From: Candidatus Woesearchaeota archaeon
GTDB lineage: Archaea; Nanobdellota; Nanobdellia; Woesearchaeales; SKIA01
Direction: 5' to 3'
Assembly: GCA_043771635.1 (NCBI GenBank)
Contig: JAYVHA010000006.1
Location: 1,668 to 65,667 of the forward strand
Length of the DNA stretch: 64,000 bases
Shown here: positions 1 through 64,000 of the stretch, piece by piece
How the letters are laid out: each line of letters opens with the position of its first letter
Position numbering within the stretch: position 1 is the stretch's first letter
Notes under the pieces: model-generated
Databases searched by the model: none
What the model was told of the DNA's origin: nothing
Seen by the model: the letters and a program-made list of their open reading frames with translations, nothing else
Translations under genes and position numbers: made by a program

Positions 1-159
1 TCAGCTACGCAGTCTCGCATAAACTAACGCACATGCGCACGCTTGTATTCTGCACCTGCGGCTTCTTGCTAATCATCGGCGAAGTAATAATAATCGTTTC
101 AGGCAGGGGCATTTAGAGCGCGCGAATGCGCGACCAAAGACAGTAATGCTGCGCCTTCG

Positions 160-381
160 TTAAAGCGTTTCAACGCGCCAGTAGATTATTAGGCCAATTG
201 CAAACTCCGCAAGTAGCCAGTAAGTTCCATGGCTTGAATTTGCAAAGTACATGAAATAAATTACTAAACCAATAATTCCGGAAAGTATTCCGCCAAAAAT
301 TAGAATTTCTTTAAACAGCTTTCTTGAATGTAATTCTTCCTTAACGGCGTGCTGAATAATATCTCTAGATTTTACCATCAT
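160..381 (-). CDS. small hydrophobic membrane protein, distal gene of ABC exporter operon
   Basis: 73-aa ORF with one or two predicted TM helices; overlaps the upstream permease stop by 4 nt (378..381), suggesting co-translation. Confidence 0.3.
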   Translation of the reverse strand: MMVKSRDIIQHAVKEELHSRKLFKEILIFGGILSGIIGLVIYFMYFANSSHGTYWLLAEFAIGLIIYWRVETL

Positions 382-1592
382 TCATACCGCAGCGAATCAA
401 CTGGTTTTTGCTGCGCTGCTGCGCGCGCCGGGAAGAAGCCTGCAATAGCACCTATAATTGTACCGAATGCAAGAGCACCTACTATTAGCCACCAAGACAG
501 TACAAATTGAATGATGGTTGTTCCGAGTACTTGGGTTGCTATGATACTCGCAATAAATGATATTCCAAGTCCAAGTATGCAACCGACTGCTCCTCCAACA
601 AAACCGAGAAGCGCACTTTCAATCAGAAATATTGAGAGAATTGCTTCATTACTAGCACCTATAGCTTTCATTATTCCTATTTCCTTTGTTCGCTCAAGTA
701 CCGCTGTGTACATAGTATTCATAATGCCTATTGCACCAACAAGAAGCGATATCATAGCGATACCGAAGAGAACCGTCTGTATTATGCCAAGAATTTTATC
801 AAAACTCTCCTTTATGTCCTCTGTTGTCTGCACAGTGAAGTCCTCTTCACCAGGCTTCTGTCCGCGAAAACGTCGTAAACTTTCCTTTATGTTCTCTGAA
901 ACTTGCGATGCTTGCTCACCTTTAGCTACGCGCACAATCACAGTAGAGTACGAGTCAGCAGCTGATTCCGCAGGAAATACTTGTTTGTAGAGAACAGTGG
1001 GAACAAACACGCCGTTGTCAAGCCCAGGGTCGCCAATTTTTTTTAATATTCCGACAATCGTTGCACTGGCGTTATTAATTATAATCGTACGCCCGACGGA
1101 GAGCGGGTCTGTATACACTGTGTCGTCCGTATAACCGCTACCAATAACTACTCTGAGTTTATCGCCGCTCTCAAGAAGCCGTCCTTCCTCTATTTCTATT
1201 GTTAAACTCTCAACAATAAGTGCGCGCTCAACATTACCTTCGGGGATTTCAGAAACAGTCTGGTATACAGTCGTTTGCGACCAATCTATTTTTGCAGTTT
1301 TTGCTCTATACCCTGCAACCTCAATTACTCCCGCGACATTTTTTATTCTATTTAAGTCGCGATTACCGATTTCGGTTATTGATGCGCCTCCAGGCACTGT
1401 TGTTGGAGCCACAAATACTTTGTCGATTCCGAGCTTACTAAACTGCTCATTGACTCCTGCTTGCAATCCCTGACCGAGCGAAACCAATGCGACGACCGCC
1501 ATAATTCCTATAAAAACGCCAATTATCGTAAGATAAGCGCGCTTCTTGCGATTACGAAGATTTTCTAGTGCAATCGTAAAGAGCTCCATCAT
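378..1592 (-). CDS. ABC transporter permease, FtsX/MacB family
   Basis: 404 aa. N-terminal TM (LTIIGVFIGIMAVVALVSLG), a large extracytoplasmic MacB-like core, and a C-terminal FtsX 3-TM bundle (GIIQTVLFGIAMISLLVGAIGIMNTM...). Overlaps neighbour by 4 nt. Confidence 0.8.
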   Translation of the reverse strand: MMELFTIALENLRNRKKRAYLTIIGVFIGIMAVVALVSLGQGLQAGVNEQFSKLGIDKVFVAPTTVPGGASITEIGNRDLNRIKNVAGVIEVAGYRAKTAKIDWSQTTVYQTVSEIPEGNVERALIVESLTIEIEEGRLLESGDKLRVVIGSGYTDDTVYTDPLSVGRTIIINNASATIVGILKKIGDPGLDNGVFVPTVLYKQVFPAESAADSYSTVIVRVAKGEQASQVSENIKESLRRFRGQKPGEEDFTVQTTEDIKESFDKILGIIQTVLFGIAMISLLVGAIGIMNTMYTAVLERTKEIGIMKAIGASNEAILSIFLIESALLGFVGGAVGCILGLGISFIASIIATQVLGTTIIQFVLSWWLIVGALAFGTIIGAIAGFFPARAAAQQKPVDSLRYE

Positions 1593-2809
1593 TGCCGGAA
1601 TGCCTCCACCGGCGGCAGTTTTGCCGCTTCATACGCAGGAAACGCGCCAGCAAGTACGCCAACAACAAAGCTAAACAGGAGAGCGCCAAGTACAAGTTGC
1701 ACGGAAACCGTACTGCTGAGTATTCCAGGGCCTAAAAATTGTGAACCTAGTAATACTACAGTTTCGCTCAGAATAATTCCTAGGATAACACCAATAATCC
1801 CGCCCAATAGCCCGAGCATACCACTCTCAAAAATAAATATCGCGAGTATGTCGCTGTTACGTGCGCCTACAGCTTTCATAACGCCGATTTCACGCGTGCG
1901 CTCCATTATGGCTGTATACATAGTGTTCATTATTCCGATGCCGCCAACCAGAAGTGAGATGAACGCAATACCAACGAGAACTGCAGTAACTCCTCCTATA
2001 ATTGCATTAAGGCTACTAAGCAAACTGCCAGGCGACTGGACTGAGAAGTCTTCACGACCTAATTTTACTCTGCGACTACTTCGTAAATTTTTGCTTATTG
2101 ATTCTTGCGCAAGGTTAATTTCCTTGTCGCTTGTTACTTGCGCTGAGATAACGCTATACTCACTTGGTATATCTAATAAATCTCGCATCGACTGCTCGTC
2201 CATTACAAGTGCACTATCAATAGTTATGCTGCCTCTTTTTTTAAGTATTCCAATAACTTCTAACTTTTTTCCGTTTACTTCAAACGTGTCACCGACAATA
2301 ATCGGTCTGCCAAATAAATCGGGCTTTAGATAATCAGCTCCTATTGCGACCCTGTTTCCATCTTCTCGCCGCGGGAGCCGTCCTTGGTCAACACGCACGT
2401 TCTGCAAAGATAGTACTAAATCTCGCTGCGCTTGATCATCGGGAAGGGATACTATAAACTGTACAGACTGCTTATCATTGTACTGTACGGCTACTCCTTT
2501 TATCAGCCTCCCGGCTGCAACAGACACATACTGGGAACGTGCTACTATGCGCAGGTCCTTTTCTGTGAGTGGAGTCGGAGCTCCTTGTCCCGGCGGGCCG
2601 AAGCCACCACCACCTTTTGCTTGAATAATCAACCTATCAGTGCCGAGGGTCGAGAACTGCGCAGACACCGCATCCTTGAGGCCTTGACCAAGAGCTATGA
2701 GACTTACTACCGTCGCAATTCCTATGAATATACCTATCATAGTAAGCCAGGAGCGAAGCTGTCGCTTCTGGAGGTTCTTAATTCCGAGTTTGACGTAGTC
2801 CCAGCGCAT
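1589..2809 (-). CDS. ABC transporter permease, FtsX/MacB family (paralogue)
   Basis: 406 aa. Same architecture as the adjacent permease (LTMIGIFIGIATVVSLIALGQG ... IGGVTAVLVGIAFISLLVGGIGIMNTMYTAI). Confidence 0.8.
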   Translation of the reverse strand: MRWDYVKLGIKNLQKRQLRSWLTMIGIFIGIATVVSLIALGQGLKDAVSAQFSTLGTDRLIIQAKGGGGFGPPGQGAPTPLTEKDLRIVARSQYVSVAAGRLIKGVAVQYNDKQSVQFIVSLPDDQAQRDLVLSLQNVRVDQGRLPRREDGNRVAIGADYLKPDLFGRPIIVGDTFEVNGKKLEVIGILKKRGSITIDSALVMDEQSMRDLLDIPSEYSVISAQVTSDKEINLAQESISKNLRSSRRVKLGREDFSVQSPGSLLSSLNAIIGGVTAVLVGIAFISLLVGGIGIMNTMYTAIMERTREIGVMKAVGARNSDILAIFIFESGMLGLLGGIIGVILGIILSETVVLLGSQFLGPGILSSTVSVQLVLGALLFSFVVGVLAGAFPAYEAAKLPPVEAFRQ

Positions 2810-2890
2810 GAGTTATTTGCTTATGAATCAGTGAAAGTAATTTGAGGCTACGGAACCTAAAATAATGGAATATCCATAGCCTATTTGTAC

Positions 2891-4111
2891 TTACTTTTTC
2901 TTGCGTGAGCGGCGGAAAACAACGAATCCGATAACAACTAATACCGCTACTACTATTACAACAATTATGCCTGAACCGCCGCTACTTGCTTTTGCTGGCG
3001 CAACAACCGAGAGTTGCACAGGAACTGAGTATGGCTGGTTTAGTGCGTCTCGATAGGTGAGTGTTCCTTTAAGAGCCGCAGTTTCTCCAGTTGGTTTGAT
3101 GGTAAATTCTGCAGTTTGGAAGTCGTCACTGTCAATGTTTCCAACATAGACTTCTGTGCGACCACTTACGGTGTATCCGTCTGCCGCTGCAACACTTACT
3201 TCTGCAAACTTAACTTGGGAGAGGCCTTTGTTAATAATGCGCGTGAGCACAATAAGCTCTTTTTCATCCGCACTGCGCGTGACGCGATCAATAAGCACTG
3301 TTACGTCTGGCTTCGCGTGTACTAGTATTCCAACTGTTTCTGTTTGCGTTACTTCTGTGCCATCAGCATTCATGAATGTAAACGTTAAGGGAATGCGTGC
3401 GATTCCACTTTGCGCTTCAGGATCAGCAACAAGCTGGAAGCGGAATGTTGTTTGCGCGCCGCCTTCGATGCGCGGAAGTGTTTGCTTGGTTGTTGTACCA
3501 ATAGTCGCTAGGTCGGTGTCCGCAAGGTCTAGCGAAACTGTAACGTCGCGAAGGGTACTGGCTTGCGCATTGCGAACAGTTACTTCAAACTGTGACTGTG
3601 AACCTGGAATAATCTCCGCCGGAGTTGTTCCAGCTTGAGTTACTGTAAGTACGCTGTTAGAAGTGCGAACTTGCATTGACACTTCGTTTGAAATGTATGA
3701 AATGCCGTCCGTTGTCATGCGAATTGGAAGTGTATAAGTGCCGTCCGTTGCAGCAGTATCAACTACAAGCTTAATGCGCGTTACGTAGCTGCTTGCGGCC
3801 GCAATAGGACCAACGTTAACACTCTCGTCTTGCGGTCCAACTGGAGTGAATGGATATGACGGATCCACAACTATTGTAACGGCTGGCGACGCGACGCGTC
3901 CACCGTTTGTGATTTGCACCCAAGCTTCGACAATGTCGCCAGGTTGCGCTGGCGTTGGTTCGTACTTTAGAAGTGTGACTGCGTAGGACACGCTGTCAGG
4001 ACTTGCGGCACTTGCGAGCGTTGCGCTAATTCCAAGTAGCAGTACAAATACTGCGAGTGCAATCGGAATTCGATTTTTTGGTAATGGTGCGTTTTTCATG
4101 CGTGGCCTCAA
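2891..4111 (-). CDS. exported repeat protein with C-terminal TM anchor and basic tail (ABC-exporter associated)
   Basis: 406 aa. Signal peptide (PIALAVFVLLLGISATLASAAS), beta-rich Ig/CARDB-like repeats, C-terminal TM (IIVVIVVAVLVVIGFVVF) and RRSRKKK tail. Confidence 0.55.
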   Translation of the reverse strand: MRPRMKNAPLPKNRIPIALAVFVLLLGISATLASAASPDSVSYAVTLLKYEPTPAQPGDIVEAWVQITNGGRVASPAVTIVVDPSYPFTPVGPQDESVNVGPIAAASSYVTRIKLVVDTAATDGTYTLPIRMTTDGISYISNEVSMQVRTSNSVLTVTQAGTTPAEIIPGSQSQFEVTVRNAQASTLRDVTVSLDLADTDLATIGTTTKQTLPRIEGGAQTTFRFQLVADPEAQSGIARIPLTFTFMNADGTEVTQTETVGILVHAKPDVTVLIDRVTRSADEKELIVLTRIINKGLSQVKFAEVSVAAADGYTVSGRTEVYVGNIDSDDFQTAEFTIKPTGETAALKGTLTYRDALNQPYSVPVQLSVVAPAKASSGGSGIIVVIVVAVLVVIGFVVFRRSRKKK

Positions 4112-4190
4112 TTATTGGTTACAGGTTATAGTAGAATTGTTGAAATGAATAGCTGGTTCTTGCTTGCTCGGGTGACGGGGACGCGGGCGT

Positions 4191-4871
4191 TCATTTTGGA
4201 ATCAGCGCTCCGTCGCGCAACACTTCTATTCGCTGCGCGTTTTTGGCTGTCGTCATGTCGTGCGTGACTAATACAATCGTAGTTTTTTTGGTTTTATGAA
4301 GTTCCTTCAAAAAATCCATAACGTTCTTGCCCGACGCGCTGTCTAGGTTTCCAGTCGGCTCGTCCGCAAGAATTACGTCAGGCTTTACTGCCAGTGCGCG
4401 CGCAATCGCAACGCGTTGCTGCTGACCGCCGGAGAGCTCGTTAGGCTTGTGATCCATGCGGTCGGCAAGGCCTACAAGAGTTAGCATTTCTGTGCCGCGC
4501 TTCTCGCGCTCTTCCTGACTGATGCCCTGGAATACTAATGGAAGCATTACGTTTTCTTTAGCGGTAAGGGTGTTGATTAGATTAAATTTCTGAAAAATAA
4601 ATCCTATTTTCTTACCGCGAATAGCTGCTAAGTCGCTCTCTGTAAGTTTTGCGATGTTAGTGCCGTCGAGCAATATTTCGCCTTTTGTTGGAATGTCAAG
4701 GCAGCCAATCATGTTCATGGCGGTTGACTTGCCCGAACCACTCGGACCCATTATTGACAGAAATTCTCCTTCTTTAACAGTGAGCGTAAGGCCGCGCAGT
4801 GCGTGCACGACAGCGTCACCCATCTCGTAGCTCTTCCATACATTTTTGAGTTCTATAATCGCGCGTGCCAT
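4191..4871 (-). CDS. ABC transporter ATP-binding protein (MacB/LolD-like)
   Basis: Walker A GPSGSGKST, ABC signature LSGGQQQRVAIARAL, Walker B ILADEPTGNLD, H-loop VTHD. Confidence 0.9.
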   Translation of the reverse strand: MARAIIELKNVWKSYEMGDAVVHALRGLTLTVKEGEFLSIMGPSGSGKSTAMNMIGCLDIPTKGEILLDGTNIAKLTESDLAAIRGKKIGFIFQKFNLINTLTAKENVMLPLVFQGISQEEREKRGTEMLTLVGLADRMDHKPNELSGGQQQRVAIARALAVKPDVILADEPTGNLDSASGKNVMDFLKELHKTKKTTIVLVTHDMTTAKNAQRIEVLRDGALIPK

Positions 4872-4881
4872 GGTTATTCCG

Positions 4882-5376
4882 TTATAATTTCTTTAATTCT
4901 GCTGCTGCTTTTTTTGCAATTGTTCGGATTTGTTGAGTTTTTGTTTTGAATTTTCCTTCTTTCATTAAGCGGTGCAATTCACCGCGCATTTGCGCGAGTT
5001 CTGGGAGCTCCTTACAGTTTTCATCACCCTCAACTTGCGCAGCTATTATTTCTGCCATTTGCGCAGCTTCCTCGTCACCCATGCTTGCAAGCACACGCAG
5101 TTGTTCGACAATTCCGCTCAGTGCTTGTTTGCGTCTTGATTTCTCTGCTTCGAATAGATGCTTGCCTTGCGCGTTGAATGAGTATAATTTGCTGCGTCCT
5201 TCTTCTTTGACAGTTACTAAGCCGTCGGATTGGAGGCGCTCGAGCAGGGGGTATATGCTGCCATAACTCGGCTTCCAACCCGTTTGCGCGTGAATCGTTT
5301 TTACTATTGCGTAGCCTGAGCAACTGCCAACGCTAAGTTGTTGCAAAACGAGCATGCGTAAATATCCTTGATTCAT
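4882..5376 (-). CDS. PadR-family transcriptional regulator
   Basis: N-terminal PadR wHTH pattern (GYLRMLVLQQLSVGSCSGYAIVKTI...SYGSIYPLLERLQSDGLV). First gene of the ABC operon. Confidence 0.7.
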   Translation of the reverse strand: MNQGYLRMLVLQQLSVGSCSGYAIVKTIHAQTGWKPSYGSIYPLLERLQSDGLVTVKEEGRSKLYSFNAQGKHLFEAEKSRRKQALSGIVEQLRVLASMGDEEAAQMAEIIAAQVEGDENCKELPELAQMRGELHRLMKEGKFKTKTQQIRTIAKKAAAELKKL

Positions 5377-5502
5377 AGGGCTGTATCTTATGCGATATAT
5401 CTAGTCAGATGTATCGGCAGCGATATTTAAATGTTATGGAGGTGAAGCTTCGTTCTTTGTTAGAGACTACAGGTTTAAATTGTTGCGAAGAGTACTTACC
5501 CC

Positions 5503-6735
5503 ATGGGTGACGGACGCACGCGAGCAGGAGCTAATGGAGCGCTGCGACAGCCGCAATCAATTCAGCGCAAAGCGAGCAATATTTTGCCAGTGCAACTTGA
5601 AGCCAGAGTGGATGCGCTCCTGTCTGCCTTGAATACCCCCCAGAAAGCAATTACGTTTCTTGCACTTGACGACCAGTTTTGCACGCCCGCCATGATCCGC
5701 GAGCGCGTGGCAGCCAGGATTGCTACTACGCAGGACGAAGCGATTACTCTACCAACGCGGTCAACCTTCAGAGCTTACCTTGAGAGCCTATCAAAGTCAG
5801 GTTTTGCGCAGCACGCTCCAGCCACCTTTACCAGCGTACAGGGCGACTCGCGAACCGGACGCGGCTATCGACGCAGCACGGAAGGCACGATGCATGCCGG
5901 CATAGCACATGCCGTACTAATGGTTGGCGCGGAACTTCACAAGCGCTACAATATCAGTTTGAATTCAGTGCTCGGAACTAGTGCAACTAGTTCTATTGAA
6001 CAACGACACAGCCCATATACCACATTACGTATTCTTGAAGCCGCAACCAATTGGAAAGGAGAATATAGAGAAATGGCTCGGCAACTTGCTGTCTCTGAGC
6101 GAACGATTAAGAACAGGTTAAACACGTTGCAAGACTTGAATTTGGTGCTCACCAGCAGCAGCCGCACTCAAGGCAACTGGTACCGAGCGCGTCCTGAATA
6201 TTCTGATGCGCTACTTGCAGATGCTTCCAGGGATGCTGTCAAGAGCGCCCTTGCGCCTGTGTTTACTAGAGGCATTTCGGACATGACACTCCTACTAGGA
6301 ACTGGAATTGGGGAACGTAAAGTTAGACAAGTCATAGCAGAGTACGTAAACAATGGTTGGTTGCAAGCGTCGTTTACCACTGGCAGACCTAGCGAAATTT
6401 ATCACATGGGCGGCGCAGGAATACTACTAGTTTTATTACGAGCAGTTCGGCAAAGCGCGTCCGGAATACCGCAACTACGCACTGCTACGCGCGAGCAAGA
6501 GCGCACAGCGCTACGCAGCTCACTTGAAAACAGCACTTACGCTGCACGCAGTTTAATTCACAATGAAACCATTACGAACACAATTCTTGAAGCCGGACAC
6601 CCATTAACTGCAGAAACAATCCGCGACACGCTAGGTTGGCACTATTCCACCACACAAACGCGACTGCATCGCTTAGTTGAAAACGGAAAACTCATTGTTA
6701 ACAGCAATACTCGCGAATATAGCGTAAACGGTTGA
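5503..6735 (+). CDS. hypothetical protein with several predicted winged-helix/HTH segments
   Basis: 410-aa ORF with an HTH-like stretch (LAVSERTIKNRLNTLQDLNLV). No recognisable catalytic motif. Lies at the edge of the low-GC island. Confidence 0.35.
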   Translation: MGDGRTRAGANGALRQPQSIQRKASNILPVQLEARVDALLSALNTPQKAITFLALDDQFCTPAMIRERVAARIATTQDEAITLPTRSTFRAYLESLSKSGFAQHAPATFTSVQGDSRTGRGYRRSTEGTMHAGIAHAVLMVGAELHKRYNISLNSVLGTSATSSIEQRHSPYTTLRILEAATNWKGEYREMARQLAVSERTIKNRLNTLQDLNLVLTSSSRTQGNWYRARPEYSDALLADASRDAVKSALAPVFTRGISDMTLLLGTGIGERKVRQVIAEYVNNGWLQASFTTGRPSEIYHMGGAGILLVLLRAVRQSASGIPQLRTATREQERTALRSSLENSTYAARSLIHNETITNTILEAGHPLTAETIRDTLGWHYSTTQTRLHRLVENGKLIVNSNTREYSVNG

Positions 6736-6831
6736 TTGTTATTTATGGACTACCTATCTGTTAGATCCTAGCCGAAACCTCACCGGACATTCGGCCAATA
6801 AGCATATGAACTCTGGTGAATCAATTCACCT

Positions 6832-7614
6832 ATGATATCCACTTTTCACAAGGAGCCAGAACTTGTGCTACACCAAGGTAGTTGCTTGGATGTACTAAAG
6901 CAGATTCCTGAGGCATCAGTTGATCTTATATTTGCTGATCCACCTTACTTTCTGTCCAATGGAGGCATTTCTTGCCAGGCTGGAAAGATGGTTTCTGTCA
7001 ATAAGGCCGAATGGGACAAGTCTCAAGGCTTTGAATCAGATGTCGCTTTTACTGAACAATGGATACTAGCCTGTCGACGGGTGCTTGCTCCCAACGGCTC
7101 TATTTGGATTTCCGGAACACAGCACAATATCCACATTGTAGGTTTTCTTCTTCAAAAGCATGGCTTCAAAATATTGAACGATATTGTCTGGTTCAAACCA
7201 AACGCTCCTCCGAATCTTGCTTGTAGATACTTTGCGCATTCGCACGAAATGGTTATTTGGGCTCGGCAAACTGAAAAAAGTAAACACCTCTTCAACTACG
7301 AGTCTATGAAACAACGAGAAGACCGTCTCAGTCCAGCTGGAAAACAGATGAAAAGTGTCTGGAGTATTAATCTTACACCCCCGTCAGAGAAAGCTGCCGG
7401 CAGGCATCCAACTCAGAAACCAGAAGAGCTTCTTCGAAGAATTATTCTAGCCACAACAATTAAAGGCCAAACAGTGCTCGATCCTTTCAATGGTTCAGGC
7501 ACCACAGGCGTAGTAGCCAAGAAACTAGGTAGAAAGTATATCGGAATTGATATGGAGCCTGCATATTTGAACTTAACAATTAAACGTTTGAAACTGACCC
7601 GAACAGATTTATAA
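6832..7614 (+). CDS. DNA methyltransferase, beta-class (N6-adenine or N4-cytosine)
   Basis: Motif IV DPPY (IFADPPYFLSN) near the N-terminus and SAM-binding motif I (LDPFNGSGTTGVVA) near the C-terminus. This circularly permuted beta-class order matches DpnA/MboIC/HinfI-type enzymes. Confidence 0.85.
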   Translation: MISTFHKEPELVLHQGSCLDVLKQIPEASVDLIFADPPYFLSNGGISCQAGKMVSVNKAEWDKSQGFESDVAFTEQWILACRRVLAPNGSIWISGTQHNIHIVGFLLQKHGFKILNDIVWFKPNAPPNLACRYFAHSHEMVIWARQTEKSKHLFNYESMKQREDRLSPAGKQMKSVWSINLTPPSEKAAGRHPTQKPEELLRRIILATTIKGQTVLDPFNGSGTTGVVAKKLGRKYIGIDMEPAYLNLTIKRLKLTRTDL

Positions 7615-7636
7615 ACGACTTTAAGCTCATAACTTT

Positions 7637-8464
7637 GTGGGAGTAAAAACAGTTAAGTTCCTGAAGTGGGCTGGTGGCAAGGAAATGCTTCTGCCTCAGC
7701 TAGAGCCTTTCTTTCCTAAAGATATTGATAGATATATCGAGCCGTTTCTTGGTTCTGGTGCTTTATTTTGGCACATAGCTACTACTCGAAAGCCTAAAAC
7801 AGTTATTCTTGCAGACACAAACGAGGAGCTAATTAACGTATATATCCAAGTAAGAGATTCTGTTGAAAAATTAATTCGTTCTCTTGAAAAAAGAAAATTA
7901 GCCCACTTTGCCAACGAAAATTATTATTATGAAGTTAGAGCGGAGCTACCAAGTAAACTTAATCCCATCGAACGAGCTTCTCGTTTCATTTATCTTAATA
8001 GAACTTGCTTCAACGGTCTTTATCGTGTAAATTCTAAAGGTGAATTTAACGTTCCCAAAGGCAGTTACAAGAATCCCAATATTGTTCAGACCGATAATTT
8101 GCGTGAAGCATCAAAACTTTTGCAAGGAGTAAGTATTCTTTGTACACCATTTCAGGTAACTTTACGCAAAGCTAAACCGGGAGACGTCGTATACTTAGAT
8201 CCTCCTTATCACCCTTTGAAGCCAACTAGTTTTACTTCTTACTCAGTCAATATTTTTGGAGAGAAAGAACAACAAGACTTAAAAGAAGAATTTGACCGGC
8301 TGGTAAATCTTGGCTGCACCATCATAGAAAGTAATAGCGATATGCCATTTATTCGAAATCTTTATACGAATTATAAACTGTCTACAATTCTTGCCAAAAG
8401 GTTGATCAATTCTAAATCGGCAGCACGAGGAAATATCAACGAGGCAATCATACATAATAAATAA
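7637..8464 (+). CDS. Dam-family (alpha-class) N6-adenine DNA methyltransferase
   Basis: FLKWAGGK motif at the N-terminus and DPPY (VYLDPPYHP) motif. Low-GC coding region. Probable GTG or other non-ATG start. Confidence 0.85.
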   Translation: MGVKTVKFLKWAGGKEMLLPQLEPFFPKDIDRYIEPFLGSGALFWHIATTRKPKTVILADTNEELINVYIQVRDSVEKLIRSLEKRKLAHFANENYYYEVRAELPSKLNPIERASRFIYLNRTCFNGLYRVNSKGEFNVPKGSYKNPNIVQTDNLREASKLLQGVSILCTPFQVTLRKAKPGDVVYLDPPYHPLKPTSFTSYSVNIFGEKEQQDLKEEFDRLVNLGCTIIESNSDMPFIRNLYTNYKLSTILAKRLINSKSAARGNINEAIIHNK

Positions 8465-8542
8465 AGTATAACTCAGAATATCGAACGACTATTTATAGTA
8501 GAATTAATAACCATTATCTAAAGCGTAAGCTAAACTAATAAT

Positions 8543-9154
8543 TTATTCCTCTAAATACCAAAGCGCTTTCCGTTCAGCTCGATACTTTTTACTTTTCTTG
8601 TTCTCTAAATTAACATATTTTGAGGCGGGCGGTTGACCGTTGCAAACACTCATGCACAAATTATCAATTTCTTTAGGCCCATCTAGAAATTGTCGTACCC
8701 AACCTTGTAAAAATAAGTTCGACGGTTCGAATTTACTTTCTTTATGATAACCATACTCTTGTTCAATATGGAATAATTGTGCAAGATATCCTGTAACGAT
8801 TAGCTTGTTTAGGTGATGTTCAAATTTCTCTTTTGAAAGTTTTTCAAGCTCTTTTTCAGGATCACTTCCATAAAAAATGTTGTCGAAAGCAATAAGCAGA
8901 TCTTTTTTCAGATCAGGTCTACTTCTGACTCTTAAGTTAAGGTCTATCATAAGGCGAAGATGATTAGGCTTAAACCTGCGTTCTCCTTCTTTAATCCATA
9001 TTTGGAAATTTCTATTTATATCATAGCTTTCAAAGCGTTTAGATAGTATTGAAGGTCGAAATACATATACTTCCGTATCCCCATCAATGAAGACAACTTT
9101 ATTGTTGTCAAATTCAAGGTTGATTATAATTTCAAATAGTTTTTCTTTAAGCAT
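8543..9154 (-). CDS. hypothetical protein, candidate restriction endonuclease (by position only)
   Basis: 203-aa ORF, about 30% GC, convergent with the two MTases. No clear nuclease motif beyond a weak D...E.K pattern (IDGDTEVYV...EGERRFK). Confidence 0.3.
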   Translation of the reverse strand: MLKEKLFEIIINLEFDNNKVVFIDGDTEVYVFRPSILSKRFESYDINRNFQIWIKEGERRFKPNHLRLMIDLNLRVRSRPDLKKDLLIAFDNIFYGSDPEKELEKLSKEKFEHHLNKLIVTGYLAQLFHIEQEYGYHKESKFEPSNLFLQGWVRQFLDGPKEIDNLCMSVCNGQPPASKYVNLENKKSKKYRAERKALWYLEE

Positions 9155-9527
9155 CTAAATCTAATTGTTGATATAGTTAGTATATATTACTATTGTAACT
9201 AATTTATTTAGACAAATAAGTAATTCTCCGACGCGATTTAGAATATAAATGGAATTGAAGTATTAAGAATTAATTATTCGGCGGCTTAGCCGCGCCAGCC
9301 AACGAATGGCGCAAACTCACGGAAAACGTTGCGAGTGCAACGATCTAAAGAAGCAACTTGTAGATACTAAAACTTAAGGAGATATACGTATGGAGGAAAG
9401 TTACCACGGTGGACTCGAAGAAAGACTAATCAAAGAAGGCAGTTAGTCGGTGACGGATTGACACCAACTGAATAATGGCGCCTAAGGTCTGCTCTCAACA
9501 TAAGCATTTAGTACATTAACAAAAATA

Positions 9528-9677
9528 CTATTGCACCACCCAACGACCTGTCTTTGGACCGCCCTCTCGAATAATCACTCCTTTTTTTAGATTATTGATG
9601 TGATATCGAGCGCCTTCCTCTGAAATAGCTAGTAGCTGAGCAAGATGTGCTGTTGTTGCTTTCGGATGTTCCCTCAT
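9528..9677 (-). pseudogene. N-terminally truncated paralogue of the small wHTH gene at 9846..10115
   Basis: Minus-strand translation gives MREHPKATTAHLAQLLAISEEGARYHINNLKKGVIIREGGPKTGRWVVQ, which parallels ILELLRQNPVMRTAELAVETGLTPKGVEYHLTKLKRDNLLSRVGGRKEGKWVVE. The in-frame upstream region (to about 9740) carries an SKTT-coding 12-nt tandem repeat but no start codon. Confidence 0.35.
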
Positions 9678-9845
9678 AACTGCAAGTATCAGCTCCTTAG
9701 GATTGTTACTGGTAGTCTTACTAGTAGTCTTACTGATAGTTTCTAGGGTAGAATCATAGTGGAAACAGCAAAAAAAGCTCTAGCTTAAACGCAACCAGAC
9801 TACTTTCTTAGGTTTTTAGACATAACTTTGGAGTGTGCTGCACAG

Positions 9846-10115
9846 TTACTCAACCACCCATTTACCTTCTTTACGTCCGCCCACCCTCGAAAGCAAGTTA
9901 TCCCGCTTCAATTTGGTAAGATGATACTCTACACCTTTAGGCGTTAGTCCCGTCTCTACGGCGAGCTCTGCTGTTCTCATCACAGGGTTTTGCCTTAATA
10001 ATTCAAGAATTATTTCCCTAGTCTTTTCCCTAGTCTTTTCCCTAGTTTCTTGGGTAGTTGTCCGTTTAAATGTGGTTATAAACCAGTGTTCAATAATTGC
10101 GAATATTGAATGCAA
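9846..10115 (-). CDS. small winged-helix transcriptional regulator with N-terminal TREK tandem repeat
   Basis: 89-aa ORF with an HTH (RTAELAVETGLTPKGVEYHLTKLKRDNLL). The 12-nt tandem repeat at 10017-10049 encodes TREKTREKTRE. Confidence 0.55.
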   Translation of the reverse strand: MHSIFAIIEHWFITTFKRTTTQETREKTREKTREIILELLRQNPVMRTAELAVETGLTPKGVEYHLTKLKRDNLLSRVGGRKEGKWVVE

Positions 10116-10539
10116 CTTATCTGGTGCATATTCAGGTACATTGTATCCAAAATAAAAATAGCATGAATGAAATCCTCAACCATAGCAAAGCTACAGTAAA
10201 CCCTGAAAGAAAAGAATATTAATCATTTGCAGCGTTCGGCATATCAAAGAACGCTAAATAGAAAAAAACTTAGAATTCTAAATAACCTTCCTTATACGCC
10301 CAAACTAATAACAACCCAAATAATACTATAACTGCAATAAATACTCCTGCTAAAAGACCATTGTAAACTGAGTTCCATAAAATATTTACTGCCTGCTGAA
10401 TAGGGTCCATAGTTTGTTTCTCCGTGCCCCGCACAAGCTAATAGTGTCGTAAAAAACATATAAATGTTTCCAATATACCATATTCTAGCATATAAATTAA
10501 TTATTAACTTAAGGAGAGAAAGAACAAGTAGAAAAAAAA

Positions 10540-10625
10540 TGGCGCCACAGCCCGGATTTGAACCGGGGACTCCTTGCGGAACAGGATTAGCAATCCTGCG
10601 CAATACCAGGCTATGCGACTGTGGC
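10540..10625 (-). tRNA. tRNA-Ser (anticodon GCT), CCA encoded
   Basis: Reverse complement folds as a class II tRNA: acceptor GCCACAG/CTGTGGC, anticodon stem CAGGA/TCCTG with loop TTGCTAA (anticodon GCT), long variable arm TTCCGCAAGGAGTC, T-arm CCCGG-TTCAAAT-CCGGG, discriminator G followed by CCA. Confidence 0.85.
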
Positions 10626-10690
10626 AGATATCCTAGGACTTTCTCTGGAACGATAGTTTTTTTATAAAGGTTTTCGCAAAAAAAGACTTA

Positions 10691-12619
10691 ATGCACCTTC
10701 CCGAGCGGCTTTTTAGGCCCTCACAGCAACCAGTTCTTTCAGCGCGAGCCCTACTAGCAGCGTCAATAGCACTGCTAATTTTATGCCTTGTTTTACCATT
10801 GACCAACGCTGAGGAACTCGAAACGCCAGTAGACCTAATCGCAGGAGACTACCTTGACGCGATGGAGCTTGACGTGGAGGTGCGCGGCGACGCGAACATC
10901 ACATTAACTGGAACTGGCAAGGGAGAGGAGCTGAAAGCAACTGTTTCGTATGTGCCAGCCGCCGCAAAAGAAGTTACTGCAATTCCTGATCCTGTTTCTT
11001 TAGAGCCGTTAGTTTTTGTGTGGAACTCAGTGACTGCGGGCAAGTACGGTTACCGCTATGACGCAACAGTAACTAGTTTTGCAGACATTCCACGATTAAC
11101 CGAGCCAATTCCTTACCCTTTCACTGCGCCGCCCGACATCGCAGTTTTTCTGAAACCGCAAAAGTACACTGACACAAATCCGCAGATTCGCGCGCTTGCA
11201 ACTGAGCTTGTAGGTACTGAGAAAGACGCAACAAAAATAGTTTACAATCTGGCGGCATGGACGCGTACAAACGTTAAGTACGATCTTCAATCCATCGCAG
11301 CGGACGCAACAAAGTCTTCATCGTGGGTGTATGCAAACCGCGAAGGCGTGTGTGACGAGTTAACAGCGCTGTTCATCAGCCTCTCAAGAGAAGCAGGAAT
11401 ACCTGCAAGATTCGTAAGCGGCCTCGCGTACACAACTTTGCCAGAGTTCCCGCAACCGTGGCAAGCGCACGGCTGGGCAGAAGTTTGGCTGCCTGATCAT
11501 GGCTGGGTACCAGTCGACATTGCTTACGGCGAAGTATTCTGGCTTGACGCAGCGCACATTCCAATAACTCGAACTGCGGACGCGCGCGCAAGTGGCGCAG
11601 ACTACACTCTTCGCGCGCGCGGACTGACAATGCAGCCGAGTCCTCTCGGTACAGATGTTATTGTTACTGCTGAGCGCGGCTCCGTTGTTGAAAAATTAAC
11701 TGCGACGCTCAGCCCACAGTACTCAAAAACCGGCTCGCGCAGCGGTAACGTAATAATTGCGAGCGTCACGAATGCTGCGCCGTACACAATAGTCACGGAC
11801 GTGACGCTACTAACAACAGCGGAAACAGTACTTGAAGACGCGCGCAGCCAAATGGTTTTCATTCCTGCAGGAGCAACACGCCTAGTGAGATGGCGCGTAC
11901 AGATGGGCGAGTTTGACAAAGGCTACACATATACTGTGCCGTTCGGCATTGCCGTGCGGCGCGGCACAGGGGCGAACACCAAAGTTACTGGAACCGCGCA
12001 AGGAACTGTGTATCCAATGCCACTGCCGGACGACGCGGGCGAAACGGGCGGAAGCCTTGAAGTAATTTGCACTGAGCCGCCTGCGCTGTACACAGGCGAA
12101 ACAACGCACGTGTCTTGCACGGCGCACGGCGCAACTGTTTGCGCAGACAAGTGCTTGTTCGGCGCCGCGAATTTGTCGTTTACTGCCGGAGCGCCGGGCG
12201 CGTATCCACAAACAGTTAATGCGAGTGGGAACGGCGCGCGCGGTCACGCACTTGTAACTTTCATGGTAATTGAGCCGCCGAAACCAAACATTACTGTGAA
12301 CATTTCACCAATTTTTAGTATTGACGACGAAGCACTTCTGATGTTTTCCGTGCACTCGAGCGCTATGACTGATGTTACCGTGGTTGCGGAGAGCGGCTTA
12401 GTTACTCAGACATGGTCGCAGCCGGACCTGAGCGACAAGGACTTTGCTCTAAAATTCCCGGCTGCGCTTCTTAACGCAGGAGAGAATACTTTCAAAATTC
12501 GCGTCGAAGGCTCAGACAAAAATGGTAAGCGAGTATCTGCTACCGCAACTATAAACGCATCTCTGCCAGCGTCTCGTTGGGAGCGCATGCAGCTCTTCTT
12601 CATTCACCTATTCGCATAG
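10691..12619 (+). CDS. transglutaminase-like cysteine protease domain protein, membrane-anchored or secreted
   Basis: N-terminal TM/signal; transglutaminase core with catalytic Cys (REGVCDELTALFISLSREAGIPARFVSG) and His/Asp (HGWAEVWLPDHGWVPVD). Confidence 0.7.
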   Translation: MHLPERLFRPSQQPVLSARALLAASIALLILCLVLPLTNAEELETPVDLIAGDYLDAMELDVEVRGDANITLTGTGKGEELKATVSYVPAAAKEVTAIPDPVSLEPLVFVWNSVTAGKYGYRYDATVTSFADIPRLTEPIPYPFTAPPDIAVFLKPQKYTDTNPQIRALATELVGTEKDATKIVYNLAAWTRTNVKYDLQSIAADATKSSSWVYANREGVCDELTALFISLSREAGIPARFVSGLAYTTLPEFPQPWQAHGWAEVWLPDHGWVPVDIAYGEVFWLDAAHIPITRTADARASGADYTLRARGLTMQPSPLGTDVIVTAERGSVVEKLTATLSPQYSKTGSRSGNVIIASVTNAAPYTIVTDVTLLTTAETVLEDARSQMVFIPAGATRLVRWRVQMGEFDKGYTYTVPFGIAVRRGTGANTKVTGTAQGTVYPMPLPDDAGETGGSLEVICTEPPALYTGETTHVSCTAHGATVCADKCLFGAANLSFTAGAPGAYPQTVNASGNGARGHALVTFMVIEPPKPNITVNISPIFSIDDEALLMFSVHSSAMTDVTVVAESGLVTQTWSQPDLSDKDFALKFPAALLNAGENTFKIRVEGSDKNGKRVSATATINASLPASRWERMQLFFIHLFA

Positions 12620-12707
12620 CGTGTACCAGCGTTCTTCTAACTTTGCAATTCTGAACTAACTCGAATACCGACGCGCACTTTATATATCGCCCCGCCATCC
12701 AGTTGTC

Positions 12708-14759
12708 ATGGCAGGCAGAGCGCATCGAACCCCGGCAGATGAAGAATCATTCTCGCATAACGAGTCCGACGCGACAAGCCGCGGCGCGTTTGTAACCGAC
12801 ACTTCTGTTCTAATTGAAGGCATAGTTAGCAAACTTATTTTGAGCGGAGAAATTACTCCGGGCGCAATAATTATTCCAACGGCAGCAGTAGACGAGCTTG
12901 AGCATCAAGCGAACGCAGGACACGAAACAGGCCTACTCGGTCTTGACGAACTTCGGCGCCTAAGAACAGTTTGCCTTGAGCGAGACATTCCTCTTTTGTT
13001 CAAAGGCGCGCGCCCCGGTCAATTCGAAATTGATCACGCAAAAGACGGCGCAATTGACGACATGATTCGCCAGCTCGCGCTTGCCGAGGACGCGACCCTG
13101 CTTACTGCAGACCGCGTGCAAGCAACTGTTGCCGACGCAATCGGTTTGCCAACAAAACTAGTGCTTCTTGACTCAGGTAAAATGGGACCGATGCCGCTTG
13201 ATGAATTTTTCACGCTGGACAGCATGAGCGTCCACCTCAAAGAAGACGCAGAGTCCGTGCGCAAAGTAGGCAAACCAGGCGAATGGCGCTTCGAGAGTAT
13301 CGGCCGCAAACTTGACCGCCCAGCGGTGCAAGCCATTGCAAAAGCAATTGTCGAGCAAGCCGGTGCGCGCCGCGACTCCTACATTGAAACCGAGCGGCGC
13401 GGCTCAACAATTGTGCAACTCTCACGGTACCGCGTTGTTATTGCAAAGCCGCCGTTCGCAAGCGGCTGGGAAATTACTGCGGTGCGCCCAGTTAAGCAGT
13501 TAACGCTCGACGAGTACAATTTATCTGAGAAGCTACAAAGCCGCCTCGCGCTAAAAGCCGAAGGAGTGCTTATTGCGGGCGCGCCTGGTTCCGGCAAGTC
13601 AACCTTCGTGCAGGCGCTCGCCGCATTCTATGTCTCTCAAAATAAGATTGTGAAGACTGTAGAGGCGCCGCGCGACCTTATTGTCCCGCCGGAAGTCACG
13701 CAGTACAGCTTAAGCCACTCGTCAGGTGAAGAGATTCGCGACGTTCTTCTTCTCAACAGACCTGACTACACCGTCTTTGACGAGATGCGCAACACCGACC
13801 ACTTCACACTCTACACGGATCTTCGCTTGTCTGGCGTCGGAATGGTCGGAGTTGTTCACGCAACAAAACCAATTGACGCAATTCAAAGGTTCATGAGCCG
13901 CATTGAACTCGGCGTAATTCCGCACGTAGTTGATACAGTTATTTTTATTAAAGACGGTGGACCGAAGAAAGTGTTCACCGTAGAAATAATGGTCAAAGTG
14001 CCGAGCGGCATGACCGAAGAAGACCTCGCGCGTCCAATCGTTTGCATTAGCGACTTTGAATCCGGCAAACTCGAATACGAAGTTTATACTTACGGCGAGC
14101 AAACAATGGTGATTCCAGTTGCAGACAAGCAAGCTGACAGCCCATTACTCAAGCTTGCAGCGCAGTCCGTAAAGGAATTCTTCTACCAGTACATTGACAA
14201 GCCGCAAGTTGAAATGGCGAGTGCAACGCGCGCAATTGTTTACGTTCCAAAAGGACAAGTTGCAATGCTTATCGGCACCGGCGGCTCGCGCATCCGCGAA
14301 ATCGAAGCAGAATTAGGTATTTCCGTCGATATTCGTGAGCGCAACACAGGCGGCGAATCTAGCGGCGGCCACGAGGGCGGCAAGAAGCACAAAAAAGACC
14401 GGGGAAAAGCGGTAGGCGCGGCCGCTAACCGCGCCGAACCGGATTTAGAATATACGCGCTTCGGCGATGATGCTGAGGAAGTTGCGGGACAGGGAGGTGG
14501 CGCAGTGCCACGCTCGCCGCCTGGCCGCGCAATAACATACGAGCTGGAATTCACGAAAAAAGCACTTGTAGCCCATCTGGACGCTAAGTACGCGGCGCAA
14601 GATGTCACGTTTTATGATGGTCTGCGGCCACTTGCAACCGGGACCGTGAACAAACGCGGCGAGATTCATTTTGAGCGCGAAGCGCCCCAAGCAGCGGCAA
14701 TTGGCTACGCCATGCGCCACGGCGAGCTGACCGTTCGAAGTATTCCTGAGCGAGACTAA
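12708..14759 (+). CDS. PIN-domain ATPase with KH domain (COG1855 / PilT-like family)
   Basis: N-terminal PIN-like region, Walker A VLIAGAPGSGKST, C-terminal KH-like segment (VYVPKGQVAMLIGTGGSRIREIEAELGISVD), then a Gly/Lys-rich disordered stretch. Confidence 0.7.
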   Translation: MAGRAHRTPADEESFSHNESDATSRGAFVTDTSVLIEGIVSKLILSGEITPGAIIIPTAAVDELEHQANAGHETGLLGLDELRRLRTVCLERDIPLLFKGARPGQFEIDHAKDGAIDDMIRQLALAEDATLLTADRVQATVADAIGLPTKLVLLDSGKMGPMPLDEFFTLDSMSVHLKEDAESVRKVGKPGEWRFESIGRKLDRPAVQAIAKAIVEQAGARRDSYIETERRGSTIVQLSRYRVVIAKPPFASGWEITAVRPVKQLTLDEYNLSEKLQSRLALKAEGVLIAGAPGSGKSTFVQALAAFYVSQNKIVKTVEAPRDLIVPPEVTQYSLSHSSGEEIRDVLLLNRPDYTVFDEMRNTDHFTLYTDLRLSGVGMVGVVHATKPIDAIQRFMSRIELGVIPHVVDTVIFIKDGGPKKVFTVEIMVKVPSGMTEEDLARPIVCISDFESGKLEYEVYTYGEQTMVIPVADKQADSPLLKLAAQSVKEFFYQYIDKPQVEMASATRAIVYVPKGQVAMLIGTGGSRIREIEAELGISVDIRERNTGGESSGGHEGGKKHKKDRGKAVGAAANRAEPDLEYTRFGDDAEEVAGQGGGAVPRSPPGRAITYELEFTKKALVAHLDAKYAAQDVTFYDGLRPLATGTVNKRGEIHFEREAPQAAAIGYAMRHGELTVRSIPERD

Positions 14760-14841
14760 TTATTCACTCATTCAGAGGTAATTTAATACCTCGTTTGCAG
14801 CAAAGATAAGCTATATATACGCCCCGTCTCGGTTTATATAC

Positions 14842-17451
14842 ATGAAGTGGTTCTCCGTCGGCATTCTGCTACTAGGCATGATTGGCGCAGTCAGCGCCCT
14901 CTCTGAGATTAATGTTGTCGTGTTTCCAGACATTCCAAACACTGTGTTCACTTACGACTTTATCTTTAGTAATTCGAACGCGTGTGGTGTTGTTCTGAAT
15001 GTATCGAGGAGCATAACTACAAACACTGTGGGTCGCGGCAACGCAACTCTGGATATTTCTGCTTTAACTAATCCGCCAGCATATCTTTGTACATACCGGG
15101 GCGGCATTCTTGTTAATACTCAAAGCTTAAACCCGAATGCATTCGCGTCAGGCAACGTTACAGCATCAAACGGCAGCGCTGGCTATCCAGCAATTTTTAC
15201 TTCGGCAACTAACCTCGCGTCTGGACTAATAAGCGCAAACATGATTACTTTAAGCGCAATTAATTCTAGTTTACTTAATACTACTAACGTCGGTACAAGC
15301 GGTCAACTGCTTGCACTAAACGCAAACCTAAACCAGTTTACTTGGGCTAATGGAGTTAGCTCGATACTAACTGATGCTATGTACGTCAATATTACTAACT
15401 TACAAACAAGTAACGCATCTACAAATGTAAGAATTGATACAATCAACACATCAATAGTTGGAACGCAAACAAACGTAACCGCGCTGCAAACTGTTCGAGA
15501 TGGAGTGTATGTTAACGTAACGGCGCTGCAAGGCGCGGGACCAGGCGTTTACTACTACCAAAACATCACCGACTTACAAATAAGCAACGCAAGCACCCAA
15601 ACAAGAATAAACACAGTAAACATAACAACACAAAACCTACTAACAACAAACAACACAATATTCGGACTAATACTAACACTAGGACAAAACGACACAAACC
15701 TAAACAACAGCATAAACGCAGTAAACACAAGAATAGATACAATAAACAGCACACTAGTAACAGTACAACAAAACATAACAGACCTACAAACAAGCAACGC
15801 AAGTACAAACACACGCATCAATACAATTAACTCAAGCAAAGGCAACGCGAGCCTCACCACGAACGGCACAGCAGGTTACCTCGCGCGCATAACATCAGGC
15901 AGCAATCTAAACAACAGCGCACTCTTTGACAATGGCACCGCAATTAGTTTAAACAATACAGTGCCAACACAACTTTTCGACGTGCAAGGAAACGCAAACA
16001 TAACTCGAATATATACAAACACACTTTGCTTAGGAGGCAATTGCTTACCTGCCGTTGGAAACGCATCAATAACCACAAACGCGACAGCAGGGTACCTAGC
16101 ACGAATTACTAACGGATCAAACATTAACAACAGCGCACTATTCGACAACGGAACAGCAATAAGCCTAAACAGCACAGTACCAACACAACTATTCGACGTG
16201 CAAGGCAACGCGAACATAACTCGAATATATACAACATCGCTCTGCCTTAGAGGAATGTGCTATAACCATACACTAGGGAATATTAGTAGCATGAACGGCA
16301 CAGCTGGCTGGCCGGCAGTTTTCACCAACTCTACAAACATCAACGCAAGCCTCATTACGTCTGAGATGGTGTCCTTGCACACACTTAATTCTACAACAAT
16401 TAATACAACGACAAACGGTACTGTCCGAGGACAGCGCTTAACACTCGGCGCAAACTTTGGACAATTCGAATGGAGAGATCCTGTCAACATCACAATTATT
16501 ACAGCAACAGGCGCTACAAATTGGAATAAACCTATCGGAGCAAACTTCACTGCAGTTTTCATCTGCGGCGGAGGCGGAAGTGGCGGAGGCGGAAGCACAG
16601 CTAACCAAAATCAGGTTCGTAGCGGAGGAGGCGGAGGCGGAGGCGCCATGTGCGTCACGAAAACGTTCAACATCGCTGATCTCACCGACCCTGTTGTTGT
16701 AACAATTGGAGCCGGCGGAGCCGCTGTTGCTGCTGCCATAGATGGTAGCTTCGGCGCGTCCTCGACTTTCGGTGGCCCCATTACTGCATTTGGCGGAGGA
16801 GGAGGTGCTGCTAACGCCGCAGGAGCAGGAGGAGGAGGAGGAGGAGGTTGCGCAACACGAGGAACCAGTGCGACCACAAACACAGGTGCCACGGGCGGCG
16901 CGTGCATGATTGCTGCCGTAGCGGCGAATACCGCATCCGTGCACGGCGGTGGAGCAGGAGGAGGAACCGCAGGAGTCGGCGTCGTCACCGGACCAATGGC
17001 ATGGCTTGCAGGCGCAGGCGGCGGAACCGCTGCTACAACCGGATTAGTTAATGGCGGTGCAGGCGGCGGTTCACAATATAGTGCTGCAGGTGGAGGAGGT
17101 GGAGGAGGAGTGGATGGAGCAACACCAGGAACCGTACGCGACGGCGGAGCCGGAGGGGACTCAGGCGCTGAAGTCATCGCCGCAGGAGGCGGAGGAACTG
17201 CGGGAACAGGAGCAGGCGCTTGCGGCGGAGTAGGAGATGGCCAAGTTGGAGCTACAGGTTACTTTGGAGTCGGCGGTAAAGGAGGAGGCGGAGGAGGATC
17301 TAAATCAGCACTCGCTACAAACGGTTGCACTGGTGGAGCCGGCGGAGCTTTCGGAGGAGGTGGAGGCGGAGGAGGAGGAGGAACCAACGCTGGAGTCGGT
17401 GGCGCAGGTGCTAAAGGAGGCGATGGTGGAGCAATTATAATATCATGGTAA
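14842..17451 (+). CDS. secreted Asn/Thr-rich repeat protein with poly-glycine C-terminal region of about 330 aa
   Basis: Signal peptide (MKWFSVGILLLGMIGAVSA). Tandem NITDLQTSNASTN(V/T)RI(D/N)TIN repeats. A duplicated module of about 55 aa (NGTAGYLARIT.GSN.NNSALFDNGTAISLN.TVPTQLFDVQGNANITRIYT). The C-terminus is over 50% Gly (GGN codon runs 16560-17400). Confidence 0.6.
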   Translation: MKWFSVGILLLGMIGAVSALSEINVVVFPDIPNTVFTYDFIFSNSNACGVVLNVSRSITTNTVGRGNATLDISALTNPPAYLCTYRGGILVNTQSLNPNAFASGNVTASNGSAGYPAIFTSATNLASGLISANMITLSAINSSLLNTTNVGTSGQLLALNANLNQFTWANGVSSILTDAMYVNITNLQTSNASTNVRIDTINTSIVGTQTNVTALQTVRDGVYVNVTALQGAGPGVYYYQNITDLQISNASTQTRINTVNITTQNLLTTNNTIFGLILTLGQNDTNLNNSINAVNTRIDTINSTLVTVQQNITDLQTSNASTNTRINTINSSKGNASLTTNGTAGYLARITSGSNLNNSALFDNGTAISLNNTVPTQLFDVQGNANITRIYTNTLCLGGNCLPAVGNASITTNATAGYLARITNGSNINNSALFDNGTAISLNSTVPTQLFDVQGNANITRIYTTSLCLRGMCYNHTLGNISSMNGTAGWPAVFTNSTNINASLITSEMVSLHTLNSTTINTTTNGTVRGQRLTLGANFGQFEWRDPVNITIITATGATNWNKPIGANFTAVFICGGGGSGGGGSTANQNQVRSGGGGGGGAMCVTKTFNIADLTDPVVVTIGAGGAAVAAAIDGSFGASSTFGGPITAFGGGGGAANAAGAGGGGGGGCATRGTSATTNTGATGGACMIAAVAANTASVHGGGAGGGTAGVGVVTGPMAWLAGAGGGTAATTGLVNGGAGGGSQYSAAGGGGGGGVDGATPGTVRDGGAGGDSGAEVIAAGGGGTAGTGAGACGGVGDGQVGATGYFGVGGKGGGGGGSKSALATNGCTGGAGGAFGGGGGGGGGGTNAGVGGAGAKGGDGGAIIISW
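16560..17400 (+). repeat. GGN codon low-complexity tract (poly-Gly coding) inside 14842..17451
   Basis: Runs of ggaggaggaggagg/ggcggagg; the antisense frame yields a spurious poly-Pro ORF. Confidence 0.7.
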
Positions 17452-17480
17452 CGAACACGAACGACAGGCGGCTATGACCA

Positions 17481-20075
17481 GTGTGGCGCTACCTCATTAT
17501 TCTCCTGCTTGCGATGCCGATTGTTTACGCGGACGAAGTTCTGTTATTTGCAGGTCGAGAATCAGTATTAATTACAGGCGCACAACTTATTGTAAACGAT
17601 AAATCATTAGTTGTGAGCGCCGTGAACCCGGCGAACGACACCATAATAGATAGAGATAGTTTTGATCCAACTGACTTTGATGTAATTGCGCTCGTGGTAA
17701 GCGTTCCGAGCGAGTTCCCTGACGGTACAAGTATCGCATTCGTCGCAAACATCACACTGCCAGCGATTGGCGGGCAAAGCAATGTAGTATTGGGATACAA
17801 CACTTCTACAAGCGGCACGGCCACGCTTTATTACAATCCAAACACAACATCCTACGCAGGCAATTGGACTTGGTTTGCGCAGCTGGATAACAGTATTACG
17901 AGCGGTCTGCGCAATGTAATTGTTAAGGGTAGCGCGACCACAGTCTTCGCCTCGGCCTCGATTAACCCGAACGCAAGTTATGTGCGCGCGGACACTGTGC
18001 TCACTGTGGTAAACTTAACTAGTAATGGTCCCGAAAGTCTAGCGGAACTTAACGCGTCATACAACGCCGTTGTAAATTCACAGTTTACTAATCGCACTGG
18101 CTCGAACTCGCTTGCAGGCTTAACCTTTACAGGCTCTAATTGGCAAAGCAACTTTGCGATTTCAACACTCGGTGGCGTTGGACTTTGGAACGCATCACTG
18201 CTCAGCGCACTTGACTTCTTCTACACGCCGACGTCAAACTATCGAGAGTTTTTTGTATTCGGCCGCATGAACGTTACAGCAATAACAGCTAATCCTGACT
18301 CCATTGCCGCCACCGACTTTACCACCATAAGTTGCGCGGTACAAGATCAAGAATCATCGTACGCAGTGACGGGCGCAAACGTCAGCTTCTATCGTAACAA
18401 TACGTTCCTCGGATGGAACCTAACAAACGCGACAGGCAACTCAACACTCACCTTTTCAATAAATTCAAGCGGACTTTGGAACATAACGTGCATAATACAA
18501 AACCAGTCAAACATACAATACTCGGTTGGCGGCGCTCCTAATGCTTCAACAATGGTTAACGTAACCAACTTAGGACCAGTTTTCATAGCAGGCATTAATG
18601 ACGCGAGCGACACTACAAACACCACTAACATGGGCGAACTCGTAACTTTCATGACTGGTGCAAATGATCCGGAACTTGACGAGTGGTATTTACTAATTTG
18701 TGGTTCCGCTGGAGTGACTGCGGGTTCATGTAATGGATTCGAATACTGTCGCAGCGGATATACTTCAAGCGGCGCTAATGCCAATTGTTCTGTTAACACG
18801 ACAGGCTATACTAATCGCACATATCCATGGTTTGCGTACCCCTGCGACAACACTTCAAGCTGCGGCGTAAGTAACAGCGCCACAAGTCCATTCGTAATTA
18901 ACCACGTTCCGATTGCGTATCCGCACATAACCCCGGCGAGCCCTACTGCTGCACAGAACTTAACCTGCGTCATAAACGCCACCGACCCTGACCCGGGCGA
19001 CACAGTTTCAGGCAACTATAGCTGGTGGCTTCGCGACGAGAGCGCAGGACCGTTCGACCCAATTATAGGGCAAACTGGAAGCGTCCTGCCAAACAGTCAG
19101 TACGATTCAAATGATCAAGTGCTTTGCTCAGCGCTGCCAATCGACCAGCACAATTTTGCCGGGACAATAGTGAACAGCTCAAGCGTAACTATTGCACAAG
19201 GCGCACTAAGCGCAAGCGCGACACTGAGTGCGCCAAACATGACCGTTCTATATTCAGTAGTACTGAGCGTTTCATGCACTGTTGCAACGGGCGACTCGGA
19301 GGACGTTACGCTAACAATTGAAGATGATCGCACAGGAGGATTTGCGCAATCAAGTGCGAGCCCTGCGGACGTTTCTGTAAACACTTCAAGCATCTCACTA
19401 GGCACTCTTAGTGGTACAAGCGCAACGCATCAAGTCAGAATTACTGGAGAAACTACAGGCACTTATCAATTTCGCGCACGCTGCACAACCACCGACACAA
19501 CTCCTGTGACTGCAACGAGCACGGCTCAAACAGTAACAGTTCTCGCGGATTTATCCGCACCAATAATATCTCTGCTTGATACAACGCCAACAAATCAGTC
19601 AGTTCAATTTGATTGGTCGACTGATGACCCGTCTGACAGTCTTGTCGAGTACGGCCTCACGCCCGCGCTTGGCCTGTCTGTTTTCAATCCGACTCTTGTA
19701 AATGTACACTCGATTAACATTACTGGCCTACTAGAGAAAACAGACTATTTCTACAACATCACTAGTTGTAACACGGACGGCTTCTGCTCAACAGTAGGTC
19801 TATTTTCAGTGCGTACACTCGGCTCTGAAGTAGGCTTCCCGTATGAAGGAGGCTATTTCACAGGTACTTTTGTAGAGCGCGGTCCGGAAGCAAACGTCGC
19901 TATTAACGGCAGCATTACAAAGGGTGACGTTTTCGAGATATTCCTTGAAACACCGCAAGGCCTCGACAGCCAAGACGAAGTCACTGTAATCATAACGGTT
20001 AAAGGTAAGGAGATACGTAAACGCATTACGCTACCATATACAATTAAGTCACCGGAGACTCCAATATACCCATGA
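17481..20075 (+). CDS. secreted surface protein sharing the repeat module of the giant protein, with an FN3-like domain
   Basis: Signal peptide MWRYLIILLLAMPIVYA. Module ...SFYRNNTFLGWNLTNATGNSTLTFSINSSGLWNITCIIQNQSNIQY is homologous to the SFYRNGT...CNISNQT units of the 7707-aa protein. An FN3-like segment (QSVQFDWSTDDPSDSLVEYGLTP...YFYNITSCN). Dense NxS/T sequons. Confidence 0.6.
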   Translation: MWRYLIILLLAMPIVYADEVLLFAGRESVLITGAQLIVNDKSLVVSAVNPANDTIIDRDSFDPTDFDVIALVVSVPSEFPDGTSIAFVANITLPAIGGQSNVVLGYNTSTSGTATLYYNPNTTSYAGNWTWFAQLDNSITSGLRNVIVKGSATTVFASASINPNASYVRADTVLTVVNLTSNGPESLAELNASYNAVVNSQFTNRTGSNSLAGLTFTGSNWQSNFAISTLGGVGLWNASLLSALDFFYTPTSNYREFFVFGRMNVTAITANPDSIAATDFTTISCAVQDQESSYAVTGANVSFYRNNTFLGWNLTNATGNSTLTFSINSSGLWNITCIIQNQSNIQYSVGGAPNASTMVNVTNLGPVFIAGINDASDTTNTTNMGELVTFMTGANDPELDEWYLLICGSAGVTAGSCNGFEYCRSGYTSSGANANCSVNTTGYTNRTYPWFAYPCDNTSSCGVSNSATSPFVINHVPIAYPHITPASPTAAQNLTCVINATDPDPGDTVSGNYSWWLRDESAGPFDPIIGQTGSVLPNSQYDSNDQVLCSALPIDQHNFAGTIVNSSSVTIAQGALSASATLSAPNMTVLYSVVLSVSCTVATGDSEDVTLTIEDDRTGGFAQSSASPADVSVNTSSISLGTLSGTSATHQVRITGETTGTYQFRARCTTTDTTPVTATSTAQTVTVLADLSAPIISLLDTTPTNQSVQFDWSTDDPSDSLVEYGLTPALGLSVFNPTLVNVHSINITGLLEKTDYFYNITSCNTDGFCSTVGLFSVRTLGSEVGFPYEGGYFTGTFVERGPEANVAINGSITKGDVFEIFLETPQGLDSQDEVTVIITVKGKEIRKRITLPYTIKSPETPIYP

Positions 20076-20425
20076 GCGCCCACACCCCACTAATACTATT
20101 AATAGTCGGCCTTAGCATAACAGCGCTTGGAATAGGAGTATTCTATGCCCAGGAGCAGCGTTTCGCACAAGGACAACGCTCTCAGCTCGATGCCGTAGTT
20201 TTAGACGCGCGCCCAGAGGAGCTCGTAGTTGTGAGTATAGTAGGACAAGACGTGTCCGCAGGCGACGTTAATACTCTTCGCATTCAAGTGCGCTATGACG
20301 GCGAGGGAGAACTGCCGCTTAACGAAACCTATATCCAAGTTAAGACCAAAGACTCAATTGCTGACCTTCAGTATCGTAACGGTACTACATACCGCAGCGT
20401 TCCTGATGGGTTTTACACACGTTAG
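20072..20425 (+). CDS. small membrane protein, translationally coupled to the upstream surface protein gene
   Basis: 117 aa with an N-terminal TM (LILLIVGLSITALGIGVF). The start overlaps the upstream stop by 4 nt. Confidence 0.35.
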   Translation: MSAHTPLILLIVGLSITALGIGVFYAQEQRFAQGQRSQLDAVVLDARPEELVVVSIVGQDVSAGDVNTLRIQVRYDGEGELPLNETYIQVKTKDSIADLQYRNGTTYRSVPDGFYTR

Positions 20426-20469
20426 GACGCTAGGTAACAAAGCACGCTCAACCTTCACCTACTGTCAGA

Positions 20470-20482
20470 ACCAATTTAAATG
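20470..20482 (+). promoter_or_regulatory. archaeal TATA box for serS (leaderless transcript likely)
   Basis: TTTAAAT at 20475-20481, 21 nt upstream of the ATG at 20502. Confidence 0.4.
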
Positions 20483-20501
20483 ACCATGTCGACCCAACGC
20501 T

Positions 20502-21785
20502 ATGATTGACCTTAAACTCGTTCGAGAGCAAGCTGAACTTGTACGCGAGAACTACGCACGGCGACACGATCCAACAATTATTGCTACTTTGGACGAATTC
20601 TTAACAGTAGACGCTGCTTGGCGCCGCGCCCGCGGAGAAGAAGATGAACTACGCTCGCGCCGTAACAAAGTCTCGGCAGCAATTAACGAGGCAAAAAAAG
20701 CAGGCGGCGACGCGACTGCTGCGCTAGCAGAAGCTAAAGCAATTCCACAGCGCCTAGCAGCGCTTGAAGAAGAACGTAAAACGCTTGAAGTGCGCCACCG
20801 TGCGCTTCATTTAGCACTTCCTAATCTGCTGCATGACTCAGTACCCATTGGCGCAAGCGATGCTGAGAACAAGCCTATTCGGCACTGGGGCGAAGTTAAG
20901 CAGCCAGACTTTCCACTTAAGCCCCACGGAGAAATTGCAGAAGGCCTAGGCTCGGACTTTACGCGCAGCGCTAAAATTAGCGGCGCAGGATTTTATTTTC
21001 TACGCGGCGAACTTGCGCTACTTAACCGCGCACTGATCGAATTTGCGATTCAACACCTAGTAAAAAAAGGTTACACTTATACTGAGCCGCCGCTACTTAT
21101 GCGGCGCGCGCCATACGAAGGCGTAACAAGCCTCGGCGACTTTGAAACTGTACAGTACGCAGTTGAAGGCGAGGATTTGAAACTAATAGCAACTGCCGAG
21201 CACCCACTAGTTGCACAGTTCATGGACGAAGATTTGTCTCCGAGTCAATTGCCACAGAAGCTTGTTGGATATAGCATGTGCTTCAGAAAAGAAATTGGCT
21301 CGAAAGGCGTCGACACTAAAGGATTGTTTCGCACCCACCAGTTTAACAAAGTCGAACAAGTAATAATCTGTAGGCCTGAAGACGCGGACGCGCTTCATGA
21401 AGAATTGCAGCGCAACGGTGAAGAGCTGTTTGAAGCACTTAAGATTCCGTACCGCGTAGTTGACGTGTGCACGGGCGACATGGGCATAGTTGCGAGCCGC
21501 AAGTACGACACGGAAGCGTGGATGCCGCGCGCAGGCGAATACCGAGAAGTGTGCAGCGCATCGAACTGCACTGATTGGCAGGCGCGCCGACTTAACATCC
21601 GCTATCAAGACGCAGATTCAGTACGCTTCGCGTATACGCTAAACAACACAGCGTTTGCAACCTCGCGCGTTTTAGTAGCAATCCTCGAGAACTACCAGCA
21701 AGCGGACGGCTCAGTTGTTGTGCCAGACGCGCTTCGACCACTAATGGGCGGAACTAGCGTGCTGAGGCCAGTTCGCTATTCCTAG
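20502..21785 (+). CDS. serS: seryl-tRNA synthetase
   Basis: N-terminal coiled-coil arm followed by a class II aaRS core (FRKEIGSKGVDTKGLFRTHQFNKVEQ, motif 3 region). Length 427 aa is typical. Confidence 0.9.
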   Translation: MIDLKLVREQAELVRENYARRHDPTIIATLDEFLTVDAAWRRARGEEDELRSRRNKVSAAINEAKKAGGDATAALAEAKAIPQRLAALEEERKTLEVRHRALHLALPNLLHDSVPIGASDAENKPIRHWGEVKQPDFPLKPHGEIAEGLGSDFTRSAKISGAGFYFLRGELALLNRALIEFAIQHLVKKGYTYTEPPLLMRRAPYEGVTSLGDFETVQYAVEGEDLKLIATAEHPLVAQFMDEDLSPSQLPQKLVGYSMCFRKEIGSKGVDTKGLFRTHQFNKVEQVIICRPEDADALHEELQRNGEELFEALKIPYRVVDVCTGDMGIVASRKYDTEAWMPRAGEYREVCSASNCTDWQARRLNIRYQDADSVRFAYTLNNTAFATSRVLVAILENYQQADGSVVVPDALRPLMGGTSVLRPVRYS

Positions 21786-21827
21786 CATCATAGGAATGTT
21801 TTAAAGGACAACCTCTCATAATTAGCT

Positions 21828-22184
21828 ATGGCACTACCTAGTTGGTCGTTTCTCGTTGTTGGCCTCGGCATATCACTGCTCTCGCTGCGCCAAGTTCTTG
21901 CTGGCGAGAAAATGGGCATATTCATTGTCGTCGGCATCGGCATGATAATTTATGGGATTGTGCGTATGATTCGTGAGAGAAGTTCGTCAAAAAACATTGA
22001 TAAGCATGAGCCACTAGTCCACGGTGGAATGCACGCGCGTCACACAGCCGGTCAAGGTCAAGAAAATGGCAACCACATGCACGCGCACGCGACTCAAATT
22101 CCGCGAGTATGCTCCTCCTGTGGCGCAAAGAACAATCCTCGCGCGAATTACTGCGGTCACTGCGGTAATAAAATCAGAGGCTAA
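21828..22184 (+). CDS. membrane protein with C-terminal zinc-ribbon
   Basis: N-terminal TM helices; C-terminal CSSCGAKNNPRANYCGHCG. Confidence 0.4.
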   Translation: MALPSWSFLVVGLGISLLSLRQVLAGEKMGIFIVVGIGMIIYGIVRMIRERSSSKNIDKHEPLVHGGMHARHTAGQGQENGNHMHAHATQIPRVCSSCGAKNNPRANYCGHCGNKIRG

Positions 22185-22212
22185 GACATAGTATTTTTCG
22201 TCTGAAACTTAG

Positions 22213-22842
22213 CTAGGTATTGTGCGTCTGTAATTCCTTTGGAACATGTCCAATATCATTTAATACATGTATTCTTACAGATTCTCCCACTTCTACAATC
22301 GTAATACTAGTATTACGAACAGACCATTTAGCATATTCTTGTGCCTCATCAGTTAACGTGTGAAGCGAATCGGCTATTGAGCCACCATGCGCAACAATAA
22401 GCACAGTTTCATTCGATGGCTTGTCCAATAGCTCATTGAGAAATAATTTTACTCGATGAGATCTATCCAACATGTTCTCCCCATTTTCTGGACGAAACCC
22501 ACTCACATGAATGCCCATTGCGTCCGCCGCTATATTACGAACCCCATACGGCTTTCCAGCAAAAACTCCGTTGTCTATTTCACGAATGCGATCGTCGTAT
22601 GCTACCGGCACTCCAGCATGATACTTTAGGATTGCAGCGGCAGTATCAACTGCCCGCGGTAAATTGCTGCAGATTACGCGATCAATATGCTCTGTGCGTA
22701 AACGCTCCGCCACGCACTGAGCCTGCTTGTGTCCCCTTGCTGTTAGCGGCTCTTCTCTAGAATTATGAGTGCGAGTTTCGTTTGCCGCTGATTCACCATG
22801 ACGAACAAGTATAAGTCGCATACAAGTAATAAATTTACGCAC
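22213..22842 (-). CDS. histidine phosphatase family protein (phosphoglycerate mutase-like)
   Basis: RHGE motif (LILVRHGESAANE). Probable true start at the internal M of MRLILVRHGE. Confidence 0.75.
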   Translation of the reverse strand: MRKFITCMRLILVRHGESAANETRTHNSREEPLTARGHKQAQCVAERLRTEHIDRVICSNLPRAVDTAAAILKYHAGVPVAYDDRIREIDNGVFAGKPYGVRNIAADAMGIHVSGFRPENGENMLDRSHRVKLFLNELLDKPSNETVLIVAHGGSIADSLHTLTDEAQEYAKWSVRNTSITIVEVGESVRIHVLNDIGHVPKELQTHNT

Positions 22843-22888
22843 TAATTAAATTTAACCTAAGAATAAAGAAAAAAGATAGAAAAAATAT

Positions 22889-25800
22889 CTAATCGCTACG
22901 TCGTGACTTCTTGCGGCTTCGCATATAGACTAGACCTGCGCCGAGAACAGCTAGGACTAGTACTATTGACACCCAAAAGACAGCTCCGTTGCTACCCTTT
23001 ACCGGAGCAGCAACTGGTTTTGCTGTTGGCTTAGTCTCAACTGGAGCTGCTGGCGCCGCTGCTGGCGGTGCCGCGGGAGCTGCCGGTGTCGGCTGCGCAA
23101 CAGCAGGCTCTGACGGGCTTGCCGGCGCAGGTGTTGGCGTTACCGTTGCGGTAGGCTTACCAGCGATTGCGAAGTAACTAAAGTATGGGGTTTCAGCACT
23201 GAAAGTTACTGTCGTTGCATCACTACTCACTACTGTTGCAGGGATTTCTACCCATCGATCAGTGTAGCGCATAAGTACAACGTTGCCCTCTCCAATGTTG
23301 TTACTCGTAAGCCAGCTCTTTGGCACCGCAAAGGTCATGGTTGCTGAGCGTACTGCCTCGTCTGTTAATCCTGTTGGCGTAACTTGCAAGAACATATACA
23401 CTGTCTGTGCCGGTGCAACTAGTGTGCTTGGACGCTCCGTTAGGGAGCGCACTTCAATGTTAAAGTTACTCGACGTCTGGTCGAATGCAATTGCAAACCT
23501 GGTTACTGGCATGCCACTGAGTGCAATAGGCGCCTCAACAGTTTCACCTGCATTAACGCGAGCCCATGATAGTCGCGTTGTAACGCCTGGAGCGCCGCTA
23601 ACAGTTGTTCCGGGACGGCTGCTACTTCCGCCGCCACCGCCACCACCGCTTGATGCTCGAAGCGTAGTGAAGTCAATCTGCGCGCTCGATGTGGTTGCTG
23701 AACCACTTGACGAGCAGCGTACGTAATACGTGTATGATGTGAAGGCAGATAGTCCAGTAACAGATGTTTCGTGGCTTGTCGCGTTCGTTGTTGTGAACAC
23801 ATTAGTCATTGCACTGTACGCTTGGTCTGTTGTACTGTAGCGACACTCCGCAACCAGATCAGTATTAATAGTGAGTGTTGCTGCATTTCGCGTCGCTGCG
23901 CCATCTTCACCACTCATTACTGGCGCTGATGCGCTAACTGTAAAGTTAAGTGCGTAAGGCGTGTTTACATTACCTGCATTGTCAGTTACGGATACAGTCC
24001 AGTTCCAAGTACCAGCCGCAAGAGTGCGGTTAATCGATACATTTGTACCGTTAGTAAAGTTGCCTGAACCATTTGCAGTTCCGTTTAGGTATAGCGTATA
24101 GTTAAGCTCGGTAGCGAGTGCGTCAATACCTGTAAAGTTAAATGGTACAACTGATGTAGTGACGTTTGTATTGTTGATCGGCTGCAATAATGTTGCTGTT
24201 GGCGCGCCAGTGTCTACAAAAATTACTATTGGCGAACTTTCATTGTAACGACCAACATCGTCAGTAACATTTACAATAATTGTATGCGTGCCCTGCGACA
24301 AGGCTGTAAGGTTTACTGAAGCGTTGTTTCCTTGCGTTATATTACCATTCCTGTTCAATGCGCCGTCTACCATAATTGAATAGTTTAGATAGCTTGCTAC
24401 GTCGTCATTTGCAGTAAAGAATACGAGCGGCGTTGTGTCGTTCGTACGATTACCAGTAATTGGCGCAAACACTGTTAAAGTTGGGTTTACTAAGTCTACT
24501 GTTAACGTGTAATAATTGTTACCGAAGGCACTATTAATCGAGTCGATTGCACAAACGGTAAGATTAACGAAGGTGTAGCTCCCCCCTAAGCCAGGGTACA
24601 AGTCAGCCAAAGGTACAGAAGTTACTGTGTTGTTCAGAACAGAATAAGGAGTTATCTCTGTACAAGTCGTATCGCCAAGATTTGCTATACCTATACTAAT
24701 ATTGCTTTGTAAATTGTCGGTAACGTTTACTGTCCAAACAAGAGTTCCAGCGAGGTTAAGCGTATTATTTGCGAGTGAACTATTTACTACGACAACTGGC
24801 GCCTCGTCGTCAACAATCATATCGTACGATGTGGATGTCTTGTTATTTACTCCGTCGCTAACTTCCACATAAGTAGTCAATACAACACCGACAGGTTGCG
24901 CAGGCAGAATTATCACTGAAGGCACGCCTTCTGTTGCAGCCGCAGTGACTGCCGCAGCATCGTTAATCCATAAAGTATAGGTCAATCCAGTTTGGAAAGT
25001 GTCAGTAACGGTAAAGTTAAACGTTGGAGTAGTGTTACTAACAAATACGTTAGGCCCGACTGTTACACCATCTAAAAATCCAGTTGCTCCGCCATCAATG
25101 ACAGGTTCGATTGCGTCAATAATAATGTCCTTGTTAAGAGATAGATAGTTAGTTGGGAAGAATGGCACTGTTAGGTTCGCTGGAAGCAAACCAGTTGCAA
25201 CGTCGAAGATAGTTCCTCCATTCAATGTTAGCGAGTTTACTGTGTTACTGTAACCTAAGTCGGAAGCATTATCACCTAGTTGTACAGTATATGTAAAAAT
25301 AGCAGTCGTGGTATCGTCGCTGACATACGTTGCGTTGCCATCGATTGCGCCAAGTTCAAGCTCCAGGTGCGGCACGCCTGTAATTGTTACTGGCGCGCTA
25401 AAGCCTACTGTAAAGTTAATTACGGTACCAGCTCCATAAATTCCGTTTACAAGTCCTATGCCCGGGAATGGTGACGGCGAGTCAATATCAGTAATAGTAA
25501 TCAGCACCGCATTGACAGCAATAGCATTTCCGTTTCCAAGTGAACCAGCAGCGCCAGGCGCAGCAAGTGTCCGGTTTGCAAAGTCTCCTGTGATAACACT
25601 CGCCAAAGTACCTCCGTTTAAGGTTAAGGAAGAGGTTGCTACATAGTCAAGATCAGCAACAGCATCATTGAAAGTAGTTGTGTATTGGAACAGCAATGTA
25701 GTGGTTCCGTTTCCGCTAACGTAAGTCGCATTGCGATCCGGAGCCGAATCAAAATTTAGTTCGATTCTTGGCGAACCAGTTACTTCGATTGCATCATCAA

Positions 25801-26464
25801 AAGTAACTGTTACGTTTAGAATTATGTTTGCGCCGTAAGTAGCGTCTGCATCTGGAGTATTAACCCCAGTTACAAACGGTGCAATAGCATCTACTTCGAT
25901 ATTGCGACCGTCACTAAGTGAGCCAGGTCCTACTGCTGGCAGCGTGTTTATTGCAGTCGCACCCGATAAGTTTGCAATAATTGTTGCACCGTTCAAGGTG
26001 AATGCGTTTACTGATGTATAGTCGAGCGCAGTTGTATTGTCTCCTGCGACTGTTGTATACTGGAATTCAAGCACGTTCGATGTTGTGTCACCACCAACAT
26101 AAGTCGCGTTCTTGTCCAAACCCGGCGCGAAGTCTAGCTCCAACCGCGGCGTTCCAGTAATGTTCACACTTTCGTTATACTGAACATATATGCTGATTAA
26201 AGTACCAGTACCATAAGTACCGTCACCAAGCGTAGTGTTAATGAGAATAACTTCTGGTTCCGCGAACACAGCAGGCACGGTGAACAGGACTGAGAAAACG
26301 ACTATGGCAGCGAGTGCCAGGTAGGAGAACGGTCGATTCATACAAATATACAATTCGCAATCGTTTAAATTAGTAACTCTATATATCGAGGTCACCCGAG
26401 AGTAGGGAAGTGTCCCTGCGCCGGGACATAGCATATAAGCCTCTTTACCAAAGCAAGACAGCAT
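22889..26464 (-). CDS. large cell-surface protein with tandem domains, Pro/Ala-rich stalk, C-terminal TM anchor and basic tail
   Basis: 1191 aa. Signal/TM near the N-terminus. Four repeats of about 130 aa (NATYV.G.TT..L.FQYTT...D...LDY). An FN3-like region, a poly-Gly/Ser stretch, a PAPAAPAAP linker, and C-terminal FWVSIVLVLAVLGAGLVYM plus RSRKKSRRSD. Confidence 0.6.
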   Translation of the reverse strand: MLSCFGKEAYMLCPGAGTLPYSRVTSIYRVTNLNDCELYICMNRPFSYLALAAIVVFSVLFTVPAVFAEPEVILINTTLGDGTYGTGTLISIYVQYNESVNITGTPRLELDFAPGLDKNATYVGGDTTSNVLEFQYTTVAGDNTTALDYTSVNAFTLNGATIIANLSGATAINTLPAVGPGSLSDGRNIEVDAIAPFVTGVNTPDADATYGANIILNVTVTFDDAIEVTGSPRIELNFDSAPDRNATYVSGNGTTTLLFQYTTTFNDAVADLDYVATSSLTLNGGTLASVITGDFANRTLAAPGAAGSLGNGNAIAVNAVLITITDIDSPSPFPGIGLVNGIYGAGTVINFTVGFSAPVTITGVPHLELELGAIDGNATYVSDDTTTAIFTYTVQLGDNASDLGYSNTVNSLTLNGGTIFDVATGLLPANLTVPFFPTNYLSLNKDIIIDAIEPVIDGGATGFLDGVTVGPNVFVSNTTPTFNFTVTDTFQTGLTYTLWINDAAAVTAAATEGVPSVIILPAQPVGVVLTTYVEVSDGVNNKTSTSYDMIVDDEAPVVVVNSSLANNTLNLAGTLVWTVNVTDNLQSNISIGIANLGDTTCTEITPYSVLNNTVTSVPLADLYPGLGGSYTFVNLTVCAIDSINSAFGNNYYTLTVDLVNPTLTVFAPITGNRTNDTTPLVFFTANDDVASYLNYSIMVDGALNRNGNITQGNNASVNLTALSQGTHTIIVNVTDDVGRYNESSPIVIFVDTGAPTATLLQPINNTNVTTSVVPFNFTGIDALATELNYTLYLNGTANGSGNFTNGTNVSINRTLAAGTWNWTVSVTDNAGNVNTPYALNFTVSASAPVMSGEDGAATRNAATLTINTDLVAECRYSTTDQAYSAMTNVFTTTNATSHETSVTGLSAFTSYTYYVRCSSSGSATTSSAQIDFTTLRASSGGGGGGGSSSRPGTTVSGAPGVTTRLSWARVNAGETVEAPIALSGMPVTRFAIAFDQTSSNFNIEVRSLTERPSTLVAPAQTVYMFLQVTPTGLTDEAVRSATMTFAVPKSWLTSNNIGEGNVVLMRYTDRWVEIPATVVSSDATTVTFSAETPYFSYFAIAGKPTATVTPTPAPASPSEPAVAQPTPAAPAAPPAAAPAAPVETKPTAKPVAAPVKGSNGAVFWVSIVLVLAVLGAGLVYMRSRKKSRRSD

Positions 26465-26481
26465 AACGCAGTTTTTTGCTA

Positions 26482-27090
26482 CTACCTACTATGTAAGTGC
26501 GCTGGCAGATGCGATAAATCATTAAGAAAAACTATTTTCGGCAAACCATTCGCAGGAAATTCCAGTATAGACACAGCAGTATTCCATTGCCTATAACTCT
26601 GCACCATTGTTACGTCATCCCCATAGAGCCCGAGAAGCAGATTAACAATCGCACCACCATGAGTAACTAGTAGCACATTTTTTCCGTTATGCTGTGAGCG
26701 AAGATCGTCTATTAACGCAAGTATGCGCAAGCGTAAATCATATACACTCTCTCCGTCAAGAGGTCTGAACTCGCGCCAATCTTCGTGTTTTGATACAGCA
26801 GTTTCTCGATAGCCGCCGTATGGCGTGCCGTGAAACTCTCCAAAATTATGTTCCTGCGCCCGAACATCAAAAACGGGCTCTATTGTTCTGGAGGCAATAA
26901 CAGGCGCCGCTGTCTCTCGCGTACGCGTGTAAGGGCTGATTATAATGGCATCAAACTCCTCACCTTGAAGCCTCAGTGCAACAAGCCGAGCTTGCTCGTG
27001 ACCCTGCGCAGTTAAGGGCGTGTGCGGGAAACCTAGATTTTCAGCAACATTGCCTTCACTCTGCGCGTGCCTAATAATTGTGAGTCTCAT
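26482..27090 (-). CDS. histidine phosphatase family protein (second paralogue)
   Basis: RHAQSEGN motif directly after the internal Met (MRLTIIRHAQSEGN). The ORF-track start at 27186 is probably an over-extension. Confidence 0.7.
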   Translation of the reverse strand: MRLTIIRHAQSEGNVAENLGFPHTPLTAQGHEQARLVALRLQGEEFDAIIISPYTRTRETAAPVIASRTIEPVFDVRAQEHNFGEFHGTPYGGYRETAVSKHEDWREFRPLDGESVYDLRLRILALIDDLRSQHNGKNVLLVTHGGAIVNLLLGLYGDDVTMVQSYRQWNTAVSILEFPANGLPKIVFLNDLSHLPAHLHSR

Positions 27091-27184
27091 ACCACTGGTC
27101 AAACGCCAAGTGCCTATATAAACCTTGCAGGACAAAGCATTTGAAGACAAGGACCGGCTCCTGAACATATAATAGGACAAAATC

Positions 27185-28252
27185 ATGGCTCTCTTTACGA
27201 ACCGCTACCACCAGGAGCAAACATTATTTCGCGACGAGAATAGTCTCAATTACGAGTTCCTCCCGAAAACACTTCCTTTCAGAGAGAGCCAGCAACAGTA
27301 CCTTGCTGACTGCCTCAAGCCACTTATGAGTCACCGCGCTGGCCGCAACGTAGTCATTCACGGACCGCCAGGCATCGGTAAAACCGCAGCTTCGCGCTCT
27401 GTGCTGCGCGAACTTGAAGACACCACTGATGAAATTAAACAAGTATACATCAACTGCTGGCAGCACAATACTTCATTTCGAATCCTAGTACAAATTTGTG
27501 ATGCGTTCGGCTACCGATTAGTGCATAATAAAAAAACAGACGAACTTATGGACATAATTGAGCACAACTTAAACAAAAAGCCCTGGGTGCTAGTCTTCGA
27601 CGAAATCGATAAAGCTGAAGATCTTGATTTCCTGTACTTCATCCTGGATAAACCGTTTCACAAATCAGTGATTCTAATCACTAACTACGCAGATTGGCTT
27701 CCAGAACTCGATGAGCGTATCCGCTCACGATTAATGGCGGAAGTACTTGAGTTTAAAGCGTACGAAGAGCGCGAGATTAGCACAATTCTAAGGCAGCGCT
27801 TGCCATTCGCGTTCCAAGACAATGTATGGGATGATGACGCGTTCGCCCTCGTTGTTCGCGCAGCAGCCGCACACGGCGACATCCGTACAGGACTATACTT
27901 ACTGCGCGAAGCAGGCAACATCGCAGAAGAAAAGTTTGGACAGCGCGTACTGCTTGCGCACGCGGACGCAGCAGTTGTAAAACTTGAAAAGTTCACAATT
28001 AAAAAAACTACCTCGCTCGCTGAAGAAGAGCAAACTATTCTTGGAATTGCGCGCGAGAATCCTGAGACGCGCATTGGCGACTTGTTCCGCACGTATCAAG
28101 AGCGCGGCGGACAAACGTCTTACAAAACATTTCAACGTAAAATCAATCACCTCGCGGAAAATCGGTTTATTGGCGTCGAGAAAGTTGTTGGCGGCACTGC
28201 CGGTACAACAACAATAATTAAACCCGCGAACAAGAAGTTGACCGAGTTTTGA
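27185..28252 (+). CDS. Orc1/Cdc6-family AAA+ ATPase
   Basis: Walker A HGPPGIGKTAA, Walker B LVFDEID, C-terminal winged-helix region. At 355 aa it is shorter than typical initiators. Confidence 0.8.
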   Translation: MALFTNRYHQEQTLFRDENSLNYEFLPKTLPFRESQQQYLADCLKPLMSHRAGRNVVIHGPPGIGKTAASRSVLRELEDTTDEIKQVYINCWQHNTSFRILVQICDAFGYRLVHNKKTDELMDIIEHNLNKKPWVLVFDEIDKAEDLDFLYFILDKPFHKSVILITNYADWLPELDERIRSRLMAEVLEFKAYEEREISTILRQRLPFAFQDNVWDDDAFALVVRAAAAHGDIRTGLYLLREAGNIAEEKFGQRVLLAHADAAVVKLEKFTIKKTTSLAEEEQTILGIARENPETRIGDLFRTYQERGGQTSYKTFQRKINHLAENRFIGVEKVVGGTAGTTTIIKPANKKLTEF

Positions 28253-28329
28253 CTGAGCCACAATAGTTTCCGAAAATTTTCCGTCTTTGCGACGCAAACT
28301 ATTAATAATCAGCGAACATACAGAACTAC

Positions 28330-28476
28330 ATGGCAGACTCTATTACCATCTCTCGTAAAGAGTACGAACGGCTGAAGGCAGTAAACGCTAGCGCTGAGGA
28401 GCATGCTGAAATCCAGCGAGGACCTGAAGAAAACCTCGCAGATATCAAAGCAGGCAGCATTATTCGCTACCGCTAA
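28330..28476 (+). CDS. small ribbon-helix-helix-like protein (possible antitoxin)
   Basis: 48-aa ORF MADSITISRKEYERLKAVNASAEEHAEIQRGPEENLADIKAGSIIRYR, with an RHH-like ITIS-R-EYERLKA N-terminus. The 3' end overlaps the convergent RelE-like gene by 4 nt. Confidence 0.3.
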   Translation: MADSITISRKEYERLKAVNASAEEHAEIQRGPEENLADIKAGSIIRYR

Positions 28477-28784
28477 TTGAGTGACTTTCGTAATGACTCA
28501 AATTTTACTCTGTAGACGTCTATAACCATTTGTTGGTCTTTCTTGTCGCTCACGTCGACAAAGAGCACCTGTGTATTTCCAACAACGTAGTATAATCTCT
28601 TATCTCGCATTCGTACTTCACGAAACCATGGCGAATGTAGCGGATCTCCTCTTAGAGGATTCTCTGCCACAGAATCAAACACAGACTTAAGCTGTTTTTG
28701 TTGGACGGCAGACAACAATTTACGACAACGACGATCAAACCACTCCGAACCATCGACTTCGTACATGAATGTACCAAGTATCAA
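28473..28784 (-). CDS. RelE/ParE-family toxin-like protein
   Basis: About 100 aa with the RelE/ParE fold pattern (...VAENPLRGDPL...FREVRMRDKRLYYVVGNTQVLFVDVSDKKD). Probable TTG start, or an ATG 8 codons further in. Confidence 0.5.
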   Translation of the reverse strand: MILGTFMYEVDGSEWFDRRCRKLLSAVQQKQLKSVFDSVAENPLRGDPLHSPWFREVRMRDKRLYYVVGNTQVLFVDVSDKKDQQMVIDVYRVKFESLRKSLN

Positions 28785-29042
28785 TAATTCAATAGCATAC
28801 TGTGAGATAAATCGGAAATAAATGCCGCTGGGCGAAAGTCTTCAGCAATTACTCTGAAAATTTCCAAAATACTGAAAGTTACAAAAATTAATCACGCTAA
28901 ACTATAGCAAGTATACTGCAATTGTAACTAGTTTTAGTAAATCACAAAACCAGATGCCTGCTGCCACGCAAAGACATAGCGTTACTTACCACGAAAAAAT
29001 AAATGAAATGAGGCAGCAAAATAAACTTCCAATAATGGTAAT

Positions 29043-29936
29043 TTGTCAAATCTAAGAACACGTATTACAAATTTTAGAATTCATCAAAAATTATCAATAA
29101 CGCCGTTAATCCAAGGGTTTATGTACTCAATAGGAAAAATGTACACTATGCCACGCCCGCGCAGTAAGAAAGGAGAGATGCAGCATCTACCTACGCGGCA
29201 ATCAGCCGACAAGCAAATCAAGAAAAAAGAAGTTAAAAAAACAAAGGAAGCGCACGTTGGAGTTGACTCTGGCGGTACGCTGCGCGCAGGCATTTTCGGC
29301 ATCAATGACGGACTTGTCTCGAACACAAGTCTAATTTTTGGAGTAGCAGGTGCGACAAACGATCCACGGGTTGTTTTGATTGCAGGAAGTGCAGGTTTAC
29401 TTGCTGGAGCGTTTTCAATGTCTGCCGGCGAATGGGTATCAATGCAGAGTCAGCGCGAGCTATTCGAGCGCGAAATTGAAATTGAAAAACGTGAAATCCA
29501 CGAAGACTTCGAAGGAGAAGTCTTAGAACTTGCAGAAATATACATGAAGCGCGGAATTCCGCGCAAACAAGCCCATGAAATAGCTCGCGCAGTAATGAAA
29601 GATCCTAAGTCCGCTCTAGATGTACACGTGCGCGAAGAGCTCGGCTTAAATCCTGATGAACTCGGTAGTCCTTGGAAAGCTGCAGGCTCGTCGTTTATTA
29701 TGTTCGTACTTGGCGCAATCATTCCGTTAATGCCTTTCTTTTTTACTTCGGGAATCACCGCGATCATTATTGCTGCGTCACTTGCTACTGTTGCTTTGTT
29801 TGTCGTTGGCGGCGCGCTCGGTCACTTTACTAAGCGCAACTGGGCACTCTCAGGCCTTCGTATGCTCTTCATTGGAAGCCTAGCAGCGGCCGTTACATAT
29901 GGAATAGGCACGTTACTTGGCGTGAGCGTTAGTTAA
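29043..29936 (+). CDS. VIT1/CCC1-family iron/manganese transporter
   Basis: VIT family signature (GIFGINDGLVSNTSLIFGVAGA), a central acidic cytoplasmic helix region, and C-terminal TM helices. The true start may be a downstream Met (around 29148). Confidence 0.65.
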   Translation: MSNLRTRITNFRIHQKLSITPLIQGFMYSIGKMYTMPRPRSKKGEMQHLPTRQSADKQIKKKEVKKTKEAHVGVDSGGTLRAGIFGINDGLVSNTSLIFGVAGATNDPRVVLIAGSAGLLAGAFSMSAGEWVSMQSQRELFEREIEIEKREIHEDFEGEVLELAEIYMKRGIPRKQAHEIARAVMKDPKSALDVHVREELGLNPDELGSPWKAAGSSFIMFVLGAIIPLMPFFFTSGITAIIIAASLATVALFVVGGALGHFTKRNWALSGLRMLFIGSLAAAVTYGIGTLLGVSVS

Positions 29937-29963
29937 AATTAAAGTAGCGTACTAAAGAAGAAT

Positions 29964-30290
29964 CTACTTTCGCTTTGCGACTGCGCCTGTTTCCATTGCC
30001 GCACCAACAATTTGCACGCCGCTCAGAAGCGATTCGCCCTTACGAAGCGGCAAGTTTGCAGGCATCAACTGCGGCGCAGCAAAAGGCAGAGCGCGTAGCG
30101 TTTGAAGCGACTCACCAACGGGCACAAGTCGCATAGCTGTTTGTTGCATGTGCAAACCATGCATGGTATGATTTCCAGAATTAAACGAATGCGCGAGCGG
30201 CGCATGATTATCTCCGTCAAGCTTAGTAACTGCGCTAGCTTCAAGCTTTGCGAAGGAATGCTGCTCTTGAACGCTTCGGAATGGTTGCAT
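29964..30290 (-). CDS. hypothetical protein
   Basis: ORF only; no recognisable motifs. Confidence 0.2.
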   Translation of the reverse strand: MQPFRSVQEQHSFAKLEASAVTKLDGDNHAPLAHSFNSGNHTMHGLHMQQTAMRLVPVGESLQTLRALPFAAPQLMPANLPLRKGESLLSGVQIVGAAMETGAVAKRK

Positions 30291-30332
30291 AAGTGTACGG
30301 CTCGCTTGCTAGCATATATTGGTATCGGTTAC

Positions 30333-30650
30333 TTACAGCACTCGCATTTCAGTTAAAAAACCGCGAGCATAGCTCTCCGCGCTGCCGAGCTCTCGAGACG
30401 GGAATAGCGCGAATCCAGATGGGTCGCGAAGCATCATCGGGAGTACCTGCAGGTAGCGCGAATAGTAAGTTGCTTCACTAGGTTCCACGTTGTAAGTTCG
30501 ATTTGCTGGTTGTAGGTCATGGAGTTCTCCGTCGCCCGCACGTTCCACGCAGGCGCTATACAATTTATAGTGCCTTGCCATTATAAGCGCCACGACCAAC
30601 TGTCCAGTGACCAGTGCTCTTGACCCCATTGGAGGCAACAGCATTGGCAC
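30333..30650 (-). CDS. hypothetical protein
   Basis: ORF only; no recognisable motifs. Confidence 0.2.
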   Translation of the reverse strand: MPMLLPPMGSRALVTGQLVVALIMARHYKLYSACVERAGDGELHDLQPANRTYNVEPSEATYYSRYLQVLPMMLRDPSGFALFPSRELGSAESYARGFLTEMRVL

Positions 30651-30777
30651 AGTAATTTTTCGAAAGTAATACTAAACCAACATGGACATTCCGCGGCTAG
30701 CGAAATATACGCGCCGATTATGAACAAGGGTCGAGAAACAACAAGCAATAAATATGAAGTAAGACACTTCTTACATT

Positions 30778-31104
30778 ATGGACAACATCGGTATTGCGAA
30801 AATGAGCTCAAAAGGTCAAATTGTCATACCCGCAGGCATGCGCGGTAGTTTCAAAGAAGGCGACAAATTAGTTTTTATCCAAAAGGGGAAATTGTTCGTG
30901 TTTCAGAAACTAAGTGACACAGAAGAAAAGTTTGCTGAAGACCTCATCGTTGCAAAACGCGTTGCAAAAGCATGGAAAGACGTAGACGCAGGACGAGTAA
31001 CGCATTTCAAGAATCACAAAGAGATGCAAGCACACTTCGACAAGCTCAAGGCGAAGCCACTGTCACAAGCACCGAGACTTTTGACAAGGCTTACCAAAAA
31101 ATAG
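30778..31104 (+). CDS. AbrB/SpoVT (MazE-like) family DNA-binding protein, probable antitoxin
   Basis: Swapped-hairpin signature (MSSKGQIVIPAGMRGSFKEGDKLVF) at the N-terminus. Confidence 0.6.
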   Translation: MDNIGIAKMSSKGQIVIPAGMRGSFKEGDKLVFIQKGKLFVFQKLSDTEEKFAEDLIVAKRVAKAWKDVDAGRVTHFKNHKEMQAHFDKLKAKPLSQAPRLLTRLTKK

Positions 31105-31301
31105 GACACGCAGGAGTACAAGCACACATAGATACACTTCGCGATAAAATAGTGATTAACCCATTAATAGGTAAACCAATGCGCCATAACCGCAAAGGAA
31201 CACGCGAAGTATACGTTTCGCCATTTCGTCTCAGCTATATTTTTGATGAAGCTTCGAATACCATCATCTTTCTCGACATCTACCACAAAGACCGCCAGTA
31301 G
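30972..31301 (+). CDS. RelE/ParE-family toxin (start codon unresolved; functional part about 31060-31301)
   Basis: C-terminal RelE/ParE pattern (KGTREVYVSPFRLSYIFDEASNTIIFLDIYHKDRQ). It is out of frame with the upstream AbrB gene and overlaps it. There is no ATG/GTG/TTG near the expected N-terminus (TFDKAYQKI...). Confidence 0.45.
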   Translation: MERRRRRTSNAFQESQRDASTLRQAQGEATVTSTETFDKAYQKIGHAGVQAHIDTLRDKIVINPLIGKPMRHNRKGTREVYVSPFRLSYIFDEASNTIIFLDIYHKDRQ

Positions 31302-31320
31302 CGACGAGCACATTTAAAAC

Positions 31321-31914
31321 TTGCTCCGAGCTCCTCGAAGAATGATCGTCGGTCGCACCGAGTTTTTGCACCACAAGAATAAGTTTCTAAAGCAAATTAT
31401 AGACGGCGCTGTTTTCATATATCCGACAGACACAGTATATGCAATTGGGTGCGACGCGCGCAACAATAAAAGTGTGCTACGTGTGCGAGCGCTCAAGAAT
31501 CGCAATGTAATGCCTATATCTATTGTTGCGCCTAACGTAGAGTGGATTCGCGAACATCTTGTCGCAGACGAAGAGTGGCTTGCGCGTTTACCAGGACCGT
31601 ATACGTTGGCATTTCTAATAAAGGAAGACCGCTGCATAGCTCCAGCAGTCACCATGGGTCGCGATAATCTCGGCGTGCGTATTCCGAGCCACTGGATTCA
31701 TGATATTGTTGCGGAGCTCGGCTTTCCTATCATCGGCACGAGCGCGAACAAAACAGGACAGAACGTAATGACTAAGCTCGATGACTTACCAAGCGACATT
31801 ATACGCGGTGTTGACTTCATCATTTATGAGGGCGAGCACCGCGGACAGCAAGCAACACTTGTTGACTTAACTGGCAAGAATAAACCGAAGAATAATCATC
31901 AACCTTACAGCTGA
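31321..31914 (+). CDS. YrdC/Sua5-domain L-threonylcarbamoyladenylate synthase (TsaC-like)
   Basis: YrdC signature (IYPTDTVYAIGCDARNNKSVLRVRALKNR...P). At 197 aa it is YrdC-domain only. Confidence 0.7.
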   Translation: MLRAPRRMIVGRTEFLHHKNKFLKQIIDGAVFIYPTDTVYAIGCDARNNKSVLRVRALKNRNVMPISIVAPNVEWIREHLVADEEWLARLPGPYTLAFLIKEDRCIAPAVTMGRDNLGVRIPSHWIHDIVAELGFPIIGTSANKTGQNVMTKLDDLPSDIIRGVDFIIYEGEHRGQQATLVDLTGKNKPKNNHQPYS

Positions 31915-31919
31915 TACAT

Positions 31920-32492
31920 CTATTCGTTGCTCTCAAGCCACGGCGTCCAGTTTTTATGAAGTATTATACCGTCAGCGATCACCCAAAGTGCACAATTCTC
32001 GAATCGTGAGCCATGCTCGCACGGCGAGCCTGTTTCAAGTTCTACTAGCCAATGCATAGTATCTGTATGCGTAATTATTAGCGTACTTCCGCTGCCAATA
32101 GTTCGGTGGACGCACGCCACGCGATCTCGCGCTTGCTCATAACTCTCCCCGCCTTCAGGGATGTAAGTTTCAGGCGCAAGCTGTGCAGCGGCGCACACAC
32201 TGCGAAGCGTGCCGTATGGCTTTCCAGTAAGCTCGCCAAGGTTATGATCACGCAAATCCGAAACTGTGATTGCTTTAACACCGAGCATTAGCGCAGTGTC
32301 GCGTGCACGAATAAGTGGACTCACCAGTATTGTATCAATTCGCTCCTCCACTTGCAACTTTTGAATATACTTTGCGGCTGCAAGTGCTTGCGCAATTCCT
32401 GCCCGCGTTAGCGGCGTATCGTCTTGAGGATAAACCTGCGCTACGTTCGCTACTGTTTGTGCATGCCGTAGTAAATATAGCGTTCGAACCAT
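31920..32492 (-). CDS. histidine phosphatase family protein (third paralogue)
   Basis: RHAQT motif (LYLLRHAQTVANV) and a conserved C-terminal His region (IITHTDTM). Confidence 0.7.
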   Translation of the reverse strand: MVRTLYLLRHAQTVANVAQVYPQDDTPLTRAGIAQALAAAKYIQKLQVEERIDTILVSPLIRARDTALMLGVKAITVSDLRDHNLGELTGKPYGTLRSVCAAAQLAPETYIPEGGESYEQARDRVACVHRTIGSGSTLIITHTDTMHWLVELETGSPCEHGSRFENCALWVIADGIILHKNWTPWLESNE

Positions 32493-32526
32493 TTGAATTG
32501 CGATAAGTAGTATTGTTTAATTACCT

Positions 32527-33963
32527 CTATCCCTTCAGTACGCCAAGCGGTACCAACCGTGCAACAGGCACTGCTATTCCTGCTTCAGCAACGACGCGAA
32601 TAACTTCGTCCACATCTTTGTATGCTTGCGGCGCTTCTTCGGCGAGGCCCTTTACACTCGGTGTTTTCACATGCACGCCCAGCTCTGCTAGCTCGCGCTT
32701 AACTGTTGCGCCATCCAGCTCTTCGAGTGCGCGGGTGCGACTCATAGCGCGACCGGCGCCGTGGCAGCAGGATCCGAATGTTTCTGTCATAGCGCCGGCT
32801 GCACCTGCTAGTACCCATGACGCAGTTCCCATACTGCCGGGAATTAGTACAGGCTGGCCGTGCGCGCGCAGTTCTTCAGTGATCTCAAGATTGCCAGGTC
32901 CGAACGCACGCGTTGCACCTTTGCGATGCACGCACAGGTCTCGCATAACTCCATCTACTTCATAGGACTCGAACTTCGCAATATTATGACTCACATCATA
33001 CAACTGCTGCACAACTGCACTCGGAAAGAGTCGCTGCGTGACCGCCCTAACATTATGCGCGATAACTTGACGATTGCACCAAGCGTAGTTTGCAGCTGCT
33101 GCCATGGCGGCGCGATACTGAACGCCAAGTTCACTTGCAATAGGCGCATACAGTAAATTTTTTTCTGGCAGCGCGTCCATGAGTTCTGGGTATGCGTCGT
33201 CCATGGCTCGTAAAAAGTCGGAGCAAATTTGGTGGCCAACGCCGCGACTGCCGCAGTGTATTAGAATGCAAAGCTGCCCCTCGCGCAGGCCATAAGCTGC
33301 GGCGCGCTGCGGATCGAGAATGCGCTCAACGCGTTGCAGCTCCAAAAAATGGTTGCCACTGCCGAGCGTGCCGAGTTGAGTGAGACCTCGCTCTTTTGCG
33401 CGTGCACTCACCGCATTCGGATTTGCGCCTGCAAGGCAGCCTCGCTCTTCTGTACGTACTAAATCTTCTGGCGCGCCGAGTCCGCGCGCAAGCGCCCACT
33501 GCGCGCCCTGCACTAAAATGTCGTCCAAGTCTTGCATTGACAATGCTATCTTGCTGTCTCGACCCATACCGACAGGCACTTCTCGCGAGAGCGCGTCAAG
33601 ATAAACGTCCATTACTGCGCGCGCGTCTTCAGCGTCGATATTAGTTGTTAGAAGTCGGACGCCGCAATTTATATCGAAGCCAATTCCGCCAGGACTAATT
33701 ATTCCTGTTTTTGCGTCGAACGCTGCAACACCTCCAATAGGAAAACCGTAACCACTGTGGGCGTCCGGCATGGCAAGACTTGCGCCGACAATTCCTGGCA
33801 AGGTAGCAACTCTAGCTGCCTGGTCAATTGCACCCTCGTCGATTGTTGCTTCAAGCACAGGACTTACATAAATTCGCGCCGGCACAAGCATCACCCCAGT
33901 TTTAGGCACTTCAAGCCTAGTGCTGCTAGTGCGCACACGCTCAGTTTTTCTCGGCTGAATCAT
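32527..33963 (-). CDS. rtcB: RNA-splicing ligase RtcB
   Basis: GSGNHF motif (LGTLGSGNHFLELQ), HCGSRGVGHQ metal-binding motif, and a 478-aa length typical of RtcB. Confidence 0.9.
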   Translation of the reverse strand: MIQPRKTERVRTSSTRLEVPKTGVMLVPARIYVSPVLEATIDEGAIDQAARVATLPGIVGASLAMPDAHSGYGFPIGGVAAFDAKTGIISPGGIGFDINCGVRLLTTNIDAEDARAVMDVYLDALSREVPVGMGRDSKIALSMQDLDDILVQGAQWALARGLGAPEDLVRTEERGCLAGANPNAVSARAKERGLTQLGTLGSGNHFLELQRVERILDPQRAAAYGLREGQLCILIHCGSRGVGHQICSDFLRAMDDAYPELMDALPEKNLLYAPIASELGVQYRAAMAAAANYAWCNRQVIAHNVRAVTQRLFPSAVVQQLYDVSHNIAKFESYEVDGVMRDLCVHRKGATRAFGPGNLEITEELRAHGQPVLIPGSMGTASWVLAGAAGAMTETFGSCCHGAGRAMSRTRALEELDGATVKRELAELGVHVKTPSVKGLAEEAPQAYKDVDEVIRVVAEAGIAVPVARLVPLGVLKG

Positions 33964-34051
33964 GAGTAATGGACGCCAAACAGGGTTATAAATGAGACGC
34001 TAAAAATATCGAGGCCGAGCGAAGGCATATAAACTGCTTTGCGCATCTATA

Positions 34052-34804
34052 GTGATGCTACTGTTCGCTTCGACAAATTGGCTGCTGGCTCTCGCCAGCG
34101 TTGTCGGTGTCAGCCTACTAAGTTTTATTGGCCTCGCAAGCCTTGGTTTTGATAAAAAGACATTTGCTAAAGCGATTCCCTTTATTGTCAGCTTCGCCGC
34201 AGGTGCACTGCTTGGAGATGTTTTTTTCCACATGCTCCCTGAAGCTGCAGAAAACGGCTTCGGAATTAACCTTACACTCGGAATCCTCGGCGGCATAATT
34301 TTCTCTTTTATATTAGAAAAGGTAATCCACTGGCACCACTGCCACCAAACAGGTCACAATCATATTCACCCGGTTGGGTACATAAACTTAGCAGGAGAAG
34401 GAATTCATAATTTTATAGACGGTATGATTATAGGTGCAAGTTATCTTATTTCTGTAGACGTAGGCATTGCAACAACTGTAGCAGTTATTTTACACGAGAT
34501 TCCACGTGAATTCGGCGGCTTCGCAATTCTTGTGCACGCTGGCTTCACACGCACTAAGGCACTACTGTATAATTTCCTAAGCGGCATTGCTGCCTTACTT
34601 GGTCTAGCGCTTGCATGGGTAGGCTCAAACGTTGGGATAGCTGATTTTCTTATTCCCTTCGCTGCAGGTAACTTCATCTACATCGCGCTTGCAGACTTAG
34701 TACCCGAGCTAAATAAAGAGCAGCGCGCGTATCAATCTACTCTTCAACTCTTTTTACTCATAGCCGGCGTTGCTGCGATGTCAGCCCTTTTACTTTTAGA
34801 ATAG
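34052..34804 (+). CDS. ZIP-family metal (zinc) transporter, ZupT-like
   Basis: HNFIDGMIIGASY and HEIPREFGGFAIL motifs with 8 predicted TM segments. Confidence 0.8.
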   Translation: MMLLFASTNWLLALASVVGVSLLSFIGLASLGFDKKTFAKAIPFIVSFAAGALLGDVFFHMLPEAAENGFGINLTLGILGGIIFSFILEKVIHWHHCHQTGHNHIHPVGYINLAGEGIHNFIDGMIIGASYLISVDVGIATTVAVILHEIPREFGGFAILVHAGFTRTKALLYNFLSGIAALLGLALAWVGSNVGIADFLIPFAAGNFIYIALADLVPELNKEQRAYQSTLQLFLLIAGVAAMSALLLLE

Positions 34805-34869
34805 TAATAAATCAAAATAGCGCGGTTACAATATAAAAAACGGCAACAACATAAAATCGTTACAAATTT

Positions 34870-35295
34870 TTATAGATCGAGCACGAATTCAACTGTTGAT
34901 AAGTTAGGTAACTCTTCGATTTTTAGTTCATGATAAGTCATTGCTTTTACTGCGCCATGCATCTCTTCAGTTCGGCGCTCTCCTGTAAGCGTGCCACGCA
35001 GCGTCCAAAGTTTTTGATCCTTCTCAATTTTTAGCATTCCCCCTCTAGGCAAAAATCCTTCAACATCTGCAAGGTAAATTATTTCCGCAACAAGGTCATA
35101 GAGCAGCGCGTCTTTATTGCGTGCGCGCAGCGCAATAACTTTTTCAACGGTTGCAGCAATTGTGCGCGGGTCCATCATTACGGCGGTGTAACCACGGCAC
35201 GCTTCTATAAACGCGCCAGCTAGTGTTGGAGCAAATGCACGTATTTTTACGTCTGCTGTATGGGCAACGTGGACGTAGCCGCTTTGCGCAGCCAC
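34870..35295 (-). CDS. archease (RtcB activator)
   Basis: HTADVKIRAF motif plus a conserved archease core. The probable GTG start at 35295 gives about 141 aa. The ORF-track extension to 35364 has no archease-like sequence. Confidence 0.7.
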   Translation of the reverse strand: MAAQSGYVHVAHTADVKIRAFAPTLAGAFIEACRGYTAVMMDPRTIAATVEKVIALRARNKDALLYDLVAEIIYLADVEGFLPRGGMLKIEKDQKLWTLRGTLTGERRTEEMHGAVKAMTYHELKIEELPNLSTVEFVLDL

Positions 35296-35326
35296 TTCTT
35301 TTTTGCGAGGAGAAACCACGGTAATT

Positions 35327-36040
35327 CTAGTATACTTGCACTCCAGGTGGAATGCGTCGAACAAGGGGTTTTACGCTTTCCTCGGAACTTTTGTCCTGCG
35401 TCACTTCAGCCCTTTTGTCATTGCGGCGATCAGCCCTAGAAACAAATTCATTGTCTGCTCCTATTTCTTTTGGAATGACTCGCTTTTTCGGCTCGGGCTC
35501 GAAATTATCAGTATCAACATCAGCAGCAGCATTATTCGATTCCGAGCTACCATTTTCAACTTCTGCAAGTAAGTCTGCAATTCGACGTGATTGCGTCAGC
35601 GGCACTTGCATTTTAGGCTGCGCCGTAGGCGCAGAGTACTGCGCATGCTCACGCGCCGCAGGTGATGCAGGTGCCGCAGCAGGCGTAGATGTAAATCCTG
35701 GCGCAAGATTTCTGTACGCAGGCTCACTACGGAAAGTATTTTCCTGCTCTGGACCAGATTCGATTGGGCCATGCTCCTCGTGCAGCGGCGGAAACGGGTG
35801 CTTTTGACTTGCATCCTGCGCGCCTGCGATGGATAAAATTAGCGCTGCAGCCGCTCTGAGGTCGGCGGGCGAGTCTTTTGCAGTGTCAACTGAAATAAGC
35901 ATAGTCCTTTTGTAGCGCTCACCACTTATATACCTTCCCGGAGCGGCGCCGAAATTAGCACGCAAAACTGAATTACGCTTTGCAGCAAGGAGTAAATTTC
36001 CAGAACGCGCGACCACTGTCCCGTATTTGTTTAGAAGCAC
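35327..36040 (-). CDS. hypothetical low-complexity Ala/Pro-rich protein
   Basis: 237-aa ORF with a disordered composition and no motifs. Could be spurious or a divergent gene. Confidence 0.25.
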   Translation of the reverse strand: MLLNKYGTVVARSGNLLLAAKRNSVLRANFGAAPGRYISGERYKRTMLISVDTAKDSPADLRAAAALILSIAGAQDASQKHPFPPLHEEHGPIESGPEQENTFRSEPAYRNLAPGFTSTPAAAPASPAAREHAQYSAPTAQPKMQVPLTQSRRIADLLAEVENGSSESNNAAADVDTDNFEPEPKKRVIPKEIGADNEFVSRADRRNDKRAEVTQDKSSEESVKPLVRRIPPGVQVY

Positions 36041-36069
36041 ATTAGGCTCACTCTTGCCACACTAACAGC

Positions 36070-37137
36070 ATGGTAACTTCACTAACGGCTATTGCTCTTC
36101 TTGGGCTCGTAATCACCGGCACGTACTACGATCCGCTTCTATCTGAAACTGGCGGAGAAGCGATTCAACTCGAGAATCTTGGTAATACAGCAATTTCATT
36201 TGCCGACGCAACTCTAATAACTAAAAGCGGCGCAATTAACCTTCCACGCACAACTATTCCGCCGGGCGGCGCATTCCTAATTACTGACAGCGGATGGTCG
36301 GATCCAGCCGGCCTCAGAGACAATCTTTCTTGGCCGGGCGCAGACCTGGAAACGCCACTAAGTTTAGCAAACACAGCGAGCTGGATAGAAATTAGGGACC
36401 GCGCGTCAAACGAGACAACTAGCAGACTTGAGTGGAACAGCACTGTAAAAGCTAGGGAGGGCAAACTGTTTACTCCTCAGGGTGAAACTAATGCTGTTTT
36501 CCGTAATAGCTCAAGCGCCGTTACGACTATTCCAGTGACCATAATTATTGCAAACGGCCCGCCGATTATCGTAAACGTTACTGTGACGGATGATGCGTCG
36601 TCGCCAGGCATTCAACTAATGAGCTATGCGCGCACAATTCATGTGGAGGCCACTATACATGAACCGAACGGTGAATCATTTAGCGCAGTTGCGCGCTTTG
36701 ACGGACGCGACACTGAGTTTGTACAGCAATCAGAAAATCCGTTGTCAGCGTCCACACCAGCAGTTTTCACTGCGGACATAGCGGTAAGCGCGCTTGCTCC
36801 GGGAGACTACACTCTAAGTATCTTGGCAAGTGACGGCGCTGCGACCGCAACTAGTAATGTCCACATAACAGTACTTGCGAGTTCCTCAGTATCCGTTTCC
36901 GGACCGCTGCGCTTTAGCGGCGTGCCAGGCACACCAGTTGGCGACGTAGTAACTATTACTAATCAAGGTAATACTGAGCGAACAGTAACTGTGCAACATG
37001 TCCCTGTCGGCGCAACTTGCACTCCGCTAAGCTTCACGCTCGCGCCAGGCGAGGCCCAAGCGCTAGCTTGCTCGTTAGTAATCCCAGCAGGTCAACCAGG
37101 CGAAGTGCGCGAGCGCGTCACCATACTCACACAATGA
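36070..37137 (+). CDS. secreted lamin-tail-domain (LTD)-like protein
   Basis: N-terminal signal/TM and an LTD-like block (GEAIQLENLGNTAISFADATLITKSGAINLP...GGAFLITDSG), followed by Ig-like beta-rich repeats. Confidence 0.45.
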   Translation: MVTSLTAIALLGLVITGTYYDPLLSETGGEAIQLENLGNTAISFADATLITKSGAINLPRTTIPPGGAFLITDSGWSDPAGLRDNLSWPGADLETPLSLANTASWIEIRDRASNETTSRLEWNSTVKAREGKLFTPQGETNAVFRNSSSAVTTIPVTIIIANGPPIIVNVTVTDDASSPGIQLMSYARTIHVEATIHEPNGESFSAVARFDGRDTEFVQQSENPLSASTPAVFTADIAVSALAPGDYTLSILASDGAATATSNVHITVLASSSVSVSGPLRFSGVPGTPVGDVVTITNQGNTERTVTVQHVPVGATCTPLSFTLAPGEAQALACSLVIPAGQPGEVRERVTILTQ

Positions 37138-37189
37138 AACAATTAATTTTGGAAGCACAAGACCCTATAAAGCGTCGAGGCAAGCACAA

Positions 37190-37546
37190 ATGGAATCCGT
37201 AACTGTAGCACTAATTACAGCAGTACTAAGCGGAATGGCAGGCAGCAATGTTGACGCCATGGTTGCGCTTCATGCGCCAACTGAGAGCATCGTTTGGGTG
37301 AACGGTGAAGCGAATCGTTTGAGCGCGGGTGAAACCCGCATAGTAGCTGTACCAATCAACTTGAGCGTAGGACGAAGCAACCAGCATATAACTGTGGTTA
37401 CGGAGAGCGTAACGCACGAACTCTCGGTCGCAACCATTGGGGAGCGTCCAGTAAACCTACGTTGGTGGATTCCACTATCAACGCTTCCGCTAATACTACT
37501 TAGTGTGCGCGTTTCGCGCCCAAGAAAAGTCGTTGGTAGTTCATGA
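37190..37546 (+). CDS. hypothetical protein with C-terminal TM helix
   Basis: 118-aa ORF with a C-terminal hydrophobic stretch (WIPLSTLPLILLSV). Overlaps the TatD 3' end on the opposite strand. Confidence 0.25.
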   Translation: MESVTVALITAVLSGMAGSNVDAMVALHAPTESIVWVNGEANRLSAGETRIVAVPINLSVGRSNQHITVVTESVTHELSVATIGERPVNLRWWIPLSTLPLILLSVRVSRPRKVVGSS

Positions 37547-38273
37547 ACAGCATTTGCGTGCACTCTTCGGGCGTTATCTTTTTTTCAGTTGCAATTCGAG
37601 CCAGCGTTTGGACAACACTTGCCGGCTCGTTCGGCCAAACGTCTTTCTCAGCGGACAAATATGGTGCATCAGTTTCCGTCAAGAGCTGCGATAAAGGCAC
37701 TAGCTGCGCAAGCATCTGAAACTGCGAGGAACGAGAAATTATTGCAGGCACACTGAAAGTATATTTCCGCGCTATGCCTTCCATAAGTAGTTTCTTGCTG
37801 CCTCCAAAGCAGTGCAGGATTACAGGAGTCGGGTGGCGCATTTGTTCAAGCTCAGCGAACACTTCCGCCTCGGCTTTACGAGTATGCACAATTATTGGCA
37901 AACGTAGTTCCGCCGCGAGCTTGCAAGCCGCGCGAAAACGAATTAGCTGCTCGTCCGTAACTGGCTGCATACCATCCAGACCTATTTCTCCTATCGCAAC
38001 TGGCGGGTACGCGCCGTGCAGCGCTTGCTCGCGGATCCACTCTAGCGCCGCGTGGTCTGCAGCAGCATCATACGGATCCGTTGGATACAGACCATATACT
38101 GGACGAATTATTGCATACTGCTCACAAAGTGAACGTACAGCTTCGTTACTAGCCTGGTTTGTTCCATTGCTTAGAATTGCTTTTACTCCGGCGGCACGCG
38201 CGCGGTCAAGTACTGCAGGAAGAACACCTTCAAAGGCTTTATCATCCATATGAGCATGAACGTCGATGTACAT
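37500..38273 (-). CDS. TatD-family metal-dependent hydrolase (DNase)
   Basis: MYIDVHAHMDD N-terminal His motif and a TIM-barrel TatD pattern (...ETDAPYL...). Confidence 0.8.
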   Translation of the reverse strand: MYIDVHAHMDDKAFEGVLPAVLDRARAAGVKAILSNGTNQASNEAVRSLCEQYAIIRPVYGLYPTDPYDAAADHAALEWIREQALHGAYPPVAIGEIGLDGMQPVTDEQLIRFRAACKLAAELRLPIIVHTRKAEAEVFAELEQMRHPTPVILHCFGGSKKLLMEGIARKYTFSVPAIISRSSQFQMLAQLVPLSQLLTETDAPYLSAEKDVWPNEPASVVQTLARIATEKKITPEECTQMLFMNYQRLFLGAKRAH

Positions 38274-38340
38274 ACAGATTGAAAATCTTCATGGGCTAAA
38301 AAGGTTACTAATGGTATAAATTATTAGAATAACTACAGAT

Positions 38341-38412
38341 ACAAAGCTAAAGCAAACAAAGCTAAAGCAAACTCAGCAATAGCAAACAAAGCTAAAGCAA
38401 ACAAAGCTAAAG
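38341..38412. repeat. 15-nt tandem repeat (caaacaaagctaaag) x about 5, intergenic
   Basis: Direct reading: acaaagctaaag caaacaaagctaaag caaactcagcaatag caaacaaagctaaag caaacaaagctaaag. Lies between the Zn-ribbon gene's 3' end and the TatD promoter. Confidence 0.6.
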
Positions 38413-38820
38413 GTTGGTCAGAAATGCGAGCGTAAATTCTTCTTCAAAAGTTGTCGTACGCGTTTCTTTCTCGTCTCGGATTAATATATCCGCACGATAT
38501 GCCCCTTCATCTTTCTCGATAGTGTCGGCGTCAACAATAACCACGCAGTCACGGTCGGTCTCCTCGCCAATCGCGTCTTCAAGCGCATCAAGAAGCGCTT
38601 CTTTATCGGACACTGAAGCAGAGTTTAACCTGGAAGCAAGGCCGTGCTGTTTACTTTTTATAAAGACTCCTTCACCACAGCTAGGACAACCAGTGTGTGC
38701 ATCCTCTTCTCGGGCCACTGCGGCGCAGCGTAAACAGTAAAGCATTCTATACGGACAGCAGTCGCCGTATATAAACTTGTGTGCCAGTAGTTCTGAGCTA
38801 ATAATGTGCGCGCGACTCAC
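38407..38820 (-). CDS. Cys4 zinc-ribbon protein with acidic C-terminal half
   Basis: CPYRMLYCLRC...CPSCGEG. Sits 9 nt downstream of the giant ORF's stop, so it is probably co-transcribed. Confidence 0.4.
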   Translation of the reverse strand: MSRAHIISSELLAHKFIYGDCCPYRMLYCLRCAAVAREEDAHTGCPSCGEGVFIKSKQHGLASRLNSASVSDKEALLDALEDAIGEETDRDCVVIVDADTIEKDEGAYRADILIRDEKETRTTTFEEEFTLAFLTNL

Positions 38821-38828
38821 TGCAACGC

Positions 38829-41800
38829 TTAATACACTATTGATGTATTGGTTGTAAGCGCTCGCACACCTACAATGAACATGTTTGTTAGGTTTACTGA
38901 ACCATTTACGCTAATGTTTACACTGCTTGAGCTGCCAGCCGTAATGTTTGGTAAGTACCATCTTAGTGACGTGCCGGAAGCTAATGGACCATTTACTATC
39001 TGTGACTCGAACGGCACAGAACTATAACTCGCATTGAGACCATGCGGCACGAACCCATAAGCGAACACGTCATGCTCGGTGTAGTTCTGGGCATTTGTTA
39101 TGTTAATTATTATGGTGCGTTGCTGCGCCGCGACATCTGTTACGTTCCAGCGCACAGTTAAGTTTACTGCGCTGCGGATACTTGCATTGGCAGTTGTGCT
39201 ATTTGGATTGTAGAATAGTTTTGCACAAGTCACAGTATAATTGACTACGCCCTCAAGGGAGAACGCAGTTGTGTTATCGTATAGACCGCGCGTTCCGTTG
39301 TAGACCATGGTTGCGTTACGGTCAAAGAACCTAATTGTGCAGTTCGCATCCGTAATGGTGCCGCCTGTTGAATTTGTTGCATTCGCATAGTAGCGTCCAA
39401 GGGAATTTGAATATATTGAACCGTTGAAGTATTCTTCACTGTCGAACACGCTGAGTCCTATGAAACCATATACAGTAAAGTTTCGCAGCGAGTAGTTAGT
39501 TGTAAAGAAGTACTTTGCAACTGGAATGGCGGACGTATTCCACACACCCACTCCGTAAGTGAAGAGGTTCTGCGTCGCGTTCCAAACAGTTCCGTTTGAT
39601 GTTGCGACTGGCATAGTAGTACCGCCAATTGGAGGAAGTAACGTCAAGTTAAGTGTTAAGTTATAGGTTTGGTTAAGTACTGTTGCGTTTTCAAAACCGA
39701 AGCTAGACGCTGCTAGGTATAATAATGCTGTATCCGATTCATTGTATTCAAGTCGAGGCCTGTCCGCTGCAAGCTCGTAAGACACGTTTATTCCACCGTA
39801 TATTAGTAAAGTGCGAGTTCCGTTTGGAATGCCGCCGCTGTTGTTCATTGACCATGTCCAGTTGCCAGCATACATCGTCGAGTTTGGATCTATCGTTAAG
39901 TTGACATACGTGTCCGTCGTAACGTTCGAACCTAGATAGATTGTACCGTTTGGCAATCCTAATGGGTCGGTACGGTTTGCCCATACTTCAACTAAGATCC
40001 CGTTTGGAACTCCTGCTTTCACTCTCGTTACTAGCAAAGTTTGATCTGCGAAGAGCGCACTTACTCCGTCACGATCAACAATAGTATCATTTGCTGGCGA
40101 CTCTGGCGTAAGCGATATTGGCGTAACATTCAAGGTAGCGGACACATTTGCCTGTAGTACATAATAGAATAATGAAAGGTTACTTGTTGCGTTACACGTT
40201 ATGTTCATCAGACCTTGGACAGTTGGAGTATACAACACAGTTACGTTACCACTGGCATTAGTTAAGTTGCTTGCGACAAACGAGCCACCAGCATAAACGC
40301 TCACGTTTAGTCCTGCAACAGCAGCCGACGTATGACTGTCAATTACTGAACAAGCAATAATCATAGTCTCGAACGCTTCCACGGGACTTGATATAAGCGA
40401 GATACTACTAACATTAGCAAAGCCGTAAACTGTAGTATTGCGAGTGTTGTTACTGGTTTGTATAAAGTAATTAGCGGAAGCATCCACACTTGCGTTCCAT
40501 ACGCCAACTCCGCCTGCAGGAATTAGTAATGTGTCGTTTCGCCACGTGGTACCTCCAAATACTAGGCCACGCGCAATTCTACTTCCATTTGCAGCAGCGA
40601 GAGATTGGTTTACAACAGCTCCGTAACTTGCATTCAATGCACTTCGATTTTCAGGACCGGCGGAGGTTATATTCAAACGTACAGTTACTGTTTGATTTTG
40701 AGTGTAGTTGGAGTCCAAATCGAAGGTACCATTCTCATAAGCGATAATGAGCTGACCAAACACAATTACTGCGCGCGTACCATTAGGTGCTCCTGCACTG
40801 CTGTTTCCATACCAGCTCCAATTACCTGCGTATATCGAAGCATTAGGATTGAAGTAAACAGTAATGCTGCCGCTGCTAGTTGTATTGTTCGCGAACAGAA
40901 CTGCGTTTTGCGCAGGACTAATGGTGCCTGGGACAGTTAAGTTCGCACGCACATCGATTGCAACGCCATCAGGAATGAAGCTCGGTACAGTTAACACAAA
41001 TGTAGCATCATCAGGCAAGGTAGTATTAGCACTATCGCGATCTAATGCAGTACTATTTGCAGGAGCGGTTGGCGTTATTGGGAAAGCGACCACGCTCACA
41101 GATGTATTGCGCTCGGGCTCTAGGCCGCGGAAGTATGAAATTGCAGGCTGATCCGTTACGTTACAAGTAATCGTGTAAGAACCCGTAACATTAATTGCGT
41201 GCGTGAGTGAAGTGTTACCGGTTAAATTTGTACTGTTTAAGCCGATTAGTATTCCGTTTCGATAGAATGAAACAGTAGCGCCGTTTACAGGGACACTTGT
41301 TACTTGGTTTTGTACGCTACAACTTGACGTAAACGATTGATATGCAAACGGCGCTGCGTTCGACGACGTACTGTTAGTTACGTTCATAATTCCGTACACT
41401 ACTAATGTGCGGTTACTTGCATTCATGAAGAACCAATTGGCTTGCGCGTCTACTGTTGAGTTCCACACACCAGGGCCGCCTGGCAGGTTTATTGCAATTG
41501 TTCGGTTCCATAGCGAACCATTGTATGTGAGCGCATAGCTCGCGTTTCCTGAAGTACGCTCGAAAGTAGCATTTGTTACGGTTGCATACGAACTGTTAAG
41601 CTCACTACGCGTTTCAGGTCCTGCGCTCGTAACGTTAGCTTGCACCGTTATGCTTTCATTTTCGGTGTAGTTTACATTTGGATTTGTGGTAGCACTGTTG
41701 TACACCGCGGTGAGCTGTCCGTAAACAAGCACTGTCAAACTTCCATTGCTATCGCCATTCGAGGCATTTCCATACCAAGACCAGTTACCTGCGTAGATGC

Positions 41801-44800
41801 TGCTGTTAGGGTTAAAGTATAAAGTTGCGATTCCACCACTTGTAGTGTTGTTGCCGAAAAGCACCGCAGCTTGACCTAGGCCGGCTGGACTTGTTAGGTT
41901 TCCTCTGAAGTCCACTCTCACACCATTAGGAACTACGCTTGGCACCGCCACTGTTAGCACTACTACATCAACCATGCTGGCATTTCCACTATCACGATCA
42001 ACCGCTGTATTATTCGCTGGGGAGGTTGGCGTAATTGTGAAAGGCGTAACAGTTACTGTGCTATTACGCTCAGGTTCTGAGCCGCGGAAGTACAAAATGG
42101 CTGGCTGATCACTTATGTTACAAGTTATAGTGTAAGTGCCAGTTGTGTTAATGCTGTGCGTCAAGGTAGCAAACCCTGTAGCGTTAGTCGCGTTCGTACC
42201 CAGCAGCGTTCCATTTCGATAGAATGATACAGTTGAGCCTGCAACGCTGTAGCCACTAAGTTGATCCTGAACACCGCACGACGCAGTTGTTACTTCAAAG
42301 GCCATGATGCTTGTCGGCAATGACGTATTACTGGTTACGTTTGCAAAGCCGTAGAGCACAAACGTTTTGTTTGTAACGTTGCGATAGAAGTAGTTCGCGC
42401 TACTGTTGGCTATTGTTGACCATGTGCCGACGCCGTAAAGTTGACTTAGTAGGTGAGTGCCATTCCAGAATGGATTAGTGTAACTTAGCGTTGCGTTCGT
42501 TGTATAGCCGCTCGTATTCGCGATTGTGTTGCGCACACTTGCTCCATAGCTCGCGTTAATCTGATCACGCGACTCAGGACCTGAGCTTGTTAAGTTTACT
42601 TCAATTCGCGCGCTGTCAGTTTGATTGTAGCTGCCGTTAGGATGTTGAAGCGCGTTTCTATAAGTGGTAACAAGCCCGCCGTAAACAGCCACAGTGCGTG
42701 TTGTGTTACCGAAGCCCTGGCTGTTGTTACCGTACCAGGTCCAGTTTCCTGCATATATGCTTGCGTTAGGGTTGAAGTACAGTACTGCGCTGCCGCCAAC
42801 AGTTGTGTTATTACCAAAGACTATGCTGTTTTGACCGAGACCGTTTGGCGTTGTTAAGTTTGCAATGAAGTCAATGCGTACGCCGTCAGGGATTGTACTA
42901 CGCACTGTGACATTGAGCATTATTACATCAGCGTCTGTACTGTCCACACTGTCACGGTCTACTGCGGTATCGTTTGCTGGAGAAACAGCGTTTAGCGCGA
43001 ACGGCAGAACTGTTATCGAAGTATTTCCTAGTGGCGCGTCGCCGCGGTAGTAGAATATATTGCTCTGGTTGCTGACATTGCACGCTAATACATACGTACC
43101 TGTAATGTTAATGCTGTGCGTTATTGTTGTGCGGCCTGTTGTATTTGTTGTGTTCGTTCCAATAAGCGTTCCGTTTCGGTAGAATGAGACAGTGGCGCCT
43201 GTTACGTTTACATTCGTGTGCTGGTCCTGCACGCCACAGGTCATGGTGGCAGACTCAAACACTTCTATCGTAGATGCGGACGTAGTGTTGGAAGTTATAT
43301 TCATGAAGCCGTACACAGTAGTATTTCTCACTCCTACCGTGGTGCTATTGAAGAACCATGCAGCCCAAGCAGTAGCCGTTGCGTTCCACACACCTACACC
43401 GTTTGGAGGCATAAAGAGCGCGCTACCCGACCAAACTGGAGTGCTATATGCAAGGCCTGTTGTATTGTTGCCATTTAGCGGAGATATCAGACTTGCATTT
43501 GCCGCGGCACCATAGTTTGCGCTAATCTGGTCGCGTGTTTCCGGACCACTGCTAGTAACGTTCACACGCAGTGTTGCAGTCGCGTTCTGCGTGTAGTTAA
43601 CATTCGGATCGAACGAACCGTTTTGGAACACCGCAGTAAGCTGTCCATACACATGCAAATAACCGTCAATGTTACTGTAGGCATTGCTGTTGTTACCAAA
43701 CCACGTCCAGTTACCTGCGTACAACGTGCTATTAGGATTAAACAAAAATGACGCGCTACCGCCGACAGTAGTATTATTACCGAGCAGTATATTAGTTTGA
43801 CTTAGGCCTGCTGGAGTTGTAAGGTTTCCAAGGAAGTCAATTCGAACACCATTAGGAACATAGCTTGGCACTGTGATGTTTAGCACTACTGTGTCCGCCA
43901 TACTGCCATTACCACTGTCGCGATCGAGTGGGGTTCCGTTTGCCGGACTCGTCACGTTAATTGCGAAACCGACCACAGTAACTGTAACATTTCGCTCATT
44001 TTCTAGTCCCTTAAAGTATAGTATCGCTGGCTGATCGCTAATGTTGCAGGTTACAATGTAAGTGCCAGTTACGTTTATAGTGTGAGTTAAAGTGGAAGTT
44101 CCGGTTGCGTTAGTTGTATTTGCACCGATAAGCGTTCCATTTCGGTAGAACGAAACGGTTGAACCTGCAACACTGTAGCCACTAAGCTGATCCCTCACAC
44201 CGCAAGTCGAGGTAATTGACTGGAATGCAGTAGGAAGCGCAGGGCTTGTGCTGTTGCTAGTTACGTTTGCAAAGCCGTAGAGGACAAACGTTTTGTTTGT
44301 GACGTTACGATAGAAGAAATTAGCACTGCTGTTTGCAAGCGTAGTCCAAGTACCAACACCCAATAGGCCGCTAAGTGGCTGCGTTCCGTTCCAGAATGGA
44401 TTAGTGTAACTGAGCGTTTCGTTCGTTGTATAGCCGCTAGTGTTCGCGATTGTATTACGCGCACTTGCTCCGTAGCTCGCATTAATCTCATCACGCGACT
44501 CAGGACCAAAGCTTGTCAAGTTTACTTCAATTCGCGCGCTGTCGGTTTGATTATAGCTACTATTAGGGTTGAACGAGCTGTTACGGTAACTAGTATTTAG
44601 ACCGCCGTAAACAAGCACTGTTAGTGTTGCGTTCGACGTACCGCTACTCGCGTTCGCATACCAAGTCCAGTTACCTGCATAGATTGTCGCATTAGGGTTG
44701 AACCACAAAACTGCGCTACCCGCGAGCGTAGTATTATTGCCGAATAAAATATTGGTCTGAGCAAGTCCCGAAGGTGTTGTTAAGTTACCACGGAAGTCAA

Positions 44801-47800
44801 TACGTACGCCATCAATAACTGAACTTGGCACAGTGACATTAAGCATTACAAAGTCAACATCCATAGTATTTACGCTATCGCGGTCAAGGACCGTATCATT
44901 CGCGGGAGCAACCGCATCAATCGGGAACGGAATTACAGTAAGCGTAGCATTCTGTTCTGGAGCATCGCCGCGGTAGTAGAATATGCTAGTTTGATTAGAT
45001 ACGTTACACGAAACAGTGTATACCCCCGTGCTATTTTGAACATAGGAAAGCGTGGTGTAGCCTGTTGCGTTCGTTGTATTCGAGCCGAGGAGTGTGCCAT
45101 TCAAGAAGATTGAAACGGTTGCGCCACTTACATTCCTGTTTGTGTGCTGGTCTTGTACGCGACAAGTGCTAGTCGTAGAACTAAAGGCAACAATTGTTGA
45201 AGGAGATACCAAACCACTCGTAACATTCATGTAGCCATAAACAGTAGTGTTTCGCACTCCTACTGTAGTGCTATTGAAGAACCATGCAGCCCAAGCAGTA
45301 GCCGTTGCGTTCCATACGCCCACACTGTTCGGCGGAATAAACAAGGCACTACCACTCCACACGGGAGACGCATAGCTGAGGCCTGTAGTGTTATTACCAC
45401 TAAGCGGAGATAGTAGGCTCGCATTCGCTGTCGCAGCATAATTAGCGCTAATCTGGTCACGCGTTTCAGGACCGCTGCTTGTTAGATTAAGGCGTAACGT
45501 AGCCGTGCCGTTCTGCGTGTAATTAGCATTTGGATCGAATGAACCGTTTTCAAACACGGATGTCAATTGACCGTAGACAAGGAAAGTTCTCGTGCCATTG
45601 AGTGTACCGCCAGTTCCGTTTGCCCACCAAGTGTAGTTTCCCGCATATCGAGTGCTATTAGGATTAAACCATAATGTAGCGCCGGAAGCTACTGTGGTAT
45701 TGTTTCCTAGGAAAATATTAGTTTGTCCTGCAATTCCTGCTGGATTAGTTAAGTTAGCATACCACTCGATTCTAACTCCATTCGGCACTACACTGTCGAC
45801 CGTTACATTCAGATCAGTTAGGTCGGCCATGGTAGCGTTTGCGCTATCTCTGTCGAGTGCAGTGTTATTTGCAGGCGCTACTGGCTGAACAACATATTCA
45901 GTTACATTTATTGAGATATTCCTTTCTGGCTCGAGCCCTCGCACATATGAAATGGACGGCTGATCACTTACGTTACAAGTGAGAGCATAAACGCCTGTTG
46001 TGTTAATAGTGTGAGCGAACGATGACAAGCCGGCGCTATTAGTAACATTTGTGCCGAGTAGTTGTGCGCCCCGGTAGAACGATACGTTCGCTCCCGATAC
46101 AGTGTAGTTGCTGTATTGCGCAACAACTGTGCAGCGGATGTTAAACGTACTATAAACTGTCGTAGTATTTAGAGTGACGTTCGCTATAGTTACATTCATC
46201 AAACCGAGGAGGGTGAAGTTTCGAGTGGTGCTGTTTACATAGAACCATTGCGCACTAGCATTACCTGTGCTTGACCAGTTGCCGACTCCTGCTAGTGACG
46301 TCGCAACTTGCGTGGCGTTCCAGTAAGGATTAGTGTAGCTTGCTGTTGCGTTACGCGAAAAGTTGCTAGTATTTGCAATTCGCGTCGAGAGTGCTGCGCC
46401 ATACGTAGCATTCAGTATGTCTCGAGTTTCAGGTCCGCCTGTGCTGGACAGATTAAATCGTAACTCGAATGTTTCATTCTGCGTTTGATTTACACCTGGC
46501 GTTCCGCTCGCATTGGCGTGTACAATGCTAAGTCCACCGTATATTCCAATAGTTGCACTTGACTGGCTGCTCGCATTCGTAGCATTCGGCCACCAAGTCC
46601 AGTTTCCTGCATAGTATGAGCTGTTAGGATTGAACGCAAGTACGGCTGTACCTGTAATGTTAGTTACTGCACTTCCGAGGAATAAATTAGTTTGACCACC
46701 TATGATTGGACTCGTTAGGTTACCCCAGTAAGTTACGTTAATTCCGCTGTCGCCGTCAGCGTTAACCACTAAGTTTATACTGTCAGCATCGACTGCGCTC
46801 GCGCTGTCACGGTCTACCGGCGTCTCATTAGCTGGAGAAGTGATCACTAATGTAGGATTGATTGTGACTGTGTTCGAGCACGCACGAGAGCTCTCGTTTG
46901 CACCATCATTTGCGGTCACGCACGCTTGCCAGGTTTGATACGCTTGAGTCTCATTTGACACAATGGTTGCGTTCCAAGTGGTGCTGTTTCCCTCGAGCAT
47001 TATTTGCCGGATTTGGGCGAGCGAAAGCGTACGATTGTAAATTCGTACATCATCTATTCTACCGTCAAAGTCCTTTGCAAGCGTAGTTGTAGGCTTACCG
47101 ATTAGTAACGATAAAGCGTTACTGTCCAAAGAAGTCATATTGACCGTACTTAAAGGACTTTGAGCATCCTCTACACCGTTAATATAAAATCTTATACCTT
47201 GAGTACTATTTGCAGTATATGCTATCGCAATGTGTTGCCAAGCAATAGTATTTCCTGAACCGGTTGATGTCTCAAGACGTAGCTCTCCAGAGTTACCTGT
47301 GAGCATAACACTATAGGTGTCTGTTCGGCCGCTGTTAAATGCAACTTCATCACGCCATAAGAGCAACGGTTGTCCTGCTACAAAAGTGCCTTTTGACAAC
47401 AGCGTCCCATCATCAGTTAAGTCATTATTTTTTACCCACATAGCTACAGTTAAGGCAGTCGTGCCGTCAATTTCGCTTCTGTCACCTAGGTCTATTCCTC
47501 CGTTTACAGGTCCGAAGTAGTATGCACCACGGCTATTGACGCCACCAGTACTGTTCCAAGTTACGCTGCTACCAACAGCACCATCATATCCGTTGCCAGA
47601 GTAGTCTTCTGCGTACGTTGAGTTAGATCCGCCTTCAAACGGCATTTGGACAGTAGCATAAGGCGCTCCGTCAATCGACCAAGCGTATATGTTCGATACC
47701 GTATCGCCTTCTGCGTCCGTTGTACTTTGATTTTGAGCAAACAAGAATGCCGATGATAGATTTAGCGGATTGTCCGAAGCTATTAGCGTTGGACTCCCTT

Positions 47801-50800
47801 GCGTCGGAGGTACGTTTTGCACTTCAAATGTTCTGTTTGAAGCATTTACCAATAATAGCCATGAAACACTTCCGTTGAGCCGCGCATCGTAAGTACCGCG
47901 GTTATCAGTTGTTATTAGCGCAAGCGAACCATTCCAGTCACCCCCATCATACTGCAGAGGGGTTGCGATTTGCGTTAGATTATCTCGAATAATTGTCGCA
48001 TTAAACGACGCATTATAGCTGCTGTTCAGGAGCGCTGCTGTTTCAGGTCCGTACATAACAGGTGTGGCGTTTACCAACACAACGCCTGGCTTTTCATAGC
48101 TGGCATTTGGATCGACAGTTGCACTTGTGAAAGTTAAGTTGTACGAACCGTAGACGAACGCAGTCCGAGTTGCATTAGGCACACCACCCGACAAATTAGC
48201 ATACCAACTCCAGTTACCAGCGTATATGCTTCCATTCGGGTTCCAGTACAGTATAGCCCAGTTTCCAGCTGTAGTATTATTCGAACCAAATAGCACATCA
48301 GTTTGCGAGAGGCCATTTGGCGACGTAAGGTTTCCTCTAAACTCAACCAACACTCCTGCCGGAACCACAGAAGATACTGTTACGTTAAGTGCAATAACAT
48401 CAGCCAAAGTGCTATTTGTAGCGTCTCTGTCGACTGATGTACCGTTTACCGGAGAGACAGGCTGCAATATAACAGGAGTGACAGTAATTGTAGTATTTCT
48501 TTCAGGACCATTTCCACGGTAGTAGAATAGAGGCGACAAATCAGTTACATTGCAAGTAACCGTGTAAACTCCTGTTTGGTTTATGCTGTGTGAAATACTT
48601 GTGTTGCCAACAGAATTTGTACCATTGGTTCCTATGAAAGTTCCATTCACGTAGAATGATACCGATGCATAGGGTACACTGTAGTTGCTGTACTGATCAG
48701 ACACGCTGCATGCTGAAATTATGGTTTGATAAGTAGTAACGCTTGTTGCGGACGAATAGTTCGCCGTTACATTCATGTAACCATAAACTAGCATTGTGCG
48801 GTTCGTACCATTGCTATAGAACCAGTTCGCAGTTGCGTTAATGCTACTGTTTGATCGGTTTACTCCAGGTAAGACAGTAAGAAGATGGCTGCCATTCCAG
48901 TATGGCCCGACATACGACATGACCATGGCGCTTATTGTCCCGCTACTGTTCATGTAACGGCTTGACAAAACGGCCGAATAATTACTGGCTAATTCAGCGT
49001 CTACTTCAGGACCATTGCTTGTAACATTTACCTGTACGGTCGCAGTATCTGTTTGGTTGTAAGTTGCGTTTGGATGGTAAGTATTATTCCTGTATACAAC
49101 CGCAAAGCTACCATACACAAGTATATTCTTTACTTGGCCTGATACGCCGGCGCTCGAATTACCCCACCAAGTGTAGTTACCGGCGTACATTGTTAAATTT
49201 GGATTGAAGTAAATATTCGCCCAGTTTCCAGCTGTAGTATTGTTGCCTCCTAAGGATATATTCTGCTGACTTGGAACTATGCCATTTGGATTCGTTAAGT
49301 TCGCCCGGAATTCGATATATGTGCCACTAGGAACGTAATTAGGCACGGATACGTTGAGCATTACATTGTCAGGATCAAGACTGTAGGCGCCATCGCGATC
49401 CACTGCAGTTCCATTCGCCGCCGTGGTTGCGTTAATTACGTATGGTATAACTGTAAGTGAAGAGTTGCGCTCGAATTCATTGCCGCGCAAGTAGAAAATT
49501 GCGGTTTGATTGGTAATGTTGCACTGGACGCCGTAGGTGCCCGAAGTATTTACTGCGTGAGTGATGGTAGTTATGCCAGTCGCATTAGTATTATTTGCAC
49601 CAAGATATGTGCCATTCAAGTAGAATGTAACCGTGGCTCCTGCTACAGCAGCATTCGATTGCCGATCTAGAACAGTACACGAACTTATGGTAGTTTGGAA
49701 CGCTGAAATTGACGCGGGAGTCGAAGTGTTTACAGTTATATTCATGAAACCAAATACGACAAAGCTACGGTTAGTCCAGTTTCGGTAGAACCAAATGCTG
49801 TCCGCCGCCGTAGTAGTGTTCCAAGTACCAACACCATTAAGCGCTGAGAGCGTGTGCGTTCCATTCCAGAAAGTACTGCCATTGGTTAGATTAACTATAT
49901 TCGTGGAACCACTTGTATTGTATATTGTGTTGTTGACATTAATTCCATAAGTAAGATTTAGCGCACTGGCGTTTTCAGGACCGAACGATGTAACGTTAGT
50001 TTCAATTCTTGCGATGTCCGTTTGGTTATAAGTGCCGTTTGGATGGTATAGACCACTAGTGTAAGTGGCATTAAGTCCACCATACACTAAGAAGTTTCTC
50101 ACCTGGCCAGATACGCCAGCGCTCGAATTACCCCACCAAGTATAGTTACCTGCGTACATTGTCGCGTTAGGATTAAAGTAAATATTCGCCCAATTGCCCG
50201 CCGTAGTATTATTGCTGCCTAATGTAATAGTAGTTTGCGCCGGAAGGATACCGGCAGGACTAGTGATATTAACATTGAAGTACACAAGGACACCACTAGG
50301 AACTGAACTCGGCACACTGACGTTTAGCATTATACTGTCAGGATCGGTTGCATCTACGCTGTCACGATCAACTGCAGTGCCGTTTACAGGACTTGAAACG
50401 TTAATTGCATATGGCGTCACGGTGAGCGATGTGTTTCGTGCAAACTCATCACCGCGGAAGTAGAAAATACCAGTTTGATTTGTAACGTTACACTGCACTC
50501 CGTACGTGCCAGTTGCATTAACTGAGTGCGTGAGTGTCGTAATGCCCGAAGCGTTTGTTGAATTGCTACCTAGGAATGTGCCATTTAGGAAGAAGGTTAC
50601 TGTCGCGCCTGACACACCGTAGTTAGTGTGTTGATCGATGACACTACAGGAGCTTAACGTAGTGCCGTATGCAACAATAGACGCCGGAGTGGTGCTGTTG
50701 CTTGTAATATTCATAAAGCCGTATACTGCAATTGTTCTATTAGTCCAATTCGAATACCAGTAAGTGCCGGTCGAGTTTGAGGTTGTATTCCAGATACCCA

Positions 50801-53800
50801 CGCCCTTTAAGGTTAGTAGATTAAAAGTAGTGTTGCGCCACTGCGTTCCATTAAAGGACAGGTTTACGCCGCTGCGGCTTCCCGTGGTATTCTGGAACGT
50901 GTTGTTTAGTGCGATGCCATAGTTGGCGCTTAGTTCTGAGCGGGATTCAGGTCCTAAACTTGTGACATTAACTGCGACCACAGCAGTGTCATTTTGGTTA
51001 TAGGCGCTGTTAGGACTGAGCGTATCGTTTTCATAGCTCGCGTTTAATCCACCCTTCATAATAAACGAGCGAGTATTATTTGAAGTGCCGCCTGTTGAGT
51101 TGCCAAATACAGTCCAGTTTCCTGCGTACGTACTGCTGTTCGGGTTGAGGTGGAAGTTTACCCATGCGCCAGCAGTAGTCAAGTTACTTCCGAAAATAAT
51201 GTTAGTTTGTCCAAGACCGCTTGGGTTTGATAAGTTACCAAGGAAGTCAATGGATGCGCCTGCTGGTACATAGTTAGGTACTGTCGCATTTAGCATGATT
51301 ACGTCAGGATCTGTGCTGTCAACACCGTCACGGTCGACTACGGTGGCGTTTGTTGGCGCGACCATGGTGATTGGAACAGGCGTTACGGTTACTGCCATAG
51401 TCCCATTCGGCGCATTACCAACAAAGTAGAACAGCGAAGTCTGATTTGTGATGTTACACCACACATGATAGTTGCCCGAGGCGTTTATTGTGTGCGTAAG
51501 TGTGGATTCGCCAGTGCTGTTTGTAGTGTTTGTACCGATAAACGTGCCGTTTCGGTAGAAGTCAACAGTAATGCCAGGTATGCGATAATTACTAAGTCTG
51601 TCGCTAATGTTACACCAAGTAATCATTGATTGGTAAGCGGTTGGTGACGCAGGCGAAGTATAGTTCGCGGATACATTCATGAAACCAAAGACGTCCGTTG
51701 TGCGGTTCGTGAAATTCAGGTAAAAGAATTTTCCTCCTGTACTTGCAGTGATGTTCCAGCGACCAACACCAAGAAGCGCCGAGAAATTTATAGTGCGGTT
51801 CCAGAATACTGAGCCGTTGAACACTAAGTTAGTTGTAATTAATGAACCGCTTGTATTGTATAACGTGTTGTTTACGCTTATGTTGTACGTCGCATTCAGC
51901 GCGGACAAGTTTTCAGGACCGTAAGTACTAATATTAACTTGAATTAGCATAAGGCTTGTTTGGTTGTAGCTCGCGTTTGGATCGAAAGTTGTATTGCGGT
52001 ACGTAGCATTTAATCCACCCATAATAATAATTGTGTTCGAGCCGTTTCCGTACCCGCTCGACGAGTTACCGTACCAGCTCCAGTTGCCAGCGTAAGATGT
52101 GCTATTAGGATTGAAAATAAATGACGTTCCACCTGTGGCGTTCGTGATGTTTGAACCTATAAGTACGTTTGATGAATTCGCAGAAGGTATTACTCCTGTT
52201 GGATCAGTTAAGTTCATGCGGAAGTCAATGACAGTTCCTGCTGGAACGGCTGCAGTACTCGTGTTTAGACGTAGCACAACCGAGTCAGCGTCTGTCGCGT
52301 CGACACTGTCGCGGTCGACTCGGGAGTTGTTAGTGGGAAGCCAAGGAGTGATTGCATACGGAAGTACAGTTAGAGAAGCGTTTCTCTCCCATTCTATTCC
52401 GCGATAATAGAATATCTCTGTCTGATTGCTAATATTACATGTTATGATGTAGCTGCCAGACTGGTTTATTTGGTGAATAAGTGTTACGTTACCTGTAGCG
52501 TTGGTAAGATTTGTTCCAATGAGAGTGCCGTTGCGGTAGAATGATACATTCACATTGGCTACGGCATAGTTCGTAATTGAGTCAAGAACGCTACAGCGCG
52601 AAATGGACTGCGTGAACGCGTCAATTGAAGACGCATTAAGCACGTGACCCGTAACATTCATGTTACTGAGTATTGTTACGTTTTTACTAGTCGTATTTGT
52701 ATAGAAGTAAGTTGCAGTTCCGTTAATGGTGCTGTTCCACACACCGACTCCCTTTAGGTTTGTTAGATTGTGCGTTGCGTTCCAGTATGGGTTCGCGTAT
52801 GAGGCTGAGATGTTGTTAGTTCCACCTGACGTATTGCGCAAGAGACTCACTGCGAGAGTCAAGTAATTGGTGCTCAGCACTGTTGCACTTTCAGGACCTT
52901 TACTTGTTAAGTTCCAACGCACTTCAAGCGTCTCATTCATTGTGTGGTTCAGACTTGGGAACGTGCTACCGTTGAAATAGGAGATATTGTAGCTACCCAT
53001 AACTACAAAAGACCCTAGTACGTTTGGAACGTAATTAGTTCCTTCTCCCCACCAAGTATAGTTACCTGCGTACATGCTGCTGTTCGGGTTGAAAACTAAA
53101 GTAGATTGACCGTTCACGTCCGAACTATTTTGACCAAGTACGAGGTTTGTCTGCGCAAGTCCTGACGGGTCGGTTAAGTTTGCCCTGAATGTAATAGTTA
53201 CGAACGGATCGTATGTTGTTAAATTTAGAACAACACTATCGTTGTGCGTTGCGTTTTGACTGTCACGGTCAAGAATAGTGTGGTTTCCAGGAAGCAGTAC
53301 ATCAACACCGCCAACCACTGTCAAATTGTTCGAACAAAGCGTGGTGCCGTCGCTCGCATTATCGTTCGGCGTGACACAAGCATAGTAGGTTTGCCCGCCA
53401 CGCGTGTCGCCAGCTACAATTGTGCTCGTGTTAATGGAATTATTTCCTTCAAGCCATATCCGATACACTTGACTTGCAGGCAAACTCCTGTTATAGATGC
53501 GAACTTCATCCATGTAGCCTGCAAAGGAAACGCCGGTACCATCGGGCGTTTGACCGAGAGTTAAGTTCAGGTTATTGTAAGACGTTGCACCTGCAGTTCC
53601 CGTACCCCAAGCAGTACCATTTACGTAGAACGTAAACGTGGTTACGTTGTTGGTTACTGCGAAGTGCTGCCACTGGTTTGAACCCCACGCACCAACAATG
53701 GATGTGTCCGACGGACCGTTGTCAAAACGTAGCGTGCGAGTTGCACCGCCGACACTTGAGCGCATAATAAACTCCCAACCTCCAGCGCCTCCATTCTGTC

Positions 53801-56800
53801 GGCTAACTAGGCGATAGTTGTTTGTACCTGCTGGAGTTACCGTAGGATATGCCCAAAGCATTATTGTATAATTTTCACCTAGGACAAAATCCGAGCTATT
53901 CCCAACGTCAATCGCTTCACCGCCACCACCGAAGCGTACCGATGCGCCGACCTTACCGAAGCCGCTAGAGTTCGGACAATTGCCTGATACGGGTCGACAA
54001 GTTGCGTTGTTACCGCGCGCATAGTCCCGGATAGCGCCGTAGGTGGAAGGTGCCGCTAATATTGTGTTAAACGGAAGATTAAGTAGTGAGATAGGATTAC
54101 CACTCTCATACCAGTTATAGGTGTTCGTTACACTCGGCGAGTCAACATCAGCTGTCGATTGATTATAGACAGTTATATTTTCGCTACTAAGATTGCGGAT
54201 AGTACTCGAGTTTAGTATTGGCGTTGTGTGCGTTGGCGGACTGTTTGTTATGTTGATTAACGCATTCAAGTTCTGAACAGAGAAATCGAAGTTAGCGGAG
54301 TCGGTCGCGTTACAAAGAACTACTGCGTTTGTTGCAGTATTAGTGAAGTTATAGCTAAAAACAGCAGTACCATTGCTATTAGTGATGTTTCTGCCAATTA
54401 GAACTCCATCTAAGAAGAAGCCAATAGTATAATTGTACCACTCAAACTTATTTTGATCGCTAGTGCTGTCGATTGCGTGACAAGTAATGTTCACTATTGA
54501 ATTGTAGGCAGCACTTGTCGATGACAATACTATTGAATCGATTTTTGTGTACTTTGCTTTGTTTACAGTCCAGTTCCAGCGTACTTGAATTGGGATGCGC
54601 GCAGCACCGGCAAGTAATTCTGTGGTGCGCGACCAAGCGCTGCTGCTTTCATTTCCAGCACGGAACGTAAACGTGCTTGTTGAGTTTTCCGCGAAGTCAT
54701 AGTCTGGGTTCGCGATAAAGTAGAAGCTGTAGTTTGTTGCCGCAGCCAAGTTATTCCAGCCCGTCATTTCGGCGCTCGCGTTCTCAGCGTTCTCTCCTGC
54801 GGATGAAAAGAAGTCAATCACGTTTGAACTGTCGTCGTTGTCTAAGTCTCCTGCATAAATGGCGGCAGCTACGTTTCCTGCTGCAATATCAATGTCGACA
54901 GCAGTCCAAGCTCCATTTGCAGGCGTTCCATCATTGTGGAATGCCATAACGTCTTGGTCGTTGATACTTGCAAACACGTCAAGCCAACCGTCACCATCAA
55001 TGTCTGCTACGGAAACTCCCCATGGAGTATCAGTTGTGTCGGCGCTAATGGTTCGTTGCGTCCATGCCGCTCCAGTACACGGGCTTCCGTCGTTTTCTAG
55101 GTACACTACGTCATTTGCCGTCTCTACTCCTATGATAATATCAACGTCACCATCATTATCTACGTCGCCGACAGCCATTGCGTTTGCGTCGCCGCCAACG
55201 TTTGCGGATGCTGCAAACTCAGTCCATGCGCCAGCTACGCCTCCTGTACAATATACATCTACGTCTTCGTCGTCGTCTCCTTGCGCAACGTCAAGGAAGC
55301 CGTCATTGTCGAAGTCGGCAACTACCACTACGTTCGATTCTAGTCCTGTTGCTGCGTCTATGTCAGCAATAGTCCATGCGCCGTTGTATGGTGAACCGTC
55401 GTTTGACCACCAGGAAATGTCGAAAACGCCAGCAACCGCTCCGACGAGGTCTGTGTCTCCATCGTTATCCATGTCGCCGCTAGCAAGACTGTTTACGTCG
55501 CCGCCAGCTGCTAGTTCTACAGTGCTTCGTGTCCAGGCGCCGACAAACGGCGTGCGGTCGCTGTTGTTGAAGCAATACACGTCTTGACCAACCGTACCAC
55601 CACAGATGTCCGGGTAGCCGTCACGATCGATATCAGCAACAACAACCGAGTACGTGTCCGCTAGAACGTTTGCGTCTGCGATGAGTTCAGTCCAGGCGCC
55701 GGCGAACGGAGTGCCGTCGTTCTCAAATATGCGCAAGTCTTCCAAATTATTTCCAATTAGTAAGTCTAAGTCGCCGTCGAGATCAAAGTCACCACCTTGA
55801 ATGATGTTTTCCGTTGTAGTTGTTCCTATGTCAGCGTCAGCTTGGAATTCAGTCCAAGCAGCACCAAACTTATTCGACGAAGGGTTAGTATAAACAAAAA
55901 TATCATCAGCACCTGAAACTAGAACTGTTGCATCCGGGTCTCCTATAATGCGACCAATCTCTCCTGTATTAGCATCAACAGTATAGTCGACGTTGGTACT
56001 CGTACTCACGAAAACGTCAGCGGTTTCTGTTGCGTCGTTAGTTACCCACGCAGTTGGAACAATATACTCTGCTGACGCAGAGTTATTTAACAATCCAAAC
56101 GAGTTATTTGCTATAATTACAGTCTCGCCGTGGTAGTCTGAGTCGAATGCGTACAGCTGCTCAGACTCAATTTGTACTTCAACCAAATAATTACTGTAAC
56201 TGTACAAAGATTCAGCAAAGGCGCCGACATCACGTACGGTTCCGTTTGGCGCGACTTGCAGTATTGATTCTGTACCAATTAATACGTCGTCTGCTCGACT
56301 AGTTGTGTTTCTCGTATCCCACACATAGACGCGCGCGTTATACTGCGCAACGCTGGTGTTTACACCTATTGACCTACTTATGCAAGTTACTAGCGAAGCG
56401 TTAGCGGCGCAACCTTGGATGTCGTACTGCGCTTCACCAAGTCCTGTTTGGTTTGCAACGAACATCCACTGGGTCACGCCAATCTTGTTTAACGATGATA
56501 AATATGATTGATATGCTTCGCTTGCGTTCAGCGTTCGGTTCCATACACGGATTTCATCCATGTCACCTGCAAAGTAGTCATCCGAAGCTGGACCAGCAGT
56601 GTCCGTAATTACTCCAAAGCCCGAGAACTGCAATGTCTTTCGGCCTGCTTCGGACGCGGCAGTGGCATTCAGGATGCCGTCGATGTATATGTTGACGGTT
56701 CCTGTTGTTTCGTCGCGCGTAAACGTGTAGTGCCTCCACGCACCATCATTGATGGCAATAGTGCTGGCTGCGTTCGCGCCGTTACCTGCTTGCATATTGA

Positions 56801-59800
56801 TGTTTCCTGCCACGTTAATCCAGCCCCAGAAAATATCGTCGCCGCCGGCACCTTGCTCTATTCCAGTAATTCCAGGCGCCGTCCAGGGGTTTGCAGAACC
56901 TGTCTGCGTGGTGCGCATCCACAATGAAAGTGTTGCCGTGCGTCCAAGCCAGGTTGTCAAGTTAACACTTGTATTGACAATGCCAGTAGTACCGTAAAAG
57001 CTCATTCCCTGACGTACTACACCGGTAGTGTTTGGAGTTGCACTACCCACTATGTTTGCGGAAATGGCATTGCGACTCACATCGATAGCTTGAGTCGCAC
57101 TCTCACCAAGTGCAGTTAAGTTGTCAAAGTTAAACATAACCTGCAAAGCAGTATCATTGTAGATAGTATAGTTAGTACCGTTCCACAAATATGAGAAGCC
57201 AAGCAAGTTGGTATTATTTATCGATATGTTTACTGTAAAGTTGTTTGCGTTAACTACTGCGCCGTCTTGAGGAGTAGGATTTGTAAACCCAATTTCAATC
57301 GGCAACGGGTCCACTGCGAGCTGTGATTGCGTGATCGTGCCATCAGTAAACGTAAAATTAAGTACAGCATAACCCGCGACAGTCATTACGTTTTTGAGTT
57401 CGCCTGTTTGATCGTCGCAATTATAGTTTTCGATAAAGAGCTGCGCGATGTCAATGCTGTCTTCGGAATTAATTGCATTGTAAGCGTACTGACTTCCGTT
57501 TGTTGCAATAATTGTAAGACTGTTTGACAAATCAGTATTGCCACAAGCCATGCTTAGCAGCACCATTTCTTCCGTGCGACCATTTGTATCAGTGAAGAGC
57601 TCGCTCCAATTCGCGTTTGGACTGAAGACAGTTAAGTTACCAGTGCCTGTTGTATTGAAGAACACTGTCCAGGTTTCCCCGTCCCGCAAGTATTCTAAAG
57701 GATTGAGAATTGAGAGGGACAACTCGTAGGTCTGGTTTGACAAGTGCGGCACAATCCACACGAGGCGATCAAACTTTCCGTCTGCGTTCATGTCCTGCGT
57801 TGTGAATACTACCGGCTCACGCACACCGGCAGTTGTTCTGAATAGTTCGTACTTACTCTGTTGCGCTGCCGTAAACGGCGTCACATCTAAGAAACTCGTG
57901 ATAGCAGTGTAGTGCGTCTCGGCGGATACGACAAGCGCAATGCGATCTGCGGTTTGCTCGGTAATAGTGAGCTGCGGCGCTTCTGTTTCGTAGGTAATAA
58001 CAAGGCTCTCAGCGTCGTTCGTAACAGGTACACTAAGCTCCAAGTCTCCAATCGGCAAGTCAGGAATAATACTAAGCACTTGGTCTTCTACAATTAGTTG
58101 CGAGCTACTTACTACTGGCAGAATAATCGGCTGTGAAGCTCCTGGCGTGCCCGTGCTCGTATCAATAGGAGCAGCAGATGGTACAATTATTTCTAGCGCG
58201 CCGAGCGTAACCGCTTGCTCTGGCTGTGACGCATCAGGCTGCTCTGAGAGTGTTTGCGCTGCTTCGATAATATCCACGCGCGCACTCTTTGCATCCTCGC
58301 CTGTGAGTTCTCCTTGCGCTTCAAGGCTACGCTTAACGTCACTCACAGTGTTCTCTGCAAGTAGTCCGTCAAGCGTCGGCGCAGCATTTGCAGCTGCCGT
58401 AGCAGGCAGTTCATTTTCTCGCAGCGCGCGGCGTAGTTCACCAAGTTCAACGGTTTGCGTAATGTCTTTGCGCACGCCAGTTTGAGCGTCACGAGTTTCA
58501 ACAATAACATCTAGCACAGTCGATGGCAGCGTAATGTTGGTTTCGTTCGAGTTATCAGTAATCTCAATAATTCGCGTCCACTGTACTCGCTCGCCAATTA
58601 TTGCTCTTGACTGCGTATCATTTACAGTTGCATTGCGTAGCGCGTTTATTGCCTCAGTAGCAGAGATAATTATCTCAGTAGCGTTTGTTTCGCTCGAAAC
58701 GTTTGTATTGTTAGTAATAATTGGAAGTGTTAAGTTAGTAGCATTAGTTGCGTTCACTATTACAACTGGTTGTATTGGTACTACTGGGCGCAATAATTTT
58801 ACTTCGCCGATTTGTGTGATAGGAATAAACGTTAGTGCGTCAACTACCACAAGTTCGCTCGTGCCTGCGTTTGACACGCTTACAGTACTTGCAGGATTAA
58901 GCTCATACAAACCTAAGTACTGCTCGCCACCTTGTCGCTGGTTTACTGTTACTGTGGCGCGGCGCGCACCCGTAATTATTACTTGCGCGTTCGAGGCAAG
59001 CGAAGGATCTGCTGGCGTGTTAATACTTACTGAATACTGACCGCGCGCAAGGCCTGGGGAATACTCGACTGCGCTTCCTTTGTTAAGATTTAGGTCGATT
59101 AAATAGTCGAAGCCGACATAACCAGGGATTGTCGTTCCTGACGCCCACACACCATTGCTACGAACGCGCGCGTCGCCGTTGTCAAGCACTACACGCAAGT
59201 CAACCGGAACAAGAGAGCCTAAAATTAAAGTAGCAAAGAACTCTGTGTTTGCTGGCACTGCGCCAAGGTCCCAAATAATAGTGTCGGAAGTAGCAACAAG
59301 CATTCCACTCGCCCGTTGCTGCTGACCTGCAGCGTCAAGCCAAGAAATTACTTTACCTGCGGCAGCAGGTAGTTCAATTGTGTAGTGCTCATGCGAGACG
59401 CCAAAGCGCTCAGTAATTAGAACTACTTCGTCTCCGGACAAGCGGTTGTACCAACGAGTTCGGAAATTGTTACTGGTGTCAAGGTCGCCTGCAACACTGA
59501 CTTGCACTGTGGCAATATTGCGTCCGCCTAAACTGCCGATTGAAACATTGTTCATTCCTGGTGCAAGCGTAATTTCGCGCGTGTTTGTCGCACCAGTTTG
59601 GTTACCTACTTGCGCTCCGGCAATAATTGTGAGTGTTGCAGTAAGCGGCGCGTTAAAACTATTGTACAGCACCGCGTTCGCATTCTCTGCGGTTCCACCG
59701 AGCGTAATTACGCGCACGTCCAAACTCACTGGTAGACCGGCAGCTTTCACAACAATACTGTCAGTTACACTTGCGGTTGACGAAGTAGCGGAGTCGCCAC

Positions 59801-61691
59801 CGTCCGTACTCGCGGTGAAAGTCACGCGCGTGCCGCTCGAGCCTGGAGGTAAAAATACGCGCGCGGAGATTGGCGCACTTTGACCTGGTTCGATTAGTAA
59901 GTCAATGTTACCATCGGAATCACTGTCCTCGCCATCCAGAAGCACTACAAGCCCGGCTTGCGACGCGTTTGCAGTAATTTGCACGCGCATTGCCTGTGCT
60001 ATGTTTCCGTTCGTAATTAGGTGTGTGAGCGTAACCGTTGAGTTCTCATTAACCGTAGTGTTCTTTGCGCTGTCAAATGACAATCCGCCGTCTGCCGCAA
60101 GCACGCGAAGTGGAACCGCTGCTTGCACTTCGCCTTGTACAATCGCAAGATAACTTCCAGGCGGCACTGCCGCGAGTAAGGAACGCTTACCACTTGCGCC
60201 AGTAAACGTTTGCCGCATCAAGCTTGTGCCGTCTGTTGCTATAATTGTGAACACAGTATCGGCGGATGTAGCGGCTGCGTCCGTACTTTGCGCTTCGATA
60301 CTCGACGTCGTTCGTGCCTTACTTACGTCGTAGGCAATCAACAGTTCGCCGTTTGGCAGTACAGGATCAGTTACTGACAAGCTTCCACCTGCGCTGGTTA
60401 CTACAGCCACCGCAGTATTTAGCGCGTATATAACGCTTGAAGTGCCGTTCCAGTATACAGGAATCGTCTCTAATGCTTCGTTGAATGCAATAATTTTACC
60501 TGGGAAAGTGTATCGATGCAATCCTTGCGCGCGAACTAGAGCGCCATATGCCGTTTCGCGTTGCTCGGCAACGCTTATCGCCGGTAGTCCACGGCGCACT
60601 TCCAAAAATCCTGAACCTGCCGGCAATATTATTGAATTCTTATACCATGATAGTTCTGTACGCGTGCCGTTTGATAGGAAGTATGCGTTTCGCGCAGTTA
60701 CTGAAGTAGGTAATTGTACAAGGCTTTCACGAGGTTCGCTTATTGGAGTAACGTACCAAGCTTCGGCGCCATCGCTTGCGCTCTCAAACGTAGGCGCAAC
60801 GACATTACTTCGAGCGACTATAGAAACAGGATATGCAACTATTGCTTCGCCTTCCTTGACTATTACTTGGAGATCTTGAGGCATTAATGGAACAAGTGAG
60901 AGACGCCCATCACGAAGAGGAATCAGACTTAACACTCCGTCTGAAATTGCATATAACTGCGCAGTCAGCGGCGCAACTATTGATACTGGCTCGCCGACGC
61001 CGCTTGTTCGCTCAACGCTTATGTTCTCTGATGCGACGCCGTTTCCAATAACTGAAAACCGCTCATACTGGTATGCTTGACGAGTGCTTATTCTAAGTAG
61101 CAATGCTTCCGAGTGCACTGACGCCGGAAGCACGCAGCTTACAGTACATGTCCCGTCGCACGGCATACGGCATACTTGCGCGTAAAGTTTGTCACTAAGC
61201 TTTCCAGTTGCGAATGGCGCAGCCTCGATTACTACTTCGCCGCGCCCACCGATAGTAACGGTGCCGTCAATCAAACTTCCATCTTGGTTACGAGTAAGTG
61301 CGCTCTCAAACAGGAAATTAGGTTTTCGCACTAGTAGCTGCTTAGTTGCACTTTCCTTCTGCTCACCAACAGTGACCGTTGCAGTAACCGTGTAAACGCC
61401 TTCTTCAGTTACATAAACACTTGCCTCATAGCCTCCAAGGCCAGGTTCATTCAGCAGCACAGGCACTGCTACTCCGTCCGGGCCAATTACCGTCAAAGTT
61501 GCCGGGAACGACAGAATACTAATGCCGCCAAGGCTTGCAGCCAGGAAGAACTGTCCGCTCTCACCTGGCGAGAGCTCAATAGGACCATCAAGCGCGACTG
61601 CTAATGCTGGCGCATCGCCATATGCTTGCCCTGCTGTGATCGTAAGCACGAGCGCAAGCGCAATACTCAGCACCACTGCTAACGGCAACAT
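38829..61691 (-). CDS. giant surface protein (about 7620 aa from the probable start; ORF reads 7707 aa to 61952) with FG-GAP/VCBS-like, LamG-like and about 13 tandem units of roughly 320 aa
   Basis: One uninterrupted 23-kb ORF. Probable start at Met88 (MLPLAVVLSIALALVLTITAGQAYG signal-anchor). D-x-D-x-DG Ca-binding FG-GAP-like repeats (GDFDLDGDLDLLIG, VADIDRDGYPDI, SGDMDNDGDTDL, VADFDNDGFLDV). Three LamG/ConA-like domains ending in MDE(I/V)R(V/I)(W/Y)NR(T/S)L. Repeat units marked by SFYRNGT.IG.N.TN.TG and CN(I/V)SNQ. Hundreds of NxS/T sequons. Confidence 0.8.
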   Translation of the reverse strand: MLPLAVVLSIALALVLTITAGQAYGDAPALAVALDGPIELSPGESGQFFLAASLGGISILSFPATLTVIGPDGVAVPVLLNEPGLGGYEASVYVTEEGVYTVTATVTVGEQKESATKQLLVRKPNFLFESALTRNQDGSLIDGTVTIGGRGEVVIEAAPFATGKLSDKLYAQVCRMPCDGTCTVSCVLPASVHSEALLLRISTRQAYQYERFSVIGNGVASENISVERTSGVGEPVSIVAPLTAQLYAISDGVLSLIPLRDGRLSLVPLMPQDLQVIVKEGEAIVAYPVSIVARSNVVAPTFESASDGAEAWYVTPISEPRESLVQLPTSVTARNAYFLSNGTRTELSWYKNSIILPAGSGFLEVRRGLPAISVAEQRETAYGALVRAQGLHRYTFPGKIIAFNEALETIPVYWNGTSSVIYALNTAVAVVTSAGGSLSVTDPVLPNGELLIAYDVSKARTTSSIEAQSTDAAATSADTVFTIIATDGTSLMRQTFTGASGKRSLLAAVPPGSYLAIVQGEVQAAVPLRVLAADGGLSFDSAKNTTVNENSTVTLTHLITNGNIAQAMRVQITANASQAGLVVLLDGEDSDSDGNIDLLIEPGQSAPISARVFLPPGSSGTRVTFTASTDGGDSATSSTASVTDSIVVKAAGLPVSLDVRVITLGGTAENANAVLYNSFNAPLTATLTIIAGAQVGNQTGATNTREITLAPGMNNVSIGSLGGRNIATVQVSVAGDLDTSNNFRTRWYNRLSGDEVVLITERFGVSHEHYTIELPAAAGKVISWLDAAGQQQRASGMLVATSDTIIWDLGAVPANTEFFATLILGSLVPVDLRVVLDNGDARVRSNGVWASGTTIPGYVGFDYLIDLNLNKGSAVEYSPGLARGQYSVSINTPADPSLASNAQVIITGARRATVTVNQRQGGEQYLGLYELNPASTVSVSNAGTSELVVVDALTFIPITQIGEVKLLRPVVPIQPVVIVNATNATNLTLPIITNNTNVSSETNATEIIISATEAINALRNATVNDTQSRAIIGERVQWTRIIEITDNSNETNITLPSTVLDVIVETRDAQTGVRKDITQTVELGELRRALRENELPATAAANAAPTLDGLLAENTVSDVKRSLEAQGELTGEDAKSARVDIIEAAQTLSEQPDASQPEQAVTLGALEIIVPSAAPIDTSTGTPGASQPIILPVVSSSQLIVEDQVLSIIPDLPIGDLELSVPVTNDAESLVITYETEAPQLTITEQTADRIALVVSAETHYTAITSFLDVTPFTAAQQSKYELFRTTAGVREPVVFTTQDMNADGKFDRLVWIVPHLSNQTYELSLSILNPLEYLRDGETWTVFFNTTGTGNLTVFSPNANWSELFTDTNGRTEEMVLLSMACGNTDLSNSLTIIATNGSQYAYNAINSEDSIDIAQLFIENYNCDDQTGELKNVMTVAGYAVLNFTFTDGTITQSQLAVDPLPIEIGFTNPTPQDGAVVNANNFTVNISINNTNLLGFSYLWNGTNYTIYNDTALQVMFNFDNLTALGESATQAIDVSRNAISANIVGSATPNTTGVVRQGMSFYGTTGIVNTSVNLTTWLGRTATLSLWMRTTQTGSANPWTAPGITGIEQGAGGDDIFWGWINVAGNINMQAGNGANAASTIAINDGAWRHYTFTRDETTGTVNIYIDGILNATAASEAGRKTLQFSGFGVITDTAGPASDDYFAGDMDEIRVWNRTLNASEAYQSYLSSLNKIGVTQWMFVANQTGLGEAQYDIQGCAANASLVTCISRSIGVNTSVAQYNARVYVWDTRNTTSRADDVLIGTESILQVAPNGTVRDVGAFAESLYSYSNYLVEVQIESEQLYAFDSDYHGETVIIANNSFGLLNNSASAEYIVPTAWVTNDATETADVFVSTSTNVDYTVDANTGEIGRIIGDPDATVLVSGADDIFVYTNPSSNKFGAAWTEFQADADIGTTTTENIIQGGDFDLDGDLDLLIGNNLEDLRIFENDGTPFAGAWTELIADANVLADTYSVVVADIDRDGYPDICGGTVGQDVYCFNNSDRTPFVGAWTRSTVELAAGGDVNSLASGDMDNDGDTDLVGAVAGVFDISWWSNDGSPYNGAWTIADIDAATGLESNVVVVADFDNDGFLDVAQGDDDEDVDVYCTGGVAGAWTEFAASANVGGDANAMAVGDVDNDGDVDIIIGVETANDVVYLENDGSPCTGAAWTQRTISADTTDTPWGVSVADIDGDGWLDVFASINDQDVMAFHNDGTPANGAWTAVDIDIAAGNVAAAIYAGDLDNDDSSNVIDFFSSAGENAENASAEMTGWNNLAAATNYSFYFIANPDYDFAENSTSTFTFRAGNESSSAWSRTTELLAGAARIPIQVRWNWTVNKAKYTKIDSIVLSSTSAAYNSIVNITCHAIDSTSDQNKFEWYNYTIGFFLDGVLIGRNITNSNGTAVFSYNFTNTATNAVVLCNATDSANFDFSVQNLNALINITNSPPTHTTPILNSSTIRNLSSENITVYNQSTADVDSPSVTNTYNWYESGNPISLLNLPFNTILAAPSTYGAIRDYARGNNATCRPVSGNCPNSSGFGKVGASVRFGGGGEAIDVGNSSDFVLGENYTIMLWAYPTVTPAGTNNYRLVSRQNGGAGGWEFIMRSSVGGATRTLRFDNGPSDTSIVGAWGSNQWQHFAVTNNVTTFTFYVNGTAWGTGTAGATSYNNLNLTLGQTPDGTGVSFAGYMDEVRIYNRSLPASQVYRIWLEGNNSINTSTIVAGDTRGGQTYYACVTPNDNASDGTTLCSNNLTVVGGVDVLLPGNHTILDRDSQNATHNDSVVLNLTTYDPFVTITFRANLTDPSGLAQTNLVLGQNSSDVNGQSTLVFNPNSSMYAGNYTWWGEGTNYVPNVLGSFVVMGSYNISYFNGSTFPSLNHTMNETLEVRWNLTSKGPESATVLSTNYLTLAVSLLRNTSGGTNNISASYANPYWNATHNLTNLKGVGVWNSTINGTATYFYTNTTSKNVTILSNMNVTGHVLNASSIDAFTQSISRCSVLDSITNYAVANVNVSFYRNGTLIGTNLTNATGNVTLIHQINQSGSYIITCNISNQTEIFYYRGIEWERNASLTVLPYAITPWLPTNNSRVDRDSVDATDADSVVLRLNTSTAAVPAGTVIDFRMNLTDPTGVIPSANSSNVLIGSNITNATGGTSFIFNPNSTSYAGNWSWYGNSSSGYGNGSNTIIIMGGLNATYRNTTFDPNASYNQTSLMLIQVNISTYGPENLSALNATYNISVNNTLYNTSGSLITTNLVFNGSVFWNRTINFSALLGVGRWNITASTGGKFFYLNFTNRTTDVFGFMNVSANYTSPASPTAYQSMITWCNISDRLSNYRIPGITVDFYRNGTFIGTNTTNSTGESTLTHTINASGNYHVWCNITNQTSLFYFVGNAPNGTMAVTVTPVPITMVAPTNATVVDRDGVDSTDPDVIMLNATVPNYVPAGASIDFLGNLSNPSGLGQTNIIFGSNLTTAGAWVNFHLNPNSSTYAGNWTVFGNSTGGTSNNTRSFIMKGGLNASYENDTLSPNSAYNQNDTAVVAVNVTSLGPESRSELSANYGIALNNTFQNTTGSRSGVNLSFNGTQWRNTTFNLLTLKGVGIWNTTSNSTGTYWYSNWTNRTIAVYGFMNITSNSTTPASIVAYGTTLSSCSVIDQHTNYGVSGATVTFFLNGTFLGSNSTNASGITTLTHSVNATGTYGVQCNVTNQTGIFYFRGDEFARNTSLTVTPYAINVSSPVNGTAVDRDSVDATDPDSIMLNVSVPSSVPSGVLVYFNVNITSPAGILPAQTTITLGSNNTTAGNWANIYFNPNATMYAGNYTWWGNSSAGVSGQVRNFLVYGGLNATYTSGLYHPNGTYNQTDIARIETNVTSFGPENASALNLTYGINVNNTIYNTSGSTNIVNLTNGSTFWNGTHTLSALNGVGTWNTTTAADSIWFYRNWTNRSFVVFGFMNITVNTSTPASISAFQTTISSCTVLDRQSNAAVAGATVTFYLNGTYLGANNTNATGITTITHAVNTSGTYGVQCNITNQTAIFYLRGNEFERNSSLTVIPYVINATTAANGTAVDRDGAYSLDPDNVMLNVSVPNYVPSGTYIEFRANLTNPNGIVPSQQNISLGGNNTTAGNWANIYFNPNLTMYAGNYTWWGNSSAGVSGQVKNILVYGSFAVVYRNNTYHPNATYNQTDTATVQVNVTSNGPEVDAELASNYSAVLSSRYMNSSGTISAMVMSYVGPYWNGSHLLTVLPGVNRSNSSINATANWFYSNGTNRTMLVYGYMNVTANYSSATSVTTYQTIISACSVSDQYSNYSVPYASVSFYVNGTFIGTNGTNSVGNTSISHSINQTGVYTVTCNVTDLSPLFYYRGNGPERNTTITVTPVILQPVSPVNGTSVDRDATNSTLADVIALNVTVSSVVPAGVLVEFRGNLTSPNGLSQTDVLFGSNNTTAGNWAILYWNPNGSIYAGNWSWYANLSGGVPNATRTAFVYGSYNLTFTSATVDPNASYEKPGVVLVNATPVMYGPETAALLNSSYNASFNATIIRDNLTQIATPLQYDGGDWNGSLALITTDNRGTYDARLNGSVSWLLLVNASNRTFEVQNVPPTQGSPTLIASDNPLNLSSAFLFAQNQSTTDAEGDTVSNIYAWSIDGAPYATVQMPFEGGSNSTYAEDYSGNGYDGAVGSSVTWNSTGGVNSRGAYYFGPVNGGIDLGDRSEIDGTTALTVAMWVKNNDLTDDGTLLSKGTFVAGQPLLLWRDEVAFNSGRTDTYSVMLTGNSGELRLETSTGSGNTIAWQHIAIAYTANSTQGIRFYINGVEDAQSPLSTVNMTSLDSNALSLLIGKPTTTLAKDFDGRIDDVRIYNRTLSLAQIRQIMLEGNSTTWNATIVSNETQAYQTWQACVTANDGANESSRACSNTVTINPTLVITSPANETPVDRDSASAVDADSINLVVNADGDSGINVTYWGNLTSPIIGGQTNLFLGSAVTNITGTAVLAFNPNSSYYAGNWTWWPNATNASSQSSATIGIYGGLSIVHANASGTPGVNQTQNETFELRFNLSSTGGPETRDILNATYGAALSTRIANTSNFSRNATASYTNPYWNATQVATSLAGVGNWSSTGNASAQWFYVNSTTRNFTLLGLMNVTIANVTLNTTTVYSTFNIRCTVVAQYSNYTVSGANVSFYRGAQLLGTNVTNSAGLSSFAHTINTTGVYALTCNVSDQPSISYVRGLEPERNISINVTEYVVQPVAPANNTALDRDSANATMADLTDLNVTVDSVVPNGVRIEWYANLTNPAGIAGQTNIFLGNNTTVASGATLWFNPNSTRYAGNYTWWANGTGGTLNGTRTFLVYGQLTSVFENGSFDPNANYTQNGTATLRLNLTSSGPETRDQISANYAATANASLLSPLSGNNTTGLSYASPVWSGSALFIPPNSVGVWNATATAWAAWFFNSTTVGVRNTTVYGYMNVTSGLVSPSTIVAFSSTTSTCRVQDQHTNRNVSGATVSIFLNGTLLGSNTTNATGYTTLSYVQNSTGVYTVSCNVSNQTSIFYYRGDAPEQNATLTVIPFPIDAVAPANDTVLDRDSVNTMDVDFVMLNVTVPSSVIDGVRIDFRGNLTTPSGLAQTNILFGNNTTLAGSAVLWFNPNATIYAGNWTWYANASSGTSNATLTVLVYGGLNTSYRNSSFNPNSSYNQTDSARIEVNLTSFGPESRDEINASYGASARNTIANTSGYTTNETLSYTNPFWNGTQPLSGLLGVGTWTTLANSSANFFYRNVTNKTFVLYGFANVTSNSTSPALPTAFQSITSTCGVRDQLSGYSVAGSTVSFYRNGTLIGANTTNATGTSTLTHTINVTGTYIVTCNISDQPAILYFKGLENERNVTVTVVGFAINVTSPANGTPLDRDSGNGSMADTVVLNITVPSYVPNGVRIDFLGNLTTPAGLSQTNILLGNNTTVGGSASFLFNPNSTLYAGNWTWFGNNSNAYSNIDGYLHVYGQLTAVFQNGSFDPNVNYTQNATATLRVNVTSSGPETRDQISANYGAAANASLISPLNGNNTTGLAYSTPVWSGSALFMPPNGVGVWNATATAWAAWFFNSTTVGVRNTTVYGFMNITSNTTSASTIEVFESATMTCGVQDQHTNVNVTGATVSFYRNGTLIGTNTTNTTGRTTITHSINITGTYVLACNVSNQSNIFYYRGDAPLGNTSITVLPFALNAVSPANDTAVDRDSVDSTDADVIMLNVTVRSTIPDGVRIDFIANLTTPNGLGQNSIVFGNNTTVGGSAVLYFNPNASIYAGNWTWYGNNSQGFGNTTRTVAVYGGLVTTYRNALQHPNGSYNQTDSARIEVNLTSSGPESRDQINASYGASVRNTIANTSGYTTNATLSYTNPFWNGTHLLSQLYGVGTWSTIANSSANYFYRNVTNKTFVLYGFANVTSNTSLPTSIMAFEVTTASCGVQDQLSGYSVAGSTVSFYRNGTLLGTNATNATGFATLTHSINTTGTYTITCNISDQPAILYFRGSEPERNSTVTVTPFTITPTSPANNTAVDRDSGNASMVDVVVLTVAVPSVVPNGVRVDFRGNLTSPAGLGQAAVLFGNNTTSGGIATLYFNPNSSIYAGNWSWYGNASNGDSNGSLTVLVYGQLTAVYNSATTNPNVNYTENESITVQANVTSAGPETRSELNSSYATVTNATFERTSGNASYALTYNGSLWNRTIAINLPGGPGVWNSTVDAQANWFFMNASNRTLVVYGIMNVTNSTSSNAAPFAYQSFTSSCSVQNQVTSVPVNGATVSFYRNGILIGLNSTNLTGNTSLTHAINVTGSYTITCNVTDQPAISYFRGLEPERNTSVSVVAFPITPTAPANSTALDRDSANTTLPDDATFVLTVPSFIPDGVAIDVRANLTVPGTISPAQNAVLFANNTTSSGSITVYFNPNASIYAGNWSWYGNSSAGAPNGTRAVIVFGQLIIAYENGTFDLDSNYTQNQTVTVRLNITSAGPENRSALNASYGAVVNQSLAAANGSRIARGLVFGGTTWRNDTLLIPAGGVGVWNASVDASANYFIQTSNNTRNTTVYGFANVSSISLISSPVEAFETMIIACSVIDSHTSAAVAGLNVSVYAGGSFVASNLTNASGNVTVLYTPTVQGLMNITCNATSNLSLFYYVLQANVSATLNVTPISLTPESPANDTIVDRDGVSALFADQTLLVTRVKAGVPNGILVEVWANRTDPLGLPNGTIYLGSNVTTDTYVNLTIDPNSTMYAGNWTWSMNNSGGIPNGTRTLLIYGGINVSYELAADRPRLEYNESDTALLYLAASSFGFENATVLNQTYNLTLNLTLLPPIGGTTMPVATSNGTVWNATQNLFTYGVGVWNTSAIPVAKYFFTTNYSLRNFTVYGFIGLSVFDSEEYFNGSIYSNSLGRYYANATNSTGGTITDANCTIRFFDRNATMVYNGTRGLYDNTTAFSLEGVVNYTVTCAKLFYNPNSTTANASIRSAVNLTVRWNVTDVAAQQRTIIINITNAQNYTEHDVFAYGFVPHGLNASYSSVPFESQIVNGPLASGTSLRWYLPNITAGSSSSVNISVNGSVNLTNMFIVGVRALTTNTSIVY

Positions 61692-61849
61692 ACGCTGCGC
61701 GCCTGCCGAGCGAGCTTGCGTGAGGCACAGAGAAGCTCGAGTAGTTCTTGTAGCAGAACGAGCGCTAGTCCTGGCAGTTAAGCGCACACAAGTACTTGCA
61801 GCGCAGCGCATGCTAGTGCTTGCAGCCTTGTTTCGCGGATAAGCAAAGC

Positions 61850-62344
61850 TCATTTTTGCCCTCCGCGACCTAGCACGTAGCGCACTTGCTGCGTCGGTAA
61901 GTTTGACAAAATTTGCGCAAGGCGAACAGGCGTAAGACCAGTTTGCTTGCAAATTGTGGTTAGCGGCAATCCCTGCTGGTACGCGTGCACTATGTGCGTG
62001 TATCTTAGCACAAGCGGAGTGACTTTACCGCGGCGTATGCGCGCCAAGTGGGGTTTGAGAATTTGTTGAAGGCGCTTTGGGGTGATGGACTCATCTTGTC
62101 GACTAGAAAATGCAAACGCATTGGCCTGCTTAAGGACAGTGTGTGCGAGCTGAGGACTGATTGTTGCAGCACGATCTGAGAAGGTTATTGTGCCGTCGCT
62201 GCGAATCGCAGATGTCTTAAGTTCTGCAAGCTCGCTGACAGTGCAGCCACTCTCGTATAAAAACTGGGCAACAAGTTTATCGCGCTCACGCTCTATAGAA
62301 CTAATGAACGACTGATACTCCTCATAATCGAGGTAATCTACCAC
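61850..62344 (-). CDS. small tyrosine-recombinase-fold protein, catalytically degenerate
   Basis: 164 aa that aligns by eye to the XerC/D catalytic domain (ERDKLVAQFLYESGCTVSELAELKTSAI ~ box I; TPLVLRYTHIVHAYQQGLPLTTICKQTGL ~ HxLRHxxAT box II; QQVRYVLG ~ the catalytic Tyr). Arg-I (T), His-II (L) and His-III appear substituted. Confidence 0.45.
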   Translation of the reverse strand: MVDYLDYEEYQSFISSIERERDKLVAQFLYESGCTVSELAELKTSAIRSDGTITFSDRAATISPQLAHTVLKQANAFAFSSRQDESITPKRLQQILKPHLARIRRGKVTPLVLRYTHIVHAYQQGLPLTTICKQTGLTPVRLAQILSNLPTQQVRYVLGRGGQK

Positions 62345-62506
62345 CTGTTTTTTTCTCCAACGAAAAAAACTCCCCCACGGAGTTTCCCTTTATTGTTGAA
62401 TAATCAAACTAGACATTTAAAAGTGTATTGATTTCACCGACGGTGAATAGAAAAAAAATATTCCCTTCCAAGTGAAAACCTGGAAGCGCAGTTAATCCCG
62501 ATTTCC

Positions 62507-63427
62507 TTACGGATAGAGGTTGATTCTACGTTTGTAGATTACGTTCGGGATCCTGTCCAAGATGTAGGTTGAGCGTCCATCCTGCGGGAAGATCTTAATT
62601 TCAAACTCTCCATTCTCTGGAAGCGAGTGGTGGCTCTTGAGCTTGAAGTAAATGAATACAGTCTCACCGTATTCTAGGTACCAGTCATCTTGACCGACTA
62701 ACGTCAACAAGCAAAACTTAGTTTCAGGCTTGATTAAGTCGAACGAGCAGTCACCTTCAAAGACGTCAGTGATGCGTAGCGTATTTGCATCAAGCTGGTT
62801 TGCAGTGTTTGAGTTGTCTTCAATGTGGAAATAACCATAGGTATTATTTTGACCTTTGATTGCCACATCTGTAATGTTTACAGTAAGACTGCCAGCTTCG
62901 AGGTCAGCGCCAACAGACAAGTTGTCGGTTTCACCAGACTCGCTTAGGTTAAACTGCAAGTAGTCGTCTGACGCATTTCCTGATAGTTGCACACGTACTG
63001 TGTCTGTGAAGCCGTCACCATCAAGGTCGCCGAAGGCAACATAGCTCGCAGTAACTGCCGTCGAAACTGTTTGGTTAATCGTAATTAGTGTTGGATGCTC
63101 AAGGTCTGCTGAGTAGGCGCCTTCGTCCGTAAAGAATGAAACGGATGTTTGTTTGAAGTTAATTGGACCCGCTGCTGGCTCCGGACGAGTGAGAATTTCA
63201 AAATTATTCGCAGTTTTATTCTCTGTGTCGCCAGTTGCGAACACGTGCGATACTTCAATACCGTTAATTAGTCGGTTCTGCGCTTGCTCTGCAACTATCA
63301 AGGATTTTTGCTGAAGCACGCCCGAAGTTGAGATGATAACTCCTGCAGCAACTGCGGCTACTAATATAGTCGCAATAAAGATAATTAGGGTACCGATACC
63401 CATTACCGCTTTACGGTTGAACATCAT
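62507..63427 (-). CDS. archaellin/archaeal type IV pilin-like protein (class III signal peptide)
   Basis: N-terminus MMFNRKAVMGIGTLIIFIATILVAAVAAGVIISTSGVLQQKSLIVAEQAQ matches the conserved archaellin N-terminal domain. Confidence 0.7.
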   Translation of the reverse strand: MMFNRKAVMGIGTLIIFIATILVAAVAAGVIISTSGVLQQKSLIVAEQAQNRLINGIEVSHVFATGDTENKTANNFEILTRPEPAAGPINFKQTSVSFFTDEGAYSADLEHPTLITINQTVSTAVTASYVAFGDLDGDGFTDTVRVQLSGNASDDYLQFNLSESGETDNLSVGADLEAGSLTVNITDVAIKGQNNTYGYFHIEDNSNTANQLDANTLRITDVFEGDCSFDLIKPETKFCLLTLVGQDDWYLEYGETVFIYFKLKSHHSLPENGEFEIKIFPQDGRSTYILDRIPNVIYKRRINLYP

Positions 63428-63451
63428 CGAATGTTAATATCTTCCATAATC

Positions 63452-63466
63452 CGGTATTTAAATGTT
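63452..63466 (-). promoter_or_regulatory. archaeal TATA box upstream of the archaellin-like gene
   Basis: TATTTAAAT (plus strand 63455-63463) lies 28-36 nt upstream of the ATG at 63427. Confidence 0.4.
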
Positions 63467-63489
63467 TCGTGAGTGCGCATAACAAATTT

Positions 63490-63759
63490 TTACCCTAAAC
63501 CGTTTGAAACGCACGAATTCTGCTCTCTGACGCGGCGCAAATAAACCGAGACGACAACACACCAAATTAATACTAGTGCAAGCAGCAGCCAATAGTGGAC
63601 AGCGGAAAACACACATGCAATTTCAAGCAAATAGGAAATTACCGCAAAAAACAGAATTCCACAATAAACAAAACACTTGCGCAGACTGGACTCCACCGCA
63701 CATAAGACTATTATAGTAGGCGTGAGCGCCCAGGTTATGAGCGAGCCTGCACCAGACAC
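63490..63759 (-). CDS. small integral membrane protein
   Basis: 89-aa ORF with 2-3 predicted TM helices. Confidence 0.3.
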   Translation of the reverse strand: MSGAGSLITWALTPTIIVLCAVESSLRKCFVYCGILFFAVISYLLEIACVFSAVHYWLLLALVLIWCVVVSVYLRRVREQNSCVSNGLG

Positions 63760-64000
63760 CCCTTATGGCGTGAAGCGCGAGAAACGCGGAGAGCCTATAT
63801 CGCTTAAGCCTGCGTTTGAAGAGTACTACCGCGAACTTCTTGGCGACTCGTACGATGAGTTTGTGACAGAACTAGACTACTACTTACCTAAAGCAGTGCG
63901 TATGAACCCGCTCAAAGCAGACCCGCTACTCACGGCAGCGCGCCTTCGCGAGCATTTTACTCTTACGCCAATCCCTTGGGCGCCGCACGCATACTGGGCG
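63737..64000 (+). CDS. NOL1/NOP2/Sun-family RNA cytosine-C5 methyltransferase, N-terminal fragment (runs off the window)
   Basis: The open frame from the ATG at 63737 encodes ...FEEYYRELLGDSYDEFVTELDYYLPKAVRMNPLKADPL...LTPIPWAPHAYW, the conserved N-terminal region of Fmu/NSUN-type archaeal methyltransferases. Confidence 0.55.
   Translation, partial: MSEPAPDTPYGVKREKRGEPISLKPAFEEYYRELLGDSYDEFVTELDYYLPKAVRMNPLKADPLLTAARLREHFTLTPIPWAPHAYWA

Follow-up and report, generated by a model that had tools for sequence, protein, structure and literature searches.

The mosaic adhesive trimer (MAT) fibres of Bdellovibrio bacteriovorus combine a signal peptide and an invariant N-terminal domain with a trimeric fibre and swappable tips (PMC10769870). 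On the viral side, the TNF-like plus glycine-rich domain of cyanophage Pam3 (39% Gly) has been assigned to host-receptor recognition on structural grounds, and the Pam3 protein gp24 superposes on the glycine-rich domain of ALK/LTK (PMC9608196). For the gp33 protein of mycobacteriophage Bxb1, a polyproline-II/polyglycine-II helical bundle has been described (PMC13243192); no function has been established for gp33, and gp30, its neighbour, is non-essential (PMC12646305).

In the window (the whole 64,000-nucleotide stretch of DNA analysed in the present work), we examined a gene that joins elements of these systems in a single product. According to the ORF list, it is a single ORF (14842..17451, +) coding for 869 residues plus a stop; the product begins with a signal-peptide-like N-terminus and ends in AIIISW, in agreement with the preliminary description of this DNA, which had proposed a secreted protein with that C-terminus. 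The identical 869-aa protein is present in the NCBI, ENA, and Logan assemblies. Direct reading of the upstream sequence revealed a possible archaeal TATA-like element, GCTATATATAC (14811..14821, +), about 26 nt 5' of the ATG, which, if functional, would imply a leaderless or short-leader mRNA. The reverse-strand poly-Pro ORF that had been dismissed as artefactual is indeed found in the ORF list (e.g., 16611..17177, -); it lies antisense to the Gly-codon tract and exists because GGN codons are read in reverse.

The fibre gene is the first of a three-gene operon. The second gene (17481..20075, +; ORF list and Pfam) is co-directional, begins 29 nt past the fibre stop, and encodes a secreted, sequon-rich protein of 864 aa with an FN3-like domain; its orthologues occupy the equivalent position in the contig encoding P0002 and in L086/L087, the latter orthologue being 39% identical over 824 aa, and the 320-aa unit of the partner occurs at least 14 times in a giant surface protein of 7707 aa. 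The third gene (20072..20425, +) overlaps the stop of the second one by 4 nt and codes for 117 aa with a hydrophobic N-terminal helix and a weak archaellin/ArlG-like similarity (E 0.007 versus Pfam Arch_flagellin and 0.01 versus ArlG, both below threshold); its L086 orthologue, 38% identical, is recorded as Flagellin_arch-type. Searching NCBIfam with the fibre and the partner did not retrieve any match.

The other neighbours of the fibre gene code for a transglutaminase-like protein, a PIN/KH ATPase, surface proteins, and SerRS, and the 10 kb of flanking sequence hold no virus structural or replication gene. At 4-8 kb upstream, methyltransferases and a tRNA-Ser are encoded in a low-GC island. 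Moreover, the locus, with its partner genes and the N-terminal domain of the fibre, is syntenic in at least two other cellular contigs/genomes (L086/L087 and the P0002 contig). The fibre gene is thus cellular, not viral, and provirus cargo was rejected on the basis of the missing viral genes and the conserved cellular synteny. One neighbouring protein is 55% identical to proteins from Woesearchaeota/Nanoarchaeota MAGs; this identity and the common synteny suggest a DPANN-type lifestyle of the source organism.

At its N-terminus, the fibre carries a Sec-type signal peptide (aa 1-19, MKWFSVGILLLGMIGAVSA|LSE; 14842..14898, +), with a charged residue, a hydrophobic core, and a small-x-small pattern; aa 2-14 are modelled as a helix. 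The A-x-A cleavage site is conserved, reading VSA|L in the fibre, AYA|I in P0002, AFA|L in P0006, and AYA|L in P0049. Homology and modelling delimit a conserved beta-rich domain immediately downstream (aa 20-103; 14899..15150, +), which is common to P0002, P0006, and P0049 and with which many further secreted proteins begin; over aa 1-121, signal peptide included, the fibre is 56% identical to its syntenic orthologue P0006. With a pLDDT of 42, the AlphaFold model of aa 1-560 (11 sequences) is too poor to be used in fold searches; this domain, with six strands and a pLDDT of 60-79, is the sole part of it having usable confidence. Probing Pfam, PHROG, and NCBIfam with the N-terminal domain did not retrieve any match. 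We propose that it represents the cell-proximal anchoring domain.

The central part of the protein is a succession of repeats and modules, the internal repeats being scored by Smith-Waterman alignment against shuffles. The domain is followed by a module, M1 (aa 104-174; 15151..15363, +), and then by a heptad (coiled-coil) stalk (aa 175-335; 15364..15846, +) delimited by the repeat family D4, the heptad frame, and the predicted helices. One heptad frame places hydrophobic residues at 57% of the a/d positions over aa 180-336, with a register that, by eye, is unbroken over about aa 240-335; helices are predicted, with low confidence and in a monomer model, at aa 174-229, 239-282, and 285-332. The stalk embeds four copies of a 21-aa motif of family D4 (15385-15447, 15559-15621, 15685-15747, and 15769-15831, +). 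The motif QNITDLQTSNASTNTRINTIN recurs with pairwise identities of 15/22 and 18/21 (z = 11-12 versus shuffles), the fourth copy being weaker (z = 4.7). The preliminary description had reported near-perfect tandem repeats; the recurrence stands, but the copies are dispersed, their starts lying 58, 42, and 28 aa apart, all inside the one heptad stalk.

The stalk leads into two tandem 72-aa modules of tail-fibre type, T1 (aa 336-407) and T2 (aa 408-479), defined by alignment (15847..16278, +). They share 57 of 66 residues (z = 45) and 75% nucleotide identity (15841-16045 versus 16057-16261), and each finishes in a Cys-x4-Cys pair; the duplication noted earlier is therefore real, but its period is 72 aa (216 nt) rather than 55. 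The subsequent module, M2 (aa 480-546; 16279..16479, +), is a relative of M1 and runs into the tip. The alignment of aa 104-174 with aa 479-549 (33/71 identical, z = 21) revealed this second pair, which flanks the middle region and was absent from the earlier account; an M1-related stretch is also found in P0051, a protein of 2024 aa.

The stalk is 59% identical to that of P0007 and 45-53% identical to those of P0004, P0003, and P0010; it is common (45-59% identity) to fibres of the tailed-virus contigs L085 and L088, where they are encoded beside capsid, portal, and terminase genes, and of the element-like contigs L083 and L089. The PHROG scan of L083, the contig of P0007, did not identify any virus hallmark. 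The T modules, in turn, share homology with the repeat unit of tail-fibre-like proteins, a part of which terminate in the Peptidase_S74 chaperone (HMMER E down to 1e-26), and a profile of the module family, dominated by its bacterial members and linked to the fibre via intermediate sequences, matches only Bdellovibrio MAT fibres in the PDB (8OJN, 7e-8; 8OND, 3e-7). The suggested resemblance to phage tail-fibre repeats thus proved to be a homology. The whole fibre sequence alone, when compared with the PDB sequences by phmmer, gave no MAT match and only chance-level coiled-coil ones; the capping-loop motif of its modules is degenerate (ISLNNTVPTQLFDV versus V-G-G/N-pi-x-x-P-x-x-x-L). A distant homologue of the modules has a sub-threshold match to a grass antifreeze beta roll.

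The C-terminal tip (aa 547-869; 16480..17448, +), delimited by Pfam, AF2, and Foldseek, consists of a beta-sandwich core and about 13 glycine-rich segments. The preliminary description had reported a tail of about 330 aa, more than half glycine; the region is glycine-rich, with 13 runs of at least three glycines in the C-terminal third, but glycine accounts for only 38% of aa 556-869, and the half is exceeded by Gly plus Ala (56%, Ala being 18%). The codons of the Gly tract are mixed (66 GGA, 34 GGC, 18 GGT, and 1 GGG), the longest single-codon run is of six, and Tandem Repeats Finder detected only small arrays of about 20-30 nt; the tract is no simple DNA repeat. The positions of the Gly runs are kept in 37 homologues, and this conservation, together with the identical records in NCBI, ENA, and Logan, argues against an assembly artefact.

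The tip belongs to the Pfam family PF21722 (Gly_rich_2), scoring 30.7 bits within the whole protein and 34.6 bits as an isolated domain, with a curated gathering threshold of 24.3 bits that is also passed by 24 of 38 aligned homologues. The multialignment revealed in-register non-glycine motifs (W-x-K-P-x-G, V...GGGGxGG, VTIGAGG, S-x-FG...LTA-GGGG, and a terminal strand whose last residue is W); the alignments outscore composition-preserving shuffles by 10-25 SD, and that to P0013 extends through the final residue (...AIIISW versus ...VVVISW). The AF2 model of the tip (pLDDT 83.7, pTM 0.86) contains eight beta strands, the remainder being neither alpha nor beta. Bxb1 gp33 (9d93_Qa) and Pam3 gp24 were retrieved both by Foldseek with this model (3.5e-8 and, as 7ypx, 1e-4) and by the sequence profile (1e-11 and 6e-4), and the model matches 231 predicted viral structures of the BFVD (best TM 0.73). 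Furthermore, two of the 37 homologues are fused to anchor domains of phage receptor-binding proteins (Phage_T7_tail and BppL_N), and one is encoded on a phage contig that also codes for capsid, adaptor, holin, and lysozyme. By homology with Pam3 gp24 and Bxb1 gp33, the Gly-rich segments probably form a hydrogen-bonded polyglycine-II lattice. Three further searches did not retrieve any relative: tblastn of both fibre halves, with the low-complexity filter on, against 50,697 GenBank phage records, and pattern scans derived from the family alignment against the GTDB species representatives and against IMG/VR.

According to these data, the tip is a folded phage-tail-type domain and not filler of the silk-like or PE-PGRS-like kind. 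Because of the Gly_rich_2 match, the confident model, and the Bxb1/Pam3 homology, the most phage-like part of the fibre turns out to be the very tail that had been read as silk-like. Several viral homologues of the tip are mislabelled in UniProt as PE-PGRS, collagen, or low complexity.

Two further aspects set the tip apart. The fibre contains 44 sequons versus 19.9 ± 3.6 expected from its composition; they occur at about twice the expected frequency before the tip, none lies beyond aa 570, and the tip is the only sequon-free part of the protein. This distribution suggests a heavy N-glycosylation of the fibre before the tip. Moreover, the same locus with the same N-terminal domain ends in different tips, i.e., Gly_rich_2 in the fibre, SO2946-like_C in P0006, and one of no assigned family in P0002. 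The replacement of a whole tip with the base kept represents the signature of a specificity determinant.

Taken together, we consider this protein, with a probability of about 0.62, a MAT-like, probably trimeric surface adhesin built of phage-tail-fibre parts and having a swappable tip. In the mechanism that we depict, the fibre would be exported by the Sec pathway and its signal peptide cleaved, after which the N-terminal beta domain would hold it on the cell envelope; no membrane or S-layer anchor is recognisable in the fibre, whose attachment to the cell we assume. The stalk, some 160 residues long, presumably heavily N-glycosylated and probably a trimeric coiled coil, would project the tip outward together with the four beta modules. 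A homotrimer is likely in view of the heptad register and the trimeric relatives, a monomer being the only state modelled. The tip, a beta-sandwich with a lattice of probable polyglycine-II segments and no glycosylation sites, would then bind a ligand, possibly the surface of the cell hosting this symbiont. Binding specificity would change through the swap of the entire tip, the stalk and tip cassettes being common to virus fibres.

The same viral kinship might suggest that the gene encodes a virion tail or neck fibre of an integrated or defective provirus, or that it derives from a recent viral insertion. The 45-59% identity of the stalk to fibres whose genes adjoin those for capsid, portal, and terminase, the overwhelmingly viral composition of the tip family, and the low-GC island upstream are all in favour of this explanation. 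We nevertheless regard it as very unlikely, since the flanking 10 kb harbor housekeeping neighbours and no virus structural or replication gene, and the locus with its partners and N-terminal domain is syntenic in at least two other genomes. Furthermore, where a virion fibre would begin with a virion-docking domain and no secretion signal, this one has a signal peptide, needless for cytoplasmic virion assembly, followed by a lineage-specific beta domain that is no known virion-docking domain. If the protein is cellular, it might still be a structural fibre of the glycocalyx or envelope (a spacer, a coat, or part of an appendage including the pilin-like protein) without any specific ligand binding. 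The very dense sequons and the operon shared with a large repetitive surface protein, whose unit recurs in the 7707-aa giant, and with the small archaellin/ArlG-like protein would fit such a role. This reading appears unlikely to us, as it does not account for the wholesale exchange of tips between orthologous loci with the base kept, nor for the tip being the sole sequon-free part, and the characterised relatives of the tip fold all sit distally on receptor-binding fibres. An S-layer protein was rejected, as had been anticipated from the first reading: neither Pfam nor NCBIfam assigned the fibre to an S-layer family, and the protein finishes with the last beta strand of the tip, with no membrane anchor or PGF-CTERM signal.

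The remaining alternatives concern the tip alone. A fibrous or disordered tract of low complexity, of the PE-PGRS or spider-silk type to which the preliminary description had likened the tail, is suggested by the composition of the tip and by the UniProt annotation of one viral homologue as a 'PE-PGRS family protein'; this proposal is contradicted by the PF21722 match, the conserved non-glycine motifs and terminal strand with their scores above shuffles, the confident globular model with eight strands, and the homology to solved structures, which leave it extremely improbable. In addition, the Pfam scan at E <= 1 retrieved neither a PE domain nor a silk terminal domain. The PE-PGRS assignment requires a PE domain and Gly-Gly-Ala/Gly-Gly-Asn repeats, and the N-terminus is a signal peptide with no PE domain; spidroin/silk was rejected on account of the small arrays (about 20-30 nt), the absence of silk terminal domains, and the folded nature of the region, and collagen for the lack of G-x-y periodicity. 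We give hardly any credit to an ice-binding surface similar to the polyglycine-II bundle of the snow-flea antifreeze protein. Antifreeze proteins are known to contain polyglycine-II bundles (PMC13243192), and the sub-threshold beta-roll match of the distant module homologue points in the same direction; however, the PDB search matched no antifreeze protein in sequence or fold, and all the close relatives are phage tail proteins.

The surface adhesin with a swappable tip can be extended to a more specific scenario, which we advance tentatively and consider rather doubtful in its entirety: a DPANN episymbiont might hold its host via a MAT-like trimer derived from tail fibres, with the polyglycine-II tip as the specificity determinant and a pool of cassettes shared with its own tailed viruses or those of its host. 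If true, the MAT system of Bdellovibrio would have its first counterpart in archaea. To our knowledge, little is understood of how DPANN archaea locate and retain their hosts, and few candidate molecules are available; this locus, with a constant base and a tip differing among close genomes, provides a concrete one, and the identity of the tip could be set against that of the host across related genomes. We also know of no earlier report of a Gly_rich_2/polyglycine-II receptor-binding tip used by a cell instead of a virus; our literature search for Gly_rich_2 did not retrieve any paper naming the family, and the close tip relatives that we found form a wholly viral set. A phage glycine-rich tip domain, solved so far only in virion proteins, has been recruited onto a secreted archaeal cellular protein, with the same stalk sequences passing between archaeal cells and the tailed viruses of archaea. 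Annotation also calls for caution with such glycine-rich tails: these are folded domains, which readily receive the labels PE-PGRS, collagen, or low complexity.

Comparing the tip with the known polyglycine-II systems, the glycine-rich domain of ALK/LTK (PDB 7LRZ, 7NX3; PF12810) is alike in having a TNF-like core with ligand-binding polyglycine-II helices; the Foldseek match is marginal (E 0.06-0.5, probability 0.15-0.18) and PF12810 is absent from the Pfam matches of the fibre at E <= 1, so this is a resemblance and not a membership. The gp38 adhesins of Salmonella phage S16 and of the T2/T6 type share the principle of a polyglycine-II lattice presenting variable distal loops to the receptor (PMC9608196, PMC13243192), but belong to another family with another supporting domain, and gave no sequence or Foldseek match. 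The best match of the tip in both sequence and fold is Bxb1 gp33, the 'tail wing brush' (PDB 9D93 chain Q), with which it shares P-x-G...V...GGGGxGG, GGGGGGG-x-Y/A, and G-x-GGAGG; unlike the fibre, gp33 is only 267 aa long and joined to the virion via gp30/gp31, and the TM-scores versus the tip are only 0.43 and 0.58. Pam3 gp24 (PDB 7YPX/7YFW; PMC9608196) presents the same succession of a coiled-coil shaft and a TNF-like beta-sandwich with a Gly-rich loop lattice, with GGGGxGG motifs in both and a nearly identical Gly content (39% versus 38%). At about 280-290 aa, this virion protein lacks a signal peptide, counts 12 glycine-rich motifs, and has a dedicated chaperone, gp25; our tip, of about 320 aa, is borne on a much longer fibre, for which we did not identify any gp25-like chaperone.

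Finally, the B. bacteriovorus MAT fibres (Bd3182, Bd2133, and Bd2439; PDB 8OJN, 8OND, and 8OL4; PMC10769870) are, like our fibre, cellular and secreted. The latter differs from them in being archaeal and heavily sequon-laden, in having a long heptad coiled-coil stalk, a feature not mentioned in the MAT paper (PMC10769870), and in its Gly_rich_2 tip, unreported among MAT tips. Both share a signal peptide directly followed by a conserved beta-rich N-terminal domain, a likeness of arrangement that does not imply kinship between the two domains, and a long shaft of tail-fibre-type modules, in which the V-G-x-G-x-x-P-x-x-x-L capping-loop motif may be common to both, being degenerate in the fibre. 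In both, the variable C-terminal tips, some of which are TNF-like in the MAT fibres, have been exchanged in the course of evolution.

The open reading frame at 14842..17451 (+) encodes a protein of 869 residues ending in AIIISW, as stated in the preliminary description, whose observation turned out to be largely real, if imprecise. The N-terminus (MKWFSVGILLLGMIGAVSA↓LSE) is built like a Sec signal peptide, and the small-x-small cleavage site is kept in relatives (AYA↓I, AFA↓L, AYA↓L), in line with the signal peptide that had been proposed. The 21-aa motif QNITDLQTSNASTNTRINTIN, formerly taken for near-perfect tandem repeats, does recur (three good copies and a weak one), but the copies are scattered, their starts lying 58, 42, and 28 aa from one another; its length corresponds to three heptads. 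Similarly, a duplicated module is present (57/66 identical residues between the copies, z = 45 versus shuffles; 75% at the DNA level), although its period is 72 aa and not the 55 aa originally given. A second related pair, aa 104–174 and aa 479–549 (33/71 identical, z = 21), flanks the middle of the protein.

Residues 20–103 are beta-rich and represent the sole confident part of the model of aa 1–560 (pLDDT 60–79). This domain is common to the homologous proteins P0002, P0006, and P0049, and an exhaustive HMMER search retrieved many more secreted proteins beginning with it; a Pfam annotation was absent from every tested protein of this kind. The stalk (aa 175–335) is predicted to be helical: in one heptad frame over aa 180–336, 57% of the a/d positions are hydrophobic, and the register seems to run without a break between about aa 240 and 335. 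The 72-aa modules follow the pattern NGTAGYLARIT..NNSALFDNGTAISLN.TVPTQLFDVQG...C....C and are homologous (E down to 1e-26) to the tail-fibre-like repeat GSGT.NY.P.WT....IGNS.IYQ.G.N(I/V)GIGT..P..KL.V.G...FCIG..C; three proteins with such repeats terminate in a Peptidase_S74 intramolecular chaperone. The profile of the module copies matches only solved mosaic adhesive trimer (MAT) fibres of Bdellovibrio bacteriovorus (PDB 8OJN, 7e-8; 8OND, 3e-7; 8OL4 and 8OML more weakly), so that the earlier hunch of a tail-fibre relationship was right. These matches coincide with the "capping loop" motif defined in the MAT work (PMC10769870); the target has a degenerate form of this motif and, searched by itself, gave no match to the MAT structures. 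Furthermore, aa 20–570 contain 44 N-x-S/T sequons where composition predicts 19.9 ± 3.6 (2000 shuffles gave 33 at most), and aa 571–869 contain 0, despite 9 Asn and 41 Ser/Thr residues.

The last 314 residues consist of 38% Gly and 18% Ala; the tail is therefore glycine-rich but not, as had been claimed, more than half glycine. The Gly codons are mixed (the longest single-codon run is six), and Tandem Repeats Finder detected just arrays of about 20–30 nt in the tract. The antisense poly-Pro ORFs opposite it are genuine as ORFs and, as already supposed, artefactual, since they result from GGN codons read in reverse. Residues 554–773 belong to PF21722 (Gly_rich_2; above the Pfam curated cut-off), against which the isolated domain scores 34.6 bits. 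Searching with aa 540–869 retrieved 37 homologous proteins, and the Pfam threshold is passed by 24 of the 38 aligned sequences. The tip homologues share non-glycine motifs in register and a terminal strand ending in W, the alignment with the homologue P0013 extends to the final residue, and alignment scores lie 10–25 SD over composition-preserving shuffles. The AlphaFold2 model obtained from the homologue alignment (pLDDT 83.7, pTM 0.86) has eight beta strands, the glycine segments being neither helix nor strand. Its top Foldseek match in the PDB is the Bxb1 gp33 "tail wing brush" (9D93 chain Q, E 3.5e-8), followed by the Pam3 tail fibre (7YPX, E 1e-4), and the ALK glycine-rich domain is a marginal match (E 0.06); the sequence profile of the tip alignment retrieved the same pair (1e-11 and 6e-4, respectively). 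Moreover, 231 predicted viral structures match the tip (E ≤ 1e-3; best TM 0.73, 39% identity), and the annotations of many name a glycine-rich domain, a minor tail protein, or a tail fibre. Among the tip homologues, fusions of the domain to the anchor domains Phage_T7_tail and BppL_N occur, and one homologue lies on a contig carrying capsid, adaptor, holin, and lysozyme genes. The glycine-rich region of the Pam3 tail fibre has been assigned to host recognition from its structure and likened to S16 gp38 and ALK (PMC9608196); gp33 and Pam3 gp24 were later described as polyproline-II/polyglycine-II bundles (PMC13243192).

The window carries RtcB, SerRS, Orc1/Cdc6-type, TatD-like, and archaellin genes and is archaeal chromosomal DNA. 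The upstream PIN/ATPase/KH protein has its nearest relatives in Woesearchaeota/Nanoarchaeota MAGs (up to 55–56% identity), nine loci of which share the transglutaminase-ATPase pairing. The gene for an 864-aa secreted protein starts 29 nt after the fibre gene and is overlapped by 4 nt by that for a 117-aa protein with sub-threshold archaellin/ArlG similarity. The same ATPase followed by the same three genes occurs on contigs L086 and L087 (fibre P0006) and on the P0002 contig, the three-gene set being missing from 80 other fetched loci. These orthologous loci keep the N-terminal domain (56% identity) and differ in the tip, which is SO2946-like_C in P0006 and a domain without family assignment in P0002. 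A 92-nt tRNA-Phe called by ARAGORN within the 864-aa coding sequence (18800–18891, -) is probably a false positive, as it lacks Rfam support at the gathering threshold.

Large secreted or membrane-anchored proteins are unusually abundant in the window (22889–26464, -; 2891–4111, -; 10691–12619, +; 36070–37137, +), including a 1191-aa protein and a secreted 406-aa protein, each anchored at the C-terminus, and a transglutaminase-like protein; proteins of this type account for much of its coding capacity. A giant ORF of 7707 aa (38829–61952, -), with three Laminin_G_3 (concanavalin-like lectin) domains and FG-GAP repeats, recalls the very large surface proteins known from episymbiotic DPANN archaea. 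The N-terminal unit of about 320 aa (aa 43–362) of the fibre's operon partner (17481–20075, +) recurs in it in at least 14 copies (39465–53348, -; 33–46% identity), and the fibre operon may thus form part of the same surface system as the giant protein; by eye, the L086 partner orthologue apparently has two copies. The 858-aa protein P0055 joins several canonical tail-fibre/MAT modules to an archaeal class III (type IV pilin-like) signal peptide (sub-threshold, E 7e-4), which suggests a second mode of mounting these modules on archaeal cells. A low-GC region (7000–11000; 35–40% versus about 47%), probably a restriction-modification island, holds two ORFs that look DNA methyltransferase-like from their translations (6832–7614 and 7637–8464) and one without annotation (8543–9154, -), and is closed by a tRNA-Ser (10540–10625, -).

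The fibre family is rare (about ten proteins among 5.8 billion clusters in a word search; 15 at E ≤ 1e-10 among 1.84 billion representatives), and its stalk is shared with virus contigs, which bears on a rival explanation, that of a virion fibre within a provirus. Stalk identity is 59% to P0007 and 45–53% to P0004, P0003, and P0010. The P0003 gene (L085) immediately follows genes for terminase, portal, protease, cement, and HK97-type capsid proteins, and that of P0010 (L088) is placed between head and tail-tube genes; the P0004 and P0007 contigs carry unknown small ORFs, and one of these contigs has an S24 repressor-like gene. Upstream of the terminase, L085 (1–930) encodes Tet_JBP-family and TAGT-family proteins, which we take to be DNA base-modification enzymes. 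All the stalk-family fibres (P0003, P0005, and P0010 in L085/L088; P0004, P0007, and P0009 in L083/L089), including those beside capsid, portal, and tail-tube genes, are sequon-rich and open with a signal-peptide-like or signal-anchor-like hydrophobic segment, which would not be expected of virion fibres that assemble in the cytoplasm. The target itself is a secreted, cellular protein with conserved gene order, and its orthologues swap the tip while keeping the base.

Three other rivals were weighed. Silk-like low complexity, the PE-PGRS or spider-silk resemblance of the preliminary description, is rejected because the tail is conserved (Gly_rich_2 match and shared motifs), confidently modelled, and homologous to the phage tail proteins Bxb1 gp33 and Pam3 gp24; it is a folded, conserved domain. 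A structural, non-specific fibre and an antifreeze protein are the two further rivals. The protein has the build of a phage tail fibre, namely a base, a coiled-coil shaft, beta modules, and a distal, predicted binding tip.

In MAT fibres, a signal peptide is combined with an invariant N-terminal domain, presumed to lie on the predator surface, and with a trimeric fibre whose swappable tips bind prey epitopes (PMC10769870). Because the tail-fibre build, the secreted, cellular, and syntenic character, and the exchange of tips on a kept base follow this same logic, our reading is that of a MAT-like adhesin at the cell surface, carrying a glycine-rich tip of the Pam3/Bxb1 type; its trimeric state, glycosylation, surface display, and ligand are inferred. 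For an archaeon of the DPANN type, the surface of a host cell would be a plausible target; cryo-tomography of a DPANN co-culture revealed bulb-tipped fibres "reminiscent of bacteriophage tail fibers", although in that case on the host cells (PMC11329633). Both the Gly_rich_2 family and the architectural principle were already known; what is new is the archaeal, cellular, predicted-glycosylated setting, together with the evidence that cassettes are exchanged with archaeal viruses. The combination of a constant base and an exchanged tip has been shown experimentally in the MAT fibres of Bdellovibrio.

Follow-up and report, generated by a model that had tools for sequence, protein, structure and literature searches.

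Comparison with described giant surface proteins

Woesearchaeota and other DPANN archaea are abundant, and most of them have not been cultured. Their presumed way of life is attachment to other cells, and little is known about the molecules involved in the contact. Among archaeal proteins longer than 5000 aa, Laminin_G_3 is the commonest domain; the function of such proteins is not understood, and the GO terms of the huge LamG proteins lean towards cell adhesion and ion binding (PMC11573180). A role in the host attachment of DPANN has been proposed both for LamG surface proteins and for giant proteins (PMC10266531). Here we analysed a 64,000-nucleotide stretch of DNA (the window) that encodes a giant protein of this kind, and we establish its domain composition, the fold of its repeat, the distribution of its sequons and its taxonomic setting.

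Like the huge archaeal Laminin_G_3 proteins, the window protein exceeds 5000 aa and combines LamG with Ig-like domains. The former have their LamG domains, one or a few in number, close to the N-terminus (PMC11573180), whereas the window protein has three spread along the chain, one of them inside a 14-unit repeat array, and adds an FG-GAP propeller and a Golvesin_C domain. With the nanohaloarchaeal SPEARE proteins (5.4-9.4 kaa; PMC10266531) it shares DPANN origin, giant size, an N-terminal Sec signal, a β-propeller and many Ig-like domains. A role in host interaction is proposed for SPEARE proteins, for LamG/PKD surface proteins in cultivated DPANN and for the window protein. However, SPEARE proteins are described as membrane-anchored, with a VirB4/TraG-like ATPase domain and WD40/PQQ-type propellers (PMC10266531). 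Compared with this description, the propeller of the window protein is of the FG-GAP type and a second hydrophobic segment is missing. We rejected SPEARE membership since there was no C-terminal membrane segment, no Walker A motif and no Pfam or NCBIfam ATPase family.

The bacterial giant adhesins (LapA/MpIBP RTX, SiiE, invasin/intimin) follow the same plan in how they would work, with a tandem Ig-like extender and ligand-binding modules. Unlike them, the window protein comes from an archaeon and has no RTX nonapeptides, T1SS signal, β-barrel or outer membrane. It is presumably stabilised by N-glycans and not by inter-domain calcium, and its binding modules are interspersed and not clustered at a single tip. 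An RTX or LapA-type T1SS adhesin was rejected because GGxGxD is absent throughout and the gene lies in an archaeal setting. Csg, the S-layer glycoprotein of Haloferax volcanii (PDB 7ptp), is likewise an archaeal, N-glycosylated (predicted for the window protein) chain of Ig-like domains, but the window protein is ~10x larger, lacks a PGF-CTERM/lipid-anchor signal, has lectin and propeller modules, and varies in repeat number among its relatives. An archaeosortase-anchored S-layer glycoprotein was also rejected, as we found neither a PGF/PEF motif nor a hydrophobic C-terminus, and no NCBIfam match in the last 208 aa.

Reading frame and start codon

An earlier note on this DNA had described a single uninterrupted minus-strand frame filling 36% of the window. 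This was borne out by translation, with 0 internal stops and 36.1% of the window taken up.

38829..61952, minus strand: stop-free reading frame of 7707 codons with the stop at 38829-38831 (ORF listing and translation)
61851..61853, minus strand: alternative start, ATG of M34, giving a product of 7674 aa
61689..61691, minus strand: M88 start ATG, used in public gene calls; the product is 7620 aa long and the same as database protein P0003

The length of 7707 aa given in the note holds for the frame but less likely for the product, since it counts from the TTG start of the longest-ORF version. The exact 7620-aa product is present in NCBI and ENA records, and relatives such as P0004 and P0005 start at the equivalent of M88, where they have a short signal peptide. 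The M34 ATG has GGAGGG 5 nt upstream and overlaps the TGA of the upstream ORF as ATGA. The true start is probably M88 or M34.

It is very improbable that the frame is an artefact, i.e. a chimeric or collapsed repeat assembly or a decaying pseudogene that is never made as a single polypeptide. What could speak for this is that the region is repeat-rich and derived from a metagenome, the start codon is ambiguous, and the full-length product occurs on two contigs only (NCBI, ENA); the full-length ORF was not found in independent Logan assemblies of the same organism, though the neighbouring genes are present there. Nevertheless, the frame is unbroken across 23 kb, and the chance of 7707 stop-free codons, calculated from the window base composition, is ~1e-174. 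The repeats have diverged: their DNA identity does not exceed 70% over 2.2 kb, and all exact repeats are shorter than 50 nt, so short reads place each copy uniquely; on this ground, assembly collapse of the repeat region was rejected. When paralogous units were compared, codon position 3 diverged ~2-3x faster than positions 1 and 2, which argues for a translated gene. In addition, several independent MAGs hold collinear giant homologues. The giant gene is real and under coding constraint.

Domain architecture

The product has a computed mass of ~810 kDa before glycans and a pI of ~4.4, and every domain recognised in it is of an extracellular type. Its features are given below (aa positions count along the 7707-codon frame).

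61617..61691, minus strand: signal-peptide-like hydrophobic segment, aa 88-112 (MLPLAVVLSIALALVLTITAGQAYG), from hydrophobicity
61119..61616, minus strand: N-terminal family-conserved domain, aa 113-278, with a weak Filamin-like match and few sequons
59193..60176, minus strand: family-conserved head region, aa 593-920, β-rich, with weak profile matches to Ig/MG domains
58836..59192, minus strand: carbohydrate-binding domain of the Golvesin_C / xanthan-lyase C-terminal type, aa 921-1039 (Pfam)
57753..58622, minus strand: Ala/Glu/Gln-rich, sequon-poor linker, aa 1111-1400
56517..56954, minus strand: Laminin_G_3 domain 1, aa 1667-1812 (Pfam)
54783..55865, minus strand: seven-bladed FG-GAP β-propeller, aa ~2030-2390 (Pfam and motif spacing)
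54285..54533, minus strand: orphan Ig domain, tentatively Big_1-like (PF02369, invasin/intimin type), aa 2474-2556; repeat sub-domain D3 standing alone
53310..54323, minus strand: LamG cassette 2, aa 2544-2881, Laminin_G_3 core at aa 2676-2829
47808..53309, minus strand: repeat block 1, units U1-U6, aa 2882-4715, of the ~320-aa three-domain module; U6 without D3
46854..47807, minus strand: LamG cassette 3, aa 4716-5033, Laminin_G_3 core at aa 4817-4981
39174..46853, minus strand: repeat block 2, units U7-U14, aa 5034-7593 (anchors and unit alignment)
38832..39173, minus strand: family-conserved C-terminal domain, aa 7594-7707, ending in TTNTSIVY (homologue comparison)

The head region at aa 593-920 matched no named family, and sequence searches of PDB and NCBIfam with aa 88-1660 gave 0 matches. 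When the segment was scanned alone, Pfam reported Golvesin_C (PF25275; CBM6-35-36-like_2) at 46.7-48.4 bits against a cut-off of 31.6; a 2500-aa scan had missed it. All 12 family homologues matched Golvesin_C, and the family profile matched residues 900-1039 of PDB 6f2p (xanthan-lyase type) with E 2.6e-31. Golvesin_C has a relative in the binding module at the C-terminus of a polysaccharide lyase (PMC9166713). The domain had been overlooked in the first reading of the sequence. Further along, a profile scan gave a weak CBM_48-like signal at aa 1400-1660.

The three LamG-like domains recognised by eye in the earlier note, each closed by a conserved strand, were recovered as Laminin_G_3 (PF13385) at 60.7, 71.1-75.1 and 77-82.2 bits, above the Pfam cut-off of 27.6. 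The strand [MI]D[ED][IV]R[VI][WY]NR[TS]L closes all three (aa 1798, 2814 and 4966). Cassettes 2 and 3 are paralogous, and cassette 2 has a two-Cys C-terminal tail of ~50 aa after its core. The calcium-binding-type DxDxDG loops of an FG-GAP propeller were also correctly recognised, but their placement around residues 1000-1500 was wrong. Pfam puts FG-GAP_3 (E 1.8e-24) and FG-GAP (E 7.4e-12) at aa ~2030-2390, with scores for FG-GAP/FG-GAP_3 (PF01839, PF13517) of 86.5 bits (cut-off 26.9) and 45.3 bits (cut-off 22.1). The six DxDxDG loops, predicted to be of the calcium type, span aa 2055-2317. The seven blades are marked by G(A)AWT motifs at aa 2030-2347, one every ~53 aa.

The repeat unit and its predicted fold

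The repeats are marked by 14 [VL]DRD and YAGN anchors with a period of 318-327 aa, in blocks of 6 and 8 that are separated by the third LamG cassette. Complete units make up 12 of the 14, U6 is missing its last sub-domain and U14 is divergent, so the earlier count of about, or at least, 13 units of ~320 aa was right. U8-U9 and U10-U11 are two copies of one two-unit block. Pairwise identity of the unit copies is only 30-75%, and each D3 has two invariant Cys.

The first ~220 aa of the repeat (D1-D2) have no Pfam or NCBIfam family and no PDB sequence match. An AlphaFold model of the unit, built from a 40-sequence alignment, reached pLDDT 95.2 and pTM 0.80 and showed three β-sandwiches linked by long shared strands. 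With the 12 window copies alone, pLDDT was 60 and the middle sub-domain was unresolved, and this model was left out of the conclusions. The predicted fold is of the type found in the extender regions of adhesins, in alpha-2-macroglobulin/complement and in the Haloferax S-layer protein. In Foldseek, 7ptp, the S-layer glycoprotein of Haloferax volcanii, scored E 1.2e-9, as good as the adhesin extenders; the structural matches among bacterial giant adhesins are 6xi3, 6xi1, 4p99, 2yn3/5 and 1cwv/6tqd. For D1-D2 the structural resemblance is generically Ig-like/MG-like only. Judged from the model, the fold matches are generic, and the same Ig-like arrays are also found in non-adhesive proteins. The rod is predicted to hold about 45 Ig-like domains, and the 14 three-domain repeats give 41 β-sandwiches.

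The earlier note could not map the 320-aa unit to a named family. This stands for D1-D2, while the fold turned out to be an ordinary tandem Ig-like array. The note had also counted an ordinary known S-layer domain in the units as evidence against its reading, and this is partly what we found, as the array is Ig-like in the way of the Haloferax S-layer protein.

Export signal, C-terminus and sequons

A scan of the whole protein found aa 83-112 as the sole strongly hydrophobic stretch and none beyond aa 112, including the C-terminus, in agreement with the single N-terminal signal-anchor and lack of a C-terminal anchor noted before. Some relatives have longer Arg-rich N-regions instead of short signal peptides. 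Motif searches found no PGF-CTERM, PEF-CTERM, LPXTG or RTX motif (NCBIfam on the last 208 aa, 0 matches); Walker A and other cytoplasmic motifs are absent as well. For the C-terminal domain, neither Pfam (the DUF11/CARDB-like cut-off was not reached) nor a PDB sequence search gave a significant match. DUF11 was matched at E 0.013 in only 2 of 8 family members, and not by the window copy. A DUF11-like nature of the domain is no more than a lead. From the sequence we infer that the protein is exported, and likewise how it is retained at the cell. With neither an anchor nor a known archaeal sorting signal at the C-terminus, and with an N-terminal segment that may or may not be cleaved, the protein could be released and not stay attached to the cell.

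The protein is indeed saturated with N-x-S/T sequons, as had been claimed: we counted 512, against 166 expected from composition. Per 100 aa there are 9.2-9.9 in the units, 2-4 in the LamG domains, 0.8 in the head and 0.3 in the propeller, where a single sequon occurs in 350 aa; the cytoplasmic proteins of the window have 0-1. At 24 alignment columns the sequon is kept in at least 8 of the 14 units. This pattern is consistent with N-glycosylation of the protein as a putative AglB substrate. The difference between the sequon-rich rod and the sequon-poor propeller and head suggests candidate binding surfaces.

Homologues and genomic neighbourhood

In an exhaustive search of 1.84 billion representative proteins, the unit profile found 58 at E<1e-30, and all family members with a named source are Woesearchaeota MAGs. 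The exhaustive search was needed: the protein is of low complexity and rich in N/T/S, and word-indexed searches yielded 2 proteins only with the unit profile and 0, self included, with the N-terminal 950 aa. We collected at least 108 D1-D2 copies across 38 sequences, which are the window protein, 32 of the 150 best listed representative proteins and 5 locus ORFs, which partly duplicate the representatives.

Homologous giants of 5594-7799 aa have the head, units, LamG and C-terminal domain in common. One relative, P0004, is encoded on a 125-kb contig of JGI 3300071358. The family layout is a Golvesin_C head, a variable number of rod units, interspersed LamG/propeller cassettes and the ~115-aa C-terminal domain; among the relatives the units number from 1 to 14 and the modules are shuffled. 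The Woesearchaeota protein MBN2566452.1 (P0015, 4684 aa, 'DUF2341 domain-containing protein') is a true homologue which shares the N-terminal head and has two copies of the flank-propeller-flank cassette (33-43% identity), but one unit in contrast to 14. DUF2341 was not among the Pfam matches of the window protein.

The attribution to archaea and DPANN is supported by the neighbouring genes, which are archaeal (archaellin-type pilin, RtcB, Cdc6/Orc1 and PIN-KH ATPase), by RtcB, whose best named relatives are from Woesearchaeota/Nanoarchaeota, and by the genome loci carrying the repeat, 5 of 6 of which are in Woesearchaeota MAGs. The pilin-like neighbour lies at 62507-63427, and in the window TatD is next to the giant gene. 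A 137-aa zinc-ribbon ORF (38407-38820) lies directly downstream of the giant gene. We rejected it as a conserved operon partner, as it has no counterpart beside the homologues and is missing from the protein collection.

Proposed function

The giant protein is probably, though by no means certainly, one very large exported and glycosylated fibre that serves as an adhesin for host or substrate attachment. We infer the adhesin role from sequence features, and host dependence of the source organism is assumed by analogy with its lineage. The protein would leave the cell via the Sec pathway through its N-terminal hydrophobic signal. Several hundred conserved sequons would be N-glycosylated, giving a stiff glycan-coated fibre of 14 three-domain Ig-like repeats, which we estimate at ~150-200 nm when extended, assuming ~4 nm per domain. 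Glycan-poor recognition modules would be inserted along it: the N-terminal head ending in the Golvesin_C/CBM-type domain, LamG and the calcium-loop FG-GAP propeller, followed by two more LamG cassettes, one ahead of the repeat array and one mid-array. Together they could mediate multivalent, lectin-like and calcium-assisted binding to glycans of another cell or of the extracellular matrix.

The protein could also have a structural role in the envelope. Secreted as an S-layer-like or halomucin-like glycoprotein, it would coat the tiny cell with a hydrated, protective glycocalyx, its lectin modules cross-linking the cell's own glycans. Halomucins are the other known class of huge secreted archaeal proteins (PMC11573180). 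The sequon density is extreme and the positions are conserved, the missing anchor would permit release, and the structural match to 7ptp is as good as that to adhesin extenders. Still, we consider a coat unlikely. Known lattice-forming S-layer proteins are far smaller than 7.6 kaa, and the window protein has no PGF-CTERM, transmembrane anchor or other S-layer signature. Moreover, a unit number of 1 to 14 together with module shuffling is typical of variable adhesins and not of lattice subunits, and the glycan-poor propeller and head resemble exposed interaction surfaces. An even less probable role is that of a non-catalytic, CBM-rich fibre which retains polysaccharides or glycoconjugates at the cell surface so that they can be taken up or passed to partner enzymes, in loose analogy to surface glycan-binding proteins or scaffoldins. 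The lyase-type Golvesin_C domain (PMC9166713), the three LamG domains of the concanavalin clan and the weak CBM_48-like signal would fit such a scaffold. However, Pfam and NCBIfam detected no catalytic, cohesin or dockerin domain in the giant protein, the neighbouring genes examined include no glycoside hydrolase or sugar transporter, and substrate capture needs no rod of ~42 Ig domains.

An extension of the adhesin reading, which we put forward only tentatively and regard as rather doubtful, is that the family constitutes a host-tethering organelle of Woesearchaeota, a ~0.2 µm glycoprotein fibre made of a single polypeptide. It would be retained through the C-terminal domain or the head by an undescribed non-membrane, non-sortase mechanism, possibly with the help of the pilin-like protein encoded nearby. 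Its reach and host range would then depend on how many units and which lectin cassettes it has.

Giant LamG-bearing archaeal proteins are already recognised and functionally unstudied, and the window protein is a new, well-resolved case. Nothing is overturned by it, as giant modular surface proteins are expected in episymbionts. It adds one more documented case to a poorly characterised class of huge LamG-bearing archaeal proteins, and provides usable tools in the form of a domain map with coordinates, a high-confidence repeat model and a unit profile that retrieves the family. For the biology of DPANN, the locus is a concrete and well-delimited candidate for a contact molecule.

An intact giant reading frame

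The uninterrupted minus-strand frame reported in the earlier note (38829..61952) held up on translation. It runs for 7707 codons with no internal stop and takes up 36.1% of the window. From the base composition of the window, the chance of such a stop-free frame is ~1e-174. The best internal DNA match in the gene is 70% over 2.2 kb and there are no exact repeats of at least 50 nt, therefore a short-read assembler is unlikely to have collapsed or mis-joined the repeats. Paralogous repeat units differ at 50-65% of third codon positions versus 16-38% of first and second positions, and this third-position excess is the signature of translated sequence under purifying selection. The protein is already present in public databases, without annotation.

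The TTG listed as the start is merely the first start-type codon past the preceding stop, and two internal ATGs, M88 and M34 (numbered from the TTG), are better candidates. M88 opens MLPLAVVLSIALALVLTITAGQAYG, the sole strongly hydrophobic stretch of the protein. It is also the start in public gene calls (the 7620-aa database protein P0003 is identical to residues 88-7707), and the corresponding position is where relatives such as P0004 and P0005 start, with a short signal peptide. The ATG of M34 lies 5 nt downstream of GGAGGG and overlaps the TGA of the upstream 164-aa ORF (61850-62344, minus strand). Long Arg-rich N-regions, which bear on this start, are present in several relatives.

Three-domain repeat unit

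The earlier count of about 13 tandem units was right. There are 14 copies each of the anchors [VL]DRD and YAGN[WY][ST]W, recurring at a period of 318-327 aa, and the unit HMM gives 12 full copies plus the truncated U6 (HMM positions 1-217 only) and the divergent U14. The units form two blocks, six and then eight, with LamG cassette 3 between them. Residues 2474-2556 gave a further HMM match, to the last sub-domain alone. Pairwise identity among the copies is 30-75%, and a block of two units has been duplicated to give U8-U9 and U10-U11.

An AlphaFold model built from the 12 window copies only was poor (pLDDT 60). With an alignment of 40 sequences (12 window units and 28 copies from relatives), the mean pLDDT was 95.2 and the pTM 0.80. 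The modelled unit consists of three beta-sandwich domains (approximately residues 1-106, 107-217 and 218-320). Strands 101-113 and 207-227 are long and continue across the domain borders, which implies that the rod is stiff. A Foldseek search of the PDB matched the unit to arrays of Ig-like, MG and FN3 domains, including complement C3/C5, alpha-2-macroglobulin, the Haloferax S-layer protein (7ptp), the extender repeats of the MpIBP and Lap adhesins (4p99/6xi3/6xi1) and rods of three Ig domains, for example DIP-eta (TM 0.49). The model and these matches define the unit as two family-specific Ig-like domains followed by a Big_1-like domain. The first two domains matched no named sequence family in Pfam or NCBIfam. 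The earlier note could not map the domain combination with this module to a named family; the two domains have no family name by sequence, and their fold is an ordinary Ig-like one.

Putative binding modules and C-terminus

Domains of the giant protein found by Pfam
aa 921-1039 (window 58836-59192): Golvesin_C, 46.7-48.4 bits against a cut-off of 31.6
aa 1667-1812: Laminin_G_3 domain 1
aa 2676-2829: Laminin_G_3 domain 2
aa 4817-4981: Laminin_G_3 domain 3

Pfam thus recovered the three LamG-like domains recognised by eye, and each is closed by the MDE[IV]R..NR[TS]L strand as described. LamG 2 and LamG 3 each lie within a paralogous cassette of ~335 aa (aa 2544-2881 and about 4699-5031). An FG-GAP/FG-GAP_3 region was also found, as predicted, and its proposed position at aa 1000-1500 was wrong: seven G(A)AWT blade motifs lie at aa 2030-2347, with six DxDxDG loops at aa 2055-2317, which indicates a seven-bladed propeller.

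The Golvesin_C domain was overlooked both by eye and in the first whole-protein Pfam scan. It gave no match when the first 2500 aa were submitted as one protein and was clear when a 450-aa segment was scanned, so long, compositionally biased proteins should be scanned piecewise. Paenibacillus xanthan lyase has a C-terminal domain (PDB 6f2p, 900-1039) that a 12-member family profile hits at E 2.6e-31; this type of domain is listed as a CBM6/35/36-like carbohydrate-binding module (PMC9166713).

We found no hydrophobic segment past aa 112, in agreement with the reported absence of a C-terminal anchor, and searches for PGF-CTERM, LPXTG, RTX and Walker A motifs found none. The final ~115 residues are a conserved domain that relatives also have at their very end (26-42% identity); it closes with ..NT[ST][IV]V[YL]. 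This domain had no significant match in Pfam or the PDB.

Distribution of sequons

The protein carries 512 N-x-S/T sequons versus 166 expected from composition, which bears out their reported saturation.

Sequons per 100 aa in the giant protein
Repeat units: 9.2-9.9
C-terminal domain: 9.2
LamG domains: 2-4
Linker, aa 1111-1400: 1.0
N-terminal 950 aa: 0.8
FG-GAP propeller: 0.3

Each unit has ~30 sequons. When the units are aligned, a sequon is shared by at least 8 of the 14 at 24 columns, and at five columns every unit has one. Elsewhere in the window, cytoplasmic proteins have 0-1 per 100 aa and secreted ones 3.7-5.1. If the sequons are glycosylated, this pattern would fit a glycan-coated rod with bare interaction modules.

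Relatives and genomic neighbourhood

The giant gene has archaeal neighbours: archaellin-type pilin, RtcB, Cdc6/Orc1, PIN-KH ATPase, SerRS and TatD. Among named relatives, the RtcB is closest to proteins of Candidatus Woesearchaeota, Nanoarchaeota and Nanoarchaeia (55-56% identity); for metagenome matches the identity rises to 69%. An exhaustive search of 1.84 billion representative proteins with the unit profile gave 450 matches at E<1e-3, of which 58 are below 1e-30. Among the matches are giant homologues of 7799, 6531, 5594, 6685 and 6851 aa, which have in common the conserved head at the N-terminus, the LamG cassettes and the domain at the C-terminus; the database protein P0015 is MBN2566452.1 of Candidatus Woesearchaeota. 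The genome scan with this profile found six loci, five of them from Woesearchaeota MAGs and the sixth from a MAG labelled Methanosarcinales, all with very long open frames (14 unit copies at L002, 7 at L003). L002 and P0005 lie on one 251-kb Woesearchaeota contig. The exception to the Woesearchaeota labels is L006 (CAYUJZ010000012.1), a 2284-aa family member in a MAG labelled 'uncultured Methanosarcinales archaeon'; this could reflect mis-binning or the presence of the gene in a possible host lineage.

Of the RtcB relatives on long contigs, the closest is P0165 (65% identity), which shares a 125-kb JGI contig with the 7799-aa P0004. Positions 20502-38273 of the window are collinear with this contig (JGI sample 3300071358) in the order SerRS, Cdc6, RtcB, TatD. 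Near RtcB, the P0004 contig has inserted genes for a 1530-aa PKD/CARDB protein and a 971-aa double-LamG protein.

Other features of the window
14842-17451, plus: 869-aa secreted, sequon-rich protein with Gly_rich_2
17481-20075, plus: 864-aa secreted paralogue, one unit copy just past the signal peptide
18800-18891, minus: tRNA-Phe call (ARAGORN) within the 864-aa coding sequence
22889-26464, minus: 1191-aa secreted, sequon-rich protein with Big_13
61850-62344, minus: 164-aa ORF, match to archaeal XerA recombinase limited to the C-terminal two-thirds of the recombinase
62507-63427, minus: archaellin/type IV pilin-like protein, 306 aa (Arch_flagellin E 8e-23)

The unit of the 864-aa paralogue (aa 45-363, E 5e-104) is 46% identical to U11 and is followed by ~500 Cys-rich, FN3-like residues. 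Since this single-unit protein has full-length 863-aa relatives (P0014, P0016), the unit is a reusable module of the lineage's secretome. Residues 634-958 of the 1191-aa protein are 29-35% identical to parts of the L002 and L003 giant ORFs, which points to a genome region with several shuffled surface-protein genes.

The pilin-like gene shares its strand with the giant gene and is found two genes upstream of it. Its product has a class III signal-type N-terminus and a DLDGDG motif in the C-terminal part. A full-length homologue (35% identity) is found at L006 (10391-11308), 1.5 kb from the family gene. A functional link to the giant protein is possible, the pairing having been seen in only two genomes. 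The 164-aa ORF scored 51 bits against the XerA cut-off of 220 and is recorded as the same protein on 6 contigs; its partial coverage makes it a fragment or a minimal form.

At the gathering threshold, Rfam confirmed only a tRNA-Ser (10543-10625). The tRNA-Phe call, lying inside the 864-aa gene, is probably a false positive. Positions 8001-10000 have a GC content of 0.37, and the lowest-GC part of the window holds a 203-aa ORF. It is preceded by adjacent ORFs at 6832-7614 (DPPY motif) and 7637-8464 (Dam-like start), whose N-termini we take, from their motifs, to resemble DNA methyltransferases. The region 6832-9154 may be a restriction-modification island.

Function of the giant protein

The protein combines a Sec-type signal, ~45-50 beta-sandwich domains, three LamG domains, one CBM-like domain and one calcium-loop propeller, and we found no enzymatic or cytoplasmic domains in it. 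Fibrillar adhesins have the same kind of make-up, and comparable bacterial extender arrays keep binding modules away from the cell. Since an Ig-like domain is ~4 nm long, we estimate, by reckoning and not by computation, that the protein would measure ~150-200 nm when extended. In cultivated DPANN, a role in host attachment was proposed for LamG-rich and giant surface proteins (PMC10266531), and in a survey of huge proteins Laminin_G_3 was by far the commonest domain of archaeal proteins >5000 aa, with unknown function (PMC11573180).

Because of this make-up and these two reports, the best explanation is that the protein is probably a multivalent glycan-binding surface fibre (adhesin). It seems unlikely to serve as a protective envelope or mucin-like coat, and more unlikely still to be a scaffold for glycan capture. 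It is very improbable that the gene is an artefact.

Giant LamG-bearing surface proteins of archaea and DPANN are already known as a kind. What is new for the adhesin candidate is the definition of the three-domain repeat with a high-confidence model, the recognition of the Golvesin_C domain, a sequon pattern specific to domain type, and a family seen mainly in Woesearchaeota MAGs and delimited by its conserved head and C-terminal domains.

Follow-up and report, generated by a model that had tools for sequence, protein, structure and literature searches.

Architecture of the giant gene

The window, by which we mean the whole 64,000-nt stretch of DNA analysed here, contains a giant gene on the minus strand (Table 1). 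The mechanical ORF (38829-61952, minus strand, 7707 codons) begins at a TTG at 61952; the window protein, P0002, runs from M88, with its called start M at 61691. The gene is flanked by TatD, a small integrase-like ORF and an archaellin-type gene, and its surroundings, with Cdc6/Orc1, archaellin-type genes and RtcB, are those of an archaeon.

Pfam searches with the whole protein revealed three Laminin_G_3 matches, FG-GAP / FG-GAP_3 and Golvesin_C. The FG-GAP region is probably a beta-propeller, and the N-terminal hydrophobic segment MLPLAVVLSIALALVLTITAGQAYG was read as a putative signal peptide or membrane anchor. Within the C-terminal 106 aa Pfam detected no RTX or other significant domain, and no C-terminal membrane anchor motif was evident on reading the sequence. 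The remainder of the architecture is dominated by 14 modules of ~320 aa (U1-U14), the array of which is split between U6 and U7 by the third Laminin_G_3 domain.

The protein contains 511 N-X-S/T sequons, which within the arrays reach 9-10 per 100 aa, 2.2 being expected. This high density is compatible with an extracellular location. The protein is probably surface exposed and probably heavily N-glycosylated, and it may function in adhesion or as a spacer. An earlier reading of the window from its letters alone (hereafter the sequence-only reading) had likewise described a giant modular and probably exposed protein, which our analysis supports.

Table 1. Features of the giant gene and of its duplicated block. 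Positions are those of the window.
Feature	Position	Strand	Evidence and remarks
Giant gene, probable surface protein	38829..61691	-	ORF list and translation; called product 7,620 aa (P0002)
N-terminal hydrophobic segment MLPLAVVLSIALALVLTITAGQAYG	61617..61691	-	Read from translation
FG-GAP / FG-GAP_3 region	54753..55835, approximate (~ORF aa 2040-2400)	-	Pfam PF13517, E=7.5e-26, four stretches; PF01839
Second Laminin_G_3 domain	53466..53927 (ORF aa 2676-2829)	-	Pfam PF13385; adjacent to array 1 on its upstream side; E=1.4e-32 refers to the whole protein with two stretches, coordinates to the best of them
Array 1	47820..53306	-	U1-U5 (318-327 aa each) and truncated U6 (D1-D2 only); delimited by DRD[SGA] landmarks, unit table and HMM segmentation
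Third Laminin_G_3 (concanavalin-like) domain	47010..47501	-	Pfam PF13385, E=3e-21, residues 1018-1181 of second half-protein
Array 2	39150..46850	-	U7-U14, eight full modules of ~320 aa each; unit table and HMM segmentation
Upstream copy of 1926-nt block	43800..45725 (ORF aa 5410-6051)	-	Most of U8 (A), all of U9 (B), start of U10; limits from offset-642-aa identity profile, 60-nt identity bins and repeat families D6 and D7
Downstream copy of 1926-nt block	41874..43799 (ORF aa 6052-6693)	-	Most of U10 (A), all of U11 (B), start of U12; limits as for upstream copy
Extra 0.15 copy	41577..41873	-	U12 D1 aligned at offset 1926 with U10 D1, individual 20-aa bins showing 40-80% aa identity
Longest exact repeat (47 nt), U8 D2 copy	45268..45314	.	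Exact-run comparison
Longest exact repeat (47 nt), U10 D2 copy	43342..43388	.	Exact-run comparison

Predicted fold of the module

An AF2 model of the module (pLDDT 87.8) consists nearly entirely of beta strands. Foldseek searches of the PDB with this model matched three-Ig proteins (OPCML, NEGR1, MAG Ig1-3), titin, the SiiE adhesin and an archaeal S-layer protein. Each ~320-aa module is predicted to comprise three Ig-like beta-sandwich domains, D1-D2-D3; with three predicted Ig-like domains per module, the protein would therefore contain ~41 such domains. At ~4 nm per Ig-like domain, a fibre of these would, as a rough estimate, measure at least 150 nm. A PDB sequence search with the module profile revealed no match to any solved structure. 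Pfam searches with the individual domains gave no match for D1 and D2 and only sub-threshold Big_1 and Big_3_5 for D3.

A single duplication of a two-module block

The sequence-only reading had reported two long similar DNA stretches at a fixed spacing within the one giant ORF. This was borne out by a signal well beyond chance: at an offset of 1926 nt, 866 windows of 200 nt showed >70% identity, the best of them 87%. Among the other offsets from 30 to 12000, such windows occurred only at the single-unit offsets 969, 960 and 957 (160, 18 and 6 windows, respectively). The spacing had been given as 1920 nt, and no offset between 1900 and 1944 other than 1926 reached 40% for either stretch. The identity of the stretches, given as 85-90%, is 80.4% for 42340-42660 and 72.6% for 43380-43660. 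The best 300-nt blocks showed 84% (42328-42627 / 44254-44553) and 77% (43294-43593 / 45220-45519) identity.

The 1926-nt block (642 codons) is present in ~2.15 copies at window positions ~41577-45725, and the postulated super-period finds no 1926-nt lattice elsewhere. A self-comparison for a periodic lattice returned only two pairs, the outcome which the sequence-only reading itself had named as speaking against it, so that its strong version fails. Individual alignments showed 69% identical aa and 65% identical nucleotides for U8/U10 and 75% and 72% for U9/U11; all remaining unit pairs share 28-57% aa identity, and lag-2 pairs are not above lag-1 pairs. Instead of a double unit as the true repeat, the gene displays 14 single units with only one double-unit duplication. 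Exact runs between the copies measure 47, 26, 23, 23 and 20 nt. Tandem Repeats Finder reported nothing relevant in the region, because its longest period is 500 nt.

The proposed alternation of two flavours, A and B, holds for four units and fails for the rest of the 14, since the A-B-A-B pattern is limited to U8-U9 / U10-U11. The flavour peptides are ISANYAATANASLLSPLSGNNTTGL at ORF aa 5501 and ISANYGAAANASLISPLNGNNTTGL at 6143 for the one pair, and INASYGASARNTIANTSGYTTN at 5822 and INASYGASVRNTIANTSGYTTN at 6464 for the other. The flavour resides in the middle domain D2, which shows 84-85% identity within the pairs and 35-36% between A and B. Within a flavour D2 is the most conserved domain (pN 0.04-0.14), between flavours it is the most divergent. 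Such a contrast could be explained by an A-B pair acting as a functional super-module, in which selection keeps two D2 specificities in alternation, and relatives do contain lag-2 duplicates (units 2 and 4 of P0005) and a partial X/Y alternation (P0004). With alternation in only 4 of the 14 units, none in the related protein P0003, and further A-like (U13, U12) and B-like (U2-U4, U7) D2 domains that do not alternate, this explanation appears very improbable. A and B are two old variants of D2.

Age and origin of the duplication

Comparison of the two copies revealed pS values of 0.78 (U8/U10) and 0.66 (U9/U11), at pN values of 0.22 and 0.16. The fraction of identical residues encoded by the same codon is 0.41 for U8/U10 and 0.53 for U9/U11, the background in all other unit pairs being 0.41. 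As silent sites are saturated or nearly so while pN is only 0.16-0.22, the duplication is old and has been under purifying selection. The 47-nt exact run exceeds what saturated silent sites predict, so that a few short tracts may stem from more recent conversion. D2 also shares somewhat more codons than D1 and D3 together (Fisher p=0.02-0.04). Ongoing gene conversion was considered and rejected; these two observations remain as weak hints of it.

Informative nucleotides in U10 change their affiliation along the module. In D1, 34 sites support U8 and 61 support U12, whereas in D2 the counts are 114 for U8 and 30 for U12. The breakpoint lies at codon column 117 (p=1e-9) and was matched by none of 500 permutations. 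U10 is thus a statistically supported chimera with a U12-like D1 and a U8-like D2. D3, with 49 sites for U8 and 42 for U12, is not clearly closer to U8. One clean crossover thus leaves part of the pattern unexplained, for which subsequent conversion or differences in rate have to be assumed.

We therefore interpret the region, with a probability of roughly 0.85, as a block of two modules that was duplicated in tandem once, long ago, and persists as a relic in the 14-module array of a giant surface protein, probably heavily glycosylated, whose DPANN host is most likely a Woesearchaeote. Most likely, two A-type modules that stood two units apart underwent unequal crossing-over and so gave rise to the duplication, and the crossover would have left U10 as a hybrid of a U12-like D1 and a U8-like D2. 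Since then silent sites have been fully or almost fully randomised, and the 65-72% identity that the DNA retains is largely a side effect of purifying selection acting on the protein. The combination of silent-site saturation and exact-run length offers a practical criterion to separate such relics from recombinogenic repeats.

Assembly and present-day variation

The sequence-only reading had regarded the region as likely to be mis-assembled from short reads. A short-read assembly could in principle have created a second A-B pair or collapsed further copies, and small-k graphs do branch at the 47-nt repeat: a contig from Logan (k=31, 19,897 nt) breaks off at window position 45285, exactly 30 nt (k-1) into this repeat. 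This contig end is the only effect that we found. Two different assemblies (contigs of 77,126 and 67,001 nt) encode an identical 7,620-aa protein, and the 23-kb ORF is open throughout the region. With 28-35% of nucleotides differing between the copies, reads place uniquely, and a pN far below pS is a pattern of selection, unlike that of an artefact. An assembly artefact is hence extremely unlikely.

The same reading had proposed that 85-90% identity over hundreds of bp provides a substrate for homologous recombination, by which A/B double units would recombine today and an exposed adhesin would vary in copy number or form mosaics. Several observations are in line with such activity, namely the footprint of past recombination in U10, the exact repeat of 47 nt and islands in which identity locally rises to 84-92%. 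Relatives vary in module number, and one of them (L001/P0004, contig JBJKRI010000006.1) displays a genuine 954/1908-nt lattice, in which identity reaches 94% and exact runs extend to 95 nt. In addition, a nanohaloarchaeal giant protein has been reported to lack a 529-aa Ig-like stretch of its homologue (PMC10266531). In the window, however, the units concerned are only 65-72% identical in DNA, their silent sites are at background (U8/U10) or close to it (U9/U11), and a single exact run exceeds 26 nt. Besides the identical product of two assemblies, three assemblies agree without a mismatch over 11.5 kb, and the protein is the single member of its 90% cluster among ~15 billion proteins. We consider present-day variation at this locus unlikely. 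Recombination among units did shape the array in the past, as the U10 chimera and the lineage-specific expansions in relatives indicate; at 65-72% identity the copies now represent an evolutionary relic, not a live recombination hotspot, and the region is a poor present-day substrate for homologous recombination. The locus is neither hypervariable nor mis-assembled in the available assemblies, and L001/P0004 would be the better place to look for copy-number variation.

A metagenome scan with U8-U12 detected no population variants; the best-segment identity of relatives was at most 45%, apart from one 36-residue fragment with 50%. Look-ups of neighbours on the 3' side returned only contigs of up to 3.4 kb, none of them covering 41.5-45.8 kb, and an exact look-up of the TatD neighbour gave no match.

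A Phage_integrase-like ORF of 164 aa lies just upstream of the gene, with a score of 26.2 bits that is below the cut-off of 27.1. It prompted us to consider recombinase-driven inversion of the shufflon/invertase type, which was dropped for want of inverted repeats: none of at least 24 nt was found in 37000-64000, and near the gene start only short ones at chance level were detected.

Comparison with known giant and repetitive surface proteins

Giant surface proteins are leading candidates for the host attachment of genome-reduced DPANN archaea, and to our knowledge almost none of them has been characterised. The present analysis provides a domain grammar for one such protein, with 14 modules of three predicted Ig-like domains, LamG inserts and an extreme sequon density. 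A single ORF of >5,000 aa with LamG and tandem Ig-like domains (Ig-like by prediction) would place it in the giant DPANN LamG/Ig-like class.

The SPEARE-type giant proteins of nanohaloarchaea measure 8,880-9,409 aa and combine LamG with tandem Ig-like domains (PMC10266531). The window protein resembles them in size class, DPANN host, N-terminal hydrophobic segment and LamG with long Ig-like runs, and also in that entire blocks of Ig domains are inserted or deleted between homologues (PMC10266531). SPEARE-type proteins contain a VirB4/TraG-like ATPase domain, as re-analysed in PMC10266531, and have an adjacent AAA+ ATPase gene. In contrast, Pfam detected no VirB4/TraG-like ATPase, coiled-coil tip or protease in the whole window protein, and TatD, the integrase-like ORF and the archaellin-type gene take the place of the AAA+ ATPase neighbour. 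The 320-aa three-domain module is a further difference, for which no sequence relatives were detected beyond a small set of Woesearchaeota-type contigs.

Bacterial adhesins of the SiiE, LapA/RTX and Bap types are similar in carrying many Ig-like domains as beads on a string and in repeats that grow by tandem duplication. They differ from the present protein, which is encoded by an archaeal gene, gave no sign in Pfam of the RTX repeats or type I secretion signal of such adhesins and shows extreme sequon density, and their repeat unit is a single domain, whereas here it is a three-domain module. Archaeal S-layer glycoproteins (pentameric, PDB 7ptp) share chains of Ig-like domains (Foldseek), many sequons and the archaeal envelope; the window protein is ~10x longer, has LamG and FG-GAP domains, and shows neither sequence similarity to solved structures nor an evident C-terminal membrane anchor motif.

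In size-variable surface proteins, such as the alpha C protein of group B Streptococcus, the repeats are near-identical in DNA and their number varies among isolates. These proteins, the model behind the sequence-only reading, resemble the present one as surface proteins with tandem coding repeats. Here, in contrast, the repeats share 65-72% of their nucleotides, their silent sites have reached or nearly reached saturation, and no difference separates the available assemblies. Near-identical (at least 95%) DNA repeats of the contingency type were not detected, the best 300-nt block reaching 84% and the longest exact run 47 nt.

Relatives of the module

A word-indexed protein search with U9 detected one 459-aa fragment only, and finding the relatives required an exhaustive profile search, in which they were confined to a small set of Woesearchaeota-type contigs. 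A genome scan revealed four loci only, all in Candidatus Woesearchaeota MAGs.

The array evolution that emerges comprises conserved ends, internal tandem duplications and a documented chimeric module. It is tempting, if doubtful, to regard the 320-aa D1-D2-D3 module (~15 conserved sequons, no Pfam model or solved relative) as the unit of an undescribed giant-glycoprotein family restricted to Woesearchaeota. In such a family the ends would be fixed, unequal crossover would renew the interior, frequently two units at a time, and the fast-switching D2 might be an element of host or ligand specificity. The window array would then be an aged one, and arrays like that of L001/P0004 would be young, homogenising and subject to real copy-number variation. 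The unit tree joins the terminal modules of different proteins as orthologues and groups the internal ones by lineage, the latter having expanded separately in each lineage.

Module array of the giant protein

The giant gene carries an array of 14 modules (U1-U14) of 318-327 aa each, which make up the C-terminal 60% of the giant protein. Module boundaries were set by a DRD[SGA] landmark together with an HMM built from the units. U1-U6 are followed by a LamG domain and then by U7-U14; U6 is cut short after two thirds of the module length. An AlphaFold2 model based on a 13-unit alignment (pLDDT 87.8) is almost all-beta and shows three sandwich domains, D1, D2 and D3. Foldseek comparison of this model with the PDB revealed the three-Ig proteins OPCML, NEGR1 and MAG Ig1-3, titin, the giant adhesin SiiE and an archaeal S-layer protein, and a search of PDB sequences with the module profile gave no match. 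Pfam matches in the whole protein were confined to three Laminin_G_3 domains, an FG-GAP/FG-GAP_3 region and a Golvesin_C domain near the N-terminus, and the N-terminus of the called protein (7,620 aa) is the hydrophobic segment MLPLAVVLSIALALVLTITAGQAYG.

In the module arrays N-X-S/T sequons reach 9-10 per 100 aa, where composition predicts 2.2, and many of these sites fall in conserved alignment columns. The whole protein (gene 38829-61691) has 511 sequons, densest at 39150-53306. This extreme density suggests, at sequence level, a glycan-coated fibre. Given the array anatomy, the Ig-like fold model and the sequon density, the best reading of the giant protein is a chain of about 41 Ig-like domains, long and heavily glycosylated, with lectin-like LamG and FG-GAP parts; we infer that it is glycosylated and surface-exposed.

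A single duplicated two-module block

Across the giant gene every offset from 30 to 12,000 nt was scanned, and 200-nt windows with more than 70% identity were counted. An offset of 1926 nt (642 codons) stood out with 866 such windows and a maximum of 87%; elsewhere such windows occurred at the single-unit offsets 969, 960 and 957 alone. The sequence-only reading of this DNA had described similar stretches at a fixed distance, and these are non-random; their spacing, however, is 1926 nt and not the proposed 1920 nt, with the cited stretches otherwise below 40% identity at offsets of 1900-1944. At 1926 nt they showed 80.4% (42340-42660) and 72.6% (43380-43660) identity instead of 85-90%. A repeat finder gave 84% for 42328-42627 / 44254-44553 and 77% for 43294-43593 / 45220-45519 at the same spacing. 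Identity in 60-nt bins ranged from 0.38 to 0.92, and the longest exact runs between the block copies are 47, 26, 23, 23 and 20 nt.

Pairwise aa identity was 28-57% for all module pairs but U8/U10 (69% aa, 65% nt) and U9/U11 (75% aa, 72% nt). The two peptide flavours A (U8, U10) and B (U9, U11) do alternate, each of the motifs quoted for them occurring twice in the order A-B-A-B. Lag-2 pairs outside these four units were no closer than lag-1 pairs. The supposed super-period, with a double unit as the true repeat, thus comes down to one duplication of a two-unit block, present in about 2.15 copies (window about 41577-45725), and is not a lattice. The earlier observation is thus partly confirmed and its interpretation partly supported: the repeat is real and ordinary, a two-module block that was duplicated in tandem once, long ago, and has been maintained by selection.

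Identity matrices computed per domain located the flavours. D2 is 85% (U8/U10) and 84% (U9/U11) identical within pairs and 35-36% between flavours, whereas D1 identity is 57-68% among all U8-U12, whatever the flavour. The difference between A and B sits mainly in D2.

Age of the copies and recombination footprint

Nei-Gojobori analysis gave pS 0.78 and pN 0.22 for U8/U10, and pS 0.66 and pN 0.16 for U9/U11; these values put silent sites at saturation or close to it and indicate purifying selection on the copies. At positions with the same residue in both copies, the fraction with the same codon was 0.41 for U8/U10 and 0.53 for U9/U11, compared with a background of 0.41 from all other, ancient unit pairs. 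With codon sharing at or close to background, the leftover DNA similarity derives mostly from protein conservation. Near-identical DNA, which had been proposed as a substrate for recombination and which defines contingency-type variable repeat proteins, is not what the window gene contains. The 47-nt exact run exceeds the length predicted by silent-site saturation, and shared codons are slightly commoner in D2 than in D1+D3 (p=0.02-0.04); short later conversion tracts between the copies are possible, a weak hint.

Informative nucleotide sites at which U10 sides with either U8 or U12 reveal a chimeric junction in the duplicated block. D1 of U10 favours U12 (61 sites against 34 for U8; p=0.007), D2 favours U8 (114 against 30), and D3 is divided (49 for U8, 42 for U12). 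The best single breakpoint lies at the D1/D2 boundary, at codon column 117 (p=1e-9; reached by 0/500 permutations). If two A-type modules at a distance of two units had undergone unequal crossover, the order A1-B-[A2/A1 hybrid]-B'-A2 would result, and this would explain why the similarity at offset 1926 continues into D1 of U12. D3 of U10 fits one crossover poorly, so that later conversion or rate differences would have to be allowed.

Agreement between assemblies

Mis-assembly of the region had been considered likely, but larger-k assemblies agree and gave no sign of it. The 7,620-aa protein is the sole member of its 90% cluster, and an identical protein is encoded on two contigs (77,126 and 67,001 nt) from two ENA assemblies. 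Three assemblies are identical to window 52507-64000 with 0 mismatches. A 19,897-nt Logan contig, carried by four samples, overlaps the 47-nt exact repeat (45268-45314) by exactly 30 nt (k-1, k=31) before it ends at window 45285; small-k graphs therefore break there, the only break seen.

Relatives of the module

An exhaustive profile search over 1.84 billion representatives (E of 1e-3 or better) matched 343 proteins. The whole three-domain module was found in only about 15-20 of them, D3-like domains being more widespread. The best matches were four giant proteins, P0003-P0006 (5,594 to 7,799 aa; P0005 apparently truncated at the N-terminus), and all relatives from genome collections belong to Candidatus Woesearchaeota MAGs. 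Together with the archaeal gene neighbourhood, this makes DPANN/Woesearchaeota the best-inferred source of the window. This giant-protein family is poorly described. The module tree revealed positional orthology for the last module (U14, module 10 of P0003, module 6 of P0005), the penultimate (U13, module 5 of P0005) and the first after LamG (U7, module 7 of P0003). Internal modules group by protein, which indicates lineage-specific expansion.

The homologue P0004 (6,531 aa; JBJKRI010000006.1, Woesearchaeota Bin_55) has seven internal modules that are 65-83% identical with a partial X/Y alternation. Its DNA forms a true lattice at 954, 1908/1911, 2865 and 3819 nt, in which identity reaches 94% and exact runs reach 95 nt. 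This gene is a much better candidate than the window gene for a repeat that still varies in copy number or has been collapsed during assembly. Recombination-driven turnover of units, as earlier suggested, thus operates in the family on evolutionary time, whereas the window array is an old product of it.

Among known systems, the giant protein comes closest to the very large surface proteins with LamG and Ig-like domains found in DPANN archaea. In a nanohaloarchaeal pair of 8,880 and 9,409 aa, 529 aa of Ig-like domain sequence are reported to be absent from one of the two homologues (PMC10266531). With bacterial BIg adhesins and with the S-layer proteins of archaea, the giant protein has only its fold in common.

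The C-terminal ~110 aa (window 38832-39149, minus) are conserved in P0003, P0004 and a further giant homologue, P0008, end in variants of a shared motif (…TTNTSIVY, …TTNTTVIY, …STVVYG, …STEVYG) and have no Pfam match. They may serve in anchoring or sorting.

Gene neighbourhood and other window features

Archaeal genes surround the giant gene (Orc1/Cdc6, RtcB, PIN-KH ATPase and archaellin-type genes), and together with the archaellin-type genes it may form a surface-appendage neighbourhood. An integrase-like ORF lies directly upstream and co-oriented in 3/3 assemblies. No inverted repeats of at least 24 nt were found near it or the giant gene, and an inversion system driven by this ORF was rejected for want of repeats able to support one. 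A 15-nt tandem repeat, ACAAAGCTAAAGCAA (4.8 copies, 38341-38412), sits in the short stretch that separates the giant-gene 3' end from the TatD gene.

Coordinates of features in the window, the source contig and the module
Feature	Position	Strand	Remarks
Giant-gene ORF	38829-61952	minus	7707 codons; contains the repeat
Called start of giant protein	61691	minus	methionine; public-data protein
D1	about residues 1-112 of module		AlphaFold2 model
D2	about residues 113-230 of module		AlphaFold2 model
D3	about residues 231-320 of module		AlphaFold2 model
Integrase-like ORF, 164 aa	61850-62344	minus	Phage_integrase catalytic domain, 26.2 bits, just below the 27.1 threshold
Archaellin/pilin-type gene (Arch_flagellin)	62507-63427	minus	upstream of giant gene
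Three Flagellin_arch-type genes	locus L020, 6639-8681		just past the window in the source contig
Three MacB/FtsX-type permease genes	378-1592, 1589-2809, 2891-4111	minus	tandem paralogues, ~405 aa
ABC ATPase gene	4191-4871	minus	follows the permease genes (region 378-4871)
Two adjacent DNA methyltransferase genes	6832-8464	plus	N6_N4_Mtase and D12/Dam-like
tRNA-Ser	10540-10625		confirmed by ARAGORN and Rfam
tRNA-Phe call	18800-18891	minus	ARAGORN, without Rfam support; inside 864-aa ORF 17481-20075
Three further large genes	14842-26464		869 aa with Gly_rich_2; 864 aa without domain; 1,191 aa with Big_13 domains

The two methyltransferase genes have no obvious neighbour that encodes a restriction enzyme, and the tRNA-Phe call is probably a false positive. 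Should the three further large genes encode exported products, envelope genes would be abundant in the window.

Follow-up and report, generated by a model that had tools for sequence, protein, structure and literature searches.

A degenerate tyrosine-recombinase catalytic domain encoded directly upstream of a giant surface protein gene in a Woesearchaeota archaeon belongs to a conserved family with the same kind of genomic partner

The window analysed here is a stretch of 64,000 nt of DNA from a Candidatus Woesearchaeota archaeon. On its minus strand an archaellin-type gene, a hairpin followed by eight T residues (T8), a TATA-like box, a small gene that we call mini-Xer and a giant gene follow one another in this order. 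The mini-Xer gene (61850-62344, minus strand) encodes a product of 164 aa that comprises a catalytic-domain fold only, and its GTG start agrees with that of the homologues (MVEYL / VVDYL). The giant surface protein gene (38829-61691, minus strand) encodes 7620 aa counted from the Met of its signal peptide (MLPLAVV...), including FG-GAP and Laminin_G_3 domains along with long repeats rich in NxS/T. An earlier note on this DNA had placed the small gene directly 5' of the extended giant frame and overlapping it, and this is indeed the case, since the TGA stop of mini-Xer and an in-frame ATG of the giant ORF overlap as ATGA (61853-61850, minus strand), which, to judge from the sequence, is a translational-coupling arrangement. 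The same TGA/ATG overlap is present in four other species, where the ATG opens straight into the signal peptide. In the window, the ATGA start is separated from the signal-peptide Met by 54 in-frame codons (61692-61853, minus strand). This extension is found only in the window's lineage and contains 10 K/R and no D/E; the RNA structure predicted for its 162 nt is no better than that of shuffled sequence (z=0.2), and a search of Rfam with the region from 61.3 to 64 kb rendered no structured RNA or riboswitch.

Upstream of mini-Xer, the TATA-like box TTTTAAAT (62415-62422, minus strand) is the putative promoter of a mini-Xer/giant gene operon, and an equivalent box, (A)GCAnnTTTTwwAAAC, was found in 5/5 species. 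The putative 5' leader carries a GAAACT motif (62381-62386, minus strand), a candidate regulatory site that is kept in all five species at 15-45 nt ahead of the start codon and that in the window forms part of a hairpin followed by a T-run (62363-62387). This hexamer is the only non-promoter element common to the five species upstream of mini-Xer, whereas an 11-nt palindrome adjoining the TATA box is present, among them, in the window only; no operator was identified in the upstream regions of the five. The conserved neighbour on the upstream side of mini-Xer is the archaellin-type gene (62507-63427, minus strand), whose product of 306 aa carries a class III signal peptide. The BRE/TATA element that belongs to this gene, CGAAACATTTAAATA (63455-63469, minus strand), is identical in 5/5 species, and a gene for an RsmB/F-like methyltransferase is divergent from it. 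Just 3' of the archaellin-type gene, a hairpin with a 9-bp stem followed by the T8 (62451-62486, minus strand) appears to be terminator-like and would separate this gene from the mini-Xer transcription unit.

Mini-Xer has the fold of a tyrosine-recombinase catalytic domain, with a similarity far above chance, as had been proposed in the earlier note from an alignment by eye. The NCBIfam model XerA_Arch matched residues 2-148 (E=1.3e-13), phmmer related the protein to Pyrococcus abyssi XerA (4a8e) at E=1.7e-5, the profile of the degenerate mini-Xer family matched the same protein at E=8.7e-13, and a PHROG integrase was matched at E=3.8e-11. The match to the XerA equivalog NF040815 is confined to model positions 94-253 and scores 51.1 bits against a cut-off of 220, so that mini-Xer falls outside this equivalog. 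With the Pfam profile Phage_integrase (PF00589), the comparison that had been suggested at the outset, the score of 26.2 bits stayed marginally below the gathering threshold of 27.1, whereas the XerA profiles and the fold gave significant matches; a precomputed PF00589 match exists for most homologues. An AlphaFold model built on an alignment of 12 sequences reached a pLDDT of 86 and a pTM of 0.81, and its best matches in Foldseek were XerA 5hxy and 4a8e (TM 0.73-0.81, query-normalised), followed by the catalytic domains of XerH, IntI and the P2/HP1 integrases, the whole group spanning TM values of 0.65-0.81 (query-normalised).

In the alignment, residue 5 of mini-Xer falls at residue 105 of XerA, and therefore the catalytic domain stands alone. 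The N-terminal core-binding (SAM-like) domain is missing, in agreement with the first reading of the sequence, and no separate gene for such a domain lies nearby. The C-terminal half of the protein (residues 76-164) has a pI of 11.5, with 14 K/R vs 2 D/E. Matches of residues 117-149 to HTH_23 (15.6 bits; cut-off 24.6) and to sigma-70 region 4 (E=0.003) were both below threshold. No paralogue of mini-Xer was found within the window, no match was returned by the PADLOC defence search, and no relative was found in the phage collection or among the GTDB species representatives scanned, while a scan of metagenome contigs returned only two loci that were already known.

The catalytic positions were mapped by phmmer and family-profile alignments to XerA, for which Serre et al. 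give R135, K160, H226, R229, H252 and Y261 as catalytic residues (PMC3646895). Arg-I (R135) corresponds to T35 in mini-Xer, the hairpin Lys (K160) lies inside a 6-residue deletion of the beta2-beta3 hairpin, His-II (H226) corresponds to L111, His-III (H252) to L137 and the nucleophile Tyr (Y261) to L146. Arg-II (R229), kept as R114, is the sole survivor of the six active-site residues, and the tyrosine-recombinase signature R-K-H-R-H/W-Y is found neither in mini-Xer nor as a feature of the family. The earlier note was right about the Thr at Arg-I, the Leu at His-II, the loss of His-III and the retention of the box II Arg, and it overlooked the Leu at the nucleophile position and the loss of the Lys hairpin. 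The candidate catalytic Tyr that it took as kept proved misleading, as Y156 lies off-site, 10 residues past the position of the catalytic Tyr, in a flexible tail with pLDDT <55 (52 and 43 in the last two blocks of the model). In XerA, recombination is abolished by R135A alone or by Y261F alone (PMC3646895). Because of the state of its active site, catalysis by mini-Xer appears very unlikely.

The degeneration of the active site is a property of a whole family. Eleven homologues of mini-Xer, with identities of 51-66%, are all 163-171 aa long, and in the alignment of these with mini-Xer 46 columns are invariant and all 12 frames are intact. Arg-II is invariant in this alignment, the Arg-I position is occupied by T, S or A, that of His-III by an invariant Leu and that of the Tyr by L, V or I; His-II is still present in 7 of the 12 sequences. 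A profile search rendered 220 cluster representatives at E<1e-10, and a family set of 161 proteins was assembled from 150 of these representatives, taken among the matches listed, and close homologues. Within this set of listed matches and close homologues, 84 members have a single domain (mostly 150-215 aa) and the other 77 carry a tandem pair of domains (mostly 265-360 aa). Residues were counted over the 83 single-domain instances in the hmmsearch alignment of the set: T or S stands at Arg-I in 66 instances and R in 4, L or I stands at His-III in 77, and Arg-II is retained in 76, with K in the other 7; the full R-H-R-H-Y set is present in only 2 proteins.

New conserved positions of the family include (S/T)RQ at 81-83 (R82-Q83), KR at 90-91, LRY(T/S)HI and R141, and its motifs read YE(S/T)GC(T/S)xxE, (S/T)RQ, KR(I/V)QQI, LRY(T/S)HI and (Q)xG(L/I)xxxRxxQ(I/L). 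The general architecture, into which mini-Xer fits, is that of a single domain of 160-200 aa or a tandem pair, with a Tyr-hydrophobic tail at the C-terminus. This conserved tail follows a variable linker and reads Y-x-x-F-F in most members and Y-x-L in the window's subclade; a Tyr lies within the last 30 residues in 75/80 single-domain members. A reading of the tail as a PIP-box (QxxYxxFF) was set aside because a Tyr occupies the aliphatic position of the motif and because the window's own subclade has Y-x-L without FF. The homologues are publicly annotated as "XerD" or "integrase". We found no description of the degenerate mini-Xer family in the literature, and degenerate forms that lack the core-binding domain are mentioned neither in reviews on the tyrosine recombinases of archaea nor in the global classification of tyrosine recombinases, so that the mini-Xer family is apparently undescribed so far.

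The genomic partner of these genes is as constant as their sequence. A gene for a large signal-peptide protein lies directly 3' of the mini-Xer gene in 10/10 family contexts examined, overlapping it by 4-17 nt (4 nt, as ATGA, in most contexts and 17 nt in one), and archaellin-type genes adjoin most members. The arrangement of the window recurs at loci L001 (63% identity), L002/L003 and L092 (about 55%) and on the contig of P0008, and it is kept in the distant single-domain member P0019 (E 2e-34). P0028, another distant single-domain member, has an archaellum operon (FlaC/H/I/J) as its neighbour and overlaps the gene for a Golvesin_C/DUF2341 protein that is at least 2619 aa long; the giant proteins encoded 3' of single-domain members have a homologous N-terminal domain in common. 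Among the tandem forms, the gene overlapped by P0013 encodes at least 1550 aa with Filamin and DUF2341 domains, and the one overlapped by P0018 encodes a signal-peptide protein of 1102 aa. In P0094, a fusion present in two samples, the mini-Xer domain is followed by a hydrophobic (TM) segment and an NxS/T-rich extracellular domain, and the fusion gene is followed by an overlapping gene for a CARDB protein. No mobile-element genes were seen near mini-Xer in the inspected neighbourhoods. The degenerate mini-Xer is a widespread non-catalytic variant of the tyrosine recombinases with a constant genomic partner. At locus L099, a double-HTH protein, in which Sigma70_r4_2, HTH_38, HTH_23 and HTH_24 all score above threshold, is ATGA-coupled to a cadherin/Big-like giant protein of 1645 aa. 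Homology of mini-Xer to this protein was rejected (hhalign probability 0.9%), and it is a positional analogue only.

Two proteins with an intact site, P0153 (187 aa) and P0132 (210 aa), have the size and domain content of mini-Xer. They carry the family motifs GC-x-x-x-E, SRQ and R-x-Q-Q/H, and their matches to the family profile have E~1e-16 to 1e-18, but they differ from mini-Xer in that R, K, HxxRH, H and Y are all kept; P0153 shares about 35% identity with bacterial XerC/D. Their genes lie amid ParA, Phage_rep_O, Fic, nucleotidyltransferase and HVO_A0114-type genes, in plasmid-like contexts with toxin-antitoxin-type genes and no giant gene. Proteins of this kind probably gave rise to the dead family by recruitment, and the presence of these intact-site relatives on plasmid-like elements fits a domestication from a mobile-element recombinase.

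The reading that we favour, with a probability of roughly 0.45, is that mini-Xer has been exapted as a DNA-binding regulator without catalytic activity, expressed together with the giant gene and probably autoregulatory. The catalytic domain of recombinases is a DNA-binding module. Mini-Xer would be a derivative of an Xer-type recombinase reduced to this fold, with the basic surface kept and extended, and it would be the first cistron of a two-gene operon with a TATA-box promoter of its own, its translation being coupled to that of the giant gene via the stop/start overlap. It would be a dimer or a higher oligomer that binds to DNA and leaves it uncut, and would regulate transcription of its own operon and perhaps that of the neighbouring archaellin-type gene too. 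In recombinases the alpha-N helix docks protomers onto each other (PMC3646895), a role that may be taken in mini-Xer by the hydrophobic C-terminal tail of the Y-x-x-F-F type. A DNA-binding regulator derived from the integrase fold was one of the options in the earlier note, and it is the one that the evidence favours, because Arg-II has been kept, basic residues have been added, tandem forms exist, the P0094 fusion has a suggestive topology and the analogue at L099 is an HTH protein. From their sequences, the tandem forms resemble covalent dimers, such as one would expect to bind two half-sites, and the predicted topology of the P0094 fusion is that of membrane-bound one-component regulators. 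We infer the binding to DNA from the fold and the charge only, and oligomerisation and a regulatory role would come on top of it.

Translational coupling and the fusion to a signal-anchored protein would fit equally well a partnership with the giant protein, at its nascent N-terminus or signal anchor, or with its transcript. Mini-Xer, made shortly before the giant protein, would then act in cis in targeting, secretion piloting or translational control and not as a transcription factor, a possibility that is the main rival of the favoured reading and that we regard as unlikely although not negligible. The overlap coupling, kept in every context examined and as ATGA in most, points in this direction, and so do the layout of the P0094 fusion, in which the mini-Xer domain immediately precedes a signal-anchor-like segment and an extracellular domain, the homologous N-terminal domain of the giant proteins that follow single-domain members, and the strongly basic half of mini-Xer, which could bind RNA. 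We know of no precedent, however, for a recombinase fold acting as a chaperone, and dedicated secretion chaperones are usually acidic, whereas mini-Xer is basic in its C-terminal half. Moreover, the positional analogue at L099 is a bona fide HTH DNA-binding protein, and the downstream partners of the tandem forms are unrelated.

A shufflon or inversion system acting on the repetitive giant gene, which had also been suggested, is not supported, because no meaningful inverted repeats or rearrangements were found. The search for inverted repeats flanking segments of the giant gene covered 26 kb (38-64 kb) and rendered only two weak pairs of 18-23 nt that are 83-89% complementary; none flank the mini-Xer promoter, so that an invertible promoter was not found either, and contigs of the same population from six other assemblies are collinear with the window and agree with it at 100% identity, these being short-read assemblies in which minor variants could be missed. 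The same results, i.e. the lack of meaningful inverted repeats within or near the giant gene and the promoter and the identity of six independent assemblies, argue against mini-Xer being a non-catalytic accessory subunit that recruits or modulates the host XerA in inversion, phase variation or cassette rearrangement. Tetramers of tyrosine recombinases do tolerate inactive protomers, XerA is the closest relative of mini-Xer by sequence and fold, and the orientation of the mini-Xer cassette relative to the TatD-RtcB block is opposite in the window and in L001, all of which would be in keeping with such a subunit. Nevertheless, one inversion between lineages that are 63% identical in mini-Xer is what ordinary genome evolution brings about, and neither a XerA gene nor a dif-like site is known for the host genome, so that we consider this proposal improbable.

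More doubtful again is an action of the domesticated recombinase domain in cis on the giant gene in the course of its expression, for which three versions can be put forward. The coupled factor, being made first, could stay on the template or the transcript so that the 23-kb gene is expressed. It could also be a membrane-tethered signal transducer comparable to the P0094 fusion, and a membrane-tethered form might arise in the window's lineage by a -1 slip at CAA-AAA-TGA into the 54-codon extension. Finally, a rewired enzyme using the Tyr of the tail could nick or rearrange the repeat-rich giant gene.

As for such an enzyme in general, an unconventional recombinase or topoisomerase that would use Y156 of the tail in cis or in trans, with a pocket rebuilt from R114, R141, Y115 and H117, we think it highly improbable. 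Tyrosine recombinases differ in the spacing of the Tyr, and Flp delivers it in trans, which would leave room for such an enzyme, as would the frequency of the tail Tyr in single-domain members (75/80) and the new conserved Arg and His residues near the pocket. The Tyr of XerA is, in addition, extruded in the apo structure (PMC3646895). But Arg-I, the hairpin Lys and His-III are absent, when R135A alone is enough to inactivate XerA, there is no core-binding domain to clamp the DNA, no recombination sites or variants were found, and the tail resembles a short hydrophobic docking motif placed after a linker of variable length. The last option, a decaying integrase pseudogene or remnant of a mobile element, as the earlier note had allowed, might account for the missing catalytic residues and N-terminal domain and for the public labels of the homologues, but it has next to no chance of being correct, since the conservation of the family (length, sequence and frame kept in 12/12 aligned sequences, with the 46 invariant columns, and promoter, overlap coupling and synteny kept down to E~1e-34) excludes decay, and the confident AlphaFold model and the lack of mobile-element genes nearby also speak against it.

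Among known proteins, XerA (P. abyssi 4a8e; Thermoplasma acidophilum 5hxy) is the best match of mini-Xer in sequence and fold over the whole catalytic domain, and Arg-II and the RxSEL and LR(H/Y)xxxxH frameworks are common to both. Mini-Xer differs from XerA in being half its size, in lacking the core-binding domain and five catalytic residues, and in its place as the apparent first cistron of a giant surface protein operon instead of a stand-alone housekeeping gene. Small tyrosine recombinases such as FimB/FimE and Rci are encoded beside surface-appendage or adhesin genes and vary pilus or adhesin genes. Mini-Xer resembles FimB/FimE and the shufflon recombinase Rci (mentioned in PMC8138268) in being a small recombinase-family gene beside a surface-protein gene; theirs are catalytically intact and act on inverted repeats, whereas in the case of mini-Xer the active site is gone, meaningful inverted repeats are missing and no variants were seen.

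An analogue in the proposed function is EarA, a small DNA-binding protein whose gene lies beside archaellin genes and has a methyltransferase gene as its constant neighbour (PMC10117864). The mini-Xer cassette also comes with a methyltransferase gene (RsmB/F-like) and archaellin genes, a parallel that is to be taken as functional analogy only. Homology to EarA was rejected because EarA is a winged-HTH protein, and no such NCBIfam match was obtained for mini-Xer. Regulators of the ArnR type, likewise small DNA-binding proteins with genes beside those for archaellins, are membrane-bound, as the P0094 fusion would be too, so that ArnR/ArnR1 provide a second parallel, again by functional analogy only. 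A non-catalytic use of tyrosine recombinases may have a eukaryotic example in the domesticated genes derived from Cryptons. For Pseudomonas aeruginosa XerC, a second, recombination-independent role in the control of pyocins has been proposed (PMC9431673), a precedent for this fold acting in gene control without strand exchange. XerC is a full, active enzyme, however, whereas the mini-Xer family is dedicated, permanently inactive and single-domain, with a fixed genomic partner.

The labels "XerD" and "integrase" wrongly suggest the presence of mobile elements or of recombination beside giant adhesin genes, and the loss of the active site throughout the family implies that mini-Xer proteins should be annotated as non-catalytic. 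The family provides a clear prokaryotic case in which the catalytic domain of a tyrosine recombinase has been recruited to a non-enzymatic role, the dead form having diversified into single, tandem and membrane-fused versions, with plausible intact ancestors on plasmid-like elements. In uncultured archaea, giant surface proteins are believed to attach cells to one another. A small partner gene, coupled to the giant genes in all contexts examined, represents an experimental handle on their control, and a gene of only 165 aa can serve as a compact marker with which the 5' ends of such giant loci can be located in fragmented metagenomes. Regarding the TatD-RtcB block, the best match of the RtcB encoded in the window is that of a Woesearchaeota MAG, at 55% identity, with Archaeoglobales close behind.

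The cassette formed by the archaellin-type gene, the mini-Xer gene (a degenerate Xer-type catalytic-domain fold) and the giant surface-protein gene does not keep the same orientation relative to its surroundings. A gene-order comparison was based on the RtcB-Zip-archease-LTD-TatD block, located at 32527-38273 in the window and at 1-4992 in the relative's contig L001. In the window this block lies next to the giant-gene end of the cassette, in L001 next to the archaellin end; the whole cassette, at least 30 kb long, is therefore inverted in one lineage relative to the other. The window contains an Orc1/Cdc6 gene (27185-28252, plus strand) and a weakly matching OapC-like gene (38407-38820, minus strand); OapB/OapC are found beside the cassette in contig L003 (1433-2198), and a Cdc6-like gene is found 8 kb from it in contig L093 (1-167). 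The cassette may be located near a replication origin.

The conserved upstream neighbour of mini-Xer is the archaellin-type gene (62507-63427, minus strand), whose 306-aa product is unusually long compared with the 195-199 aa of three ordinary archaellins further upstream in contig L004. Its residues 119-142 constitute an FG-GAP-like insert, a repeat type also present in the giant protein. The BRE/TATA element of this gene, CGAAACATTTAAATA (63455-63469, minus strand), is unchanged across the five species compared, whose mini-Xer proteins drop to about 55% identity or less; one of these proteins, the distant single-domain member P0019, matches the family profile with an E value of 2e-34. A GAAACT hexamer (62381-62386, minus strand) is conserved in the mini-Xer leader, and the 11-nt palindrome CACCGTCGGTG (62435-62445), which adjoins the mini-Xer TATA box, occurs in the window only.

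An in-frame extension of 54 codons (61692-61853, minus strand), encoding ten K/R and no D/E residues, separates the conserved ATGA start from the giant gene's signal-peptide Met. It is restricted to the window lineage; in the orthologues the signal peptide starts directly at the ATGA start. The mini-Xer gene of the window ends in CAA-AAA-TGA, so that a -1 slip on AAA would join mini-Xer to the 54-codon frame; this end is not conserved in the other species compared. The natural fusion P0094, found in two samples (L095, 89-2332; L096, 704-2947), carries a mini-Xer domain followed by a hydrophobic segment and a 550-aa NxS/T-rich extracellular domain, and is followed and overlapped by a gene for a CARDB protein.

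In contig L099 (1484-6999, minus strand), a gene whose 193-aa product carries two bona fide HTH domains is linked by ATGA coupling to that of a 1645-aa cadherin/Big-like surface protein, and this pair adjoins a tandem mini-Xer gene and its 1102-aa partner. A small DNA-binding gene together with a giant surface gene may represent a general operon design in archaea.

Elsewhere in the window, ARAGORN called a 92-nt tRNA-Phe (18800-18891, minus strand) within, and on the strand opposite to, an 864-aa ORF without Pfam match (17481-20075, plus strand); one of the two is doubtful.
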